Shown here: in pieces, positions 1 to 64,000 of the stretch | Layout of the letters: every line of letters begins with the position of its first letter | How positions within the stretch are numbered: the stretch's first letter is position 1 | Source: Candidatus Latescibacterota bacterium | GTDB taxonomy: Bacteria > Latescibacterota > UBA2968 > UBA8231 | NCBI GenBank assembly: GCA_965221775.1 | Contig: CBDCSU010000006.1 | Coordinates: 544,001 to 608,000 of the forward strand | DNA: 64,000 nt | Reading direction: 5' to 3' | The notes under the pieces: generated by a model | Databases searched by the model: none | Seen by the model: only the letters and a program-made list of their open reading frames with translations | What the model was told of the DNA's origin: nothing | Translations under genes and position numbers: made by a program

Positions 1-554
1 ATCTCCTCCTCGCGGCCAAGGCGGCGCAGGCCGGCGGCGGCCAGGGCCACGGCGTCCACCTCCCCGGCGGCGACCTTGGCGAGGCGGGTGTCGACGTTGC
101 CGCGCAGGTCGACGAAGGTCAGGTCGGGCCGGACCGCGCTCAGTTGCGCCCGGCGGCGGGCGCTGCCGGTGGCCACCGAAGCCCCCGGGGGCAGATCCTC
201 CAGGCCGGCGCCGCCGCGGCTGACGAGGACGTCGCGCACGTCCTCGCGCGCGGGCACGGCGGCCAGCCGCAGGCGCGGCTCCATGGCGGTGGGCAGGTCC
301 TTCAGGCTGTGGACGGCGAGGTCGACGCGGCCGTCGAGCAGGGCCCGCTCCAGCCCGGCGGTGAACACCCCCTGGCCGCCGATCTTCGACAGGGCCCGGC
401 GGTCGACGTCGCCCTGGGTCCGCACGACCTGCACCCGCGTCGGCAGCTCGTCCCCGAAGCGCTCGGCCAGGGCGTCGCGCACGAGACCGGCCTGCCTCAT
501 GGCCAGGGGACTGCCGCGGGTCCCGATGACGAGGGGTGATGCGTCGGAGGCCAT
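1..554 (-). CDS. hemC: Hydroxymethylbilane synthase (porphobilinogen deaminase), 3' end runs off the window
   Basis: Own minus-strand translation from ATG 554: MASDASPLVIGTRGSPLA...GQGVFT...DLAVHSLKDLP...ATGSARR...DLRGNVDTRL, all HemC motifs. Not listed in the ORF track. Confidence 0.95.
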   Translation of the reverse strand, partial: MASDASPLVIGTRGSPLAMRQAGLVRDALAERFGDELPTRVQVVRTQGDVDRRALSKIGGQGVFTAGLERALLDGRVDLAVHSLKDLPTAMEPRLRLAAVPAREDVRDVLVSRGGAGLEDLPPGASVATGSARRRAQLSAVRPDLTFVDLRGNVDTRLAKVAAGEVDAVALAAAGLRRLGREEE

Positions 555-572
555 GCCCCGAATATAGGCGGC

Positions 573-616
573 AAGAAAACAGGGGAGATCCCCGATGCTT
601 GTGGGGACCTCCCCTG
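573..616 (-). terminator. Rho-independent terminator after glnA
   Basis: Minus strand CAGGGGAGGTCCCCA-loop-CGGGGATCTCCCCTG followed by TTTTCTT. Confidence 0.8.
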
Positions 617-645
617 GTGTCGACCCGCGGTGGGTGCGGGGTGTC

Positions 646-2118
646 TCAGACCATGTCGTAGTACAGGGCGAACTCGTACGGGTGCGGGCGCAGGCGGATG
701 GCGTCGACCTCCTCCTCGCGCTTGTAATCGATCCACGCCTGGATCACGTCCTCGGTGAAGACGTCGCCCTTGAGCAGGAACTCGTGGTCCTCCTCCAGGG
801 CCTGGATCGCCTCCTCCAGCGACGCCGGGGTCAGCGGCACGGAGCCGCGCTCCTCGGCCTCCAGGTCGTAGATGTCCTTATCCATCGGCTCGCCCGGATC
901 GATCTTGTTCTGGATGCCGTCGAGGCCCGCCATGAGCATCGCCGACATGGCCAGGTAGATGTTGCAGCTCGGGTCGGGGCAGCGGAACTCGATGCGCTTG
1001 GCCTTGGGGCTGGCCGAGTACATGGGGATGCGCACCGCCGCCGAGCGGTTGCGCTGGCTGTAGGCCAGGTTGACGGGCGCCTCGTACCCGGGCACCAGGC
1101 GCCGGTAGGAGTTGGTCGTCGGGTTGGTGAAGGCCAGGATGGCGCGGGCGTGGCGCAGGATGCCGCCGATGTAGTAGAGGGCGGTGTCGCTCAGCCCGGC
1201 GTAGCCGTTGCCCGCGAACAGGGGGGTGCCGCCCTTCCACAGGCTCTGGTGGGTGTGCATCCCCGTGCCGTTGTCCTCGAAGAGGGGCTTGGGCATGAAA
1301 GTCGCCGTCTTGCCGTGCTTCCGGGCCACGTTCTTCACCACGTACTTGTAGATCATCATGCCGTCGCCGCATTCGACCATGGGGCAGTACTTGATGTCGA
1401 TCTCCCCCTGGCCGGCGGTGCCGACCTCGTGGTGCTGCAGCTCGATCTCGAGGCCGCAGTCGATCATGGTGAGGACCATCTCCGAGCGGATGTCCTGCAG
1501 CGTGTCGTGGGGCGGCACCGGGAAGTAGCCGCCCTTGTACGGCGGCTTGTAGCCCAGGTTGCCGGGCTCCTCGGCGGCGCCCGAGTTCCAGCGGCCCTCG
1601 ACGGAGTCGATGAAGTAGTACCCGGAGTGGGCGTTCTGGTCGTACTGGATGCTGTCGAAGACGAAGAACTCCGCCTCGGGGCCGAAGTAGGCCGTGTCGG
1701 CGATGCCCGTCCCCTTCAGGTAGGCGTCGGCCCGGCGGGCGACGTTGCGCGGGTCGCGGCCGTAGTCCTCGCGCGTGATCGGGTCGACGATGTCGCAGAT
1801 CAGCGACAGCGTCTTGTGCTGGGTGAAGGGGTCCATGAACGCCGTCGACGGGTCGGGCATGACCAGCATGTCCGACTCGTTGATCGCCTGCCAGCCGCGG
1901 ATGCTGGAGCCGTCGAAGCCGAGGCCGTCCTCGAACATGTCGGCCTCGAACTCGTTCACCGGGATCGAGAAGTGCTGCCAGGTGCCCGGGAAGTCGACGA
2001 ACTTGAAGTCGACCATCTGCACGCCGTCGCGCTTGGCCTGGGCGACGACGGACCGGCCCGAGGGGGCGCTCGGGGCGGCCGCCTTCTTCTTCTTTGCTGC
2101 GGTTTTCGTCTTTGCCAT
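646..2118 (-). CDS. glnA: Type I glutamine synthetase (GSI-beta type)
   Basis: [46 protein letters not shown]; adenylylation-site Tyr in DKDIYDL; AGGAGG RBS before ATG 2118. Confidence 0.97.
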
Positions 2119-2241
2119 TCCTGTCCTCCTACAGGGGATTGAGCGGAAGGGTGTGTTTCGCGGGGAACCGGAAAACGATAGGGCTTCATCCCCGGGCGGG
2201 CCACCCGGAGCGGCGCGGCCCACCCGGGGAAAGCCGGGTCC

Positions 2242-2895
2242 TCAGAAGCTGCGTCCGAAGACCAGGAAGCTGGTCTCCGAGTCCGGGTTGAGGATGTACG
2301 AGGCGAAGTAGTCGCCGTCGGAGACGTCCAGGGAGACGCTCGCCACCCCCGGGTCGCCGTCGGTGGTGTAGGCGCCGTTGCCGGCGCCCACGGTGAGGCC
2401 GACCTCGACGTCGCCGGAGAGCGCCGCCAGGGGCAGGGAGGCCTCCACCCAGAAGGAGTCGTCGGCGTCGCCGAGGAAGTTGAAGGCCGCCATGACGCTG
2501 GCCATGCCCAGATCGACGCCGGCCGACGCCTCCAGGATGTGGATCCCGTCCTCGTCGGAGAAGTTGAAGAAGTCCCCGGGCGCCTTGACCGGGAAGTAGT
2601 AGTCGGTCACGGTGACGGAGAGCTGGCCGACCGAGTAGGAGACGTAGAGGTCGTTCTCGTTGGCGCCGCCGCCGCTGATCGCCCACGAGGACCAGGCGCC
2701 GATCTCGACGGCCTCCCTGGAGAAGGCGATGCCCGGCTGCACGCTGACGGCGTTGCCGAAGTCGGTGCCTCGCCAGACGTAGCGGCTGACCACGTCGGCG
2801 CCGATGCCGATCTCCGCCGGGGCGGCGGCGGGCCAACCCGCCGCGGCGATCGCGGCGGTAGCGGCGAGGGTGCGGGTGAGGGTACGCATGCGCAT
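2242..2895 (-). CDS. Putative outer-membrane porin (TorF/TIGR02001-like) in the nitrogen operon
   Basis: Signal peptide, ADVVSRYVWRG N-terminal motif, alternating beta strands, C-terminal Phe; GGAGG RBS before ATG 2895. Confidence 0.75.
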   Translation of the reverse strand: MRMRTLTRTLAATAAIAAAGWPAAAPAEIGIGADVVSRYVWRGTDFGNAVSVQPGIAFSREAVEIGAWSSWAISGGGANENDLYVSYSVGQLSVTVTDYYFPVKAPGDFFNFSDEDGIHILEASAGVDLGMASVMAAFNFLGDADDSFWVEASLPLAALSGDVEVGLTVGAGNGAYTTDGDPGVASVSLDVSDGDYFASYILNPDSETSFLVFGRSF

Positions 2896-2927
2896 GATGT
2901 CCGTTCCTCCCATTCGGTGGGGTGGGG

Positions 2928-3266
2928 CTACAGAGCGCTGTCCCCGGTCTCTCCGGTGCGCACCCTGACGGCTTCCTGCACGGGAACGACGAAGACCTTT
3001 CCGTCGCCGGTCTGGCCGGTCTTGGAGGCCTCGACGATGGCGTCCACGGCCTGCTGCCGGTCGACCTCCCGGACCGCCACCTCCACCTTGATCTTGGGGA
3101 CGAAGTCTAGGGTATATTCGGCGCCGCGGTAGACCTCGCGGTGTCCGCGCTGGCGGCCGAAGCCCCGGACCTCCAGCACCGAGAGGCCGGCGATGCCGAT
3201 CTCCGCCAGCGCCTGCTGCACCTTCTCCAGCGACGCGGGCCGCAGATACGCTTCGATCTTGACCAT
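2928..3266 (-). CDS. glnK: Nitrogen regulatory protein P-II (GlnK/GlnB family)
   Basis: 112 aa; GFGRQRG, T-loop YRGAEY with Tyr51, TGQTGDGKVFV; directly downstream of amtB. Confidence 0.93.
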   Translation of the reverse strand: MVKIEAYLRPASLEKVQQALAEIGIAGLSVLEVRGFGRQRGHREVYRGAEYTLDFVPKIKVEVAVREVDRQQAVDAIVEASKTGQTGDGKVFVVPVQEAVRVRTGETGDSAL

Positions 3267-3290
3267 TTCTCTCTCTCCTCTGTCGCTGTG

Positions 3291-4631
3291 TCAGTTGGCG
3301 ATGTACTGGAAGTCGGCGTAGGCCGGCTGGCCGTGCTCGCCCAGGTCGAGCCCCTCGTCCTCCTCCTCGGCGCTCACGCGCAGGCCCAGGGTGTGCTTGA
3401 CCAGGGTGGCCAGGACGAAGGAGACGACGAAGGCGAAGACGGCATACGACAAGGTGCCGGCGATCTGGACGCCCACGGTGTGCTCCGGATTGGTGCTGAA
3501 GAGGCCCACGGCGACGGTGCCCCAGACGCCGCAGACGCCGTGCACGGAGATCGCGCCCACCGGGTCGTCGACGCGCAGGCGGTCGATGAGGACGATGGAG
3601 AACACGACGATCACGCCGGCGATGAGGCCGATGAGGATGGCCCCCGTCCAGGTCACCGAGTCGGCCCCCGCGGTGATGCCCACGAGGCCCGCCAGGATGC
3701 CGTTGAGGGCCATGGTGATGTCCGGCTTCTTCAGGTAGGCCATGGAGGTGAAGATCGAGGCCAGCCCCCCGGCGGCGGCGGCCAGCGAGGTGGTGACGAA
3801 GACCAGGGCGACGGCGCCCGGGTCGGCGCTGAGGACCGAGCCGCCGTTGAAGCCGAACCAGCCGAGCCACAGCAGGAAGACGCCGATCGTGGCCAGGGGC
3901 ATGCTGTGGCCGAGGATCGGCCGCACCTGGCCGTCGGCGGTGTACTTGCCGATGCGGGGCCCGAGGACGAGGACCGCCGCCAGGGCCGAGAACCCGCCGA
4001 AGGCGTGGACGATCGACGAGCCGGCGAAGTCGTAGAAGCCCATGGCGTCGAGCCAGCCGCCGCCCCACTTCCAGGAGCCGGCCACCGGGTAGCAGAAGGC
4101 GACGAGGATCGCGGCGTAGACCATGAAGCCGGTGAGCTTGACGCGCTCGGCCACGGCGCCGGAGACGATGGTGGCCGCGGTGGCGGCGAACATCGCCTGG
4201 AAGATGAAGTCGGCCCAGTAGGTGTAGTCGGCGTAGGCGGCGGTGAGGTTGGCCACCTCGTCGCTGAAGCCGATCGGCCCGAGGATCGCCAGGAAGCCGT
4301 TGAAGTCTCCGGGGTACATCGTGTTGAAGCCGGTGAGGGCGTAGGTGAGGATCCCGGCGCAGATGATGAACACGTTCTTGAAGAGGATGTTCACCGTGTT
4401 CTTCTGCCGCGTCAGGCCCGACTCCAGGGTGGCGAAGCCCAGGTGCATGACGAAGACGAGGGCCGCGGCGATCAGGATCCACAGGTTGTCGATCACGAAC
4501 TTCGGGTAGACCAGGGGCATGCCCCGGAACCCGTCCATGGACGTGATCTCCTGCGCGTGGGCAGGTGAGATGGCTGCGAGCAGGACCGCCGCGGGCAGCA
4601 GTCGCAGCAGGAGACGCCAGTGTTGGCGCAT
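3291..4631 (-). CDS. amtB: Ammonium transporter
   Basis: FQAMFAATAATIVSGAVAER, DFAGSSIVH, WFGFNGGS, DDPVGAISVHG (twin His); GGAGG RBS before ATG 4631; N-terminal signal peptide. Confidence 0.96.
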   Translation of the reverse strand: MRQHWRLLLRLLPAAVLLAAISPAHAQEITSMDGFRGMPLVYPKFVIDNLWILIAAALVFVMHLGFATLESGLTRQKNTVNILFKNVFIICAGILTYALTGFNTMYPGDFNGFLAILGPIGFSDEVANLTAAYADYTYWADFIFQAMFAATAATIVSGAVAERVKLTGFMVYAAILVAFCYPVAGSWKWGGGWLDAMGFYDFAGSSIVHAFGGFSALAAVLVLGPRIGKYTADGQVRPILGHSMPLATIGVFLLWLGWFGFNGGSVLSADPGAVALVFVTTSLAAAAGGLASIFTSMAYLKKPDITMALNGILAGLVGITAGADSVTWTGAILIGLIAGVIVVFSIVLIDRLRVDDPVGAISVHGVCGVWGTVAVGLFSTNPEHTVGVQIAGTLSYAVFAFVVSFVLATLVKHTLGLRVSAEEEDEGLDLGEHGQPAYADFQYIAN

Positions 4632-4679
4632 GGCCGTTCTTCCTCCGTGGGGGGTGAGAGGCTGTCGGCTCGGGTCTGT

Positions 4680-4696
4680 AGCAACCCTGGTACCAG
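4680..4696 (-). promoter_or_regulatory. Sigma54 (-24/-12) promoter of amtB-glnK-porin-glnA
   Basis: Minus strand CTGGTACCAGGGTTGCT = TGG-N10-GC spacing, about 50 nt upstream of amtB, next to a sigma54 activator gene. Confidence 0.8.
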
Positions 4697-4788
4697 CACC
4701 AGGGGACAACCCCTGAATCCCCTCCCAAGAGGCTGTTTTTACTCGATTTGCAGGATTCTGGAGCGCGGGTTTCCCAGAGGAAGAATGA

Positions 4789-4828
4789 GACAATTTCGTC
4801 TTTTTGCAGTTGAACTGCGACGAATTTG

Positions 4829-4830
<2 letters not shown>
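4789..4830. promoter_or_regulatory. Tandem palindromic upstream activator sites
   Basis: GACAATTTCGTC (4789-4800) and GACGAATTTGTC (4819-4830), 30 bp start-to-start, about 95-135 bp upstream of the sigma54 promoter. Confidence 0.7.
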
Positions 4831-6397
<1,567 letters not shown>

Positions 6398-6420
6398 CAT
6401 CACCTCCGATGGAGGAAGGG

Positions 6421-6462
6421 AACAAAAATGTCTCTTGTTGAAACCAAAAAGACAAATATGTC
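6421..6462. promoter_or_regulatory. Second tandem GACA-N4-TGTC pair (probable autoregulatory sites)
   Basis: AACAAAAATGTC (6421-6432) and GACAAATATGTC (6451-6462), again 30 bp apart, just upstream of the activator start. Confidence 0.7.
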
Positions 6463-6566
6463 TCCATGAATCTGGCCGTCAAGGCCCGCTCCCTGCCGGC
6501 CGGCCCCCGATCGCCGGACACGCGCGCCGGCCGGCCGTGGGCCCCCGGACCCCGCGGGCGGCTCGA

Positions 6567-6595
6567 TTGACACTGGCCGGGGGCCGGGGTAACCT
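6567..6595 (+). promoter_or_regulatory. Sigma70-type promoter
   Basis: TTGACA-N17-TAACCT, ending 27 nt upstream of ATG 6623. Confidence 0.65.
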
Positions 6596-6622
6596 AGCCC
6601 GCCCCCGAAGAGACGAACCGCC

Positions 6623-7387
6623 ATGAGCGCAGACATCACCCAACTGCTCGACGCCTGGGCCTACGATCCCGAGTCGAACGTGCGCAAGATCAAGGGCGCC
6701 GACGGCGTCGCCAAGATCCAGGTGCGCGTCGACCAGGGCGCCTTCCAGGGCATCCTCCAGCTCAACCTCGACGGCCGTCCCGACGGCCGGCGGCCCCACG
6801 ACCACGACTTCGCCCTCGATCACTACACGGCCGCCCTGGAGGACCACCGCGCCAGCCACGGGGGCAGCGACCGGGACTTCCACCTCGACCGGGAGGTCTG
6901 CAAGGAGCTCTTCGACGAGAGTTCCCGCATCTACGGTCGCTACGTCTTCCTGCTGCAGATCAAGGAGTACCAGCGCGTCGTCCGCGACACCGAGCGCAAC
7001 ATGGCCCTGTTCCGCTTCGTCAACCGCTACGCGTCCCACGAGGACGACCGCAACAACCTCGAGAAGTGGTGGCCCTACGTCCTGCGCATCGACGCCACGG
7101 CGCGGGCCATGCTCGCCGTCGAGGAGGACGACTTCGACCACGCCATCGGCCGCCTGAACAAGGCGCGCCAGAGCATCGAAGAGCTCGATGACGTGGACGC
7201 CGAGGAGTTCCACGCCGAGCGCGAGCGCTCCCTCCAGGCTATCGACGAGCTGGTGAAGGAGCTCACCGGGCGGCGGCCCCTCAGCGAGAAGGAGCGCCTC
7301 CGCCAGGAGCTGGAGACGGCCGTCTCCCGCGAGGAGTTCGAGCGCGCCGCCGAGCTCCGCGACCAGCTCAACCAGCTCGACGATTGA
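6623..7387 (+). CDS. UvrB/UvrC motif-containing protein
   Basis: C-terminal UVR coiled coil LRQELETAVSREEFERAAELRDQL; N-terminal KIQVRVDQG...GRPDGRRP; host-like codon usage. Confidence 0.8.
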   Translation: MSADITQLLDAWAYDPESNVRKIKGADGVAKIQVRVDQGAFQGILQLNLDGRPDGRRPHDHDFALDHYTAALEDHRASHGGSDRDFHLDREVCKELFDESSRIYGRYVFLLQIKEYQRVVRDTERNMALFRFVNRYASHEDDRNNLEKWWPYVLRIDATARAMLAVEEDDFDHAIGRLNKARQSIEELDDVDAEEFHAERERSLQAIDELVKELTGRRPLSEKERLRQELETAVSREEFERAAELRDQLNQLDD

Positions 7388-8670
7388 CCGCCCCCGAGGC
7401 ACCTCCCGCGGCCGCCGCGGCGGCGCCGGCCTGGTACCGCCGGCTGCACTGGCAGGTGGCCCTGGCCATGGTCCTGGGCACCCTCGCCGGCCTCGCCGGG
7501 GGCGAGCCCCTGGCCGCGGAGCTGGGGTGGATCGGGCAGCTCTTCATACAGCTCCTCAAGATGGTCATCGTGCCCCTGGTCCTCGCCTCGATCATCTCCG
7601 GCGTCGCCTCGGTGGGCGGCGCCGGCCTGGGGCGGCTCTTCGGCAAGACCCTGGGCTACTACCTGGCCACCAGCTTCCTCGCCGTCCTCACCGGGCTGGT
7701 CCTGGTCAACCTGATCAGGCCCGGCGCCGGCGCCGACCTCGGCGGCGCCGAGACCCGGCAGCTGCCCGACCTCACGGTGGTGACCTCCCCCGTCGACCTC
7801 CTCCTCGACATCGTCCCCGTCAACATCGTCGACGCCGCCTCCGAGGCGAAGATGCTCTCCATCATCTTCTTCGCCATCCTCGTGGGCCTCAGCATCGCCG
7901 GCCTGCCGCCCCGCCACCGCGACCCCCTGACCGGTCTCGCCGCCGCCGCCTTCCAGGCGATGATGCGCCTCACCTCGGGGATCATCCGCTGGGTGGCGCC
8001 GATCGGCGTGTTCTCCCTCATCCTCACCCTCGTGGGGACCACGGGACTGGGCTCCTTCAAGGCCCTGGGCCTCTACGCCCTGGTCCTGTGCCTGGGGCTG
8101 ACCTTCCACCTCTTCGTGGCGCTGCCCCTGGTGCTGCGGATGATCCTCGGCGGCATCGATCCGCGGATCCACTTCCGCAACATGGTGCAGCCCATGTGCA
8201 TGGCCTTCTCCACCAGCTCCTCGGGGGCGACCCTGCCGGTGACGATCGACGCCGTGGAGCGCAAGGTCGGCGTCTCCAACCGCGTGACCTCCTTCGTGCT
8301 GCCCATGGGCGCCACCGTCAACATGGACGGCACCGCCCTCTACGAGTGCGCCGGGGTGCTGTTCATCGCCCAGGTGATGGGGGTGGCCATGGGCCTGGAG
8401 CAGCAGGCGCTGATCGTGGTCACCGCCCTGCTCGCCTCCATCGGCGCCGCAGCGGTGCCCTCGGCCGGCCTGGTGATGATCTTCATCGTCCTCGAGGCGG
8501 TGAACCTCACGGGGCCGCAGGTGGCCCTCATCGTGGGGGCCATGCTCGCCATCGACCGGCCCCTGGACATGTACCGCACCGTGGTCAACGTCTTCAGCGA
8601 CTCCTGCGGCGCCGCCGTCATCGCCCGCTCCGAGGGCGAGACAGCCGTCGACACGGTGGCGCGGGACTGA
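7384..8670 (+). CDS. Dicarboxylate/amino acid:cation symporter (DAACS, GltP-like)
   Basis: LKMVIVPLV, AFSTSSSGATLP, GATVNMDG, ASIGAAAVP, DRPLDMYRTVVNV. Confidence 0.93.
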   Translation: MTAPEAPPAAAAAAPAWYRRLHWQVALAMVLGTLAGLAGGEPLAAELGWIGQLFIQLLKMVIVPLVLASIISGVASVGGAGLGRLFGKTLGYYLATSFLAVLTGLVLVNLIRPGAGADLGGAETRQLPDLTVVTSPVDLLLDIVPVNIVDAASEAKMLSIIFFAILVGLSIAGLPPRHRDPLTGLAAAAFQAMMRLTSGIIRWVAPIGVFSLILTLVGTTGLGSFKALGLYALVLCLGLTFHLFVALPLVLRMILGGIDPRIHFRNMVQPMCMAFSTSSSGATLPVTIDAVERKVGVSNRVTSFVLPMGATVNMDGTALYECAGVLFIAQVMGVAMGLEQQALIVVTALLASIGAAAVPSAGLVMIFIVLEAVNLTGPQVALIVGAMLAIDRPLDMYRTVVNVFSDSCGAAVIARSEGETAVDTVARD

Positions 8671-8675
8671 TCCCC

Positions 8676-9815
8676 TCAGGCGGCCGCCGCCAGCGCCGCC
8701 TCGATCTCCTCCAGCACCTCGGCGTCGGTCTCGCGGTCCCGCGCATCGCCCAGGGCCTGCCTGGCCTCGTCGCCCCCGAGCTGGCCCAGGGCCCAGGCCA
8801 CGTGGGCCCGCACCAGGGGCTCCTCCTCCCGCTCCAGGGCCCGCGCCAGGTGCGGCACCACCCGCCGGTCGCCGGCGTTGCCGAGGCTGACGGCGGCGTT
8901 GCGCAGCATGCCGCGGCGCTTGGGGCGCTTGGCCGGGTTGCGGCGGAAGCGCTCGTTGAAGGCGTCGCGGTCCATGGCCAGAAGCTCCACCAGGTCCACC
9001 GGGTCGAGGCCGGGCCGCGGGTGGAAGGCCTCCTCCCCCGTGGCTGGGGCGCGGCGGTTCCACGGGCAGACCTCCTGGCAGATGTCGCAGCCGAGGACCC
9101 AGTCGCCGACGCCTTCGCGCAGCTCCCGGGGAATCGCCTCCTTCAGCTCGATCGTCAGGTAGGAGATGCAGCGCCGCGCGTCGAGGACGTAGGGCTCGGG
9201 GAAGGCGCCGGTGGGGCAGGCCTCCAGGCACAGGGTGCAGGAGCCGCAGTGGTCGACCTCGGGCGTGTCGCAGGTCAGCTCGAGGGTGGTGACGATCTCG
9301 GCGAGGAAGAAGTACGAGCCGGCGCCGCGGTTGATGAGGCAGGTGTTCTTGCCCCACCAGCCGAGGCCGGCGCGGGCGGCCAGCTCGCGCTCGAGGACCG
9401 GCGCCGTGTCCACCGACCAGCGGCCCTCGCCGCCGCCGGCGCGCACCCGCAGCGCCTCCCACAGGCCCTTGAGGCGGCTCTCGATCAGGCCATGGTAGTC
9501 GTCGCCCCGGGCGTAGCGCGCGATCCGCCCCCGCGGCCGTCCGGGGACCGCCTCCGGCTCGGCGGAGTCCGGGGGATCGTAGTGCATGCCGAGGCAGATG
9601 ACGCTGCGCGCCCCCGGCACCCGCTTCCGCGGGTCGGACCGGCCTTCGAGGTTGCGCTCGAGCCAGGACATGCGGCCGGCGAAGCCGAGGGCCACCCAGC
9701 GCGCGTAGAACTCCGCGCCGGCGAGGGGATCGGCCGGGGTCACCCCGAAGAGGTCGAAACCCTGGCGCTCCGCCTGCTGGCGGGCGAACCGGGTCAGCGC
9801 CTCCCGATCGGACAC
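8676..9815 (-). CDS. queG: Epoxyqueuosine reductase
   Basis: ARYARGDDYH, VDTAPVLER, GKNTCLI, CGSCTLCLEACPTGA, CISYLTIE, GCDICQEVCPWN, HEAT-like tail. Confidence 0.95.
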   Translation of the reverse strand: MSDREALTRFARQQAERQGFDLFGVTPADPLAGAEFYARWVALGFAGRMSWLERNLEGRSDPRKRVPGARSVICLGMHYDPPDSAEPEAVPGRPRGRIARYARGDDYHGLIESRLKGLWEALRVRAGGGEGRWSVDTAPVLERELAARAGLGWWGKNTCLINRGAGSYFFLAEIVTTLELTCDTPEVDHCGSCTLCLEACPTGAFPEPYVLDARRCISYLTIELKEAIPRELREGVGDWVLGCDICQEVCPWNRRAPATGEEAFHPRPGLDPVDLVELLAMDRDAFNERFRRNPAKRPKRRGMLRNAAVSLGNAGDRRVVPHLARALEREEEPLVRAHVAWALGQLGGDEARQALGDARDRETDAEVLEEIEAALAAAA

Positions 9816-9834
9816 ACCGGTCCCCGCGGCCGGA

Positions 9835-11160
9835 CTACTGGAAGAGTTCCAGGACGGGGTTGAGGACGAACTGGTTGAGGTCGTTGAAGGTGACCATGAC
9901 CATGATGAAGAGGATGATCACCAGGCCGACCTGCTGGGCCACCTCCCGCTGGCGCACCGAGGGCGGGCGGCGCAGGATCGCCTCCAGGGTGAGGAAAGTG
10001 AGGTGGCCGCCGTCGAGGACGGGGATGGGCAGGAGGTTGAGGACGGCGAGGTTGACGCTGAGGAGGGCGAGGAACTGCAGGAAGTAGCGCAGCCCCATGT
10101 CGGCGGTGTCGTCGGCCATGATGGCGATGCGGATCGGGCCGCCGAGCTCCTTGTAGCGCCGGTCCTCGAAGATGCTGCCGAGGAAGTCGAGAATCAGCGA
10201 CGACGACGAGTAGACGCTCCAGGCGCCGATCTTCACCGCCTCCCACCAGCCGATGCTCACCGACCCCGACTGGTGGTGGCGGATGCCGATGATGCCGATC
10301 GGCTTGTCGCCCTCGAGCCGCTCCTCGGGGGTGATCATGGCGGTCATGGCGCGTCCGCCGCGCTGCCACCGCAGCTCGATCGCCTCGCCGGGGTGGACGC
10401 TGATCACCTCGCGCATGCCGGACCAGGTGGCCACCGGCTGGCCGTCCACGCCGGTGATCAGGTCGCCCCGCTGCAGGCCCAGCGCGGCGGCCGGGGTCCC
10501 GGGGTCGGTGCTGCCCACCCGCGGCGGCAGCATCACGGTCAGGCCGTAGGCGCCGGCCGGCTCGGCCGGCAGCTCCACCTCGACCAGGCCGCCGCCGCGC
10601 TCGACGGAGAGCACGGCGCCGGAGATGGAGGCCCGCTTCAGGCCCTCCACCAGCTCGTGGGCGTTGCTCACCGCCTTGCCGTCGACGGCGCGGATGACGT
10701 CGGCGTGGCGCAGGCCGGCGGCCGCGGCCACCGAGCCCTCGGCGGGATCGATGAGGGTCGACTCCACCGTCTCCATGCCGAAGCCGCCGTAGACGACGAC
10801 GAAGACGGCGAAGGCGAAGACGAAGTTCATCAGCGGGCCGGCGGCGATCACCGCCATGCGCACCGGCAGCGACTTGGAGGGGAACTCCCAGGGCTCGCCC
10901 CGGCTCTCCTCGGAGCCGACGTCGGCCATGCCCGCCACCTTCACGTAGCCGCCGAAGGGGATCCAGGAGATGCAGTACTCCGTCTCCCCCCGGACGAAGC
11001 CGACCATCTTCGGCGGGTAGCCGAGGGAGAACCGCTCGACGCGGATGCCGGCGCGCTTGGCCACCAGGAAGTGGCCGAGCTCGTGGACGAAGACCAGGAC
11101 GCCGAGGGCGATGAGGAACCAGGAGAGGCCGATGAGTCCGTCGAGGATCGATTCGAGCAC
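9835..11160 (-). CDS. rseP: RIP metalloprotease with two PDZ domains
   Basis: HELGH, PFGGYVK, AGPLMN, NLLPIPVLDGG. Confidence 0.95.
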   Translation of the reverse strand: MLESILDGLIGLSWFLIALGVLVFVHELGHFLVAKRAGIRVERFSLGYPPKMVGFVRGETEYCISWIPFGGYVKVAGMADVGSEESRGEPWEFPSKSLPVRMAVIAAGPLMNFVFAFAVFVVVYGGFGMETVESTLIDPAEGSVAAAAGLRHADVIRAVDGKAVSNAHELVEGLKRASISGAVLSVERGGGLVEVELPAEPAGAYGLTVMLPPRVGSTDPGTPAAALGLQRGDLITGVDGQPVATWSGMREVISVHPGEAIELRWQRGGRAMTAMITPEERLEGDKPIGIIGIRHHQSGSVSIGWWEAVKIGAWSVYSSSSLILDFLGSIFEDRRYKELGGPIRIAIMADDTADMGLRYFLQFLALLSVNLAVLNLLPIPVLDGGHLTFLTLEAILRRPPSVRQREVAQQVGLVIILFIMVMVTFNDLNQFVLNPVLELFQ

Positions 11161-11168
11161 GGGGGGAG

Positions 11169-11981
11169 TCAGCTCCTGAAGACGACGGTGTAGACGTAGG
11201 CGAGGGGGAAGGCGAAGAGGTAGGAGTCGAAGCGGTCGAGCATGCCGCCGTGGCCGGGGATCAGGACCGGCGCGTCCTTGACGCCGAGGTCGCGCTTGAT
11301 CGCCGACTCCACCACGTCACCGGCCTGCCCGCCGAGGGAGACGAGGACGAACAGTCCGGCCAGCTCCGGCAGCGACCACGTGGGCAGCCAGGGCCACAGC
11401 AGCAGCGGCACCAGGCCGCCGGCGAGGCCGCAGACGAAACCGGCCACCGTCTTGGCGGGGCTGATCGCCGGCGCCAGCCGCCGCCGGCCCCATTGCCGGC
11501 CGCCCAGGTAGGCGGCGGTGTCGGTGAGCCAGATGCAGGCGAAGAGGGCGATCATCATCCAGCCCGCCTCGTCTCCGAGGCGCGGCGCCAGCAGCAGCGG
11601 CGCCGCCCCCAGGACGCCCACGTAGACCAGGCCCCCGAGGGTGACCAGGGCGTTGGCGAGGAAGCCCTCCACGCCCCGGCGCAGGGCCGCGGCCAGGGCC
11701 ACGACGACGGCGGCCATCAGCAGCACCGCCAGCCCCGCGTCGGCGCCGCGCACCTGCAGGTAGAGGCACCAGGCCAGGGCCAGGGCGACACCCACGCCGA
11801 CGGCGGGCCGGTGCCCGGCGCGGCTCGCCATGTGCAGCAGCTCCCAGGTGCCGCGGCCGACGACCAGGACCACCAGGGCGAAGAGCGCCCAGCCCCCCGC
11901 CCAGAGGGCCGCCAGGACGGCGGGCACGAAGACGCACGCCGACAGCGAGCGGCGCGCCAGGGAACGGTCTTCGGCGCTCAC
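11169..11981 (-). CDS. cdsA: Phosphatidate cytidylyltransferase
   Basis: DTAAYLGG, ISPAKT, GDVVESAIKRDLGVKD, IPGHGGMLDRFDS. Confidence 0.95.
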   Translation of the reverse strand: MSAEDRSLARRSLSACVFVPAVLAALWAGGWALFALVVLVVGRGTWELLHMASRAGHRPAVGVGVALALAWCLYLQVRGADAGLAVLLMAAVVVALAAALRRGVEGFLANALVTLGGLVYVGVLGAAPLLLAPRLGDEAGWMMIALFACIWLTDTAAYLGGRQWGRRRLAPAISPAKTVAGFVCGLAGGLVPLLLWPWLPTWSLPELAGLFVLVSLGGQAGDVVESAIKRDLGVKDAPVLIPGHGGMLDRFDSYLFAFPLAYVYTVVFRS

Positions 11982-11984
11982 GGA

Positions 11985-12758
11985 TCACACGCCGAAGCGC
12001 CGCTGCCGCTGCTGGAAGGCGCGAACCGCCTCGTACAGGTGGTGGCGCCGGAAGTCGGGCCAGAACACGGGGGTGAACCAGATCTCGGTGTAGACCATCT
12101 GCCAGGGGAGGAAGTTGCTCAGCCGCATCTCGCCGCTGCAGCGGATCAGCAGGTCGGGGTCGGGCAGGCCGCCGGTGTAGAGCGCCCCGCCGAGGGCGTC
12201 CTCATCGATCTCGCCGGGGTCGAGAGAGCCGTCGCGCACCCGCCGGGCCAGCTCGCGGCAGGCGTCGACGAGCTCGGCGCGGCCGCCGTAGTTGAGGGCC
12301 AGGTTGAGGATGAGGCCGGTGTTGCCGGCGGTCTCGGCGAGGGCGTCGTCGAGGGCCTCGCGGACCCGGGCGGGCAGGCCGTCGAGGCGGCCCACGGCGT
12401 TGAGGCGCACCCGGTTGTCGTGCAGCTCCGGCGTCTCCTGGCGCAGCGACTCCTCGAGCCAGTGCATGAGGGCGCGGACCTCGTGGCGGGGCCGGTTCCA
12501 GTTCTCGCTGGAGAAGGTGTAGAGGGTGAGGACCTCGATCTCCAGCTGGCCGCAGGCGCGCACGATGTCGCGCACCGACTCGCGGCCGTGGCGGTGGCCC
12601 TCGGTGAGCTTGAGGCCGCGCTCCTTGGCCCAGCGCCGGTCGCCGTCCATGATGATGGCAACGTGCCGGGGCAGCGGCCCCGACTCCCTCAGGCGGCGCT
12701 GGAGATCGGCGTCGGCGGGGCTCTGGGCGGCCGGGGCGGGGCGTGTGCTGACGGTCAT
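11985..12758 (-). CDS. uppS: Undecaprenyl/isoprenyl diphosphate synthase
   Basis: PRHVAIIMDG, FSSENWNRP, NYGGR, PDLLIR, RLSNFLPWQ, RRFG; ATG 12758 preferred over the long ORF start. Confidence 0.93.
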   Translation of the reverse strand: MTVSTRPAPAAQSPADADLQRRLRESGPLPRHVAIIMDGDRRWAKERGLKLTEGHRHGRESVRDIVRACGQLEIEVLTLYTFSSENWNRPRHEVRALMHWLEESLRQETPELHDNRVRLNAVGRLDGLPARVREALDDALAETAGNTGLILNLALNYGGRAELVDACRELARRVRDGSLDPGEIDEDALGGALYTGGLPDPDLLIRCSGEMRLSNFLPWQMVYTEIWFTPVFWPDFRRHHLYEAVRAFQQRQRRFGV

Positions 12759-12893
12759 GGGGATTCGGCCGAATCGATTGGCTGCAAAGAAGTTATCGAA
12801 TCTACCGATTGGCCGCCGGGGCGTCCACATGGCGGCTCCGGCCGTCCGGCGGCCGGTTGACATGCGGACGGGCACGACTCTTGCATCCCCGCC

Positions 12894-13481
12894 ATGACCG
12901 ACCCGATCCCGCTGCAGAAGGCGCGCCGGCGCAGCGAGGCCCTGCGGTTGCTCGGAGAGCTGGCCCCCGGGCATGTAGCCGCCGCGAGCGGGCGCATCGC
13001 CCGGCGGGTCCTGGAGTCCCCGGCCTGGGGCCGCGCGCGGACGGTGCACACCTACGTCAGCAGCCTCCCCGGGGAGGTCGACACCCACGCCCTCGTCGAC
13101 GCCGCCCGGGCCCGGGGCATGCGCGTCCTCGTGCCGGTGGTGGCCGGCCGCCGGGAGCCGCTGCGCCACGCCGAGATCGGCGGCCTCGGAGAGCTGGCCC
13201 GGGGCCCCCTGGGCCTGCTGCAGCCGCGGAGTCCGCGGTTCGTCGAGCCCGCCCCGGACCTCGTCCTCGTCCCGGGGCTGCTCTTCGACCGGCGGGGCGG
13301 CCGCATCGGCCGCGGCGGCGGCTACTACGACCGCTTTCTCGCGGGGCTGGCCGGCGGCGAGAGGATCGGTCTGATTTACGACGAGCTCTTCGTCGACCGG
13401 GTCCCCACCGAGGACCACGATGTCGCCGTCGACGCCGTCGCCACCCCCTCCGGCCTGCACCCGAGGAGAGAGCCCCCATGA
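12894..13481 (+). CDS. 5-formyltetrahydrofolate cyclo-ligase
   Basis: EVDT, DLVLVPGLLFD, RIGRGGGYYDR, HDVAVD. Confidence 0.92.
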   Translation: MTDPIPLQKARRRSEALRLLGELAPGHVAAASGRIARRVLESPAWGRARTVHTYVSSLPGEVDTHALVDAARARGMRVLVPVVAGRREPLRHAEIGGLGELARGPLGLLQPRSPRFVEPAPDLVLVPGLLFDRRGGRIGRGGGYYDRFLAGLAGGERIGLIYDELFVDRVPTEDHDVAVDAVATPSGLHPRREPP

Positions 13482-13786
13482 TCTTCGAGCTGCGCATCTA
13501 CCGACTGCACCCGGGCCAGAGGCCCGCCTTCGTGCGCCAGTTCCGCCGGGCCCGCCGCTTCATGAGCAAGTACGGCGTCACCTTCGTCGCCGCCTGGGAG
13601 ACCGACCGCGACGACGAGTTCGCCTGGATGCGCGCCTTCCCCAGCCGCAAGGCGCGGGACGAGGCGATCGACGCCTATTACAGCAGCCCCGAGTGGCTGC
13701 GCATCGTCGACGACCTGCGGCCCATGATCCGCCGCCGGGAGGTGCGGGTCATGGACAAGATCACCGACAAGGGGTCGCTGTTGTAG
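13478..13786 (+). CDS. NIPSNAP family protein
   Basis: MIFELRIY...FAWMRAFPS...YYSSPEW; ATGA overlap with the upstream stop. Confidence 0.85.
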   Translation: MIFELRIYRLHPGQRPAFVRQFRRARRFMSKYGVTFVAAWETDRDDEFAWMRAFPSRKARDEAIDAYYSSPEWLRIVDDLRPMIRRREVRVMDKITDKGSLL

Positions 13787-13833
13787 CCTCGAGCAGGCCC
13801 CGTCCGTAGTTTCACCCTCACCCCGAGGACCTC

Positions 13834-14862
<1,029 letters not shown>

Positions 14863-14872
14863 GCCCGCCCGC

Positions 14873-15445
14873 GTGCCGCCCCGACCCTTCGACCCGGGCA
14901 TCGGCCGCTACGCGCCCGGGACACCTTTCCCGCCGTACCGCCACGAGCCCGGCGTGACCCCGCACCCGCGCACCGATCCCCGCGGCCACGGCCACGGCGA
15001 GCCCGAGCCGGCCAGCGCCCCCCTCACCGGCGGCAACTGGAGCACCCACCCCGCCTACCTGCTCGGGGCAGATCTCTTCAACCACGCCTACTGGTGGGAG
15101 TCCCACGAGTGGTGGGAGGCGGCCTGGCGGGCCACGGAGGACGAGACCACGCGGACCTACCTGCAGGGGCTGATTCAGCTCGCGGCGGCGCTGATCAAGT
15201 GGCACGCCGGCAACCCCCGCGGCCGGCGGCGGCTGTGGCGGCGCAGCCGCCAGCGGCTGCGGAGCGTGGCCGCCCGGGACCCGGTCTTTCTCGGCGCCGA
15301 CGTGGTGGACCTGGTGGAGCGCGCCGGGGTACTGCTGGAGGCGGAGACCGCCGGGGGCTCGTCGGAGGCGCCGGTGGAGGGACCGACGCTGCGGCTGGAC
15401 CTGCCCCGGCACGGCGGGCGGCCTGCCGGGGCCGCCTCCGCCTGA
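14873..15445 (+). CDS. DUF309 domain protein
   Basis: LFNHAYWWESHEWWEAAW...LQGLIQLAAA. Confidence 0.85.
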   Translation: MPPRPFDPGIGRYAPGTPFPPYRHEPGVTPHPRTDPRGHGHGEPEPASAPLTGGNWSTHPAYLLGADLFNHAYWWESHEWWEAAWRATEDETTRTYLQGLIQLAAALIKWHAGNPRGRRRLWRRSRQRLRSVAARDPVFLGADVVDLVERAGVLLEAETAGGSSEAPVEGPTLRLDLPRHGGRPAGAASA

Positions 15446-15731
15446 AGCCCAAGGCGCGCCCGGTGGAGGTGCGCCGGCCGCCAATCCACTCTCGCTCAGG
15501 CCGAAGGCCACCCCCCCGGCTGTCCGAGGCGCGGCTGTCCGGGCGCCCCCTCTCGCTGTTGCAGCAGCCCTGGAGGCGGTGGGGGTGCGCACCGTTCCCC
15601 CTCACGCTGAGGGCAGGCGTCGGGGCAAGCGCGGCGGTAGCGGGCCGGGTGCTCCGGCCGCCGCTCGGGGCGCGCCGATCCGCGCAGGCACGGCCGCCCG
15701 CTCCCGCCGGGGCCGCTGAGGCCGCTCCGCC

Positions 15732-16652
15732 TCAGCCCGCGGCCGTGGCGGAACGCCAGTCCTCAACCATCCCGTGCGCCTCGAGGAAGGCCTCCACGAG
15801 GGCGCGCACGGCGGGTCCGAACCAGCGCCCCCGCCGCCAGGCGAGGCCGATCTGCCGCGACAGGGCCACCCCCGGGACGCGGACCTCGCGCAGGGCGCCG
15901 CTTTCCAGCGACTCGGCCACGGCCAGGCGCGGCAGGAAGGAGATGCCGATGCCGGCCTCCACCAGCTTGCGCATCGCCTCGGGGCTGCCCATCTCCATCG
16001 CCGCCCGCGGCGCCACCCCGGCCTCGGCGAGGCCCGCGTCGACGATGCGCCGCGACACCGACCCCGGCGGGAACAGGATCAGCGGCTCGCGGGCGACCTG
16101 CTCGAGGGAGATCCGCCGGCGGCGCGCCAGCCGATGGCCGGCGCCCACGACCAGGGGCATCTCGTCGCGCAGAACGGGAAGCGTGGACAACCGCGGGTCC
16201 TCGAAGGGCAGGGAGATGACGGCGAACTCCGAGCGGTTGGCCAGCACCTCCTCCACCAGGTGGCGGGAGGAGGGCCCCACCTCGATGGCCAGCTCCACCC
16301 CCGGGTGGGCGGCCACGTAGCCGCGCAGCACCTCCGGCAGCAGGTAGATGACGGCGGCGTCGATGGCGCCGAAACGGAAACCGTCTCCCGACCCCGGCTC
16401 GCCGCCGCCGACGCTCTCCCGGGCCTCGTCGACGAGGTCCTCGATGCGCACCGCGAAGTCCACGAGGCGGCGGCCCTCGTCGGTCACCTCCACCTGCCGG
16501 CCCCGGTGGAAGAGGCGCACCCCCAGGGACTGCTCCAGCTCGGCGATGGCGCTGGAGACGGTGGGCTGGGTCACGTGCAGGGCCCGGGCGGCCTGGGTGA
16601 AGCCGCCGCCCCGGGCGGCGGCGAGGAAGTAGCGCAGGTGGTGAAGGTTCAT
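15732..16652 (-). CDS. LysR-family transcriptional regulator
   Basis: FTQAARALHVTQPTVSSAIAELEQSLGVRLF HTH; VEAGIGISFLP; contains no cysteine. Confidence 0.95.
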   Translation of the reverse strand: MNLHHLRYFLAAARGGGFTQAARALHVTQPTVSSAIAELEQSLGVRLFHRGRQVEVTDEGRRLVDFAVRIEDLVDEARESVGGGEPGSGDGFRFGAIDAAVIYLLPEVLRGYVAAHPGVELAIEVGPSSRHLVEEVLANRSEFAVISLPFEDPRLSTLPVLRDEMPLVVGAGHRLARRRRISLEQVAREPLILFPPGSVSRRIVDAGLAEAGVAPRAAMEMGSPEAMRKLVEAGIGISFLPRLAVAESLESGALREVRVPGVALSRQIGLAWRRGRWFGPAVRALVEAFLEAHGMVEDWRSATAAG

Positions 16653-16653
16653 G

Positions 16654-16690
16654 ATAGGCTTGGTCTATCGTTGGCATAGAAACTATCGAT
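16654..16690. promoter_or_regulatory. LysR tetramer binding site
   Basis: ATAG-N7-CTAT-N7-ATAG-N7-CGAT in an AT-rich patch between the divergent lysR and ino1. Confidence 0.7.
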
Positions 16691-16777
16691 TTGTGCAATG
16701 AGAGAGAAGGCCTAGGTTCGTGCCGCGGCGGGCTATCCCCGGCCGCCGATCCCCCCACCAAGCCAGGAGCTGCCTCC

Positions 16778-18091
<1,314 letters not shown>

Positions 18092-18263
18092 GGGCTCCCG
18101 GACGGGGCAGGCAGGACCATCCTCGCGCGGCTCCCCCCTCGCTGATCCCCCCCGCCTCGACCGGTCCGGCCCACTCCGCACCGCCGTCGACTCCAGGGTT
18201 GCTCGGGATGTCCCCCGTCCATAGGTTGGCCGCCACTCCCCCGCCCACCCCTTCGGAGGTGAA

Positions 18264-19265
18264 ATGACCACGGCACATCGCCTTGCCGATGCACCGCCGA
18301 TGGCTGCCATGGGCTCTCCCAGCGATGTCGGGAGCCTAGGCGACTTGGTGCCGGAGCCGCTCCGGCAACTGCTGGAAGAACACGGCCAGAAGGCGATCCC
18401 ACTGATCGCCAGGGATCCTTCCCTTGGCCGGTTGGCCGAGTCCGCCAGCCAGTCCGTGGAGACGTGGCACAGACTCTACAACGCCGACGCGCGGGGATTG
18501 CAGTTCCTCGCCGACGACAGCATCCACCTCGTGGTCACCTCACCGCCGTACTGGACACTGAAAGAGTATGACGAGGCGGACGGCCAGCTCGGCAGCGTCT
18601 CGGACTACGACTCGTTCCTGGATGAACTGGACAAGGTCTGGTCAGAGGTTCTCAGAGTACTGGTCCCCGGCGGGCGCCTGGTAGTCGTGGTCGGGGACGT
18701 CTGCCTGTCCCGCAAGAAGCACGGCCGGCACGTGGTCTATCCCCTGCATTCGAGCATTCAGGAACGTTGCAGGGCCTTGGGATTCGACAACCTCACCCCG
18801 ATCATCTGGCACAAGATCGCCAACGCCCGCCTGGAGGTGGAGAATGGAAGCGGCTTCCTCGGGAAGCCGTACGAGCCCAACGCCGTCGTGAAGAACGACA
18901 TGGAGTTCATCCTCTTTCAGCGCAAGCCGGGAGGGTATCGACAACCCGAGGCGGCGGCTCGCTTGCTCTCGGCGATTCCGCAGGACCGTCACAAGCAGTG
19001 GTACCAGCAGATATGGACCATGCCCGGCGCCTCGACGCGGAACCACCCGGCGCCATTCCCCATGGACCTGGCCGAGCGCCTCGTCCGGATGTTCTCCTTC
19101 GTCGGCGACACCGTGCTGGATCCCTTCACCGGCACGGGGACCACGAACCTTGCGGCGAGAGCCTGGGGGCGAAACAGCATCGGTGTCGAGGTGTGCGAGA
19201 ACTACTTCGATATCGCCAGGACGCGGTTGCAGTCGCAGCAACTGAGGCTGGGCCAGATCGAATGA
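18264..19265 (+). CDS. Site-specific N4-cytosine/N6-adenine DNA methyltransferase, beta class
   Basis: Catalytic VTSPPY precedes HPAPFP and SAM motif VLDPFTGTGTT; GGAGGT RBS. Confidence 0.93.
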   Translation: MTTAHRLADAPPMAAMGSPSDVGSLGDLVPEPLRQLLEEHGQKAIPLIARDPSLGRLAESASQSVETWHRLYNADARGLQFLADDSIHLVVTSPPYWTLKEYDEADGQLGSVSDYDSFLDELDKVWSEVLRVLVPGGRLVVVVGDVCLSRKKHGRHVVYPLHSSIQERCRALGFDNLTPIIWHKIANARLEVENGSGFLGKPYEPNAVVKNDMEFILFQRKPGGYRQPEAAARLLSAIPQDRHKQWYQQIWTMPGASTRNHPAPFPMDLAERLVRMFSFVGDTVLDPFTGTGTTNLAARAWGRNSIGVEVCENYFDIARTRLQSQQLRLGQIE

Positions 19266-19993
19266 GCCCCATCCCTGCTGGTATCGACAACTTCGTGCAC
19301 CATCTCCGGTCCGAGGGGTATCACCCTCGCTCCGACAAGCACAGCAATTCCCTGAGTTGCTCCGTGGTGGGAGACCTGCTGTCCCGGTGTCCGCTGATCC
19401 GGTCTCAAGCAGCCGCTGGAGACTTGGTCTTCAGCTTCAACTTCGACCTGCTTCAGGGCACTTCGGGCTGGAACGTCGATCTCGTCCTGGGAACACCGTC
19501 ACCGGCCGACAGGCAGGCCGTGACCGAGGGAGAGATGCGCCGGGCACCCGCGTCCACCGTTCGGATCGCCATCGAGCACAAGGCCGTGATGACGGAACAC
19601 CACAAGGCGGTGAGGAACAGGAAGCGGGACTTCGAAGCACACCACGAGCACGTGCACAGGTACAGCTCATCCGCCATTGCCGGAGGGATCCTGATCGTGA
19701 ATGGATCCTCCTCGTTCAAGTCTCCTCTTCGCCCGGAAATCACCCAGCATCGAGATCCGAAGGCGCTCCTCGGGCATTGCATCGATCAGATGAGGGCGGT
19801 CTCTCAGAGAACGGACTCCACGGAGTCCGGCCTGGAGGCGAAGGCGGTTGTCGCTGTTGACCTCGACAACGTGAACCTGGACCGGGCCAGTCTCTACACG
19901 TCACCACCGGCTCCCCAAGTCGGGGATCCACTCCACTACGACGCCTTCATCGAACGTCTCTGCACCCTGTACATGGAGCGGTTCCCGACCTGA
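19262..19993 (+). CDS. Putative type II restriction endonuclease (PD-(D/E)xK-like)
   Basis: ATGA overlap with the MTase stop; 243 aa with VDLVLG...IAIEHK (D...ExK) pattern. Confidence 0.65.
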   Translation: MSPIPAGIDNFVHHLRSEGYHPRSDKHSNSLSCSVVGDLLSRCPLIRSQAAAGDLVFSFNFDLLQGTSGWNVDLVLGTPSPADRQAVTEGEMRRAPASTVRIAIEHKAVMTEHHKAVRNRKRDFEAHHEHVHRYSSSAIAGGILIVNGSSSFKSPLRPEITQHRDPKALLGHCIDQMRAVSQRTDSTESGLEAKAVVAVDLDNVNLDRASLYTSPPAPQVGDPLHYDAFIERLCTLYMERFPT

Positions 19994-20021
19994 GCCCCGG
20001 GGCTCCCTCCGCCTCAGCACA

Positions 20022-20126
20022 TCAGCCGAAGGTGCCGTCCTTGCGCTGGTGGAGCCAGACGTGGTTGCCGTCCGGGTCCTCGATGCAGGAGAGATGGCAG
20101 ATGGGGCTCTCCTGGGCCGGGAAGGG
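20022..20126 (-). pseudogene. 3' remnant of a VOC/glyoxalase-family gene
   Basis: Own translation PFPAQESPICHLSCIEDPDGNHVWLHQRKDGTFG* with the DPDGN VOC motif and host-like codons; in-frame TGA directly upstream and no start. Confidence 0.7.
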
Positions 20127-20220
20127 TCAAGGGGCTATTCCTGTCATCGCCGGAGGATGGCCCCTGACAGCCCTTTCAAGCCCCGGCGCCCCCGTTGCCC
20201 GGCCCGCGCCGAATCGGCGT

Positions 20221-20249
20221 TTGACGGCCCTCTCGGGCCGCCGTATCGT
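20221..20249 (+). promoter_or_regulatory. Sigma70-type promoter
   Basis: TTGACG-N17-TATCGT upstream of AAGGA RBS and ATG 20287. Confidence 0.6.
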
Positions 20250-20286
20250 GGCCCGGCTCAAGGCCCCCTTACAAGGAACCCACGCC

Positions 20287-20502
20287 ATGATCCGTATGAC
20301 CACCTGGGTGGCCGCCGTCTTGGTGGTATTGATCGTGGCCGTTGCGATCGTTGTTTGCGTTCATCTTTGGACGACGAATCTTCGATACGAGATCGTCGGG
20401 GACGGACGCGCGGTTCACGTCCTCGACCGCAAGACAGGGACGATCCAGTGGATCGTAGACGGCGAGGTGCGCAATTCCACCGGCCCCTATCTCATTCGAT
20501 GA
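20287..20502 (+). CDS. Small single-pass membrane protein, hypothetical
   Basis: 71 aa, hydrophobic N-terminal helix then RYEIV...VLDRKTG; own promoter and RBS. Confidence 0.65.
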   Translation: MIRMTTWVAAVLVVLIVAVAIVVCVHLWTTNLRYEIVGDGRAVHVLDRKTGTIQWIVDGEVRNSTGPYLIR

Positions 20503-20634
20503 CCCTTTGGATAGCGTTGGGGAAGCCAAGGCGGTACCGGATCGACAGTTGGCAGTGCTAGTCTGGGCACCTCTCTCTTACCGTTCGATCCAGTGACTAC
20601 TACTTTGCGTTCACACGATTGAGAAGGCGCCGAG

Positions 20635-21483
20635 ATGAACGAGCCTGACAGGTCGAGGCTTGAGGTCTTGAAGAACAGCGTAGTCAAGTCCATGTTCATA
20701 GACATGGCAGATCGTGACTATGTAGCTTCGCGACTGGCTTACCGCATGCAAATGTACAACCTGTTCTTCTGGTCGGCTGGTCAGGCGATCGAGAAGTACC
20801 TTAAAGCATCTTTGCTGCTAAATGGGAAGTCTGCCAAGCTTGGCCACGACTTGATTGAGTTGTTCAAGGCAGTCTCCAAGTACGCATCGGATCTCTTTCC
20901 TGAGAAGCTGACAAAGCCTGACGATCTTTCATCAAACAGTTGGAGGGAAGAATCTCCATCTGATTTCTTGATACGGTTCAATAAGTATGCCAATCCCCAT
21001 ACTCGCTACAATTTGACTGGATACGTTACGCTTGACGAGGACTTGTTTCACTTGGATCAGTTTGTATTTGCAGTTAGACGAATGGCGGTGTCTTTGGAAG
21101 CTTACCCATTTGTCTCTCCCAAGAGTCCGAGACCGGGTTCTCCGCGAACAATGCGAGAACTGTTGAAGAGGGCTTATAGGCTTCAGCCCTACCACCTCGA
21201 CTTCAAGAAAGCTCTAGAGAGGATCCCTGATCTGAGCATGCACGAGGCGGCACTTTCGGGGAATTTCCCTTTTGCTCCTCCAGATCATGTCCATGAAGAT
21301 GTTAGGGTGGGGACCGTCTTATCGATTCCGGTGCTTGACTTCATGATCATTGGTGAGGAGGAGAACTCGTCTGAAGCTCTGGTGGCAGCTGCCCTTGCTG
21401 ATTGGACTGTAGAGAATATCAGGTTGCCGAAGTGTCTGGAGAAAAAACTCAGAAACGAGGCTGTGCGTCTAAGAGGAGCTTAA
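20635..21483 (+). CDS. HEPN domain-containing protein
   Basis: ADRDYVASR...QAIEKYLKA...GHDL...RY HEPN pattern; visibly AT-richer than the flanks. Confidence 0.75.
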   Translation: MNEPDRSRLEVLKNSVVKSMFIDMADRDYVASRLAYRMQMYNLFFWSAGQAIEKYLKASLLLNGKSAKLGHDLIELFKAVSKYASDLFPEKLTKPDDLSSNSWREESPSDFLIRFNKYANPHTRYNLTGYVTLDEDLFHLDQFVFAVRRMAVSLEAYPFVSPKSPRPGSPRTMRELLKRAYRLQPYHLDFKKALERIPDLSMHEAALSGNFPFAPPDHVHEDVRVGTVLSIPVLDFMIIGEEENSSEALVAAALADWTVENIRLPKCLEKKLRNEAVRLRGA

Positions 21484-21569
21484 GGACCAAGGGCTGCGGT
21501 GAATCCAGAAGGGAAGGTCGACTCCCCTTCTCGAGGCTAGACGGAATCGGTGCCGCGGATCTTCATCCT

Positions 21570-22955
21570 TCAGGCTCCCTGTAGTTGCTCGGCCAGCTCC
21601 TCGGCGGGATAGGTGAGGATCTCGGCCAGGGTCGGGTGGTAGTGGGGGATCTCCATCAGGTGGCGCACGGTGCCGCGGAAGTACATCACCGCCGCCAGCT
21701 CGTGGATCAACTCGCCGGCCTCCGGCCCGACGATGCCGGCGCCGAGGATCTCGCCGGTGGCGGGATCGCAGAGGATCTTGGCGTGGCCGTGCAGCTCGCC
21801 CAGGGTCATCGACTTGCCGTGGTCCTCGAAGGGATAGCTGGCCGCCAGGTAGGGGATGCCCTCCTCCCGGCATGGCCTCTCCAGGCGGCCGAGGGTGGCC
21901 ACCGCCGGATCGGTGAAGGTGACGGTCATGTCGAGGCGCGTGTCGAGGCGCCGCGGCTCCCCCTGCAGGTGGACGGCGTTGTAGCCGGCCGCCTCGCCCT
22001 GGAGCACGGCGATGTGGACGATCTCGTGGAGGCCGTTGACGTCGCCGGCGGCGAAGATGTGGGGCTGGCGGGTGCGCATGGCGTCGTCCACGAGGACGCG
22101 GCGGTCGACCTCGACGCCGGCGGCGTCCAGGCCGAGGCCGCCGGTGTTCGGCCGCCGCCCCAGGGCCTGGAAGACGACCTGCCCCGAGGCGGTGCGCTCC
22201 TCCCCGCCGTGGCGGAAGTGGACCGTGGCCATGCCGTTGGCGCGTTCGAGGCGGTGCAGCGTCGTCCCGGTGTACAGCTCCATGCCCTCCTCGCGGAAGC
22301 GGGCCTCCACGGGGCGCGCCAGGTCTTCGTCGGTCTGGGAGAGGATGTGGCCGCTGCGCTGGATCATCACCGTCTGCACCCCGAGGCGGCAGTAGAACTG
22401 GGCCAGCTCGCAGGCGATGGGACCGCCGCCGAGAACGACCATCGACGCCGGCAGGTCGCGCAGGTCGAGGGCGTCGTCGGAGGTGATGAAGCCGGTCTCC
22501 TCCAGGCCGGGGATCGGCGGCCGGCTGATGGCGGAGCCGGTGGCGATGACGAAGGCGCGGGCGGTGAGCCGGCGGCCGCCGACCTCGATCTCGCGGGCAC
22601 CGGTGAAGCGCGCCGGCGCCTCGTAGAGGGTGAAGCCGCGCAGCTGCTCGACGCGGTGGTCGGCGAACTCGCGGATCAGGCGGTCCTTGCGGTCGATGAT
22701 CGCCTCCAGATCGGCACCGGGTCCCGGCGCCGAGAGGCCGAACTCCGGGGCCCGGCGGATCAGGGACATGACATCCGAGGAGCGCAGCACCGACTTGCTC
22801 GGCATGCAGCCCCGCAGGATGCACAGCCCCCCCAGCGGCCCGGGGTCGACGATGGCCACGTCGGCGCCCTCGTCGCGGGCCGTGCGCGCCGCCGCGTACC
22901 CCGCCGAGCCGCCGCCGATGACGATGACGTCGTGGTCGATACTCGATGCCGCCAT
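21570..22955 (-). CDS. Dihydrolipoyl dehydrogenase-family FAD-dependent disulfide oxidoreductase
   Basis: IGGGSAG, GGLCILRGCMPSK redox disulfide, IATGS, AAGDV, HYHPTLAE; alternative start 22973. Confidence 0.88.
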   Translation of the reverse strand: MAASSIDHDVIVIGGGSAGYAAARTARDEGADVAIVDPGPLGGLCILRGCMPSKSVLRSSDVMSLIRRAPEFGLSAPGPGADLEAIIDRKDRLIREFADHRVEQLRGFTLYEAPARFTGAREIEVGGRRLTARAFVIATGSAISRPPIPGLEETGFITSDDALDLRDLPASMVVLGGGPIACELAQFYCRLGVQTVMIQRSGHILSQTDEDLARPVEARFREEGMELYTGTTLHRLERANGMATVHFRHGGEERTASGQVVFQALGRRPNTGGLGLDAAGVEVDRRVLVDDAMRTRQPHIFAAGDVNGLHEIVHIAVLQGEAAGYNAVHLQGEPRRLDTRLDMTVTFTDPAVATLGRLERPCREEGIPYLAASYPFEDHGKSMTLGELHGHAKILCDPATGEILGAGIVGPEAGELIHELAAVMYFRGTVRHLMEIPHYHPTLAEILTYPAEELAEQLQGA

Positions 22956-23043
22956 GTCGTACCCTTTCCCCATGATGCCTCCGACGTTCCTCCCTCCGGT
23001 CAGGACCGCCGCGAGAACAAGCGGGTTGACTCCGATGCCCGCA

Positions 23044-24267
23044 ATGCGGCGCGCCCCCATCGCTCTCGCCCTGACCCTGGCGGGGATCCTGCTGCAGGCC
23101 CCGGGGGCCGGGGCGCAGGAACAGCCCGCCCCGGACGCCCCCTACACCCTGCGCGGCCCCGCCGACCCGCGCATCCAGGCCGGCATCGACCTGATCTACA
23201 GCCTCCGCTTCGACGAGGCCGAGCGCTACTTCGGGCGCATCATCGCCGCCGACCCCGGCCACCCCCTGGGCCACTTCTTCCTGGCCACGGTCACCTGGTG
23301 GCGGATCCTCGTCGACCTGGAGGACCGCTCCCACGACGAGGCGTTCTACACGCTGCTGCAGCGCTGCATCGACGTCTGCGACCGGCGCCTGGAGGCCGAC
23401 CCCGACGACTTCGACGCCATCCTCTTCAAGGGCGGCGCCATCGGCTTCCGGGGGCGGCTGCGCGGCGACCGGCGCCAGTTCCTGAAGGCGGCCCACGACG
23501 GGCTGCTCTCCCTGCCGCTGCTGGAGAAGAGCCGCAGCCTGGAGCCGGAGAACAAGGACATCCTCTTCGGCCAGGGGATCTACAACTACTTCGCCGAGGT
23601 CATCCCCCAGCGCCACCCGATCGTGCGGCCGGTCATGTGGCTGCTGCCCGACGGCGACAAGGAACTCGGGCTGGAACAGCTTCGGCAGGTGGGCCGCGAG
23701 GGGCGCTACGCCCGCGCCGAGGCCCTCTACTTCCTGGCCCAGATCCACCGCCTCTTCGAGGAGGACGCCGCCGCCGCCCTGCCCTACCTGGAGCAGCTCC
23801 ACCGGCGCTACCCGGACAACTCCCTCTTCCACCGCTACGTCGGCCGCGCCCTCGTCGGCGTCGACCGCTGGCGCGAGGGCACCGCGGTCTACGAGGAGGT
23901 CGCCGCCCGCAGCCGCGCCGGCGATCCGGGATACCACACCCGCGGCCACATCGAGGCCCTCTACTACATCGGCCGCAACGCCCAGCGCCAGGCCCGGCTC
24001 CGGGATACGGTGCGCGCCCTGGCCGCCGCCGACAGCCTCTCCTACGGGCTCGGTGAAAAGGCGAAGGCCCAGTCGGTCCGGGGGTACGTGCCGATGGCCA
24101 ACCTTTATATGGGCATCGCCCTGAAGGAGCTGGGAGAGGCGGAAGCCGCCGGGGTCCGCTTCCGGCGCGTCCTCGAGCTGCCCGACCACGAGGGCACCCG
24201 CGACCTGGCCCGCCGCTACCTCAAGCTTCAGAAGCGCAAGGCCGCGGCCTCGCCCCCCGGCTCGTAG
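23044..24267 (+). CDS. Secreted tetratricopeptide-repeat protein
   Basis: Signal peptide, repeated TPR-like helices (EALYFLAQIH, EALYYIG, ANLYMGIAL), host-like codons. Confidence 0.8.
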   Translation: MRRAPIALALTLAGILLQAPGAGAQEQPAPDAPYTLRGPADPRIQAGIDLIYSLRFDEAERYFGRIIAADPGHPLGHFFLATVTWWRILVDLEDRSHDEAFYTLLQRCIDVCDRRLEADPDDFDAILFKGGAIGFRGRLRGDRRQFLKAAHDGLLSLPLLEKSRSLEPENKDILFGQGIYNYFAEVIPQRHPIVRPVMWLLPDGDKELGLEQLRQVGREGRYARAEALYFLAQIHRLFEEDAAAALPYLEQLHRRYPDNSLFHRYVGRALVGVDRWREGTAVYEEVAARSRAGDPGYHTRGHIEALYYIGRNAQRQARLRDTVRALAAADSLSYGLGEKAKAQSVRGYVPMANLYMGIALKELGEAEAAGVRFRRVLELPDHEGTRDLARRYLKLQKRKAAASPPGS

Positions 24268-24827
24268 TCCCACTGGCGCAGGATCTCGTAGACGACGACG
24301 GCCGCGGCGGCGGCGACGTTGAGGGAGTTCTTGAAGCCGAAGACGGGCACCTCGATCAGCTCGTCGCAGCTCTCCAGCACCGAGGGCTGCACTCCCAGAG
24401 CCTCGTTGCCGAGGACCAGGGCCACGGGCCGCGGGTAGCTCACCCGCGCGTAGTGGCGGCTGCGCGACGTCGTCTCCAGGGCCCACACGGGAACGCCGTC
24501 CTCCCGCAGCCGCTGGAGCGCCTCCTCCGTCGTCGGGTAGTGCCGGGTGGCCACGTAGTCGAGGCTGCCGAGGGCGGTCTTGTCGAGGCGCGGATGGGGC
24601 GGATGGGCGGTGTGGCCGCAGGTGAGCAGCCCCGCCAGCCGGGCCGTGTCGGCGACCCGGAAGAGGGCGCCCACGTTGAAGGCGGAGCGCAGGTTGTCGA
24701 GCACCAGGAGGACGGGGAACTTGGGGCGGCGGGCGTACTCGTCGGGGGAGATGTCGAGGTCGCGGCCCCGGACCTCGAAGCCGGACTCTTCGAGGCCGGA
24801 GACCTGCCGCCGATCAGGTGGACCCAC
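24228..24827 (-). CDS. SpoU/TrmH-family RNA methyltransferase
   Basis: LDNLRSAFNVGALFR, LVLGNEALGV, VPVFGFKNSLNVA; start uncertain. Confidence 0.9.
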   Translation of the reverse strand: MGPPDRRQVSGLEESGFEVRGRDLDISPDEYARRPKFPVLLVLDNLRSAFNVGALFRVADTARLAGLLTCGHTAHPPHPRLDKTALGSLDYVATRHYPTTEEALQRLREDGVPVWALETTSRSRHYARVSYPRPVALVLGNEALGVQPSVLESCDELIEVPVFGFKNSLNVAAAAAVVVYEILRQWDYEPGGEAAALRF

Positions 24828-25839
24828 AGGACTCTCGCACGATCAGGCGGGGGGTCAGGGTGACTCTCCGAGGGCGGCAAGCGCCGCCTTGCAGCAACTC
24901 CAGCATCAGATCCATCACCGTCTCGGCGATCTCTTCGTAGGGGGTAGCCAAGGTGGTCAGGGCTGGCGACTGATAGGCTGACACCTCCAGATCGCCCTGC
25001 CCCACCACGGCCACATCCTCGGGAACGCGCAGCCCCGCCTCCCTCAGCCCGCGACACAGGCCGATGGCAATGTAGTCGGTCCGGCAGACATAGGCCGTGA
25101 ACCGGTCGAGGGTTGCCTTGCCCAGCTGATAGCCAGAGCGAACCAGATGAGTTGCACGCAGGCGCTCCGGGGTCAGGTGGTGCTCTTGCATGGCTCGGAA
25201 ATAGCCTCGCGCCTTGGCGGAACCCACCCGATCCCGATTCCAGTCCGAGCCGATGAACCCGATCCGCTCGTGCCCGAGTCGGATCAGATGCTCTGTGACC
25301 TCGAAGAAACCCGCCGTCTCGTCCAGCTCGACGCCGCTCAGATCCTTGCTCGTCGGAAGGACAAACGTCACTACGGGCAGTAGGCCCTCTACCGCCCGAA
25401 GAATGCGCCCGGACTCCCACCCCTCCCCTCGGGCATGTACCAGAAGACCGTCGACGCCGCGGGACACCATCTGCTGGATCTGCCGGCTCCGCTGCTCCGG
25501 GTCAATCGGAGAACGCGGATGAGCGTCCAGGCTCACCAGGATCTGGTAGTTCCGCCGGTCCGCCGCCTTCAGGATCTCATCGGCGTACCTGCCATGGATC
25601 TCGCGGTTGAGCTGGTAGGTCAGCAGGCCCAGGGTGCCCGTCCGGCCGGTCACGAACCCCTTGGCCATCAGGTTCGGAGTGTAGCCCAGCTCCGCGGCCA
25701 GCCGCTTGATCCGCTCTCGGGTCTTCTCGGTCACCAGGGCGGCAACCTCGGGGTTCTGAGACAGGGCGCGGGACACCGTCGTGTGGGTAACCCCCAACTC
25801 CCGGGCGATGTCCTTGATGGTGACCCGTTTCTTGCTCAT
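24814..25839 (-). CDS. LacI-family transcriptional regulator
   Basis: VTIKDIARELGVTHTTVSRAL, LGYTPN, LGHERIGFI, VPEDVAVVG, PALTT, LIVRES. Confidence 0.95.
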   Translation of the reverse strand: MSKKRVTIKDIARELGVTHTTVSRALSQNPEVAALVTEKTRERIKRLAAELGYTPNLMAKGFVTGRTGTLGLLTYQLNREIHGRYADEILKAADRRNYQILVSLDAHPRSPIDPEQRSRQIQQMVSRGVDGLLVHARGEGWESGRILRAVEGLLPVVTFVLPTSKDLSGVELDETAGFFEVTEHLIRLGHERIGFIGSDWNRDRVGSAKARGYFRAMQEHHLTPERLRATHLVRSGYQLGKATLDRFTAYVCRTDYIAIGLCRGLREAGLRVPEDVAVVGQGDLEVSAYQSPALTTLATPYEEIAETVMDLMLELLQGGACRPRRVTLTPRLIVRESCGST

Positions 25840-25886
25840 TCCCGTTGCACTCCCGCGCCATCGAGGTTGGGCGCTCGGAGTAGGGA

Positions 25887-25938
25887 TGTCAAACGTGGAA
25901 TTGACTTCCCACGTGTGTATTACCTATTATACACGTGG
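25887..25938 (+). promoter_or_regulatory. Sigma70 promoter overlapped by LacI-type operators
   Basis: TTGACT(25901)-N18-TATTAT(25925); three ACGTG-centred sites; inverted repeat CCACGTGTGTA...TATACACGTGG; divergent TTGACA on the minus strand at 25887-25892. Confidence 0.65.
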
Positions 25939-26048
25939 TCATTGCCTTGCGATGCCGAGCAGGAGGGCGCCGGAAGTCCGAGACGGCGCTTGGTCCGCAG
26001 GGAGGGTTCGCGGGGCCCTTGCTCGGCTCAACAAGCGGGAGTGCAGCC

Positions 26049-26540
26049 ATGAGGGTCTTCGCAACCTGTCTCATCGGACTCGTGGGGGCATGGGCCCATG
26101 CAACGGCAGAGCCCCTGGTCGAAGGCCGGGTGCTCCTGCCCTCGGGCGGGCCCGGGGCCGGGTCGCAGGTGCGGCTGTTCGACCTGACCGATCTTCGTGC
26201 GGCGCCCGTCGGGACGGCCGCGGATGAGTCCGGGCATTTCACCCTCCCTCTCACGGCCTTGCCGAGGCTCGCCCTTCCCGAGCGATTCGAGCTGGGTCGG
26301 CTGGTTTGGGTGGGCCGGGCGGCGTGGGGGGACCGGCCGCAAACGGAGGAGGCGGGGCGCCGGCCCCGGTCTACCGGGTTGACCGTCTCGGGTTCGGGGC
26401 TGGTCCCCTACGTCGACCCGGCCTTCCGGGTGACGGCGGGCATGGCCCCGGGGGAGGTGGTGGTTGGAGACCCCGGGCAGCGCCCCGTCGGCGAAGGTGG
26501 CCTCCGGCGGGATCCCTCGGCGACGTGATGCTCAACGACG
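26049..26540 (+). pseudogene. Internally deleted copy of the secreted-protein header module
   Basis: MRVFATCLIG...VEGRV...QVRLFDLTDLRAAP...DESGHFTL...LPERFELG then jumps to the LTVSG...PYVDPAFRV segment; near-colinear with 40166-40915 but lacks the FlgD-like part and breaks at the dockerin. Confidence 0.8.
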
Positions 26541-26678
26541 GCGCGGGCTCAATCCACCCCGCCGTCATGCCTCGCAAGCTGCGGCAACGTGGCCCGAGGG
26601 AAAGCAAACAAGCAAGTCTTCCGAGAACTCTTGCGAGTGCGGCTCCCGGCTCCAGCCGACAGGCACTCGTTGCCGATG

Positions 26679-27305
26679 TCAGCGCCGGTCATGCGGGAGG
26701 TCGGCCACCGCCATCACCAGCTGCACCAGTTCCACCTGCCGGGAGATTCCCTGCTTTTCGAAGATGTGCTTGATGTGCCACCTGATGGTGGTCACGCTCC
26801 GCCCCGTCGCGGCGGCGATGTCGCGGATGGTCTTTCCCTGCGCCAGCGACACCGCCACCTGGCTTTCCGCCGGGGTGAGGCCGAGTACGGCCCCCACGCG
26901 GTCCGGGTCGATGGCCGCACGGGACGCCGGATCGACAACCAGCACGAGTGCGCCCAGGCGGCCCTGAGTCAGGTCCGTCCCCTCCTCGCTCAGAGGATTG
27001 ACGTGCAGCACGAGGCGGACCCGCCCACTCACCATCATGGAACCGCTCCCTCCAGGTCCGCCCAGAAACGGGAGCGCCTGCGCCAGGAGCCCCTGGAGCT
27101 TCTCGTCCTCCCGAGGGATCGAGGCCTGCAGGAAACCCCTCCGGTCCGACAGCCCGGTTCCTTTGCGCAGGAGTTTGCGCGCATGATCGTTCGCCGTCAC
27201 CACTCGTCCGCGCCGGTCCAGCCGAATGACCCCCGTCCTGTCGTCGTCGAGCACGGCTGCGCGCAACGACCTCAGAATGTGCTCGAACAGATCCTGCCGG
27301 CTCAT
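26679..27305 (-). CDS. LuxR-type helix-turn-helix regulator with a PAS-like segment, probably internally deleted
   Basis: GVIRLDRRGRVVTAN (PAS-like), LGLTPAESQVAVSLAQG...TIRWHIKHIFEKQGISRQVELV. Confidence 0.8.
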   Translation of the reverse strand: MSRQDLFEHILRSLRAAVLDDDRTGVIRLDRRGRVVTANDHARKLLRKGTGLSDRRGFLQASIPREDEKLQGLLAQALPFLGGPGGSGSMMVSGRVRLVLHVNPLSEEGTDLTQGRLGALVLVVDPASRAAIDPDRVGAVLGLTPAESQVAVSLAQGKTIRDIAAATGRSVTTIRWHIKHIFEKQGISRQVELVQLVMAVADLPHDRR

Positions 27306-27369
27306 GGGAATCCGTCTCCAAAACCGGGTCCGCCCCATCTCAAGGCACGACCCCTACCGCATAGGTAGA

Positions 27370-27414
27370 ATGATAGCCTCTCGACTGCCATTTGCACCCC
27401 CCAAAATGGAGGGG
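27370..27414 (-). promoter_or_regulatory. Conserved box plus -10 promoter, copy 1 (upstream of luxR)
   Basis: CCCCTCCATTTTGGGGGGTGC-N18-TATCAT. Confidence 0.65.
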
Positions 27415-27553
27415 AAAGCACCCGCAATTGAGGGTTTTTGGAGGTTTTTCCAAATTCGCCCGCTTTCACGCCACACGCCACATTGTGAGTACCGGAATGC
27501 CGCCACCGCAAGCCCGTGCGCGTGCAGTGCTCTTCTAGGAAATCTACTGCGAC

Positions 27554-27598
27554 CCCCTTCACTTTGGGGGCGGAAAGAGGCGCTCGACTCCTTATGGT
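27554..27598 (+). promoter_or_regulatory. Conserved box plus -10 promoter, copy 2 (divergent from luxR)
   Basis: CCCCTTCACTTTGGGGGCGG-N19-TATGGT. Confidence 0.6.
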
Positions 27599-27619
27599 TT
27601 CCTTGGCGGGGTCGCGCTC

Positions 27620-27920
27620 GTCCGGCGCAGCGGCGGCATCGGCTTCGGGGTGGACTTCGGCATGGCCGGCGTCGGCCACGGACGGGAGGACCACCTTCAG
27701 CGCAGGCATGCTCAACCTCGTGCACTTCATCAGGTGAAGCATCGGATCCCGGCTGGACCCGGTGTGTGCGAGGTGACCAGGCTGAGGGTGACCCGTTTTC
27801 TCGATCCGGACCAGGTACGGGGTAGCCAGTGCCAGGTAGGGGCGGCTGTTCGATCTGCCCGGGGCCCGCCGGGGCGACCGGGGGGCCCCCGGCCGGAGCG
27901 GTTCGCGCTGGGGGCGAATC
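27620..27920 (+). pseudogene. Gene debris: beta-barrel-like C-terminus and a further header fragment
   Basis: GGIGFGVDFGMAGV / TTFSAGMLNLVHFIR* ending 27737, then RLFDL and PERFALGAN fragments at about 27830-27920. Confidence 0.5.
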
Positions 27921-28032
27921 CTGTACTCAGTGACCTCTCAGGTCAGCCCATCGCGCGCTGGATTCCTACCGCTTGTCCGCACCGGACGTCCTCCACGCGA
28001 GATACAGCGCAGCTCGCACTCTTCCTCAATTC

Positions 28033-28078
28033 CCCCTCCATTTGGATGGCGCCAAGAAGCCCTGCACTGCCGTACAAT
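28033..28078 (+). promoter_or_regulatory. Conserved box plus -10 promoter, copy 3
   Basis: CCCCTCCATTTGGATGGCGC-N20-TACAAT upstream of the beta-barrel gene. Confidence 0.65.
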
Positions 28079-28195
28079 GCTATCTCAGCGGATGGCGCCT
28101 AACGGGCGAACCGCCGAATGCCAGGCGGGTGCCAAGGCAGCGAAGAGGGCACGGCAAACCTCCACTCGTCCTCTTCCAACAACGGAGCAGCAGAC

Positions 28196-28975
28196 ATGAC
28201 GAACGCACAACCACTCCTCGTGAGCGTCATGGCCTTGATGGTCATGGCACTCTCCCCCCTATACGGCCAGAGTGCCGAGACCTCAGCTCCCGAGACCCCT
28301 CGATTCACGCTCGGGGTTCAAGGCGCCCTGAGTGCGGCCACACTTGGTGGAGTGGAGGAAAATCAGTTCGGGGACCTCAGCTATCGCTTCAGCCTGGAAA
28401 ACTACCGCGTTTCCGGGACGTTCCCCCTGACCCCAAAATTGGGCCTGCAGCCCAGCGTAGCCTATGTAGCCAAGGGCGCTGCTCAACACTTGGGTATCGA
28501 GGGTGCCGAGGGTGGTGCGTCATACGAGATAAAACTCGACTACATCGAGTTGTCGGCCTTGGGCGTGGCGAGCACGGCTACTCTGGGTAGAAGCAACAGC
28601 GCCGTGTATGCGCTCGCGGGACCGACGCTGGGATTCCAAGCCGGATGCACGGCCGAGGTCACCGATCACCCGGGCGGGGATGACTTCGTAGGTGCCCTTC
28701 TCGAAGCGATGTTGGGAGAACCGCTGGACTGTGGCGATGCTTTCAAGGGCTCGGACTTGGGCATTACTGTGGGTGTCGGCTGGGACTGGCAACCGAAACA
28801 ACCCACTCCTGACATAGGAGTTCTATCGGGGCTGAAGGGTTCGCTGGAGATACTGTACACCCTGGGGCTTCAGTCGATTGCCAGCGACGAGTCTGGGGAT
28901 GGCGGCTCCGTTGTGGGGGGAGACCCCAAGAACCGGGCACTGGTTGTGTGGGTAGGTGCCTCCCTACCCCTCTGA
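28196..28975 (+). CDS. Outer-membrane beta-barrel protein (PorT/porin-family-like)
   Basis: Signal peptide; LQPSVAYVAKG, KLDYIEL, LAGPTLG, DLGITVGVG, YTLGL, KNR...VGASLPL. Confidence 0.75.
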   Translation: MTNAQPLLVSVMALMVMALSPLYGQSAETSAPETPRFTLGVQGALSAATLGGVEENQFGDLSYRFSLENYRVSGTFPLTPKLGLQPSVAYVAKGAAQHLGIEGAEGGASYEIKLDYIELSALGVASTATLGRSNSAVYALAGPTLGFQAGCTAEVTDHPGGDDFVGALLEAMLGEPLDCGDAFKGSDLGITVGVGWDWQPKQPTPDIGVLSGLKGSLEILYTLGLQSIASDESGDGGSVVGGDPKNRALVVWVGASLPL

Positions 28976-29178
28976 ATCGGCAGGGCTTGGTGGACGGGGC
29001 AGCCTGACGCGGCGGTTCTGTCCCTCAAGGGGAGAGCGCGTTTCTCCACCTCAAACTCGGCGAGGAGAGACGCCCTCTTCACGCGGAGTTACAATCTCAG
29101 ATGAATAAGCCTTCAAAGAGTGCAACCTGTTGACCTTCAATGTGAAAGTCGTCCCCCCTCCAAGAGGAGAATTCTCTG

Positions 29179-30297
29179 ATGAAGGAGACTCAATTTTGGC
29201 TCCTGCCTCTCTTGTGGCTCTCTCCCCTGCTTATAGGCTGTGGTACTAAGGCAGTTTATCTCACGGTGACACGTCCGGCCGAGGTCAACCTCAGAGACTT
29301 CGACAAAATCGCGGTCGGAGAAATCAAGGTGCACGGGAGCGCCGTTTTCTCCGAGGAGTTGATGCAGGCCCTCTTTGACTCCGAACGATTCGAAGTGCTG
29401 GACCACGAGAGCCTGAAAATGGCCCTCAGCCAGAACGACCTCGTCATGAGCACTCTGATGGAAGGGGACAGTGAAGAGGAAATCAGGAGGATCTTCGGCA
29501 ACATTGCGCTCATCTCCGGCAATATTACAGGGTACGAGTACGACGAGAATTTGACCTCCACAACAAGCGAAAAGAAGGATAAAGAGACGGGCAAGGTCAC
29601 CACCACGCGAACCTACAAACGTACGGGAACCGCAAGAGTAGGCGCCAGCCTGCGGATCATGGACTTGCGGACGGCAAGAATCTTGGCAACGAAGAACCTC
29701 ACCAGGTCCAAGAGTGCGAATAGAACGAAAACGAATTCCCGACCGGGACGAATAGATTCCTTGGCCCTCTTTCGGAACTGTAGAGCGCAGATCATCAGCT
29801 CCTTTATGCGGGTGATTGCCCCCTATACCGAGCGGGTGCAGGTGTCCTTTGAGACCGCCAAGGAGATGCCGGAATTGGAACGGGGGTTCAATTTGGCCAA
29901 GCTGGGCAATTGGGATGCCGCGATCGGCATCTTTGAAGAGGTGACTCGGGCGTACTCCAGTTCTCCTGTAGTCCACAAGGCCTACTATAATCTCGGTTTG
30001 AGTTACATGTACTCGGATCGATTCGACGAGGCAAAAGCTGCATTGGAAGAAGCCTATGTCTCAAAACCGGAGAGAAAGTACAAGAAGGCCATCGACGAAC
30101 TTGATGTGCGCATCGAAGACACGCGTCGGCTGGAAGAGCAACGACGGGTTGATCCAGAAGCAGCGGAAGGCGACGGAGCACCCGTGGAGGAGCAAGAACA
30201 GCCGGATGCAGAGGGAAGCGATGGCGACCCCATGGAGATGCAGGGTCAACCCGAGGCAGAAGGAACGGTTACCGAACCCATGAAGGACCAGAGGTAA
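29179..30297 (+). CDS. Lipoprotein with CsgG-like domain, TPR and acidic repeat tail
   Basis: Lipobox LLIGC; FEVLDHESL segment; TPR KAYYNLGLSY; three approx. 16-aa acidic repeats at the C-terminus. Confidence 0.75.
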   Translation: MKETQFWLLPLLWLSPLLIGCGTKAVYLTVTRPAEVNLRDFDKIAVGEIKVHGSAVFSEELMQALFDSERFEVLDHESLKMALSQNDLVMSTLMEGDSEEEIRRIFGNIALISGNITGYEYDENLTSTTSEKKDKETGKVTTTRTYKRTGTARVGASLRIMDLRTARILATKNLTRSKSANRTKTNSRPGRIDSLALFRNCRAQIISSFMRVIAPYTERVQVSFETAKEMPELERGFNLAKLGNWDAAIGIFEEVTRAYSSSPVVHKAYYNLGLSYMYSDRFDEAKAALEEAYVSKPERKYKKAIDELDVRIEDTRRLEEQRRVDPEAAEGDGAPVEEQEQPDAEGSDGDPMEMQGQPEAEGTVTEPMKDQR

Positions 30298-30312
30298 GGG
30301 AGGAAGGCACGC

Positions 30313-31275
30313 ATGAGTTGCAGGAGACTATTGGGGCTCCTTGGTGCAGGCATTCTGGCGGGGTGTGGCAGCGAGGAGCCAGTCGGTCCCGAGGTCGGCC
30401 GCCTGCGAGCCACCCTGGACGAACATGAAGCTGCGGTCACGTCCGTGGCGTTCTCCCCGGATGGCATTACTCTGGCGAGTGCCAGTTTTGACAGCACGAT
30501 CCGGTTGTGGAGTGCGGAAACCGGCCAGATCAGAGCCGTCCTCAAGGAGGACTGGAGCGGCGACTTCACTTCCGTAGCCTTCTCGGCGGATGGGAGACTC
30601 GTGGCTGCCGGCGGGGGAGACCGGGCCGTCCGCGCCTGGAGAGTGGACACCACCGAACGTTGGTGGACCTTCTGGGATCACGAAGATTGGGTTCGGTCGA
30701 TTGCGTTCTCCCCGGATGGCAACCTCTTGGCGAGCGGCAGCGACGACGAGACCGTGAGACTGTGGGGAGACCGCCGGGTCACTCTCAGGGGACACGAAGG
30801 CCCTGTCTGGTCGGTGGCGTTCTCCCCGGATGGAACCCTGTTGGCCAGTGGCAGTGACGATCAGGACATCCGCCTCTGGGAGGTGGAGACGGGCTACCAG
30901 AGAGGCACCCTGGCCGGGCATTCGGACCGGGTCGCTTCCGTGGCGTTTTCTCCCGACGGCAACCTGCTGGCCAGCGGCAGTGGAGATCGGACGGTCCGCT
31001 TGTGGGATGTTGCGACCGGCCAACAGAGAGATTCGCTCAAGGGCCATGGGGGTGCTGTCTGGTCAGTGGCCTTCTCCCCGGATGGGAGCACCCTGGCCAG
31101 CGGCAGCTCCGACGATAAGATCCGCCTGTGGGATGTGGCTACCGGCGAACCCAAGGGGGCCCTGACCGGACACAGGGATTGGGTGCGTTCGGTGTCATAT
31201 TCTCCGGATGGTACCACTCTGGCCAGCGGCAGCAACGACGGCACGATTCGGCTTTGGGATTTGACCTCGCCATGA
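30313..31275 (+). CDS. WD40-repeat lipoprotein (7-bladed propeller)
   Basis: Lipobox LAGC; seven GH..V.SVAFSPDG..LASGS.D..RLWD-type repeats. Confidence 0.93.
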   Translation: MSCRRLLGLLGAGILAGCGSEEPVGPEVGRLRATLDEHEAAVTSVAFSPDGITLASASFDSTIRLWSAETGQIRAVLKEDWSGDFTSVAFSADGRLVAAGGGDRAVRAWRVDTTERWWTFWDHEDWVRSIAFSPDGNLLASGSDDETVRLWGDRRVTLRGHEGPVWSVAFSPDGTLLASGSDDQDIRLWEVETGYQRGTLAGHSDRVASVAFSPDGNLLASGSGDRTVRLWDVATGQQRDSLKGHGGAVWSVAFSPDGSTLASGSSDDKIRLWDVATGEPKGALTGHRDWVRSVSYSPDGTTLASGSNDGTIRLWDLTSP

Positions 31276-31349
31276 CAAGAGACCCAAGGCGCCCGGTGGC
31301 TGTAGCGGCCTTCAAGAGAAGCCCTTGGTCCTGGGCGGCGATGCGGTTT

Positions 31350-31614
31350 CTAGCCCAATACCCCCAACCCCTTCAACAGCCGCACCCTGCTCGCCTACCG
31401 CCTGGCCGCCCCCGGAGTGGTGCGGCTCGAGCTCTACAATGCCCTCGGACATCGGGTGCACACACTGGTGCATCGGTTCCAGGCCGCCGATGAATACCAA
31501 GTCGCTTGGGACGCCCGCGACGGCCAGGGGTCGGCGGTTTCCTCGGGGATGTACCTGACGCGACTCCACTACCCAAACGGCGTGCAGACTCGGCGGTTGC
31601 TTCTCCTCAAGTAG
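31350..31614 (+). pseudogene. Orphan FlgD-Ig/sorting-type C-terminal domain fragment
   Basis: PNPFNSRTLLAY...VRLELYNALGHRV...WDARDGQG..VSSGMYL...QTRRLLLLK*; no credible start. Confidence 0.75.
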
Positions 31615-31897
31615 GGCCGCCCCGGTTTCGGCGTGTCACCGTGCCAGGCCGTCCTGGACCTGATTCCCCATCGCCTGCTTGGCACCGTCCTCGTCCAGTG
31701 ACCAGCTCCATGGGATCAGGCGATGATTCGCTCTCCCTGCTCCACAGGCCCTGGCTCATCCGCGGCATCGACCAACCTGCTGCCGGGGTCTGTTCGGGAC
31801 ACCCGGGATTGGGACTGCCACCCACAACCCGGTCAGAGAGGTCACAGACCAGCCCGGTTCGTACCAGATCCTTCCTGACAGTGGAGGGATACACCCA

Positions 31898-34800
31898 ATG
31901 CAAGTCCCCACTCTTCGTCCCGCCATCCTGGCCTTCATCGCCCTCCTCAACTCGCTGGCCGGGGTCGTCCACGCTTCGCCCCCGCCCACCCACAGCGTGC
32001 ATCTCTCCATACCGTTCGATCACGAGCACGGAGAGGGTGACCACCCCCGCTCCGCAGCCAAGAGGACAGCCGATCTGAACGTGGGCGCACCCCGCACGGT
32101 GCGGATGATCTACTTCCTGCCCAACGATCGCCCCTTTCGCCAGGAAGTGGTGGATTCGATGAAGACCCTGATCAAGGAGGTTCAGACTCTCTATGCCGAT
32201 CAGATGGGGGCCCACGGGTACGGCGGCAGGACCTTCCGCTTCGAGACCGATGCCCAGGAGGAACCGCTGGTGCATCGGGTGGATGGGCAGCACCCCGACA
32301 GCCACTATCTCGATGCCGCTACCGTGGAGGACGAGGTCCGACAGACCTTTGATCTCCGCAGCAACGTCTACTTCATCGCCATCGACAACAGCATCGAGAC
32401 AATCAGGAGCGATGGTCACTTTGTGGCTGGTGTAGGCGGTCGAACGGGAAAGAACGGTGGTTTGGCACTCGTTCCAGACGAATTCGACTTCCGCACCGCA
32501 GCCCATGAACTGGGCCACGCCTTTGGTTTGCAGCACGATTTCAACGAGGACGCCTACATCATGTCGTATGGGAGCGATCCGGACCGGCTGTCCGCATGCC
32601 ACGCCGAGTTCCTGGCCGTGCATCCCTACTTCAATGCTGATGTTGATACACAGGATGGGGTACCACCCACCATCGAACTCCTCTCCTCGCGCGGATTCCC
32701 GGAAGGATCGGAAACCGTTCCCGTCCGGCTCGAAGTCACTGATCCGGACGGTCTGCACCAGGTGATTCTGTTCGTCCGGCCAAGCGGATTGCTGGTGATA
32801 GGCATTCCCTCCCTGTTTCCCGAGGTGAAGGTGTGTGACGGTTTGGCGGGGGCAAGGGAAGCTACCATCGAGTTCGACTATGATGGCAACATTCCATCCT
32901 CCGGCTCAACGGGCCAGCTTGTTCGGGGCGTGCACCAGATGCACGTCGCTGCGGTGGATGTGGACGGGAATGTCGGCTGGACGTCCTTTGACCTCGCGGA
33001 GCTGTCGCCGCACCATGTCAACACCCTGGAGGGACATGGGAGTCGGGTCACTTCGGTGTCCCTCTCGCCCAACGGGACCACCCTCTCCTCGGCTTCTTCG
33101 GACGGCACGGTCCGGCTGTGGGACGTGGAGACCGGCGCGGTGACCAGAACCTTCGAGGAGTCCGCCTCCTCGGTTGCCTTTTCGCCCGACGGGACCACCC
33201 TGGCCACCGGCACGTCGAGGGGCAGCATCCGGATCCGGGAAGTGACGGCCGGGGCAACGCTCGCCACCTTGGAGGGGCATACGGGTCCGGTGACCTCGCT
33301 CTCCTTTTCCCGGGATGGGACCTGGCTTGCCTCCGGCTCCGATGACCACACGGTCAGAGTGTGGCATGCGGCCACCGCCGCACCGGCCGCCAGGATGGAA
33401 GGGCATACGAGTCCGGTGACGTCGGTGTCGTTCTCGCCGGATGGGACCCTTCTTGCCTCCGGCTCGGAAGACAAGACCATCTTGGTGTGGGGTTTCGACC
33501 CCGTCGCCCCCCCCTCGATCCTGCCAGGACATGCAAGCTCGGTGACGTCGGTCTCCTTTTCGCCCGACGGCGCCACGGTAGCTTCCGGGTCAAAGGATGG
33601 AACCATCCGAATCTGGGATGTGGAGACTGGCGCGACGGTCGCCACCCTGGAGGGCCATTCGGGTCCGGTGACGTCGGTGTCGTTCTCACCGGGTGGGGGG
33701 GTCCTGGCTTCCGGATCGCAGCACAAGATACTCTCGGTCCGGCTGTGGGATGTCCTGACGGGGAGGGATATCGCCACTCTCCACCATACGGGTCTGCCCA
33801 CCTCGGTGTCCTTTTCCGCCGATGGGACCGCCCTGGCCTCCGGCGCACAGGATGGCACGATCGAGCTGTGGGATGCCTCCGAGTGGACGCGGCCTCGCCC
33901 GAAGAGGCTGGCGAAAGTCTCCGGCGATGATCAGCAGGGCACCCCGGGCGCCGCCCTGGCCAGTCCCCTGGTAGTGGAGGTAAGAGATCAATACGGCAAC
34001 CCCCTGCCCGATGCGCAAGTGACGTTTGCTGTGACCGGCGGGAGTGGTTCGCTCGACGGGAAATTCACCATTGTCAACGCGACGACCGATGACGACGGCC
34101 GGGCCGAGACGATCTTAACTCTTGGCTTCGTGGAGGGGCTGAATACGGTGGGGGTGTCCATCGCGGAGGTTGAACTGTTGACCTTCAGTGCGATGGGGGT
34201 CGGAACGCCCGAGGTCCCGACCCTGGAGGGGGGTGTTCATACGTGGCACCTGCCCGATGGAACGACCACGCGCCTGGGAAGAGGATCCCTCAGTGATCGG
34301 GAAGGAGCGATTGCCTTCTCGCCCGACGGTCAGCTCCTGGCGGTGGCAACTGGCATTGGCATCTGGCTGTACGAGGCAGAGACAGCGCACGCCGTGGCAC
34401 TGCTGCCCGTTACTGGACGGGTCTGGGCGGTCTCCTTTTCCCCCGACGGCACCCGGCTTGCCTCAGGGGTCAGTACGTACTTTGGCGGCAGGGGTGACAG
34501 TTTTGTCCAGTTGTGGGACGTGACGACGAGAGAGATTGTCGCCACGCTCGGCGGGGGCATGGAAGCAGCCCGGACCTCCTTGTCCTTTTCCCGGGACGGC
34601 TCAACCCTCGCTTCAGGAGGAGAAGGCTTCGTCGACCTCTGGGATGTGGCGACGGGGGCGCCTATCGCCACCTTCCAGGACAACGAGGGCCCCGTGTCGC
34701 TTACTCCCGACGGCAGGACTCTCGCCTTCGTATCCAGTGACAACACCATCCAGTTGCGGGACGTGGCGACGGGAGAGCTTGCCGGCACCCTCGAAGGGCA

Positions 34801-37072
34801 TACCCACTGGGTCCGAGGGATTGACTTTTCACCTGACGGAACAACCCTCGCGTCGGCCTCCCTGGATGGCTTGGTGCAACTGTGGGACGTGGCGACGGGG
34901 CAGAGCATCGGCACGCTCCGGCACACGAATTGGGTCCATTCCGTGTCGTTCTCCCCCGACGGCAAGACCCTCGCCTCGGCGTCCCTGGATTTCGAGGGGA
35001 GCGACGTCAAGCTGTGGGACGTGGCTGCTAGAACGCAGATCGCCACCCTCGAGGGCTGGCCCGCCCATCAGGCCACCTCGGTATCCTTTTCTCCCGATGG
35101 CGCAGTCGTCGCCTCCGGGTCCGTGGGCACGGTGCTGTTGTGGGATGTCGGGACCGGGAACGTCCTCGCCATCGAGGGGCATACGGAGCAAGTCCACTCG
35201 ATTTCTCTCTCGCCGGATGGCAAGACGCTCGCACGGGCATCAAGCGATGGAATCGAGTTGCTGGACCCAGCAACCGCGGAAACCATCCTCATGATCGAAC
35301 GGGGCAACGTCCAGAAGGTGTCTCTCTCGCCCGATGGGAGCATCCTGGCCACCGAGTCTCACTTGTGGGACGTGGAGAGCGGAGAGATCATCGCCAACCT
35401 CGAGCCCGACATCTTCGGTGGGACCGTGGCGTTTTCTGCGGATGGTACGACCCTTGCCTCGACGCGACAGAGCGGAGACATCAGGCTGTGGGATGTGGCT
35501 TCAGGGAGTCTTGCCAGGACCCTGTCCGGCCACTCGGCCCTGGTCTTCTGGCTGTCGTTCTCAGCCGATGGCGCCACTCTCGCTTCCGGGTCCAGATGGG
35601 ACGGAACGATCCGGCTGTGGGACGTGGCGACCGGCGAGAGTACGGCCACCCTCGAGGAGGATGTCCGCTGGGTGTCGCTGTCGCCCGACGGCACCATCCT
35701 GGCTGCTGACTTGAGGTGGGGCCCGATGTTGTGGGACGTGGAGACGTGGACCCAGATCCCCGGCCCCCAGGGCAATGTCAGCTCGATGGCCTTCTCGCCC
35801 GATGGCACGATCCTCGCCCTGGCAGGGCTGGATCTGGTCACTCTCTGGGATGTGGCGGCAAGAGAGACTATCGCCACCCTTTCCGGGCATACCCATGGGG
35901 TTGACTTGCTGTCTTTTTCGCCGGACGGCACCACCCTTGCCTCCGGGGCAAGGGATGGCACGGTCCTGCTGTGGGATCTGCAGCTCCTGCAGCCGCATCC
36001 CCAGACGCTGACCAAGGTCTCGGGGCTCGAACAGCAGGGTCCGGCCGGCGCGCAACTGGGCGAGCCCTTCGTCGTGGAGGTCAGAGACCAGAACGGCAAT
36101 CCCTTCGCCGGGGCGACCGTGACCTTCGCGGCTACCGCCGGCGACGGCACCCTCTCCACGACCACCGCCACCACCGATGCCGAGGGCCGGGCGGCCACGA
36201 CCCTGACCCTGGGAAGCGAGCCCGGGGCCAACACCGTGGAAGCAACCGTCGACGGACTGGAGCCGGTGACCTTCACCGCCACCGGACTGGCGGTTCCCCG
36301 GACACTGACCAAGGTCTCCGGCGATGAGCAAGAGGGACCGGCGGGAGCCGCCCTGCCGGAGCCGTTCGTGATCGAGGTGAGAGATCAGAACGGCAACCCG
36401 TTTGCCGGAGCCACTGTCACCTTCTCGGTCACCGCCGGCGAGGGCACCCTCTCCGAGACCACCGCCGCCACCGACGCCGAGGGCCGCGCCACCGCCACCC
36501 TGACCCTGGGCCGCACCCCGGGGCCGAACACCGTCACCGCCAACGTACCCGGCCTCGACCCGGTCACCTTCACCTCCACCGCCGAGGCGACTCCCGACTT
36601 CGACGGCGACGGCGAGACCGGCTTCGACGACTTCTTCCTCTTCGCCGAAGCCTTCGGCGGCAGCGACCCCCGCTTCGACCTCGACGGCAACGGCACCGTC
36701 GACTTCGACGACTTCTTCCTCTTCGCCGAGGCCTTCGGCCAGCCCGCCCGGGCCAAGCTGCTGGCCCTGGCCCGAGAGCGGCTCGGCCTGCCCGACGGAC
36801 CCCAGCTGCAGCAGAACACCCCCAACCCCTTCAACAGCGGAACCGTCATCTCCTGGTTCCAGCTGGAGCCGGGTCCCGCGCGCATGGAGGTGTTCGCCCT
36901 CACCGGCCAGCGGGTGGCGGTGCTGCACCAGGGACCGGAGAAGGCGGGGGTCCACCGCCTTCGCTGGGACGGCCGCGACGACCAGGGCCGCCCCCTGGCC
37001 AGCGGCGTCTATGTGTACCGGTTAGTGACGTCCGAAGCCGTGCAGACGCGCAAGCTCACCCTGCTTCGGTGA
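31898..37072 (+). CDS. Large secreted protein: metzincin peptidase, WD40 propellers, Big_1 Ig-like domains, dockerin/EF-hand-like repeat, FlgD-Ig C-terminal domain
   Basis: Signal peptide; HELGHAFGLQH plus IMSY Met-turn; about 20 WD40 repeats; three VEVRDQ.GNP Ig repeats; duplicated DFDGDG/DLDGNG..FDDFFLFAEAFG; PNPFNS...WDGRDDQG...SGVYVYRL. Confidence 0.9.
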   Translation: MQVPTLRPAILAFIALLNSLAGVVHASPPPTHSVHLSIPFDHEHGEGDHPRSAAKRTADLNVGAPRTVRMIYFLPNDRPFRQEVVDSMKTLIKEVQTLYADQMGAHGYGGRTFRFETDAQEEPLVHRVDGQHPDSHYLDAATVEDEVRQTFDLRSNVYFIAIDNSIETIRSDGHFVAGVGGRTGKNGGLALVPDEFDFRTAAHELGHAFGLQHDFNEDAYIMSYGSDPDRLSACHAEFLAVHPYFNADVDTQDGVPPTIELLSSRGFPEGSETVPVRLEVTDPDGLHQVILFVRPSGLLVIGIPSLFPEVKVCDGLAGAREATIEFDYDGNIPSSGSTGQLVRGVHQMHVAAVDVDGNVGWTSFDLAELSPHHVNTLEGHGSRVTSVSLSPNGTTLSSASSDGTVRLWDVETGAVTRTFEESASSVAFSPDGTTLATGTSRGSIRIREVTAGATLATLEGHTGPVTSLSFSRDGTWLASGSDDHTVRVWHAATAAPAARMEGHTSPVTSVSFSPDGTLLASGSEDKTILVWGFDPVAPPSILPGHASSVTSVSFSPDGATVASGSKDGTIRIWDVETGATVATLEGHSGPVTSVSFSPGGGVLASGSQHKILSVRLWDVLTGRDIATLHHTGLPTSVSFSADGTALASGAQDGTIELWDASEWTRPRPKRLAKVSGDDQQGTPGAALASPLVVEVRDQYGNPLPDAQVTFAVTGGSGSLDGKFTIVNATTDDDGRAETILTLGFVEGLNTVGVSIAEVELLTFSAMGVGTPEVPTLEGGVHTWHLPDGTTTRLGRGSLSDREGAIAFSPDGQLLAVATGIGIWLYEAETAHAVALLPVTGRVWAVSFSPDGTRLASGVSTYFGGRGDSFVQLWDVTTREIVATLGGGMEAARTSLSFSRDGSTLASGGEGFVDLWDVATGAPIATFQDNEGPVSLTPDGRTLAFVSSDNTIQLRDVATGELAGTLEGHTHWVRGIDFSPDGTTLASASLDGLVQLWDVATGQSIGTLRHTNWVHSVSFSPDGKTLASASLDFEGSDVKLWDVAARTQIATLEGWPAHQATSVSFSPDGAVVASGSVGTVLLWDVGTGNVLAIEGHTEQVHSISLSPDGKTLARASSDGIELLDPATAETILMIERGNVQKVSLSPDGSILATESHLWDVESGEIIANLEPDIFGGTVAFSADGTTLASTRQSGDIRLWDVASGSLARTLSGHSALVFWLSFSADGATLASGSRWDGTIRLWDVATGESTATLEEDVRWVSLSPDGTILAADLRWGPMLWDVETWTQIPGPQGNVSSMAFSPDGTILALAGLDLVTLWDVAARETIATLSGHTHGVDLLSFSPDGTTLASGARDGTVLLWDLQLLQPHPQTLTKVSGLEQQGPAGAQLGEPFVVEVRDQNGNPFAGATVTFAATAGDGTLSTTTATTDAEGRAATTLTLGSEPGANTVEATVDGLEPVTFTATGLAVPRTLTKVSGDEQEGPAGAALPEPFVIEVRDQNGNPFAGATVTFSVTAGEGTLSETTAATDAEGRATATLTLGRTPGPNTVTANVPGLDPVTFTSTAEATPDFDGDGETGFDDFFLFAEAFGGSDPRFDLDGNGTVDFDDFFLFAEAFGQPARAKLLALARERLGLPDGPQLQQNTPNPFNSGTVISWFQLEPGPARMEVFALTGQRVAVLHQGPEKAGVHRLRWDGRDDQGRPLASGVYVYRLVTSEAVQTRKLTLLR

Positions 37073-37149
37073 CGGTTTGCCCTGACCACGCGATCCGGGC
37101 GAGGCAGGAAGAGCGCCCTGCGCCGAGCACACGGCGGATGCCCCGACGG

Positions 37150-37212
37150 TGTATGTACGTGCTCCACTACCCGGCGGGAATGCAGACGCGGTGGTTGCTA
37201 CTCCTCAAGTAG
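37150..37212 (+). pseudogene. Second orphan FlgD-type 3' end
   Basis: LHYPAGMQTRWLLLLK*; 37162-37213 matches 31564-31615 at 43 of 52 nt by eye. Confidence 0.6.
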
Positions 37213-37281
37213 GAGCAAAGGGCGTTCCTCCACGCGCACCTTCCCGTGCTCCGGTGAGTTCCCGCCTGATTTCTTGAGATC

Positions 37282-37326
37282 CCCCTCCATTTGGATGGCG
37301 CCAAGAAGCGCCCGCTTGCGTATGGT
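37282..37326 (+). promoter_or_regulatory. Conserved box plus -10 promoter, copy 4
   Basis: CCCCTCCATTTGGATGGCGC-N19-TATGGT; first 28 nt identical to copy 3. Confidence 0.7.
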
Positions 37327-37416
37327 GAGTGGCGCCAAGATTCGCGGCTACCTGTCCGACCCCGGCCGCGGGTCTTTGTCTGTCACCACTTCCGACATAG
37401 CTCAGAAAGGCCAAAG

Positions 37417-40051
37417 ATGAAGCGAGTTGTCTCCGCCAACTCGGATCGCAAACCAATCTTGCCCCCCCTGCTCCTTGCAGCCTGGATGGCCGCTGCGCCG
37501 ACCGACGCCGTGCCGCAGGTCGAGGGCCGAGTGCGGCTGTCGTCCGGCGAACCGGTGGTCGGGGCCCAAGTGCGGCTCTTCGACCTGGACGATCTGCGAG
37601 CGGCTCCGTTGACGGCGACCACGGATGAGTCCGGGGGCTTCCAGCTGTCCCTGGAGGGCTTTCCGGCAGGCCGGTCCGCCCTGCCGGACCGTTTCGACCT
37701 GGGGCTGAACTATCCCAATCCGTTCAACCCGTCCACGGTCATCCCCTACCAGCTGCCGGTTTCGACCGATGTGCGCCTGGACGTGTTCAACGTCCTGGGT
37801 CAGCGGGTGGCGACGCTGGTCAACGGCGTGCAGCCCGCCGGCTATCACACGGCTCGCTGGGACGCTACCGATGGGGCCGGCCGGGCCGTGGCCGCCGGGG
37901 TCTATCTCTACCGGCTGCGAGGCGGCGGCGTCACCCTGACGGAGCGCATGGTGCTGGTCGACGGACAGGCCGGCGTGGCGGCGCCCTCGGGAGAGCGGCA
38001 GGGGGCGGCTTCCCAGCGGGCGCCTTCGGCGATCTACGGCCTGACCGTCTCGGGACCCGGGATGGTCGCCTACGTGGATCCGGTTTTCCCGGTGGCCCCC
38101 GCCGCCGGGCTGGTGGACGTGGTGGTCCAGGCCTCGAGAGACGTCCCTCGAGCGAAGACGGCCTCGACAGAGACGGGGGTGTTGGGCGACGTGGACAACA
38201 ACGGCCGGGTCAACATCGCCGACGCCCTGCTGGTGCTGCTGTACAGCGCCGATCCGACCACCGTCATGCCCAACGACGGCGACATCTCCCAGGGCGACGT
38301 CAACGCCGACGGCCGCGTCGACCTGTCCGACGCCTGGCTGATCGCCAGCTACACCATCGACCCGACCGATCCGCTGCTGCCGGCCGGGATCGGGGCGCCG
38401 GTGGGGGTGGTCGCCCCGACGAAGATCTACTGGACGGACTGGCACTCAGACAAAATTCGGCGTTCGAACCTGGACGGCTCCAGCGTCGAAGATCTCGTCA
38501 CGGGAGTGGATTCCCCAAACGGGCTGGCTCTGGATATGGTGGGCGGCAAGATGTACTGGACGGACCGGAACACCGGAAAGATCCAGCGAGCCAACCTTGA
38601 CGGCTCCAGCGTGGAAGACTTGGTGGCCACCGGATTGAGCTCTCCCTGGGGACTGGCCTTGGACGTAATGGGAGGAAAGATGTACTGGGTGGACTATGGA
38701 ACGAATAAGCTCCAAACGTTCAAACCTCGACGGCTCCGGCGTCGAAGACCTGATCGCCACCGGACTGAGAACCCCCGAAGCGGTGGCCCTGGATGTGGTC
38801 CGCAGCCAGATGTACTGGACCGACCGGGGGACCGACAAGATTCAGCGTTCGAACCTCGACGGCTCCAACATCGAAGACCTCGTCACCACCGGACTGATCG
38901 ACCCTCGGGGACTCGCGCTGGACGCCGCGGAGGGCAAGCTCTACTGGGCGGACCCGAGCACCGACAAGATCCAACGCGCCAACCTGGACGGGTCACAGGT
39001 GGAAGACCTCGTGGCCACAGGACTGCGGGGTCCCGTGTGGATCGCCCTGGACACGCCCTCCGCGTCAGCCGACCACGGGGACAGCCGCTCGTCGGCGACG
39101 CCGGTCGCTTCCGGGAGTGAGACGCCCGGCGAGTTGGAACCAGACGATGTCGACTACTTCCGCGTGGAGGTCGCCGAGGCGGGGGTCCTGATCGTCGCCT
39201 TCACCACCGGCAATCTGGACACCTACGGCTACATCGAGGACAGCTCCGGCAACGTCCTCGCGAGCAATGACGACGGGGGACAAAATGCCAACTTCCGGGT
39301 GACGGCCACGGTGGATGCCGGCACCTACTACATCCGAGTTCGTGGCTTCGGAAACAGCCAGACCGGCCCCTACACCCTGCATGTGGAAGTGCATGAGCCT
39401 GACGATCACGGGGACACCCGCTTGTCGGCGACGCCGGTCGCTTCCGGGAGTGAGACCCCAGGCGAGCTGGTGCCTGGGGATGTCGACTACTTCCGCGTGG
39501 AGGTCGCCGAGGCGGGGGTCCTGATCGTCGCCTTCACCACCGGCAATCTGGACACCTACGGCTACATCGAGGACAGCTCCGGCAACGTCCTCGCGAGCAA
39601 TGACGACGGGGGACAAAATGCCAACTTCCGGGTGACGGCCACGGTGGATGCCGGCACCTACTACATCCGAGTTCGTGGCTTCGGAAACAGCCAGACCGGC
39701 CCCTACACCCTGCATGTGGAAGTGCATGAGCCTGACGATCACGGGGACACCCAGTCGACCGCCACTCTCGTAACCATCCCGAGTACAACCCCAAGCGTCC
39801 TGGACGCCGGTGACGTCGATTACTTCCGGGTCGTCGTCACCAAGTCGCGCACCCTGGTAGCCTATACGACCGGCAACCTCGATACCGTCGGCTCCCTCTA
39901 TGACGGCACGGGGGCGTGGCTCGCCGGCAATGACGATTGGGGGGATGCCAACTTCCGCATCTCGCACTCTGTCCAGCCCGGCACCTACTACCTCCGTGTC
40001 GCAGGCTTCTCCTCCTCAACGACCGGCCCTTACACCCTGCATGTGAGGTAG
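37417..40051 (+). pseudogene. Secreted header-module protein with dockerin, YWTD (LDL-receptor class B) propeller and three PPC-like domains; +1 frameshift
   Basis: Frame 1 runs to KMYWVDYGTNKLQ; extra A at 38714-38716; the next frame resumes RSNLDGS; DHGD...DVDYFRV...NDDGG repeats follow. Confidence 0.85.
39146..39752 (+). repeat. Intragenic tandem duplication, 333-bp period
   Basis: 39146-39419 appears identical to 39479-39752 (one 111-aa PPC-like unit). Confidence 0.9.
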
Positions 40052-40165
40052 ACAGGCCCACGTTGTCTCATCTCGCAGAGGAGACAGGAGAATGGTGACG
40101 TCCGCTGCAGGCCAGCCATTTGCCGCCGCGGCCCTCTGGGCCAAGCTGGCGGAGTAGAGGCAGAA

Positions 40166-43100
40166 GTGAAGGCGGTCAGAGTCTGTCTCGTCGGGCTGAT
40201 GGCATGGAACCATGCGGCGGCCGATCCGCGGCTTGAAGGCCGGGTGCTGCGGACTTCCGGGGAGCCCCTGGCCCGAGCGCAGGTGCGGCTCTTCGATCTG
40301 GCCGATCTGCGCGGAACCCCGAACGCCGTGACCACGGATGAGTCGGGTCGCTTCACGCTCCACCTCGGAACCTTGCCGGGGCTGGCCCTGCCCGAGCGGT
40401 TCCAACTGGGGGCGAACTACCCCAATCCGTTCAACCCCTCAACCCTCATCCCGTATCAGCTTCCAGCCGCGATGCACGTGCGCCTGGAGGTGTTCAACCT
40501 CCTGGGGCAGCGCATCGCCACGCTGGTCGACCGGGAGCAGCCGGCCGGCTTTCACACCGCGGAGTGGGACGCCACGGACGCGGCAGGACAGGCGGTGGGG
40601 GCCGGGGTCTATCTCTACCTCCTGAGCGGCGATGGCGCGAAGATCACCCGCCGGATGCTGCTGATCGACGGGCAGGCGGGGATCTCGTCGGCTGGTTCGG
40701 GAGGGCCGGGCGGCGTGGGAGGACCAGCCGCAGCGGAGGAGGCGGGGAGACGGCCCCGGTCTACGGGTTGACCGTCTCGGGCCCGGGGCTGGTCCCCTAC
40801 GTCGACCCGGCCTTCCGGGTAGAGGCGGGCATGGCCCCGGTGGAGGTGGTGGTCCAAGCCCCGGACAGCGCCCCCTCGGCGAAGGTGGCCTCCTCCGGGA
40901 TCCTCGGCGACGTCGACAACACGAGTCATGTCGATTTCTTCGACGCCCTGCTGGTGGCCCTGCACAGCCAGGACGCCAGCATCGTCATGCCCAACAACGG
41001 CGACATCTCCCTGGGCGACGTCAACGCCGACGGACAGGTCGACCTGTCCGACGCCTGGCTGATCGCCGCGTACCTCAACGATCCCTCCGATCCGTCGCTG
41101 CCGGCCGGGATCGGCGAGTCAGTCGGTCCGGCCGCTTCCCTGTCGCCGGATCCTTCGACGGTCACCTTCGCCGATGACGGGGCCTGGCACCGGTTCACGG
41201 TCCAGACCGGCGAGCCGGTCTCGGTGGTGGTCAATCCGGCGGGGACGCCCCGTGCGCTGGAGATCACCACCCGAAGCGGGCGCGGCAACTACTGCCCCGC
41301 CGAAGCCGACGACGGCGCCACCCGCCGGGACGGCCAGACGATCTACCTGTCCGGGTGCGCCGCGGGCGAGGCCACGCTGGAGTTGCGGCGGGAGTCGGAC
41401 GGCACCGTCCTGCGGACCTACACCTTCGAGGTGACCGGCAGCCCGGCGGACCTGGTCGTGCAGTCGGTCTCGGTCAGCGACAGCACCCTGACGCCGGGTC
41501 AATCCTTCACCCTGAGAGCCACCGTGCGCAACCAGGGCACGGCTGAATCGGCGGCCACGACCTTGCGCTGGTACCGCTCGTCCAACCGGACGATCTCCAC
41601 GCGGGACACGGAAGTGGGAACCGACGCGGTGGGGGCCCTGGGCGCTTCCGGCTCCAGCGCCGAGTCGATCCGCCTGAGCGCTCCGTCAAGTGCGGGCACG
41701 TACTACTATGGCGCCTGCGTGACCAGCGTTGGCGGAGAGAGGGCCGGCAACAACTGCTCCCGGGGAGTCCGCGTCAGGGTGGAAGCCGAGAGTCCGGACC
41801 TCGTCGTCGAATCGGCTGTGGTCAGCGACAGCACCCTGACGCCGGGGCAGTCCTTCACCCTGAGCGCCACGGTGCGCAACCAAGGCACGGGTGCGGCGGT
41901 GGCCACCGCCCTGCGCTACTACCGCTCGACGAACGCGACGATCTCGACGCGAGATTCGGAAGTGGGCACCGACCCGGTGGACGCCTTGGCCGCTTCCGGC
42001 ACCAGTGCCGAGTCGATCAACCTGACGGCCCCGTCGGGTGAAGGCACCTACTACTATGGTGCCTGCGTGGCCCCGGTGGACGGAGAAGTCGATCCCGGGA
42101 ACAACTGTTCTCCTGCAGCAGCTCTATCCGTCAGCATTCAAGACGACGACGCTCTGAGTTCGCCTCCACCGACCTGGGTGTTTTCGGGAGATGTGCCGGA
42201 GGCCCATAAAGCGGAGTTGCGCGAGGAGATGGAATACGTCCGTACCTGGTTCGCCGACCAATACGGTTTCGAAGCAACTGGCTTTACGGTGCTGGTCAGT
42301 GCCAACTATGAAGCACTCTCCCCGACGTACCCGGGCGTAGTCGGTGCAGCGCTCTCCAACCACTACCACCCGCAGGCAAAGTTCCCATACGCTTGGGTTA
42401 CGCGATCTGCAACGGGTGGTGCCGTGATGGCGCTGATGTACGGGACTCTCTCTGATGAGCCTCTCTCTACCCTCAAACATCACATCGCCCACGAGTACTT
42501 CCACGTTCTGCAGGGACAACTTGCTTCAGGATTCGCACAACTGCCGGATGGCGAGATCGCCTGGCACAGTGACGCATCCTCTCGTGGCCCCAACTGGCTG
42601 GTGGAAGGCTTGGCTTCCTATGCCGACTACGCGTACACCCCAAGCAGAGCCGGACGCAGGCCCTTTCTGGGGGACCGGTACTACCCCTACAACGACTTAC
42701 AATGGTTCTATCTGAATGAGTCGGTTACCATAGGTGATCTGGCAGAGCTGGGGAGCTATCTGGATTTCAAGTGCACCTTTTCTGACAACTACTCCTACCC
42801 TCTGAGTTTTGCGGCATCCGTTTTCTTGCTTGAGCAGGCCCAGGCAGACTCGTATGTGAACTACTGGACGCTCCTTGGCGAGCGGTCGACTTGGGAGCAG
42901 GCGTTCGAGGAAGCCTTCGGAGTCCGTGTCAGTGACTTTTACGCTGCCTTCGATGAGTGGCTTCCCTCCCAGTTGCCTCCCCTTGCCCAACTCAAGCTGC
43001 AGATGCGCTGGCCGGACATGGAGAGCCTGCCCCAGACGTGGAGATTCCTCTATCTCAATATCGAGAACTGGGGAACTTGGGAGAGTAGAAAACCCTCTAA

Positions 43101-43386
43101 CCTCAGTACGGGATGGACCGGGCTGAGGGGCCTGCCCCTGCAAATGACTGCCACATACGATGAGGGTGCCGTCGGGTCAGGCTACCTTTCCCTCTGGTGG
43201 TCTGACGACCAATGCACCGCGTATCTCCTTGGTTGGTACAGAGATGGCGAGCTCACCAGTCGGCGCGAGGATGCTACGGCGGTAGAGTTCACTGGCAGGT
43301 CAGCCACCATCGATTGGAACATTCCTGGACATCCGGATACGCTTCCTCGATTGCAGGAAAGAGAAAGAGTGCCAGGATGCAAGTAG
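40166..43386 (+). pseudogene. Secreted header-module protein with dockerin, two CARDB domains and a gluzincin-like peptidase; -1 frameshift
   Basis: ORF 40166-40771 joins ORF 40564-43386 near 40732; the paralogous 26049 copy has the missing base (GCCGCAAACGGAGG vs GCCGCAGCGGAGG); DLVV...TVRNQG CARDB x2; HEYFH...WLVEGLASY. Confidence 0.85.
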
Positions 43387-43568
43387 GTCCATGTATACTC
43401 TACCCAGCTGCATGAAACCTACGCGGAATTGCGCAGGTAGGCACTCTAGTCTTGACCCCTCGCTCGCAGCTTAGGCGCGCAGTGCGATGGGTCCGGAAGC
43501 GGCGAGATGGCGCGCCAGCGCAGCCACGGCATCAGTCCCTCCTTCTCCCATTCACGAAAGGGGAGCGC

Positions 43569-44632
43569 ATGCATCCTCAGAGACCAAACCTCTTCGAGTA
43601 CGCGACTTCTGAACTCTCGCAAGATGCCCTCTTCTGTTGGCTGCTGAAGTGGGCTGATCCGACTTGCCGCAATTCAGCGAAGCCCTCCACAAGGCTGGAG
43701 TCGGCTTCATCCGCCTCCTGTCTGCTGAGAAGAGCGGTATCTCCGAATTGATCAACTCTGTCAAGGTGGAGAAGCAGGTTGATCACATTGATGTGCTATG
43801 TAGGCTCAACGAGCAGGAAGATAGCGAAGCTGCGATCCTGATCGAGGACAAGAAGGGTACTCAAGAACATTCGAACCAGCTGCAGAGATACAAGAAGCTG
43901 GTAGGCCAGGGGCTTCCGGAAGAGAGGATTGTCGCCGTCTATGTTCAAACCAGGGACCAAAGCGACTATAGCAATGTGCGTGGACAGCGATATGCTGTTG
44001 TCAGTCGACCTGACCTTCTGGAAATCCTCGAAGACTGCAAGGAAGCTCGAAGAGAGAGCGACATTCTCGACGGATTCCTGCGACACCTACGTACCATAGA
44101 GGACGATGTGCAAAGTTGGCAGTCGCAGGATCCGACAGATTGGTCCTGGAGTGCCTGGACAGGCTTCTACATGGAATTGCAGAAAAACCCCTCCATAGAG
44201 GGCGGTTGGGACTACATTCCAATAGGTGACTTTCTATGCTACTGGTTTGGCAACTGGAATCCCGCTGCGGGAGTCGATCAGACATGGATGCACATCGATA
44301 ATTCGAAGGGGACTCTGTGTTTTCGCATTGCCATGTCCAAGTCTGTCTCAGACGCAGATCAAAGGTATGCATTGAGAAACCAATGGAATAGCCGCATCAT
44401 TGCTCGATGCAACGAGCTGAACCTCCCTGCAAGGAAACCTCCACGCTTTGAAGGCATCTTCTCTGGTAGTTTGACTGTTGCGGAGATCGACCGTGAAGAC
44501 TGGCTAATGGTCCAGGACGGCCTTGTGGACGTTGACGCAACGGTGGCCACCATGGAGAAGTGCTTGGAGGTGGTTCGGTATTGTTTTGCACTTGGTAGCG
44601 CTCATTCGGAGCGAGGGAGAGTTCACGACTGA
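43569..44632 (+). pseudogene. PD-(D/E)XK nuclease-family protein, frameshifted near its 5' end
   Basis: MHPQRPNLFEYATSELSQDALFCWLLKWAD continues after a shift at about 43665 into KQVDHIDVL...ILIEDKKGTQEHSNQLQRY; AT-richer. Confidence 0.75.
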
Positions 44633-44749
44633 AGTGTCCACGCACATCCACGCAGAGAGAGATGGGACCATTTCAAGAGTAGTCCCTGTTCTCCGTGCAG
44701 TGCTGACGTTGAGCTGCAGTACAACTACCTTGGGAACGAGCATTTCTCC

Positions 44750-45352
44750 GTGGCGAGTCCGCATCCAGGCCGGGCTCGCGACGCGACGCCGGCGCCGGAG
44801 TTTCATCGAGCGCCGCCGGAGCCGTCTGATCGCCGGGCTCGCGCAACGGCCTTGGCAAGCCGCGACGGCTGGCCCTGATGTCGGGCACCATCGAGGTGAG
44901 ACGGCCGCGGGTCCGGGGGCCGGAAGAGCGCTTGGAGAGCCGCATCCTCCCGCTGTTCCAGCGACGCACCCACGAGGTGACCCAGCTGTTGCTCGAGCTC
45001 TACCTGCATGGGCTGTCGCGGGGCGACTTCGAGTCGGCCTTGCGGGGTCTGCTGGGGGGACGGGGCGCCCCTGTCGGCCTCGTCCATCGCCCGTCTGCGG
45101 GCCACGCGGGAAGAGCAGTTCGAGACCTGGCAGCAGCGGCGGCTGGACGACCGGGAATTGGTCTACGCTTGGCCGACGGTATCTGCGTGAAGGCGGGCCT
45201 GGAGAAGGACAAGGCGGCGTTGCTGGTCGTCATCGGAGCCCGGAGCGACGGCCGCAAGGAGATCCTGGCGATCCGGCCCGGCCATCGCGAGTCCACCGAG
45301 TCGTGGCGAGCCGTGCTGCGCGATCTTCGGGACCGCGGGCTGCCGGCGCCGA
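44750..45352 (+). mobile_element. IS256-family transposase remnant (frameshifted, truncated)
   Basis: NGLGKPRRL..SGTIEVRRPRVR, LYLHGLSRGDF, LSASSIARL, ADGICVKAGLEKDKAALLVVIG, RESTESW..VLRDLRDRGL; no terminal repeats recognised. Confidence 0.85.
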
Positions 45353-45419
45353 CTCAAGAGGCGGCGATCCCCACAGAGCGGCCGCCTCGGGCCGACTCGC
45401 AGGGGACGTAGATGACGCC
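45353..45419 (-). repeat. Degenerate copy of the 3' end of the Gfo/Idh/MocA gene
   Basis: 58 of 67 nt identical, ungapped, to 46512-46578 including the stop codon. Confidence 0.85.
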
Positions 45420-45500
45420 GGGCGCCGAGAGGTTCATGCTGCGGGTCCCGATGGAAGCGGCTGCGTCCCGGCGCCGCCCGAGAACCGCCCTTCGAGAGGC

Positions 45501-46436
45501 TCAGGGCGCGAGCGGCCTGTTCTCGATGATGCCCTGCCGCGCGAGGAACTCCCGCATCACGGCGGCGCACTCCTCCGGCTTCTCCAACTGCAGGAAATGT
45601 GTCGTTCCGGGGAGGAACCCGTGCTCGACGCCCGCCGCGTCAGGAGGGTTGAACCTCGGACGGTCCGGCTCCAGGGCGGGATCGGAGCGGATCACCTTGG
45701 TGGGACATCGCAGGGAGCCGAAGTCCACCGACACCGCCGGCCGCGGGGCCTGGTCCCAGATCCGCGCCTCGTGCTCGCGGGGACATCGGAGCTCGTAGCC
45801 CTCTCCGGTGCCGGACTCCTTGAGGATGGCCCTGGCCAACAGCTCCAGCACGCCGGGCACGGCCCGCTGGAAGTAGGGCAGGCAGGAATGCAGCTCCACG
45901 AGGTCTTCCCTGGCTCGAAACCTCGTGGCCCGACGCCGGAGCATGTCGGCCATCTGCCGGGCCAACCGCTCGATCTCCCTGTACCCGGCGCCGGGGCTGC
46001 AGAGGGGTGGCGCGAAGAGCACCATGGCGGCGTAATGGGCGCCCCGGGAAGGAAGGTGCAGCCCGGCCAGTGCCGAGATGGAATGGAAGACGCCGACCGT
46101 GGGTTTCCCGCCGAAGAGCGAATCGACCGCTTCCGATACGCGGTCATGGTCGCGGGCGAAGGCATCGAAGTCGTGGGCCTCCAGGGCTCCGGCGTCGTTC
46201 CAGCCGTGGTTCCTCAGGTCGTGGACCACCAGGTCGAAGTCGGCGGCCAGGAGGGACCAGAACGGGTAGTAGAGGTCGATGGCGAGTCCGTTCCCGTGGC
46301 AAAGGACGAGCCGGGGCCCGGCGGGATTCCCGTGCCGCCTCAGGATGATGACGGTGTCGTCGTCCACCTGGACACGGTGGGTGGAGAGGGGCTGGGGGAT
46401 CTGCCAGACGGGTTCCATGGGTGTGGCCGAGGTCAT
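45501..46436 (-). CDS. Alpha/beta hydrolase
   Basis: LCHGNG, DLRNHG, nucleophile elbow variant GVFHSISA, TTHFLQLEKP. Confidence 0.85.
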   Translation of the reverse strand: MTSATPMEPVWQIPQPLSTHRVQVDDDTVIILRRHGNPAGPRLVLCHGNGLAIDLYYPFWSLLAADFDLVVHDLRNHGWNDAGALEAHDFDAFARDHDRVSEAVDSLFGGKPTVGVFHSISALAGLHLPSRGAHYAAMVLFAPPLCSPGAGYREIERLARQMADMLRRRATRFRAREDLVELHSCLPYFQRAVPGVLELLARAILKESGTGEGYELRCPREHEARIWDQAPRPAVSVDFGSLRCPTKVIRSDPALEPDRPRFNPPDAAGVEHGFLPGTTHFLQLEKPEECAAVMREFLARQGIIENRPLAP

Positions 46437-46512
46437 GAGGCTTTCGCGCAGGGTGCGGCCAATGGTTCAGCGCATCCAGAGCACTTGCAGACTCGGTCGA
46501 GACTGAGCCGGC

Positions 46513-47568
46513 TCAAGAGGCGGCGATCTCGACGGAGCGGCCGCTGCGGGCCGACTCGCGGGCGGCGTCGATGACGCCCATGACGGCGCGGACGCTCTCC
46601 GCGGTGACCGCCAGCTCCTCCCGCCCGCGGATGGCGGCGGCCACGTTCTCGTAGTAGGAGCGCCAGCGGCCGGCCACCGGCTCGAGCACCTCCTCCACGA
46701 GGCGGCCGTCCCGGTGGCGGCACAGGCGAGGCCAGTTGCCGCGGTCCTCCTCGCGCGCCGAGTCGATGTCGCCGGCCACCATGGCCGGCTCCTGCGGGTC
46801 CAGCCCCTCCTTCACCAGGGCGCCGTCGGTGCCGAGGACGTACCAGCGCGGCATGGGGATCCTGGCGATGGAGGAGGTGACCACGTGGATCTCGGCGCCG
46901 CTGCCGAAGGAGAGGACGCAGTGGGCGTGGTCCTCCACGTCGTTGTCGAGGCCGGCGTCGGAGAGCCGGGCGTAGACGCGCTGCAGCGGCCCCGGGGCCA
47001 GCTGCAGGGCCTGGTCGATCATGTGGGCCCCGAGGTCGACGAACTTGCCGCCGCCGCTGGCCGCCCGGCCCCGCCAGGAGCGCGGCGCCCCGTACTGCCC
47101 CCAGGCGAGCTGGACGTAGACGAGGTCGCCCAGTGTCCCCTCGGCCAGCAGCTCGCGCACCGTGAGGTAGTCGCCGTCCCAGCGGCGGTTCTGGAAGACC
47201 GAGAGCAGCCGGCCGGCGCGGCGGGAGGCGGCGATCATGGCGTCGGCCTCGGCGCCGTCGAGGCTCATCGGCTTGTCGGTGACCACGTGCTTGCCGGCCT
47301 CGAGGGCGGCGATCGCCTGGGGCGCGTGCAGGTCGTTCGGGGTGGCCAGCACCACCAGCTCCACCTCGTCGTCGGCCAGGACCTCCTCGAAGCGTTCCCA
47401 GGCGCGCAGGCCCTCGGCGGCGATCGCCTCGCGCGCCTCGGGGCGGCTGGAGACGACGCCCTTCAGGGAGAGCCCCGGCTCGGCGAGGCGGACCAGGTAC
47501 GAGTGGAAGCAGCGGCCGGCGTACCCGTAGCCGACGACGGCGGTGATCACGGGATCGGTGGAGGCCAT
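46513..47568 (-). CDS. Gfo/Idh/MocA oxidoreductase (YdgJ/IolW-like)
   Basis: VVGYGYAG, ATPNDLH, GKHVVTDKP, FQNRRWDGD, DLGAHMIDQ. Confidence 0.92.
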   Translation of the reverse strand: MASTDPVITAVVGYGYAGRCFHSYLVRLAEPGLSLKGVVSSRPEAREAIAAEGLRAWERFEEVLADDEVELVVLATPNDLHAPQAIAALEAGKHVVTDKPMSLDGAEADAMIAASRRAGRLLSVFQNRRWDGDYLTVRELLAEGTLGDLVYVQLAWGQYGAPRSWRGRAASGGGKFVDLGAHMIDQALQLAPGPLQRVYARLSDAGLDNDVEDHAHCVLSFGSGAEIHVVTSSIARIPMPRWYVLGTDGALVKEGLDPQEPAMVAGDIDSAREEDRGNWPRLCRHRDGRLVEEVLEPVAGRWRSYYENVAAAIRGREELAVTAESVRAVMGVIDAARESARSGRSVEIAAS

Positions 47569-47667
47569 GGGCGGCAATGGTAGCGGCGCCCCGGGAGGGC
47601 CGCCAGAAAGCTCTGGCGGCGCGGCTGGCGGCAGCGCGAGATTAGACGGCAGGAAAGGAAGAGCAGG

Positions 47668-48042
47668 ATGCGCATCCGACTCAGCTGGCCCGGCGGCCAG
47701 GCCCACGCCGGTCTCGACGACACGCCCACGGCCCGCGCCGTCATGGCGGCCCTGCCGATCCGCTCCCGGGCCAGCACCTGGGGCGAGGAGGTCTACTTCG
47801 ACACCGGCGTGGAGGCCGCCCTCGAGGCGGACGCGGCCCAGGTCGTCGATCCCGGCACCGTCTGCTTCTGGGTGGAGGGCCGCTCCCTGGCCCTGCCATA
47901 CGGGCCGACGCCGGCCTCCCGCGGGGACGAGTGCCGGCTGGTGACCGAGGTCAACCTGCTGGGGCGCCTGGAGGAGGACCCGAGGGTGCTGGCCGGCGTG
48001 CGCGACGGCATGGAGATCACCGTGGAGCGGGCCGGCGGCTGA
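47668..48042 (+). CDS. Cyclophilin-like fold protein (DUF369)
   Basis: ALPIRSRASTWGEEVYF, GTVCFW, YGPTPAS, VNLLG. Confidence 0.85.
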   Translation: MRIRLSWPGGQAHAGLDDTPTARAVMAALPIRSRASTWGEEVYFDTGVEAALEADAAQVVDPGTVCFWVEGRSLALPYGPTPASRGDECRLVTEVNLLGRLEEDPRVLAGVRDGMEITVERAGG

Positions 48043-48166
48043 GCCGCGGCGATGGGAGAATGGGGAACGGCGGGCAGCGGCAGGGCATCCTAACGGGGGT
48101 GTGCACACCGACGGCACCGGCGCCGGCGTCCGGCGCCCGGGAGCGTGGCATGAGGCCGGATCAGGG

Positions 48167-49543
48167 ATGAAGGGACAGGGGGCCTGGATGCGGGCGGGCG
48201 TGGTCCTGCTAGTGGCGGCGGGGCTGGCCGGCTGCGCCGCCGGCTACTCGCGCACCATGGGCCAAAGCCTGGGGCGCGTGCAGAGCCGCGACTGGGAAGG
48301 CGCGCTGGCCAGCCTCGACAAGCCGTCGGGCGACACCAACATGCTCCTCTACCGGCTGGAGAAGGGGCTGATCCTCCACTACGCCGGCGACTACACCGGC
48401 TCCAATGGCCAGTTCGAGAAGGCCGAGAAGCTCATCGACCGCCACTACACGCGCTCCATCAGCCGCGAGGTGGCGGCCCTGCTCACCAACGACGCCATCC
48501 GCGCCTACTCGGGCGAGGAGTTCGAGCGCGTCCTCATCCACTACTACCGGGCCCTGAACTACCACTACCTCGGCGACCACCAGGGCGCCCTCGTCGAGTG
48601 CCGCAAGGCGAACCTGCGTCTCTCCGACTTCGCCGAGGCCGCCGAGTACGAGCTGAGCTACGCCAACGACGCCTTCATGCAGTACCTCACCGGCCTGCTC
48701 TACGAGGCCGGGGGCGAGGTCAACGACGCCTACATCTCCTACCGCGACGCGGCCAAGGGCTACGCCGCCTACGAGGATGCCTTCGGCCTGGCGCCGCCGC
48801 CGCCCCTGGCCGCCGACCTGCGCCGCGCCACCGCGGAGCTCGGCTTCGAGCCGGAGTGGACGGAGCTGCAGCAGCGCTGGGGCCTCGATCCCGAGGCCTC
48901 CGGGGCGCCGCCCCTGGGGCCCGGGACGGTGACCGTCTTCGCCGAGACCGGCTTCGTGGGGCGCAAGGGACAGAACGAGATCAACGTGCCGATCACCAAG
49001 GGCGGAAAGCTCAAGGAGGTCTGGACGATCTCCGACCGCGCCGTGCGGCAGTACCATTACGGGTGGGAGGGCAAGGTGGAGTACTGGCTGCGGGTGGCCC
49101 TGCCGGTGTACGAGCCCGCCCCCAGCGAGGTCGCCGGCGTGCGGCTGCGCGCCGGCGACGCCGAGGCCCGCGGCTGGCTGGTGGAGGACCTCGACGCCAT
49201 CGCCGGGCGCACCCTGCGCGACAAGGAGGGCGTCATCCTGCGGCGCACGGTGGCCCGGGCCGTGGCCAAGTGGCTGGCCACGGAGGCCGCCGAGGAGGAG
49301 AGCGAGGTCCTCGGGGCCCTGATCAACCTCTTCGGCGCCGGCACGGAAGCGGCCGACACCCGCAGCTGGCTCGCCCTGCCGCGGACCATCTGGATGGCAC
49401 GGATCCGGATGCCGCCGGGAACGCAAGAGGTGGTTCTGGAGTTTATCAATGCACAAGGCGGTGTCGTCGACCGGCACAAGTTCACCGGCGTGCAGGCCGG
49501 AGGCGAACACCCCGTATTCCTCAGCTGGCGCAGCTTCCGCTGA
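48167..49543 (+). CDS. COG3014-family TPR-like lipoprotein
   Basis: Lipobox LAGC; LLYRLEKG, YSGEEFE, ALVECRK, EAADTRSWLALP; alternative start 48188. Confidence 0.82.
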   Translation: MKGQGAWMRAGVVLLVAAGLAGCAAGYSRTMGQSLGRVQSRDWEGALASLDKPSGDTNMLLYRLEKGLILHYAGDYTGSNGQFEKAEKLIDRHYTRSISREVAALLTNDAIRAYSGEEFERVLIHYYRALNYHYLGDHQGALVECRKANLRLSDFAEAAEYELSYANDAFMQYLTGLLYEAGGEVNDAYISYRDAAKGYAAYEDAFGLAPPPPLAADLRRATAELGFEPEWTELQQRWGLDPEASGAPPLGPGTVTVFAETGFVGRKGQNEINVPITKGGKLKEVWTISDRAVRQYHYGWEGKVEYWLRVALPVYEPAPSEVAGVRLRAGDAEARGWLVEDLDAIAGRTLRDKEGVILRRTVARAVAKWLATEAAEEESEVLGALINLFGAGTEAADTRSWLALPRTIWMARIRMPPGTQEVVLEFINAQGGVVDRHKFTGVQAGGEHPVFLSWRSFR

Positions 49544-49565
49544 AGAAGGAAGGATCGACCAAACG

Positions 49566-50402
49566 ATGACGGGATTCCTCACCGGCGCCGCGGCCCTGGT
49601 GCTGCTGGCAGCGGGGGCCGCCCCGGCCCAGACGGCCAGCACCGCCGGCGGCGACCGCACCCTGCCGCCGGGGTACGTCTTCAACATCGTCGACTGGGAG
49701 GGCGGCCGGCTGCCGCCCCTGTACGAGCGCTCCGACCAGCTGCCCATGGGCCTCCACGACATCGTCTCCCTCACCGAGGCCAAGTTCAGCGAGGCGATGA
49801 TCCTCAAGATGCTCGAGGAGCGCCGCTGCGCCTGCGACGCCTCGGTCGCCTCGCTGGTGCGCCTCAAGAACAGCGGCGTCTCGGAGAAGGTGATCCAGGC
49901 CATGTCGCTGCACGCCCTGCCGCCGAACCGCTCCCTGGACCTGGCGATCCACATCGACTTCGAGGGCCTCGGCGGCGCGGCGGTCTCCACCCGGGCCCAC
50001 CGGGCCTACCTCTACCTGATCATCCCCGACGGCGAGCGCGAGCGCGTGTTCTTCGGCAGCCTGGCGGATGTGCTCGCCCAGGCTGCCAGGCGCGGCACGG
50101 CGGTGGACAACACCGACCTGCTGTTGCCGAAACAGGTTCGCCGCGTCAGTTTCGTGGCGCGCGTGCCGCTGAAGGTGCCCGGGGCCAAGCGCGCCCTGGT
50201 CTTCACCTCGACGCGGCCGAACATCTACACCGAGGCGGACATCCCCGCGGCCGACCGCAAGGGAGTCCAGGAGTTCACCTTCGACTACCCCGCCAGCTCG
50301 CTGCAGCAGTTCTGCTCGCTGCAGGTCCTGCACCGGCAGGACGCGATGCTCGACAACCGCTGGCACATGGAACGTTCGCACTTCGAGTGCGAGTGGGAGT
50401 GA
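49566..50402 (+). CDS. Secreted hypothetical protein
   Basis: Signal peptide; helical DIVSL..AKFSE / LVRLKNSGVSEKVIQAM repeat; host-like codons; operonic. Confidence 0.75.
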   Translation: MTGFLTGAAALVLLAAGAAPAQTASTAGGDRTLPPGYVFNIVDWEGGRLPPLYERSDQLPMGLHDIVSLTEAKFSEAMILKMLEERRCACDASVASLVRLKNSGVSEKVIQAMSLHALPPNRSLDLAIHIDFEGLGGAAVSTRAHRAYLYLIIPDGERERVFFGSLADVLAQAARRGTAVDNTDLLLPKQVRRVSFVARVPLKVPGAKRALVFTSTRPNIYTEADIPAADRKGVQEFTFDYPASSLQQFCSLQVLHRQDAMLDNRWHMERSHFECEWE

Positions 50403-50407
50403 AAGGC

Positions 50408-51010
50408 ATGAATGGAATCGCGATGACCTGCGCCGCGGCCCTGGCCGCGGCCGGACTGTCGGCCTGTGCGGGCCCCCGGGCCTTCACCCAGGGGACCTAC
50501 ACGGACCCCGAAGAGATCGTCATGCTCGACGACGACTGGAACCAGAACGACATGCAGCTGGTGGCCAGGAAGATCGTCACCTCCCTGCAGAGCTGGAAGG
50601 AGCGCGACGCCCTCGACGGGGATCCGACGATCATCCTCGAGACGCCGAGGAACCGCACCACCGAGCACATCGACCTGCAGGCCCTGTACGACCACGTGAA
50701 GACGGCGCTGATCAACAGCGGCGAGTTCACCTTCCTCGACAAGGCCGCCCGCAGGGAGATCGCCAGGGAGTACGAATACCAGGGCTCGGGCTACGTCGAC
50801 CCGTCCCAGGCCAAGGGCCCCGGCCGCCAGCAGGCCGCCGAGTTCCTCCTCGGCCTGGTGATCACGTCGACGATCCAGCAGGTGGGCAAGGACAAGGTGG
50901 TCTACTACAAGGCGACCTTCGAGCTCACCGACATCGAGACCAGCGTCATCGTGTGGACCGACCACAAGGAGATCACCAAGGCCTTCAAGAAGAGGGCCAT
51001 CGGCTTCTAG
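50408..51010 (+). CDS. LpoB-like (CsgG-fold) lipoprotein
   Basis: Lipobox LSAC; NRTTEHID, LINSGEFTFLD, ELTDIETSVIVW..KEITK. Confidence 0.85.
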   Translation: MNGIAMTCAAALAAAGLSACAGPRAFTQGTYTDPEEIVMLDDDWNQNDMQLVARKIVTSLQSWKERDALDGDPTIILETPRNRTTEHIDLQALYDHVKTALINSGEFTFLDKAARREIAREYEYQGSGYVDPSQAKGPGRQQAAEFLLGLVITSTIQQVGKDKVVYYKATFELTDIETSVIVWTDHKEITKAFKKRAIGF

Positions 51011-51021
51011 GAGGTAATGGA

Positions 51022-51567
51022 ATGAGAGCCTGGACCGCAGCGGCAGCGGTGACCCTGTGGGCGGCGGGCGCCTTCGCGGCAGACGGGTCCCCGGGACGCA
51101 CCGACGGCCCGGTGGGCAGCGAGATCGGCAAGGGAGGCTACCGCCTGGCGGGCACCCCGGGGACGTGGTCCCTCGCCCCCTTCCTGGGAGCCGCCATCGT
51201 GGAACCCGAGGACGACGACTCCGAGACCGACCTGATGTACGGCCTCAACGTCGGTTGGCGCACCGAGGACTGGCTCGGCGTCCACGCCAGCTACGCCTTC
51301 ATCCAGGACCAGGAGATCAGCCTCTTCGGCGTCGGCGTGCGCAACATCCTGGAGTACGAGCCCTTCAACTACCACCTCAGCCTCGACGCCGAGCTCTACG
51401 TCCCGGGCGAGGGCGACACCCGCTTCGGCATCGCCCCCGGCGCCGGCGCCGAGGTCCTGCTCACCGACAACCTCAGCCTGGGCCTGCAGTACCAGCGCGA
51501 CTTCATCTTCGCCGACGAGCCGATCGGCATCAACCGGTTCACGGCGAAGGTGGGCTTGCGCTTCTAG
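51022..51567 (+). CDS. Small outer-membrane beta-barrel protein
   Basis: Signal peptide, about 8 amphipathic strands, C-terminal VGLRF. Confidence 0.78.
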   Translation: MRAWTAAAAVTLWAAGAFAADGSPGRTDGPVGSEIGKGGYRLAGTPGTWSLAPFLGAAIVEPEDDDSETDLMYGLNVGWRTEDWLGVHASYAFIQDQEISLFGVGVRNILEYEPFNYHLSLDAELYVPGEGDTRFGIAPGAGAEVLLTDNLSLGLQYQRDFIFADEPIGINRFTAKVGLRF

Positions 51568-52175
51568 CTTCGGGCCGCCGCGGCGGCGGCCGTCATCTCC
51601 AGGAAATGGCGGTGCACCTGCGCTCCGGCGCTCAGCTCGGGGTGGAAGGTGGCCGCCAGCAGGCCCCCCTGGCGGGCCACCACCGTGTCGCCGCGGCACT
51701 CGCCCAGGGCCTCGACGCCGGCGCCCAGCCGCGTGATGCGGGGGGCGCGGATGAAGACCATCTCGATCTCGGTCTCGCCGCCGGCCCCGGTCCGGAACGT
51801 CCCGGAGCCCTCGAAGCTGTCGCGCTGGCGCCCGTAGCTGTTGCGCTCGACGGTGATGTCCATGGCCCCGAGGCAGCGCTGCCTCGGGTTGAGAACCTCC
51901 GAGGCCAGCAGGATCGCCCCGGCGCAGGTGCCGAAGACCGGGCGGCCGGAGGCGATGAAGGCGCCCAGGGGCTCCCAGAAGTCGAAGGCGTCCATCAGCT
52001 TGATGAGGGTGGTGCTCTCGCCGCCGGGGATGACGAGGGCGTCCAGGCCGTCGAGCTGACCGGCCTTGCGCACCGCCGGGCAGCGGGCGCCCAGGCCGCG
52101 CAGCACTCGCGCGTGGGCCTCGAAGTCGCCCTGCAGGGCCAGCACGCCGACGACCGGTCCCGCCTGCTCGCTCAC
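51564..52175 (-). CDS. pdxT: PLP synthase glutaminase subunit
   Basis: GVLALQG, PGGESTT, FGTCAG, RNSYGRQ, FIRAP, FHPEL. Confidence 0.96.
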   Translation of the reverse strand: MSEQAGPVVGVLALQGDFEAHARVLRGLGARCPAVRKAGQLDGLDALVIPGGESTTLIKLMDAFDFWEPLGAFIASGRPVFGTCAGAILLASEVLNPRQRCLGAMDITVERNSYGRQRDSFEGSGTFRTGAGGETEIEMVFIRAPRITRLGAGVEALGECRGDTVVARQGGLLAATFHPELSAGAQVHRHFLEMTAAAAAARS

Positions 52176-52199
52176 GGCTTCAGCTCCATCGCTCTACGC

Positions 52200-52235
52200 A
52201 AAGAAAGGAGACGCCCCCGGGCGGGAACGCCTCCT
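52200..52235 (-). terminator. Terminator-like hairpin between pdxS and pdxT
   Basis: Minus strand GGAGGCGTTCCC-GCCC-GGGGGCGTCTCC then TTTCTTT. Confidence 0.7.
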
Positions 52236-52262
52236 CGACCGACCGCGGGTTCGCTCCGATGC

Positions 52263-53168
52263 CTACCAGCCCCGCGTCTGCAGCTTTTCGCCCTCGCCGA
52301 GGGTTTCCATCTCGATCCCCGGCATCGCCTCGCCGAGCTGCTCGGAGACCTGCACGAGCACATCCGGATCCTGGTAGTTGGTCGTCGCCTTGACCACCGC
52401 CTCGGCGCGCTTCGGCGGGTCGCTCGACTTGAAGATCCCGGAGCCGACGAAGACCGACTCGGCGCCGAGCTGCATCATCAGCGAGGCGTCGGCGGGGGTG
52501 GCGATGCCGCCGGCGGAGAAGTTGGGCACCGGCACCTGGCCGGTCTCGGCCACGAGGCGCACGAGGTCGTAAGGCGCGCCCAGATCCTTGGCCTCGGTCA
52601 TGAGCTGCTCCGGGGCCAGGGTGGTGAGGCGGCGGACGCCGTCCATGACGGCGCGCATGTGGCGCACGGCCTCGACGATGTTGCCGGAGCCGGCCTCGCC
52701 CTTGGTGCGGATCATGGCGGCGCCCTCGCCGATGCGGCGCAGGGCCTCGCCCAGGTCGCGGCAGCCGCAGACGAAGGGCACCTGGAAGGCGAACTTGTCC
52801 ACGTGGAAGTGCTCGTCCGCCGGGGTCAGGACCTCGCTCTCGTCGATATAGTCGACGCCCAGGGCCTGCAGGATCTGGGCCTCGGCGAAGTGGCCGATGC
52901 GGCACTTGGCCATGACCGGGATGCTCACCGACTCCATGATCTCGCGGATCTTGGCGATGCTGGCCATGCGCGCCACGCCGCCTTCCTTGCGGATGTCGGC
53001 GGGCACCCGCTCGAGGGCCATGACCGAGACCGCGCCGGCGTCCTCGGCGATGCGGGCCTGGTCCTTGTCGGTGACGTCCATGATGACGCCGCCCTTGAGC
53101 ATCTCCGCCAACCCGGTCTTGAGGCGGTGGGTGCCGCTGGCCTGGCCGTTGCCGCTCTGGGGATCCAT
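52263..53168 (-). CDS. pdxS: PLP synthase lyase subunit
   Basis: [59 protein letters not shown]. Confidence 0.97.
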
Positions 53169-53265
53169 CTGCTGACTGCTCCTGGTGAAAGGCGGCCGCT
53201 GCGCGGCCTGAAGGACGTTCCAGCGTCAAAAAGTACTGGCCCCGCCAAATCATGGAAAGACCGGC

Positions 53266-54702
53266 CTACCCGCCGCGGACGCTGCGCCACATCTCCCGCA
53301 AGTCGTCCCAGGCGAAGAGACGCACCCCCGCCAGACCGCCGATAGCCGCCGCCAGTCCGCCCGCCGCGCACGCCGCCAGCGGCGCCGCCGGCCACCACGG
53401 CGAGGTCGCGCCCAGCGCCACGGCCACCGACGCGGCCACCAGCCCCGGCCGCCAGAGCACCGCCAGGTAGTCGGTGAATCCCATCTCCAAGAGGCGGTTG
53501 GCCAGGTGCTGGGAGAGGGCCAGGAACAGCAGGGAGGTCAGCAGGATCGCCGCGGCGACCCCGGCGACGCCGTGACCGACGGCCCAGTAGAGGGCGGGGA
53601 CCAGGACGGCGAGGGTGGCCAGGGCCCAGTAGAGGGCCCAGTTGGCGCGTCCGCACGCGAGGAAGACCGAGCCCACGCCGGTGCCCGCGGCCTTGACGAG
53701 GGTGGCCAGGGCCAGCAGCCGCAGGGGCCACACGGCCGGGGCCATGTCGGGGCGGGTCAGGGTGACCACCGGCTCGGCGAGCAGGGCGAGGCCGGCCAGG
53801 ACCGGCCAGCAGCCCAGGGCCATGGCGCCCACCGAACGCAGGTAGGCGCGGCGCAGCAGCTCCGTGTTCTCCTGGATCGCCGAGAAGGTGGGGAAGAACA
53901 CCCGGGTGATGACGGTGGAGAGGCGGACCAGCGGCAGCAGCGTGAGGCGGTAGGCGAAGCTGAAGTGGCCCATGGCGGCCTCGCCGAGGAGGGGGTAGAT
54001 GAACAGCCGCGGCAGGTTGCTGCCGAGATACTGGAGGCAGCGGGAGCCGGTGAGGTTGAGGCCGAAGGCGGCGATGCGCCGCAGGGCCGCGAGGCGCAGG
54101 GCCGGACGCGGTAGCCAGCGGCCGGCCACGGCCAGCCCGAAGAGCAGCACGACCTCGCGCGCCAGGGCGCCGTAGACGACGCTCAGGATCCCCAGGCCGG
54201 CGGCGAGGAGGGCGAAGGAGAGGGCGGCATGGACGCAGGAGGCGGCGATCTCGGCGGCGGCCATGGCACGCCAGCGCAGGTCCCGCTGCAGGCGGGCCCG
54301 GAAGACGCCGGAGACCGCGGCGAAGGGGACGAGCAGGACCAGGCGGGAGAGGATCGTCTCGAAGTCGCGCGTCTCCTCCCGCGACAGCCAGGCGGCCAGG
54401 GCCGGCGCCAGGACCAGGACCAGGGCGGTCACGGCCGAGCCGAAGGCCAGGCAGGTCCAGAAGGCGGCGTCGAAGTGCTCGTCGCCGGCCTCGCGGTCCT
54501 GCACCAGGGCGCTGCCGAGGCCGAGGTCGCAGAGCAGGGCGGCGAGCATCACCAGCAGCAGGGCCCACTCGAAGCCGCCCATGCGTTCGGCGCCGAGGAG
54601 GCGGTAGAAGACGAGGGTGGTGGCGATCTGGAGGGCGAAGGCGCTGCCGGTCCAGAACAGGCCGCGCACGGTGCGGGTGGCCAGCGACTGGATATCGCTC
54701 AC
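53266..54702 (-). CDS. Polysaccharide flippase (WzxC-like)
   Basis: SLATRTVRGLFW, DLGLGSALVQ, RVFFPTFS, many TM helices; GTG 54702 preferred. Confidence 0.85.
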   Translation of the reverse strand: MSDIQSLATRTVRGLFWTGSAFALQIATTLVFYRLLGAERMGGFEWALLLVMLAALLCDLGLGSALVQDREAGDEHFDAAFWTCLAFGSAVTALVLVLAPALAAWLSREETRDFETILSRLVLLVPFAAVSGVFRARLQRDLRWRAMAAAEIAASCVHAALSFALLAAGLGILSVVYGALAREVVLLFGLAVAGRWLPRPALRLAALRRIAAFGLNLTGSRCLQYLGSNLPRLFIYPLLGEAAMGHFSFAYRLTLLPLVRLSTVITRVFFPTFSAIQENTELLRRAYLRSVGAMALGCWPVLAGLALLAEPVVTLTRPDMAPAVWPLRLLALATLVKAAGTGVGSVFLACGRANWALYWALATLAVLVPALYWAVGHGVAGVAAAILLTSLLFLALSQHLANRLLEMGFTDYLAVLWRPGLVAASVAVALGATSPWWPAAPLAACAAGGLAAAIGGLAGVRLFAWDDLREMWRSVRGG

Positions 54703-54782
54703 GGCGCGATCGATCGATTGATTCGGGCGGCGGGGACGGCGAGCTTCACTGTCCAAAGATAGGCACGACCACCGGAGGGCCG

Positions 54783-56477
54783 ATGCACGACCGCAGCGAC
54801 GACGGCGATCTCGTACTCCACGGCGGCCGGGTGCGCACCCTGGAGGACGGCCGGGCGCCGGCCGAGGCCCTGTGGGTCCGCGGCGGGCGCGTCGCCGCCG
54901 CCGGCACCGACGACGAGATCCTGGCCGCGGCGCCCGCCTCTGCCCGCCGGGTCCCCCTGGAGGGCGCCTGCGTGCTGCCGGGCCTGGTGGACGCCCACCT
55001 CCACTTCGAGGGATTCGCCCTCGGCCTGAGCCGCATCGACGCCGACCTGCCGCGGCTGCAGGACGTGCTGGCGGCCGTGGGCGAGCGCGCCGCCTCGACC
55101 CCGCCCGGCGAGTGGATCCTCGGCCACGGCTGGAACCACAACCGCTGGGGCTCCGGCGAGCTGCCCACGCGCCGGCTGCTGGACGGCGCCGCGCCGGACC
55201 ACCCCGTCTTCCTCACCGCCAAGAGCGGCCACGCCTCCTGGGCGAACTCCGCCGCCCTCGCCGCCGCGGGCGTCACCCGCCGCGCCCAGGATCCCGCCGG
55301 CGGCACCGTGGTCCGCGACGGGACCGGCGAGCCCACGGGGGTCTTCCTCGAGGAGGCCTCCGGCCTGGTGGCGGACCACCTGCCCGAGGTGACGGCGGAG
55401 CAGGTGGCCGACGCCATGGCCGCGGCCCTGCCCGCCGCCTGGCGCTGCGGCCTCACCGGGGTCCACGACCTCGACGGCATCCGCGCCCTGCGGGCCTGGC
55501 AGATCCTGCGCGAGCGCGGCCACCGGGGACTCCGCGTCTGCAAGTCGATCCCCTCGAGCCGGCTCGACGAGGCGATCGCCGCCGGCCTGCGCTCCGGCTT
55601 CGGCGACGACATGCTGTGGATCGGCGGCGTCAAGCTCTTCGCCGACGGCGCCCTCGGTCCGCGCACGGCGTGGATGCTGGCCCCGTACGAGAACGAGCCC
55701 GGCAACCTCGGCATGCCCCTCATGGCGCCGGAGGAGCTGCGCGAGACCGTGACCCGCGCCAGCCGCCACGGCCTCGCCTGCTTCGTCCACGCCATCGGCG
55801 ACCGCGCCAACCGCGAGGCCCTGGACGCGCTGGCCCTGGCGCGCGCCGGGGAAGATGACAGCGGGCGGCGGCTGCGGCACCGCATCGAGCATGCGCAGGT
55901 CATCGACCCGGAGGACGCGCCGCGCTTCGCCAAGCTGCGGGTCATCGCCTCGGTGCAGCCCATCCACGCCACCAGCGACTACCCCATGGTGGACCGGTTC
56001 TGGGGCCGGGAGCGGGGCCGCTGGGCCTACGCCTTCGAGTCGCTGCGGCGGGCCGGGGCGGTGCTCGCCTTCGGATCCGACACGCCGGTGGAGCCGATCC
56101 CGCCGCTGGCCGGCCTCCACGCCGCCGTCACCCGCCGCCGGGCGGACGGCTCCCCCGGCGCCGAGGGCTGGCAGCCGCGGGAGAGGCTCACGGTGGCCGA
56201 GGCGGTGCGCGGTTTCACCCGGGGGGCCGCCTTCGCCGGCGGCGTGGAGGACCGCCTCGGGGCGCTGGCCCCGGGCCAGCTCGCCGACCTCGTGGTGCTC
56301 GCCGAAGACCCCTTCGCCGTCGATCCCATGGACCTGGCCGGCCTGCCGGTCCTGGCGACCCTGGTGGCAGGCCGCTTCGTCCACGCCGACCCCGGCCTCG
56401 GGCTGGACGATCCTGGCCGCACCCCCGCGCCCGGCCATCCCGCCGCCGCGGTTCGCCCTTCTGGAGGCTCTCCATGA
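54783..56477 (+). CDS. Amidohydrolase (YtcJ/amidohydrolase_3 family)
   Basis: PGLVDAHLH, GHASWANS, KLFADGALG, HAIGDRAN, RIEHAQ, FGSDTP, LADLVVL. Confidence 0.93.
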   Translation: MHDRSDDGDLVLHGGRVRTLEDGRAPAEALWVRGGRVAAAGTDDEILAAAPASARRVPLEGACVLPGLVDAHLHFEGFALGLSRIDADLPRLQDVLAAVGERAASTPPGEWILGHGWNHNRWGSGELPTRRLLDGAAPDHPVFLTAKSGHASWANSAALAAAGVTRRAQDPAGGTVVRDGTGEPTGVFLEEASGLVADHLPEVTAEQVADAMAAALPAAWRCGLTGVHDLDGIRALRAWQILRERGHRGLRVCKSIPSSRLDEAIAAGLRSGFGDDMLWIGGVKLFADGALGPRTAWMLAPYENEPGNLGMPLMAPEELRETVTRASRHGLACFVHAIGDRANREALDALALARAGEDDSGRRLRHRIEHAQVIDPEDAPRFAKLRVIASVQPIHATSDYPMVDRFWGRERGRWAYAFESLRRAGAVLAFGSDTPVEPIPPLAGLHAAVTRRRADGSPGAEGWQPRERLTVAEAVRGFTRGAAFAGGVEDRLGALAPGQLADLVVLAEDPFAVDPMDLAGLPVLATLVAGRFVHADPGLGLDDPGRTPAPGHPAAAVRPSGGSP

Positions 56478-57508
56478 CGGAACTGGTTCTGGCCATCTCC
56501 CTGGCCATCGGTTTCTCGGCCATGTGCTCGCTCTTCGAAGCGGTCCTCTACGCCGTGCCCACCGGGCACGTGGAGGCCATGGCCGAGGCCGGCAAGAGGT
56601 CGGGGCGGATCCTGCGCGCACTGCGCGAGCGGGTGGACCGCCCCATCGCCGCCATCCTGTCGCTGAACACGATCGCCCACACGGTGGGCGCCGCCTGGGC
56701 GGGGGCGGTCTTCATGGTCCTCTACGGCGAGGAGCACCTGCTGCTGTTCTCGACCGTCTTCACCCTGGCGATCCTGCTGCTCTCCGAGGTGATCCCCAAG
56801 ACCGCGGGCGTCGTCTACTGCCGCGGCCTGGCGGGCCCCGTGGCCCGCCCCCTGCTGGCGATGGTATGGGTCTTCCGGCCCCTGATCTGGCTCACCGGGC
56901 AGGTGACGCGCCTCATCGCCCGGGATCAGGGCTTCCCCGGCGTCTCGGAGGAGGAGCTGCTGGTCATGGCCCGCCTCGGCCGCAAGGAGGGCGCCATCGA
57001 CGCCGACGAGGCCGCCGCCATCGAGAACATCCTCGGCCTCAAGGAGAAGACGGTGCGCGACATCATGACCCCGCGCACGGTGGTGTTCTCCCTGGCCGTC
57101 TCCACGACCCTGGGGCAGGTGCGCGACTCGGTCCAGTCCCTGGGCCACGCGCGCGTGCCCGTGTACGACGCCGACGCCGACGACGTGGTCGGCACCGTGC
57201 ACCGCCAGGACCTGCTCGCGGCCATGGCCGAGGGGCAGTGGGACCGCACCCTCGAGGAGATGATGCGTCCCGTGGACTTCGTCGCCGAGACCCTGACCTC
57301 CGACCGCCTGCTGCGCCGTCTTTTGGAGAGGCGCGAGCACCTGGTCATGGTGATCGACGAGTTCGGCGGTCTGGCGGGTCTTGTCACCCTCGAGGACGTC
57401 TTCGAGGAGATCCTGGGGACCGAGATCGTCGACGAGTTCGATCCCGCCGAGGACATGCGCGAGCTGGCTCGCCGGCGGCGGCAGTCCCTCGGGCCGGATC
57501 GATTGTGA
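56474..57508 (+). CDS. CNNM/CorB-family (DUF21 plus CBS pair) protein, copy 1
   Basis: CSLFEAVL, LNTIAH, SEVIPKT, IMTPR, VIDEFGG..GLVTLEDVFEEILG.EIVDEFD. Confidence 0.93.
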   Translation: MTELVLAISLAIGFSAMCSLFEAVLYAVPTGHVEAMAEAGKRSGRILRALRERVDRPIAAILSLNTIAHTVGAAWAGAVFMVLYGEEHLLLFSTVFTLAILLLSEVIPKTAGVVYCRGLAGPVARPLLAMVWVFRPLIWLTGQVTRLIARDQGFPGVSEEELLVMARLGRKEGAIDADEAAAIENILGLKEKTVRDIMTPRTVVFSLAVSTTLGQVRDSVQSLGHARVPVYDADADDVVGTVHRQDLLAAMAEGQWDRTLEEMMRPVDFVAETLTSDRLLRRLLERREHLVMVIDEFGGLAGLVTLEDVFEEILGTEIVDEFDPAEDMRELARRRRQSLGPDRL

Positions 57509-57589
57509 CCGCCCGCCTCTCTCGACTATCCTAGCCGCACCCCCGCGCCGCCATCCCGCCGCCGCGGGTCCCCCTTCCGGAGGCTCTCC

Positions 57590-58633
57590 ATGACGGAGCT
57601 GGTTCTGGCCGTGGCCCTGGCTGTCGGCTTCTCGGCCATGTGCTCGCTCTTCGAAGCGGTCCTCTACTCCGTGCCCGTCGGCCACGTGGAGGCGATGGCC
57701 GAGTCCGGCCAGAAGACGGGCCGCATCCTGCGCGCGCTGCGCGAGCGGGTGGACCGCCCCATCTCGGCGATCCTGTCACTGAACACGATCGCCAACACGG
57801 CGGGGGCGGCCTGGGCCGGAGCGGCCTTCGTGGGCGTCTACACCGAGGAGCGCCTGTGGCTGTTCTCGGCCGCCTTCACCCTGGCGATCCTGTTGTTCTC
57901 CGAGGTGATCCCCAAGACCGCGGGCGTCGTCTACTGCCGCGGCCTCGCCGGTCCGGTGGCGCGCCCCCTGCTGGCGATGGTGTGGGTCTTCCGGCCCCTG
58001 ATCTGGCTCACCGGGCAGGTGACGCGCCTCATCGCCCGGGATCAGGGTTCGCCCGGCGTCTCGGAGGAGGAGTTGCTGGTCATGGCCCGCCTCGGCCACA
58101 AGGAGGGCGCCATCGACGCCGACGAGGCCGCCGTCATCGAGAACATCCTCGGCCTCAAGGAGAAGACGGTGCGCGACATCATGACCCCGCGCACGGTGGT
58201 CTTCTCCCTGGCCGTCTCCACGACCCTGGGGCAGGTACGCGACTCGGCCCAGTCCCTGAACCACACGCGCGTGCCCGTGTACGACGCCGACGGCGACGAC
58301 GTGGTCGGCACCGTGCACCGCCAGGACCTGCTCGCGGCCATGGCCGAGGGGCAGTGGGACCGCACCCTCGAGGAGATGATGCGCCCCGTGGACTTCGTCG
58401 CCGACAACCTGACCGCCGGCCGTCTGCTGCGCCGCCTGCTGGAGTCGCGGCAGCACCTGGTCATGGTGATCGACGAGTTCGGCAGCCTGGGCGGCCTGGT
58501 CACCCTCGAGGACGTCCTCGAGGAGATCCTCGGCACCGAGATCGTCGACGAGTTCGACACCGCCGTGGACATGCGCGAGCTGGCCCACCAGCGGCGGAGG
58601 CAGTCCCTCGGGGATCCGGGACAGCCGGACTGA
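57590..58633 (+). CDS. CNNM/CorB-family (DUF21 plus CBS pair) protein, copy 2
   Basis: Tandem paralog of 56474-57508 with long identical stretches; about 65 nt of upstream DNA also duplicated. Confidence 0.93.
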   Translation: MTELVLAVALAVGFSAMCSLFEAVLYSVPVGHVEAMAESGQKTGRILRALRERVDRPISAILSLNTIANTAGAAWAGAAFVGVYTEERLWLFSAAFTLAILLFSEVIPKTAGVVYCRGLAGPVARPLLAMVWVFRPLIWLTGQVTRLIARDQGSPGVSEEELLVMARLGHKEGAIDADEAAVIENILGLKEKTVRDIMTPRTVVFSLAVSTTLGQVRDSAQSLNHTRVPVYDADGDDVVGTVHRQDLLAAMAEGQWDRTLEEMMRPVDFVADNLTAGRLLRRLLESRQHLVMVIDEFGSLGGLVTLEDVLEEILGTEIVDEFDTAVDMRELAHQRRRQSLGDPGQPD

Positions 58634-58757
58634 CCTCGCCGCGAATTCTGTCTTATCGGCAGTCAGGGCCTGCCCATGCGCCGTCTTCCGCCCTCCTGTC
58701 TGCCATTCCGGCGCGATTCCCCTCCTGGTGCGCGAGACTTCCCAGGGAAAACGGCGG

Positions 58758-58772
58758 TGGCACGGCCTTTGC
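58758..58772 (+). promoter_or_regulatory. Sigma54 promoter of hsp20
   Basis: TGGCACGGCCTTTGC, consensus -24/-12. Confidence 0.8.
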
Positions 58773-58844
58773 GCTCCTCTTCGCGCCAACCAAACCCAAC
58801 CGCGATCGGGGCCGACGCCCCGGTCCAAGACAGGAGGAGATGAA

Positions 58845-59288
58845 ATGGCACTCGTTCGCTGGCAGCCCCGCGAGCTCTTCGGAATCGGCAGGGACATGGA
58901 CCGGCTCTTCGACGGTCTGTGGGGCCATGGTGACGGCGCGGCCCCCCGGGAGGCCGTCTGGCGTCCCTCGGTGGACATCGCCGAGACCGACCACGACTTC
59001 GTCCTCACCGCCGACCTGCCCGGCATCGCCCGGGAGGACCTCGACCTCACCGTGGTCGACGGCCGTCTGACCATCAAGGGTCAGCGCCGCAGGGAGAGCG
59101 ACTCGAAGGAGGGCAACGTGCACCGCGTGGAGCGCGCCCACGGCACCTTCACCCGCGCCTTCGACCTGCCCGCCGCGATCGACCCCGAGACGGTGGCGGC
59201 CACCTACAAGGACGGCGTCCTCACGGTGACCGTGCCCAAGGCCGAGGAGGCCAGACCGAAGCAGATCGAGGTCAAGGTCAGCGCCTGA
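58845..59288 (+). CDS. Hsp20/alpha-crystallin small heat-shock protein
   Basis: WRPSVDIAET, ADLPG, ERAHGTFTRAFDLP, YKDGVLTVTVPK, IEV; AGGAGG RBS. Confidence 0.95.
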   Translation: MALVRWQPRELFGIGRDMDRLFDGLWGHGDGAAPREAVWRPSVDIAETDHDFVLTADLPGIAREDLDLTVVDGRLTIKGQRRRESDSKEGNVHRVERAHGTFTRAFDLPAAIDPETVAATYKDGVLTVTVPKAEEARPKQIEVKVSA

Positions 59289-59331
59289 CGGCCGAAGGCT
59301 GAACGGCCGCCGAAGGCAGGGCGGCAAGAGG

Positions 59332-59368
59332 AGGGCCGGTACCCCGCGAGGGGTGCCGGCCCTTTTTT
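59332..59368 (+). terminator. Rho-independent terminator after hsp20
   Basis: AGGGCCGGTACCCC-GCGA-GGGGTGCCGGCCCT then TTTTT. Confidence 0.88.
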
Positions 59369-59451
59369 GTGTGGGGCGCGCCGCCAGGTGTCAGGCAGGG
59401 TCCCTGGGAACTGCCGGCCGCGATCAAGCAGGCAGCATCCCAGGCGCGGTC

Positions 59452-59691
59452 TCATCCTTCGTCCGCCACCATGGCCTCGATCCGGCGCGCCAGCCACTTC
59501 CAGTCGCCGCTGTCGTCACCGTCGAGTGTCCGTTCCTCCACCTCCCCGGCCTCCGTGTCGAGCGCGTGCCACTCACCCGAACGGGTATCGAGGTTCAGGT
59601 CGAGGCTGATCTCTATCGAGCCGATGGACGACTCGGCCTGGACGCCTCCCGTTTCCGTCGGGTAGAGGTGCGGCAACGGCGCATCGTCGGG
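59452..59691 (-). pseudogene. Probable C-terminal remnant of a hypothetical protein
   Basis: PDDAPLPHLYPTETGGVQAE...EISLDL...GEWHAL reads as protein-like but has an upstream in-frame stop and only a weak TTG start. Confidence 0.45.
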
Positions 59692-59772
59692 GCCGGCTCC
59701 CCCGTGAGCCTCCTGCGCTGCGCCTCAGCTCCCGGTACTCGCAGGCCATGTCGCCGATCGAGTTCTGTTCCC

Positions 59773-62700
59773 CTACTCCAGCAGCCCCCCAAGGGCCGAC
59801 GCCGCTTCCCAGCCCGTCTCCGATTCCACGAGTTGCTGGCGTTCGGCGCCCGTGAGCCACCGGGCCCGGCTTCCCTTGGCGTCGCGGGTCACGGCGAGGA
59901 CGTGGTCGATCTGCTCGGCCACGGCGCGGACGTGGGAGATCACCCCCACCATGCGGCCGCTGGCGGCGACCGTTGCCAAAGCCTGCACCGCCGAGTCGAG
60001 GTTGTTGCGGTCGAGGGAGCCGAAGCCCTCGTCGAGGAAGAGGGACTCCAGGCGGCCGCCGCTGCGCGCCATCATCTCCACCATGCCCAGGGCGAGGGAG
60101 AGGGAGGCGATGAACTGCTCGCCGCCAGAGAGGCTGGCGGGCGAGCGCGCCTGGCCGGAGTCCTGGTCGAGGACGAGCCACTGCTCCTCGCTGTCCCCGG
60201 GATCGACGAAGGCGTAGCGGCCGCCGCTCATCTCGCCGAGCATGCGGGAGGCGTGGACCAGCAGACGGCGGGATCGCCGGAGGGTGAGCCACTTCAGGAA
60301 GGCGCCCGGCTTCAGGGCGTCCTCCAGGTCGCCGAGGGCCCGTTCCCTGGCCTCGACTTCCTCCAGCAGCGCCCGCAGGCGGCGGACGTCTCCGGCGATG
60401 GCTTCGAAGTGCTCCGCCGCTTCCCGGGCGCGGCGCTCCTCGAAGCGGGCGTCGTTGGCGATGTCGCGGGCTCGATCCACGACCCCGTCCTGGTCTCCCT
60501 CGGCGACCTCCTCGCCCAATCGCCTGCCGATGGCCGCCAGATCCGCACGGGCCTCATCCGCCCGGGCCGCAGCGGCCCTCGCCTGGTCTGCCGCCGCTTG
60601 TGAGACGTCAGCAGTCACCGTCCGCAACTCATCGATCCGCGACATCAGGGCTCCCGTCTCGCCCGTCGAGACAGCCCCGGGGACGATCACCTCGACCCCC
60701 AGCCGGCTGACCGAATCCACGAGCACGTCGCGGTGCCCGTTGAGGCCCTCGACGATCTCGCCGATCGCCGCCGCCACCCCATCGGCCCGCCGCCGCTCCA
60801 GGTCCGACCGGGCGGCCTTGACTTCCTCCAGCTCCCGCCCCAGGCGCCGTCGTTGGTCCCCCCTCTCGGCCAGGACCTGCTCCCGGGCCTCCGCCGACCG
60901 GGTCCGCTCGCTGACCGGGGTCGCATCCACCTCGTGCAGGTCCGAAGGGTCGTCGAACAGATCCAGCTGCGGCCGGTATGGCGGCGGCACCGACCGCACC
61001 GCCGCTCCCAGCCGCTGCAGGGCCCGGTCCGCCGCCGTCCGGGCATGGTCTGCGAGGGTGTCGGCGCCGTCCGCCTCGGCGCGGGCGGCGCTCGCCTCCT
61101 GGTCCCGCCCCGACGATGCCTCGCGCAGTTCTTCGTGGATGCGATCGTGCTCGGTCAGCAGATCCGCCGCCTTCGTGCGGGCGTCCTCCAGGGGGGCGAG
61201 GAGGATCTCTCTCGGGGGAAGGGGCGCCTCCGCAGAGAGATCGACATGGCCAGCCAACTCCTGGCGCGCCTCACCGAGCTTCTCCTCCACCGCGGCGAGC
61301 CGGTCCCCGGCGTCGGCGGTCTGGCGCTCGAGGGCCCGGGCTTCCGCGGCGAGCCCCGCCACCTCTCTCTCCGCCTCTCCGGCGGCCCGGCGGGCCTCCT
61401 CGGCCGCCGCCTGGGCCTCGCCCATCCCGGCGCCGGCCGGGGCTTCCCAGTTGACGGGAAGACCGCGGCGGCAGATGGGGCACTCGTCACCCGGGTGCAG
61501 GGCGTGAGCCGCCGCCGCCGCCGACTCCGACCGCCGCGCCGCGGTCAGATGCTCATCGGCCTGCGCGGCGGCCCTGGACGCGCACCGCTCCCTCTCTCGC
61601 GCCGCTTCCAGGCGACCGCCAAGCTCGGCCGACTCCCGCCGCAGCTCGTCGAGGCGGGTCCTCGTGCGATCGAGTTCGCCGGCGAGTTCCTCGCACCTCG
61701 AGTACCCCTGGTCGACCGCCGTCCTGCGGGCCCGGGCGGACTCGACGGCCTCGGCGAGGGGGGCCCGTCCGGCGGCGTGCTCCGCCGCTGCTTCACGCGC
61801 GCTGGCCGCCTTCTTCGCCAGGCGCCCGGCCTCGACCCGCTTGCCGGAAGCGTCCTCGACCCGGGCACGCAGCTCCCGGGCGGTCCTTTCGCCGTCCGCG
61901 ATCAGGCCGCCGATGCTCCTCAACGTGGTCAGGGCCCCCGCGACCACCTCGCTCGTGGGGCCGTCGTCCGACGGGATGCGGGCCAGCTCCTCCTCGGCCT
62001 GGGCCTGGCGCTGCTCCAGGGCCTTCTCCTCCTCCCGGAGCCGGCGGTCGAGGGCGGCGATCGGGTCGAGCCGGTCCGCCAGCGCGCCCGTGTCCAGCGA
62101 TCGCAGCCGCCTGGCGACCCGGGAGGCCGCCTCCCCTTCCCCCTCGGCGGCGAGGATCGCCTCGCGGGCCTTCGTCGCCGCACCCTCGTCCTCGGAAGCT
62201 GCTTTGGCTCGCTGGGCCGCCGCCGCCAGCGCGGCCTTCAGCCGGGCCAGGTGCGCCGACGGATCTTCCGGATAGGCAGAGGCCGCCTGCTCCAGTCGGG
62301 CCCGCAGAGTCGCGGCCACCTGGCGGGACTCTCCGGCCAGCGCTCCCGCCGCCTCCAGCTCGTCGGTGCGCCAGACCTGCCTCAGGATCCGGCCGCGGTC
62401 GCGCGGCTCGTCCTCCACCAGCAGGCGGGCGAAGCGGCCCTGGGGCAGGATGACGGTGCGCAGGAAGGCATCGCTGTCGAGCCCGATCAGTGCCTTGACG
62501 CGGTCGTTGACGCGGCGGACCTGCTCGACCTGCTCCACCGTCTCGCCGGCGGAGTCGAGCCGGCGGAGCCGGGCGGTAGGCTGGCCCACCGTGCCTTCCC
62601 CGGCGCGGCGCAAGGTGCGCGTCACCTCGCAGGTCTCGCCGGAGACCTCGAATCGGAGCACGACCCGCAGGTGGGTCGAGGTGTCGTTCATCAGCTCCTG

Positions 62701-62880
62701 GTTGGCGTGGGCGGTGAACGTCGTCTGGCCGTACAGAGCGTAGGTCATCGCCTCCAGGATGGAGGACTTGCCCGCCCCCGTGTCTCCCACGATGGCGAGG
62801 TGGTCGCGGCCGGCGAAGTCGATGGCAACGGCCGAGCGGAACGAGCGCAGGCCTTCGATCTTGATGCTCAGGGGCCGCAT
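59773..62880 (-). CDS. sbcC: SbcC/Rad50-like SMC ATPase
   Basis: Walker A GDTGAGKSS, LPQGRF Q-loop, coiled coil with CPIC hook, LSGGE, LFLDEGFGSLD, VISH. Confidence 0.92.
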   Translation of the reverse strand: MRPLSIKIEGLRSFRSAVAIDFAGRDHLAIVGDTGAGKSSILEAMTYALYGQTTFTAHANQELMNDTSTHLRVVLRFEVSGETCEVTRTLRRAGEGTVGQPTARLRRLDSAGETVEQVEQVRRVNDRVKALIGLDSDAFLRTVILPQGRFARLLVEDEPRDRGRILRQVWRTDELEAAGALAGESRQVAATLRARLEQAASAYPEDPSAHLARLKAALAAAAQRAKAASEDEGAATKAREAILAAEGEGEAASRVARRLRSLDTGALADRLDPIAALDRRLREEEKALEQRQAQAEEELARIPSDDGPTSEVVAGALTTLRSIGGLIADGERTARELRARVEDASGKRVEAGRLAKKAASAREAAAEHAAGRAPLAEAVESARARRTAVDQGYSRCEELAGELDRTRTRLDELRRESAELGGRLEAARERERCASRAAAQADEHLTAARRSESAAAAAHALHPGDECPICRRGLPVNWEAPAGAGMGEAQAAAEEARRAAGEAEREVAGLAAEARALERQTADAGDRLAAVEEKLGEARQELAGHVDLSAEAPLPPREILLAPLEDARTKAADLLTEHDRIHEELREASSGRDQEASAARAEADGADTLADHARTAADRALQRLGAAVRSVPPPYRPQLDLFDDPSDLHEVDATPVSERTRSAEAREQVLAERGDQRRRLGRELEEVKAARSDLERRRADGVAAAIGEIVEGLNGHRDVLVDSVSRLGVEVIVPGAVSTGETGALMSRIDELRTVTADVSQAAADQARAAAARADEARADLAAIGRRLGEEVAEGDQDGVVDRARDIANDARFEERRAREAAEHFEAIAGDVRRLRALLEEVEARERALGDLEDALKPGAFLKWLTLRRSRRLLVHASRMLGEMSGGRYAFVDPGDSEEQWLVLDQDSGQARSPASLSGGEQFIASLSLALGMVEMMARSGGRLESLFLDEGFGSLDRNNLDSAVQALATVAASGRMVGVISHVRAVAEQIDHVLAVTRDAKGSRARWLTGAERQQLVESETGWEAASALGGLLE

Positions 62881-62881
62881 G

Positions 62882-64000
62882 TCAGCCCCCGCCGGGGTTC
62901 CGGCTCGAGGCGAGTCGGCCCAGGACGTCCTGCGCCTCCGAGAGCAGCGGCGTCAGCCCGAAGTCGGGGCTCGCTTCCTGACCCACACCGCCCAGGGCCT
63001 GTGCGAAGAGGCCGCACACATCGTCGTCCGGCGCCTTGATCCCGCGGGCCGCGGTCCCCCGCCATTCGAGAAACAGCTCGTCGAGCTGCGGCTCCTCGTC
63101 GCCTTCGCGGTCCGGGTCGATGGGCTTCACCGGCTGCCTGGTGATCGTGTTGATCAGCTCGAAGACGGCGCAGTCGGGCGACCACTCGGCCAGGCGGTCG
63201 GCCAGATCCAGGATCGGATCGTCGGAGATGACCCGCGCCTTCAGGATGCAGCCGTCGAGCCCCCCGCCCTCGGCGCGGCCCTGCAGGTCGGCCAGCGTAC
63301 CGGCGACCTCGGTGAGGGGCCGGCCGGCGGGCAGGTCGCGGGTCTCGACCCGGACGTCATCCCCGATCGTCACCAGCACCGCCTGCTTGGTGCGCTCGCG
63401 CTCGCCGAAGTCGAGGGGGATCAGGGAGCCGGCGTACCGTCCCTGCGCGGTCCCGCCCGGCAGCAGTTGCGGGTCGTGGATGTGGCCGAAGGCGCAGTAC
63501 GACGCCCGGTGCAGACCTTCCACGTGAGCGGCGTAGTCCTCTCCCACGGTGATCCGCCGTTCCGACTTCCCCGGCCGGGCGCCCTGCAGGTGCAGGTGCG
63601 CGGCGTAGAGGACGATGCCCCCGGGGCCGGCGTCTTGGCGCGCCTCGTCGAGGAGGCCCCGGTTGAGGGCCTGGATGCCGTCGGCGTAGTCGCCCTCGAA
63701 GCGGGAGGGATCACCCGACGCGAAGTCGGCGATGGCGCTGGGCGGGATGAAGGGCACGCAGGCCACGCTGACCGGAAGGTCCACCAGGCCGGGGAAGGAG
63801 AGGACCTCGGGGCTCGTCACCAGCCACAGCCGGCGCGGGTCCGCGGCGGCGGCCAGGTCGTCGATGACATGCAGGAGCATGGGCGAGTCGTGATTGCCGG
63901 CGATCACCACGGTCGGCGCGACCCGGGCCAGACGCCCCAGGGCGGTGACTCCGAGCCTCAGTGTCTCGTGCGGGGGACGGGAGGAGTCGAAGAGGTCGCC
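62882..64000 (-). CDS. sbcD: SbcD/Mre11-like nuclease, 5' end runs off the window
   Basis: GDLFDS at the window edge, IAGNHDS, AAHL, FGHIHDPQ, YAGSLIPLDFGE. Confidence 0.92.
   Translation of the reverse strand, partial: GDLFDSSRPPHETLRLGVTALGRLARVAPTVVIAGNHDSPMLLHVIDDLAAAADPRRLWLVTSPEVLSFPGLVDLPVSVACVPFIPPSAIADFASGDPSRFEGDYADGIQALNRGLLDEARQDAGPGGIVLYAAHLHLQGARPGKSERRITVGEDYAAHVEGLHRASYCAFGHIHDPQLLPGGTAQGRYAGSLIPLDFGERERTKQAVLVTIGDDVRVETRDLPAGRPLTEVAGTLADLQGRAEGGGLDGCILKARVISDDPILDLADRLAEWSPDCAVFELINTITRQPVKPIDPDREGDEEPQLDELFLEWRGTAARGIKAPDDDVCGLFAQALGGVGQEASPDFGLTPLLSEAQDVLGRLASSRNPGGG

Follow-up and report, generated by a model that had tools for sequence, protein, structure and literature searches.

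The Candidatus Latescibacterota genome analysed here encoded a family of proteins in which one constant front piece, hereafter the header, was fused to many different binding and enzyme domains, which suggests a route for surface-protein export or anchoring that has not been described before. We consider it probable that the header is an N-terminal cassette for T9SS targeting, export and anchoring that is specific to Latescibacterota. It ran in a fixed order from a putative signal peptide through a CarboxypepD_reg sandwich split by a T9SS type-A CTD to a type I dockerin and an LPxGIG end. The source bacterium is sponge-associated, and the sequence of the window (the whole 64,000-nucleotide stretch of DNA that was analysed) was found in runs labelled sponge metagenome.

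Header genes of the window and their predicted fold

The window held two full header genes, one deleted remnant and one marginal fragment, together with a conventional cargo gene for comparison, and the genome held 11 full header copies. The features were as follows.

26049..26526, + strand: remnant copy 1, with putative signal peptide and the N-terminal and C-terminal halves of the sandwich; frame disturbed
27838..27918, + strand: possible decayed header fragment (QVRLFDL...LPERFxLGAN region); marginal
31898..37072, + strand: conventional cargo of 1724 aa, with WD40 arrays, Ig-like repeats and a C-terminal type-A CTD
37417..40051, + strand: header gene copy 3, in which YWTD (Ldl_recept_b) repeats and then three PPC domains follow the header (Pfam)
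37417..37512, + strand: signal-peptide-like N-terminus of copy 3 (residues 1-32, read from sequence)
37513..37656, + strand: N-terminal half of the CarboxypepD_reg sandwich of copy 3 (residues 33-80; Pfam and VIA-align)
37687..37965, + strand: inserted complete T9SS type-A CTD, FlgD-Ig-like, of copy 3 (residues 91-183; TIGR04183 and VIA-align)
38029..38139, + strand: C-terminal half of the CarboxypepD_reg sandwich of copy 3 (residues 205-241; AlphaFold2 and VIA-align)
38176..38394, + strand: type I dockerin of copy 3 (Pfam Dockerin_1), closing with the LPAGIG junction at 38377-38394
40166..43386, + strand: header gene copy 4; header at 40166-41115, un-named 'LSPDPSTVTFADDGAWHRFTV' domain, two CARDB domains and a C-terminal HExxH region

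Four header sites had been proposed by a reading of the sequence alone. Those at 26049, 37417 and 40166 were borne out by nucleotide and Pfam matches, while the site near 27830 stayed marginal: a 2.9-kb search gave no more than two short matches there, of 31 nt (84%, E 2e-4) and 24 nt (87.5%, E 3e-3). Remnant copy 1 matched copy 4 in two blocks, 26066-26296 against 40183-40410 (72.7% at the nucleotide level) and 26296-26526 against 40687-40913 (89.6%), indicating that the 276 nt of the CTD insert were deleted from the remnant, which broke off after LGDV. In Pfam, copies 3 and 4 both matched FlgD_ig, Dockerin_1 and, over no more than the first 43 of its 82 profile positions, CarboxypepD_reg. 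The PPC part of copy 3 carried a 333-bp tandem duplication (96% matches).

Inspection of the 10 aligned headers suggested a signal peptide in each. That of copy 3 comprised a basic start, a hydrophobic stretch and small residues ahead of VEGRV, and AlphaFold2 modelled this N-terminus at low confidence with a short helix at 18-24. The AlphaFold2 model of the header (pLDDT 83) was compared with known structures using VIA-align and Foldseek. The transthyretin-like domain of carboxypeptidase D (5aq0_B) aligned to model residues 33..241 (VIA-align Z 11.3, rmsd 1.9, 80/82 residues), 1qmu_A reached Z 10.6 against the same sandwich, and the predicted fold was seven-stranded and transthyretin-like, with strands 206-237 (the YGLTVSGPG...YVDP.F... 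segment) completing it. PF13620 scored 28.5 bits on copy 3, below its gathering cut-off of 32.3, and aligned only over its first 43 positions because the domain is split; one paralogue reached 33.1 bits. For the insert, the best CTD match was that of PorU (6za2_B, VIA-align Z 9.3 on model residues 91..183), Foldseek placed the RgpB CTD first among its top matches, with PorZ and PorU, and structures 6za2 and 5m11 were both among the structure-search matches. On this predicted model, the comparisons support insertion of the CTD within the transthyretin-like sandwich, as the sequence-only reading had proposed. The dockerin-like pair that it had noted likewise matched Dockerin_1 (PF00404, 30.2 bits on copy 3, cut-off 22.9), and dockerin chains fitted model residues 254..324 with Z 8.7-9.8 (8ajy_D Z 9.8, 4fl4_A Z 9.6; VIA-align). 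Its two calcium-loop segments, GDVDNNGRV and GDVNADGRV, had invariant Asp/Asn loop positions.

The insert of copy 3 began with NYPNPFNPST, ended with RMVLVDG and scored 34.3 bits against TIGR04183 (cut-off 23), covering positions 2-70 of 72. All eight intact header proteins of the genome exceeded the cut-off (26.1-42.5 bits, residues ~81-178) over the same positions (2-67 in one), and no other sorting domain was found in them with NCBIfam or Pfam. The sorting domain of header proteins lay at residues ~81-183, not at the C-terminus, with no second CTD at the tail. Across the genome, 82 ORFs had a CTD within 25 aa of the stop. In the conventional cargo, TIGR04183 matched residues 1641-1720 of 1724, confirming the C-terminal CTD read from its sequence. 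Only 12 matches were non-terminal, 11 of them in header genes. In a quick tree, the 11 header CTDs formed one clade (SH-aLRT 89) on a short branch nested among tail CTDs. The insert kept every hallmark of the genome's own tail CTDs, and this conservation extended over at least 89 diverged sequences.

Family size, payload exchange and frame-shifted members

We evaluated the family in the best 150 matches from 1.84 billion database representatives, of which 148 were kept and two tandem-repeat proteins were dropped. The header was N-terminal and complete to its end in at least 146 of the 148 kept. For nearly every one of the best 150, the match started no later than residue 50, the exceptions being fragments, longer called starts and the two tandem-repeat proteins, and none of the 150 had a PNPF motif in its last 130 aa. 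Of 168 genomes of the phylum, 78 had a header match at E<=1e-40, and 41 passed the stricter limit of E<=1e-89. Payload-bearing cassettes that lacked the dockerin were present in other families of the phylum, as well as in a MAG named Candidatus Latescibacterota.

Downstream of the junction the sequence changed abruptly. Between copy 4 and its paralogue L010, DNA identity was 88-92% in the header and 48% just past the junction, matching the sharp divergence after LPAGIG seen earlier by eye. The payloads exchanged there included YWTD, PD40, WD40, LRR, ankyrin, CARDB, PPC, FGE, VWA and M8 peptidase domains, at least 13 payload Pfam families were found among 58 database representatives, and pairs with 82-90% identical headers bore unrelated payloads. 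With 11 copies in the genome and many payloads in a large family, the proposal of a constant header with interchangeable payloads held. Header and payload histories were partly congruent because subfamilies exist, and the system shows duplication and shuffling rather than free recombination. The payloads of nine own and 58 database proteins comprised repeats, Ig-like modules, FGE, VWA and metallopeptidases, with eukaryotic-like repeats represented by WD40, LRR, ankyrin, YWTD and fn3/cadherin; no toxin family was matched among them, and none were carbohydrate-active enzymes. Pfam confirmed the YWTD, PPC and CARDB payloads proposed for the window. The putative HExxH peptidase of copy 4 had its motif and weak language-model leads to MA-clan peptidases, with no match in Pfam or NCBIfam and no convincing PDB sequence match (a single match, E 0.52).

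Both long window copies were interrupted in this assembly by single-base changes, which had been overlooked in the earlier sequence reading. Copy 3 was broken by an additional base near 38712-38717 (frames 37417-39120 and 38696-40051). Copy 4 lacked a base near 40732 and was split into frames 40166-40771 and 40564-43386. It could be argued that the window copies are dead genes or assembly errors with nothing functional present, since both long copies are frame-shifted, the other two are remnants, and a third full copy outside the window is frame-shifted as well (three of 11 in all). We regard this as very unlikely, because eight intact paralogues of 755-1317 aa occur in the genome and neither frameshift is present in related strains from other runs. 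At the copy 3 site, one contig of run X5 had one base fewer at 38716; at the copy 4 site, an extra G behind 40732 accounted for a depth of 16.1 out of 16.1 in run X8 and 4.1 out of 7.81 in run X5, and was absent from X1. At both sites the contigs of run X1 were identical to the window. The shifts are therefore probably genuine in this population, and would reflect the recent loss of two members rather than an artefact of the family.

T9SS machinery and readings of the header

Profile searches of the genome for T9SS genes recovered SprA and two PorU above cut-off. A PorV-like gene adjoined PorU (148 bits, below the cut-off of 250), and homologues of its product carry the name PorV/PorQ family. 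For the motor and ring, with the two models tried, GldM had no match and GldK nine, none above cut-off. Three genomes with strong header matches (G040, G042 and G087) had SprA but only weak, partial PorU-like matches, which speaks against T9SS targeting. Modelled as a complex with header residues 30-245, the PorV-like protein scored 0.86 in three runs against 0.00 for the best of three controls; 0.86 is a mark that 116 of 157 solved complexes attained, as against two of 215 mismatched pairs. As a SprA-PorV-CTD complex has been solved (PMC10994853), this pass may reflect only likeness to a type-A CTD, not binding in this context. Contacts agreed between runs at 86% or more, the partner had a pLDDT of at least 76, and all predicted PorV contacts fell between residues 97 and 183, in the CTD insert, with the invariant M178, L180, D182 and G183 among them.

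We propose that, after Sec export, a small transthyretin-like sandwich would form at the mature N-terminus, one loop of which would hold the complete canonical type-A CTD on two flexible linkers. The PorV/SprA translocon would recognise this embedded CTD as it does a tail CTD and carry the payload across the outer membrane. Since the tag is not C-terminal, it is probably retained or processed differently, and the payload would be held on the cell surface by its N-terminal end. The family to which the window copies belong has apparently acquired the dockerin in addition, and this may provide a second attachment that depends on calcium. Duplication of genes, with recombination at LPxGIG, would have brought many repeat, binding and peptidase payloads behind one shared cassette. 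The sponge metagenome runs and the eukaryotic-like repeat payloads may hint at surface display and at interaction with the sponge host.

An alternative is that the CTD-like insert no longer serves secretion. The proteins would then be periplasmic or released otherwise, and the header would be a conserved stalk or folding module ahead of the repeat domains. The established T9SS signal is a C-terminal domain, and no case of an internal or N-terminal one was found in the literature searched; structural modules of the FlgD-Ig and transthyretin-like folds are common, with many unrelated chains at Z 8-10, and motor components were not found with the GldM and GldK models. We nonetheless find this reading unlikely, as the insert exceeds the curated cut-off over the whole TIGR04183 model, sits on a short branch within the genome's tail-CTD clade, and keeps as invariant the very residues predicted to contact PorV, across the same diverged sequences. 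It is also conceivable, if quite unlikely, that the T9SS accepts a non-C-terminal CTD and that the embedding is itself the anchoring device, a PorU-cut protein being tethered via the sandwich. Here the PorU sortase would cut the flexible linker ahead of the embedded CTD and couple the short N-terminal sandwich half to the surface glycolipid, and the CTD, other sandwich half, dockerin and payload would be held by non-covalent completion of the sandwich. If true, this would be a two-chain, N-terminally tethered surface display by which sponge symbionts present eukaryotic-like binding domains.

The dockerin could instead be the working part, plugging into a cohesin scaffold as in cellulosomes, with the embedded CTD-like domain only a structural Ig module and an ordinary tail CTD exporting and anchoring the scaffold. 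In this genome Pfam Dockerin_1 matched 10 times, each time in a header gene, the dockerin fold is well supported in the predicted model, and the genome's only Pfam cohesin sits in a protein of at least 935 aa that has a lamin-tail domain and closes with its own CTD. Against this, Pfam cohesin was absent from 28 of 78 header-positive genomes (divergent cohesins may escape Pfam), including 24 of 26 in genus g13, where several cohesin-less genomes are single-contig with 10-13 header copies. Cohesin is also widespread in genomes that have no header, the dockerin-less cassettes still carry payloads, and crossing of the outer membrane by header proteins is left unexplained. We thus judge this account improbable, and the cohesin scaffold suggested earlier was not supported as a general anchor; T9SS targeting by the embedded CTD remains our preferred reading.

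Comparison with known systems

Both T9SS cargo prediction and the sortase-type attachment model presuppose a C-terminal CTD, and this large natural family places a strongly conserved canonical type-A CTD at the protein front, inside another domain. Cargo predictors expecting a tail tag will misread such proteins. If header proteins are exported, the translocon reads a folded domain and not a terminus, and the family makes it testable whether position is part of the T9SS signal. The header is a candidate surface route for the eukaryotic-like repeat proteins (WD40, LRR, ankyrin, YWTD, fn3/cadherin) of sponge-associated Latescibacterota, and offers a ready-made modular display scaffold.

Canonical type-A cargo, such as RgpB of Porphyromonas gingivalis and RemA/RemZ of Flavobacterium johnsoniae, shares with the header the CTD family (TIGR04183 / PF18962) and fold and the logic of signal peptide, CTD and passenger, and SprA, PorU and a PorV-like protein are present, with PorV contact predicted. 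In contrast, the header CTD lies at residues ~90-185 of proteins of 750-1300 aa, inside another domain, with the passenger after it and no tail CTD, and PorU-type tag removal cannot proceed on it in the usual manner. PorU and PorZ are T9SS components that retain their own CTDs, by which they are held on PorV/PorQ. They set a precedent for a type-A CTD that escapes cleavage and fixes a protein permanently to a PorV/PorQ-family barrel, but their CTDs are C-terminal and they are single-copy machinery rather than multi-copy proteins with swapped passengers.

Type I dockerin proteins, cellulosomal or not, have the same two-calcium-loop fold and likewise combine one docking module with many catalytic or binding modules, whereas the header dockerin is N-terminal to the payload and always follows the CTD-in-sandwich unit; many header genomes lack cohesin and the payloads lack carbohydrate-active enzymes. 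TANFOR-domain toxins of Bacteroidetes are described in PMC7073777 as a polymorphic family defined by its N-terminal domain, similar in having a constant trafficking-type N-terminal region and variable C-terminal parts in multiple copies, often in arrays; by contrast, the header payloads examined had no toxin domains and the constant region consists of known secretion and anchoring domains. The CarboxypepD_reg-like N-terminal extension (NTE) of SusC-type transporters is the same small sandwich (9hfj_A Z 10.3, 6ytc Z 8.1) and likewise opens a mature envelope protein, but it is uninterrupted and leads into a TonB-dependent barrel, whereas the header sandwich has a CTD inserted in it and is followed by soluble domains.

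Header genes, their neighbours and their payloads

The header consists of a signal peptide, a CarboxypepD_reg sandwich split by a T9SS type-A C-terminal domain (CTD), and a type I dockerin, and ends in LPxGIG. In the window, open reading frames and Pfam matches placed it in two plus-strand genes, copies 3 and 4, alongside the following features:

26679-27338, minus strand: LuxR/GerE-type regulator gene (219 aa), directly behind truncated copy 1 and on the opposite strand
28118-28975: OMP_b-brl_2 outer-membrane barrel, between the header remnants and the CTD gene at 31898-37072
29179-30297: CsgG-like/TPR protein, same interval; N-terminus lipoprotein-signal-like by eye
30313-31275: seven-blade WD40 protein, same interval; lipoprotein-like by eye
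31898-37072, plus strand: comparison gene whose product ends in the same kind of domain (TIGR04183 at 1641-1720 of 1724)
From 37417, plus strand: copy 3; signal peptide, CarboxypepD_reg (profile 1-43 of 82 only), FlgD_ig, Dockerin_1, YWTD repeats
38696-40051, plus strand: copy 3, second frame; YWTD and three PPC domains
40166-40771, plus strand: copy 4, first frame; CarboxypepD_reg half (as in copy 3) and FlgD_ig
40564-43386, plus strand: copy 4, second frame; dockerin, two CARDB domains, C-terminal region with an HExxH motif
43664-44632: PD-(D/E)XK nuclease-family gene, directly behind copy 4
44878-45411: Mutator-family (IS256-type) transposase fragment (profile 74-223 of 379), behind copy 4

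Copy 1 (26049-26526) aligned to copy 4 in two blocks that skipped exactly the 276-nt FlgD/CTD segment, and terminated after LGDV; the fragment at ~27838-27918 is marginal, with matches of 24 nt and 31 nt as its sole basis. Given the nuclease gene, the transposase fragment and dips in GC content from ~70% elsewhere (28-30 kb, 58%; 42-44 kb, 57%), the header genes lie within a patchy stretch that is probably mobile or recently rearranged.

The two frames of copies 3 and 4 indicated that each gene was broken by one frameshift, namely an extra A in 'caaacg' near 38712-38717 in copy 3 and one base missing from a GC-rich run near 40732-40746 in copy 4. The stretch 37300-43400 was present in sequencing runs of nine studies, several labelled sponge metagenome, with no RNA run listed among them. 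Contigs of four runs were compared with the window: those of run X1 showed zero differences across both sites, a comparison that is not fully independent since X1 may be the assembly's own data; one contig of run X5 was without one base at 38716; and an extra G followed 40732 in X8 contigs, at 16.1 of 16.1 depth, and in X5 contigs, at 4.1 of 7.81. Both genes are thus intact in related strains and shifted in the strain of the window. A third full header copy (contig C6, near 2076520) was likewise frame-shifted; eight header paralogues and the large control genes rpoB, SprA, PorU and the 1724-aa neighbour were intact. Contig joints between the headers of copies 3 and 4 were considered as candidate payload swaps between strains and rejected, as their sides spanned only 21-34 letters and probably represent repeats or paralogues. 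Within copy 3, a 333-bp tandem duplication at 39070-39828 (two copies, 92-96% matches) yields two near-identical PPC domains, and the absence of X1 contig cover at 39136-39339 is expected for such a collapsed repeat.

The HExxH region of copy 4 had a single, chance-level match to PDB sequences (E 0.52), and atlas searches provided leads only, to Peptidase_M61, M9 and MA_2 clusters (score 0.90-0.92). Following LPAGIG in copy 4 (41116-41440) was a domain of ~100 residues with two conserved cysteines and the pattern 'LSPDPSTV.F.DDG.WHRFTV...NP.GTP..LEIT...C....DG..IYL.GC..G.A.LELRR..DG.VLRTYTF.V', also found at header loci L011, L014 and L015 and in many of the database representatives P0003-P0046, and without matches in Pfam or NCBIfam. 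The 1724-aa product of 31898-37072 carries a zinc-metallopeptidase motif (HELGHxxGLxHD) at its N-terminal end and also has two long arrays of WD40 repeats, Ig repeats of intimin type and a weak dockerin-like pair of GC type, which at 24.4 bits is under the cut-off of 29; it shares payload types with the header family, yet bears an ordinary tail signal.

A tblastn search of the genome (5.36 Mb, six contigs, ~70% GC) with the header returned 11 full-length copies, the remnant and ~70 CTD-only matches. The header-plus-payload arrangement first seen in the window is borne out well beyond it, in this genome and in database relatives. Ten aligned headers were 52-80% identical to copy 3 (mean column identity 66%), with the LP.GIG ending in eight. 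Payloads of the nine other full copies comprised YWTD alone; YWTD with PPC, with WD40 or with an Ig domain; PD40 with three CARDB domains (from the Pfam scan) followed by PPC and an HExxGH metallopeptidase region (by reading of the sequence); and an unnamed domain ('LSPDPSTV..DDGAWHRFTV') accompanied by CARDB plus either Ig domains or an end that resembles a peptidase.

The inserted sorting domain and its predicted PorV contact

The sequence-only reading had placed a FlgD-type domain inside a carboxypeptidase-regulatory-like sandwich, and structure prediction supports this placement. An AlphaFold2 model of the header from an 89-sequence alignment had mean pLDDT 83 and pTM 0.67, with low confidence at residues 1-3, 191-200 and 247-249 (copy 3 model numbering throughout). 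Searched with VIA-align against 48,161 PDB chains, the model matched best the transthyretin-like domain of human carboxypeptidase D (Z 11.3, rmsd 1.9, 80 of 82 residues aligned, model 33..241); the spread of these 80 residues over 209 is the pattern expected of a split domain. Other matches were the PorU C-terminal domain on 91..183 (Z 9.3), FlgD on 104..174 (Z 8.0) and dockerins on 254..324 (Z 8.7-9.8), and the best Foldseek matches were the RgpB CTD, PorZ and PorU. NCBIfam identified the insert as a T9SS type-A sorting domain, whole length and above cut-off, in copy 3 and all eight intact paralogues, and found a second sorting domain in none of them. Together, the VIA-align, Foldseek and NCBIfam results argue for a CTD inserted within the sandwich.

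To compare insert and tail CTDs, HMMs cut from the header were run against all stop-to-stop ORFs of the genome. In 82 ORFs the CTD lay at most 25 residues from the stop; of 12 matches elsewhere, 11 were header genes and one was partial. All 11 header CTDs shared a single branch (SH-aLRT 89) that lay among the tail CTDs in a quick maximum-likelihood tree (88 CTD segments; many forks unresolved). The insert thus belongs genuinely to the CTD repertoire of this genome and was captured once. Tail cassettes of dockerin plus CTD mirroring the header were sought and discarded: the header-derived dockerin HMM matched only the 11 header ORFs, and none of the 82 tail-CTD ORFs had a match in front of the CTD.

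Of the T9SS machinery, the genome encoded two PorU and a SprA of 2192 aa above curated cut-offs. Adjoining one PorU was a PorV-like gene that scored 148 bits, short of the Bacteroidota-trained cut-off of 250, and whose close homologues are named PorV/PorQ family protein of Candidatus Latescibacterota. GldM had no match in the genome and none of nine GldK matches was above cut-off, leaving the motor and ring unconfirmed. In two other families of the phylum (f3 and f4), PorU-like matches were weak and partial (E ~1e-63 to 1e-83, profile 5-737, proteins of ~1900 aa), with SprA present in all four genomes examined; the attachment sortase there may be replaced or very divergent.

PorV-like residues 21-346 (43-row alignment) were modelled in complex with header residues 30-245 (89-row alignment). 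The complex scored 0.86 in three runs, a mark reached by 116 of 157 solved complexes and two of 215 mismatched pairs, and the best of three controls scored 0.00; contact agreement between runs was at least 86% and partner pLDDT at least 76. All confident header contacts fell in the insert (97-102, 104, 108, 110, 124-131, 152, 156-162, 164, 166, 175 and 177-183), and no sandwich residue made a confident contact. The model thereby supports predicted binding of the PorV-like protein to the header via its CTD insert, although the pass may reflect likeness to a solved complex, as SprA-PorV-CTD structures exist (PMC10994853). Predicted contacts included NYPNP, FN.LGQ and RM.L.DG, which contain the invariant or near-invariant columns of the 89-sequence alignment, and would offer a reason for the invariance of M178, L180, D182 and G183 beside a low-confidence linker. 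In the solved complex, a near-invariant basic residue close to the CTD end is reported to contact PorV (PMC10994853); aligned by eye, its header equivalent is R177.

Payload exchange, the dockerin and the range of the family

An hmmsearch with a 10-row header profile against 1.84 billion representatives returned 2455 proteins at E<=1e-30; those with weaker scores are probably CTD-only. From the best 150 (247-3936 aa), P0133 and P0150 were left out for their 14-15 tandem CTD repeats; the match reached the end of the profile in 146 of the 148 kept (156 of 158 with 10 own proteins). For nearly all of the best 150 it started no later than residue 50, and in every one of the 150 the last 130 residues were free of a PNPF motif. 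None of 38 cluster members carried a family name in the source databases. Payloads of 58 database representatives are listed below.

Payload families among 58 database representatives (Pfam, E<=1e-7; number of proteins)
YWTD: 13
PD40: 11
PPC: 9
CARDB: 9
LRR: 6
WD40: 4
FGE-sulfatase: 4
PQQ-type propellers: 2
VWA: 2
Peptidase_M8: 2
Ankyrin: 1
WG repeats: 1
fn3 + cadherin + PKD: 1 (3936 aa)
No family at this threshold: 5

Whether a constant header is recombined with interchangeable payloads, as had been proposed, was addressed by an all-against-all comparison of 146 proteins (first 200 payload residues, related at E<1e-5). Payloads were related in 53% of 57 pairs whose headers shared 80% identity or more and in 11% of pairs with headers 50-60% identical, a contrast inflated by clustering of the library at 50% identity, which removed similar pairs. 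Some pairs with headers 82-90% identical had unrelated payloads, and the proposed breakpoint at LPAGIG was recovered in DNA, where copy 4 and L010 share 88-92% identity before the junction and 48% after it, the drop occurring no more than ~25 nt away. Gene conversion of the header is suggested by copy 3 and L008, whose identity is 97-100% across the dockerin but 58-68% immediately downstream. Against free exchange, header subfamilies still track payload classes, and the family history therefore combines duplication, divergence and shuffling.

The suggestion of cohesin scaffolds was weakened. All 10 Pfam dockerin matches in the genome lay within header genes and its one Pfam cohesin was in a tail-CTD protein. 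Across the phylum, 136 of 168 genomes had a cohesin, and it was absent from 28 of 78 header-positive genomes; in genus g13 it was missing from 24 of 26, including closed genomes with 10-13 header matches (eight g13 negatives and four others were derived from tallies rather than listed rows). Dockerin-less cassettes (profile ~5-256) preceded FGE-sulfatase or PD40 payloads in G011, a genome of another family with at least 10 copies, and in a named Latescibacterota MAG, and one genome had a header-only protein of 252 aa. The dockerin is thus an add-on and a cohesin of the Pfam type is no general requirement; the conserved core is therefore the CTD-in-sandwich unit.

Among 168 species genomes of the phylum, 78 had a header match at E<=1e-40 and 41 at E<=1e-89, with copies often arrayed; in the window's own family the count was 49 of 75, with at least 13-15 matches in the richest genomes. 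A contig-wide scan with the header alignment was rejected as a guide to range because the NYPNPFNP pattern dominated, its best 80 loci (78 distinct) matching only query 37-220, which are ordinary CTDs of other FCB phyla. Five named genomes, a sample far too small for a claim about range, were also compared. The MAG named Candidatus Latescibacterota (rpoB 78% identical) had a dockerin-less cassette at query 7-230. RpoB identity was 59-66% to the Gemmatimonadota, Zixibacteria, KSB1 and Calditrichia genomes; every match listed for the last three was CTD-type only and ended by query ~215. One match among those listed for Gemmatimonadota spanned 76-300, with the N-terminal half missing and two in-frame TGA codons, and is no clean full cassette. 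In a different family of the phylum, L096 (G040:C1:811135-814869; ORF 1204-2238, minus strand, 344 aa) has a header much like those found in the window's own family, truncated ahead of the dockerin and continuing as an Ig-repeat and dockerin-like tail like the end of 31898-37072 without its CTD; it may be a recombinant or transferred gene.

Putative function and known systems

For the header we favour, with somewhat better than even confidence, a putative role as an N-terminal cassette for T9SS targeting and anchoring. Searches of the literature on T9SS/CTD and on Latescibacteria dockerins turned up no T9SS signal described as internal or N-terminal. 'Secretion' and 'dockerin' each occur zero times in a paper on sponge-associated Latescibacterota MAGs (PMC12993501), which reports that each of its 10 MAGs encodes eukaryotic-like domains, among them ankyrin, LRR, NHL, WD40, fn3 and PQQ.
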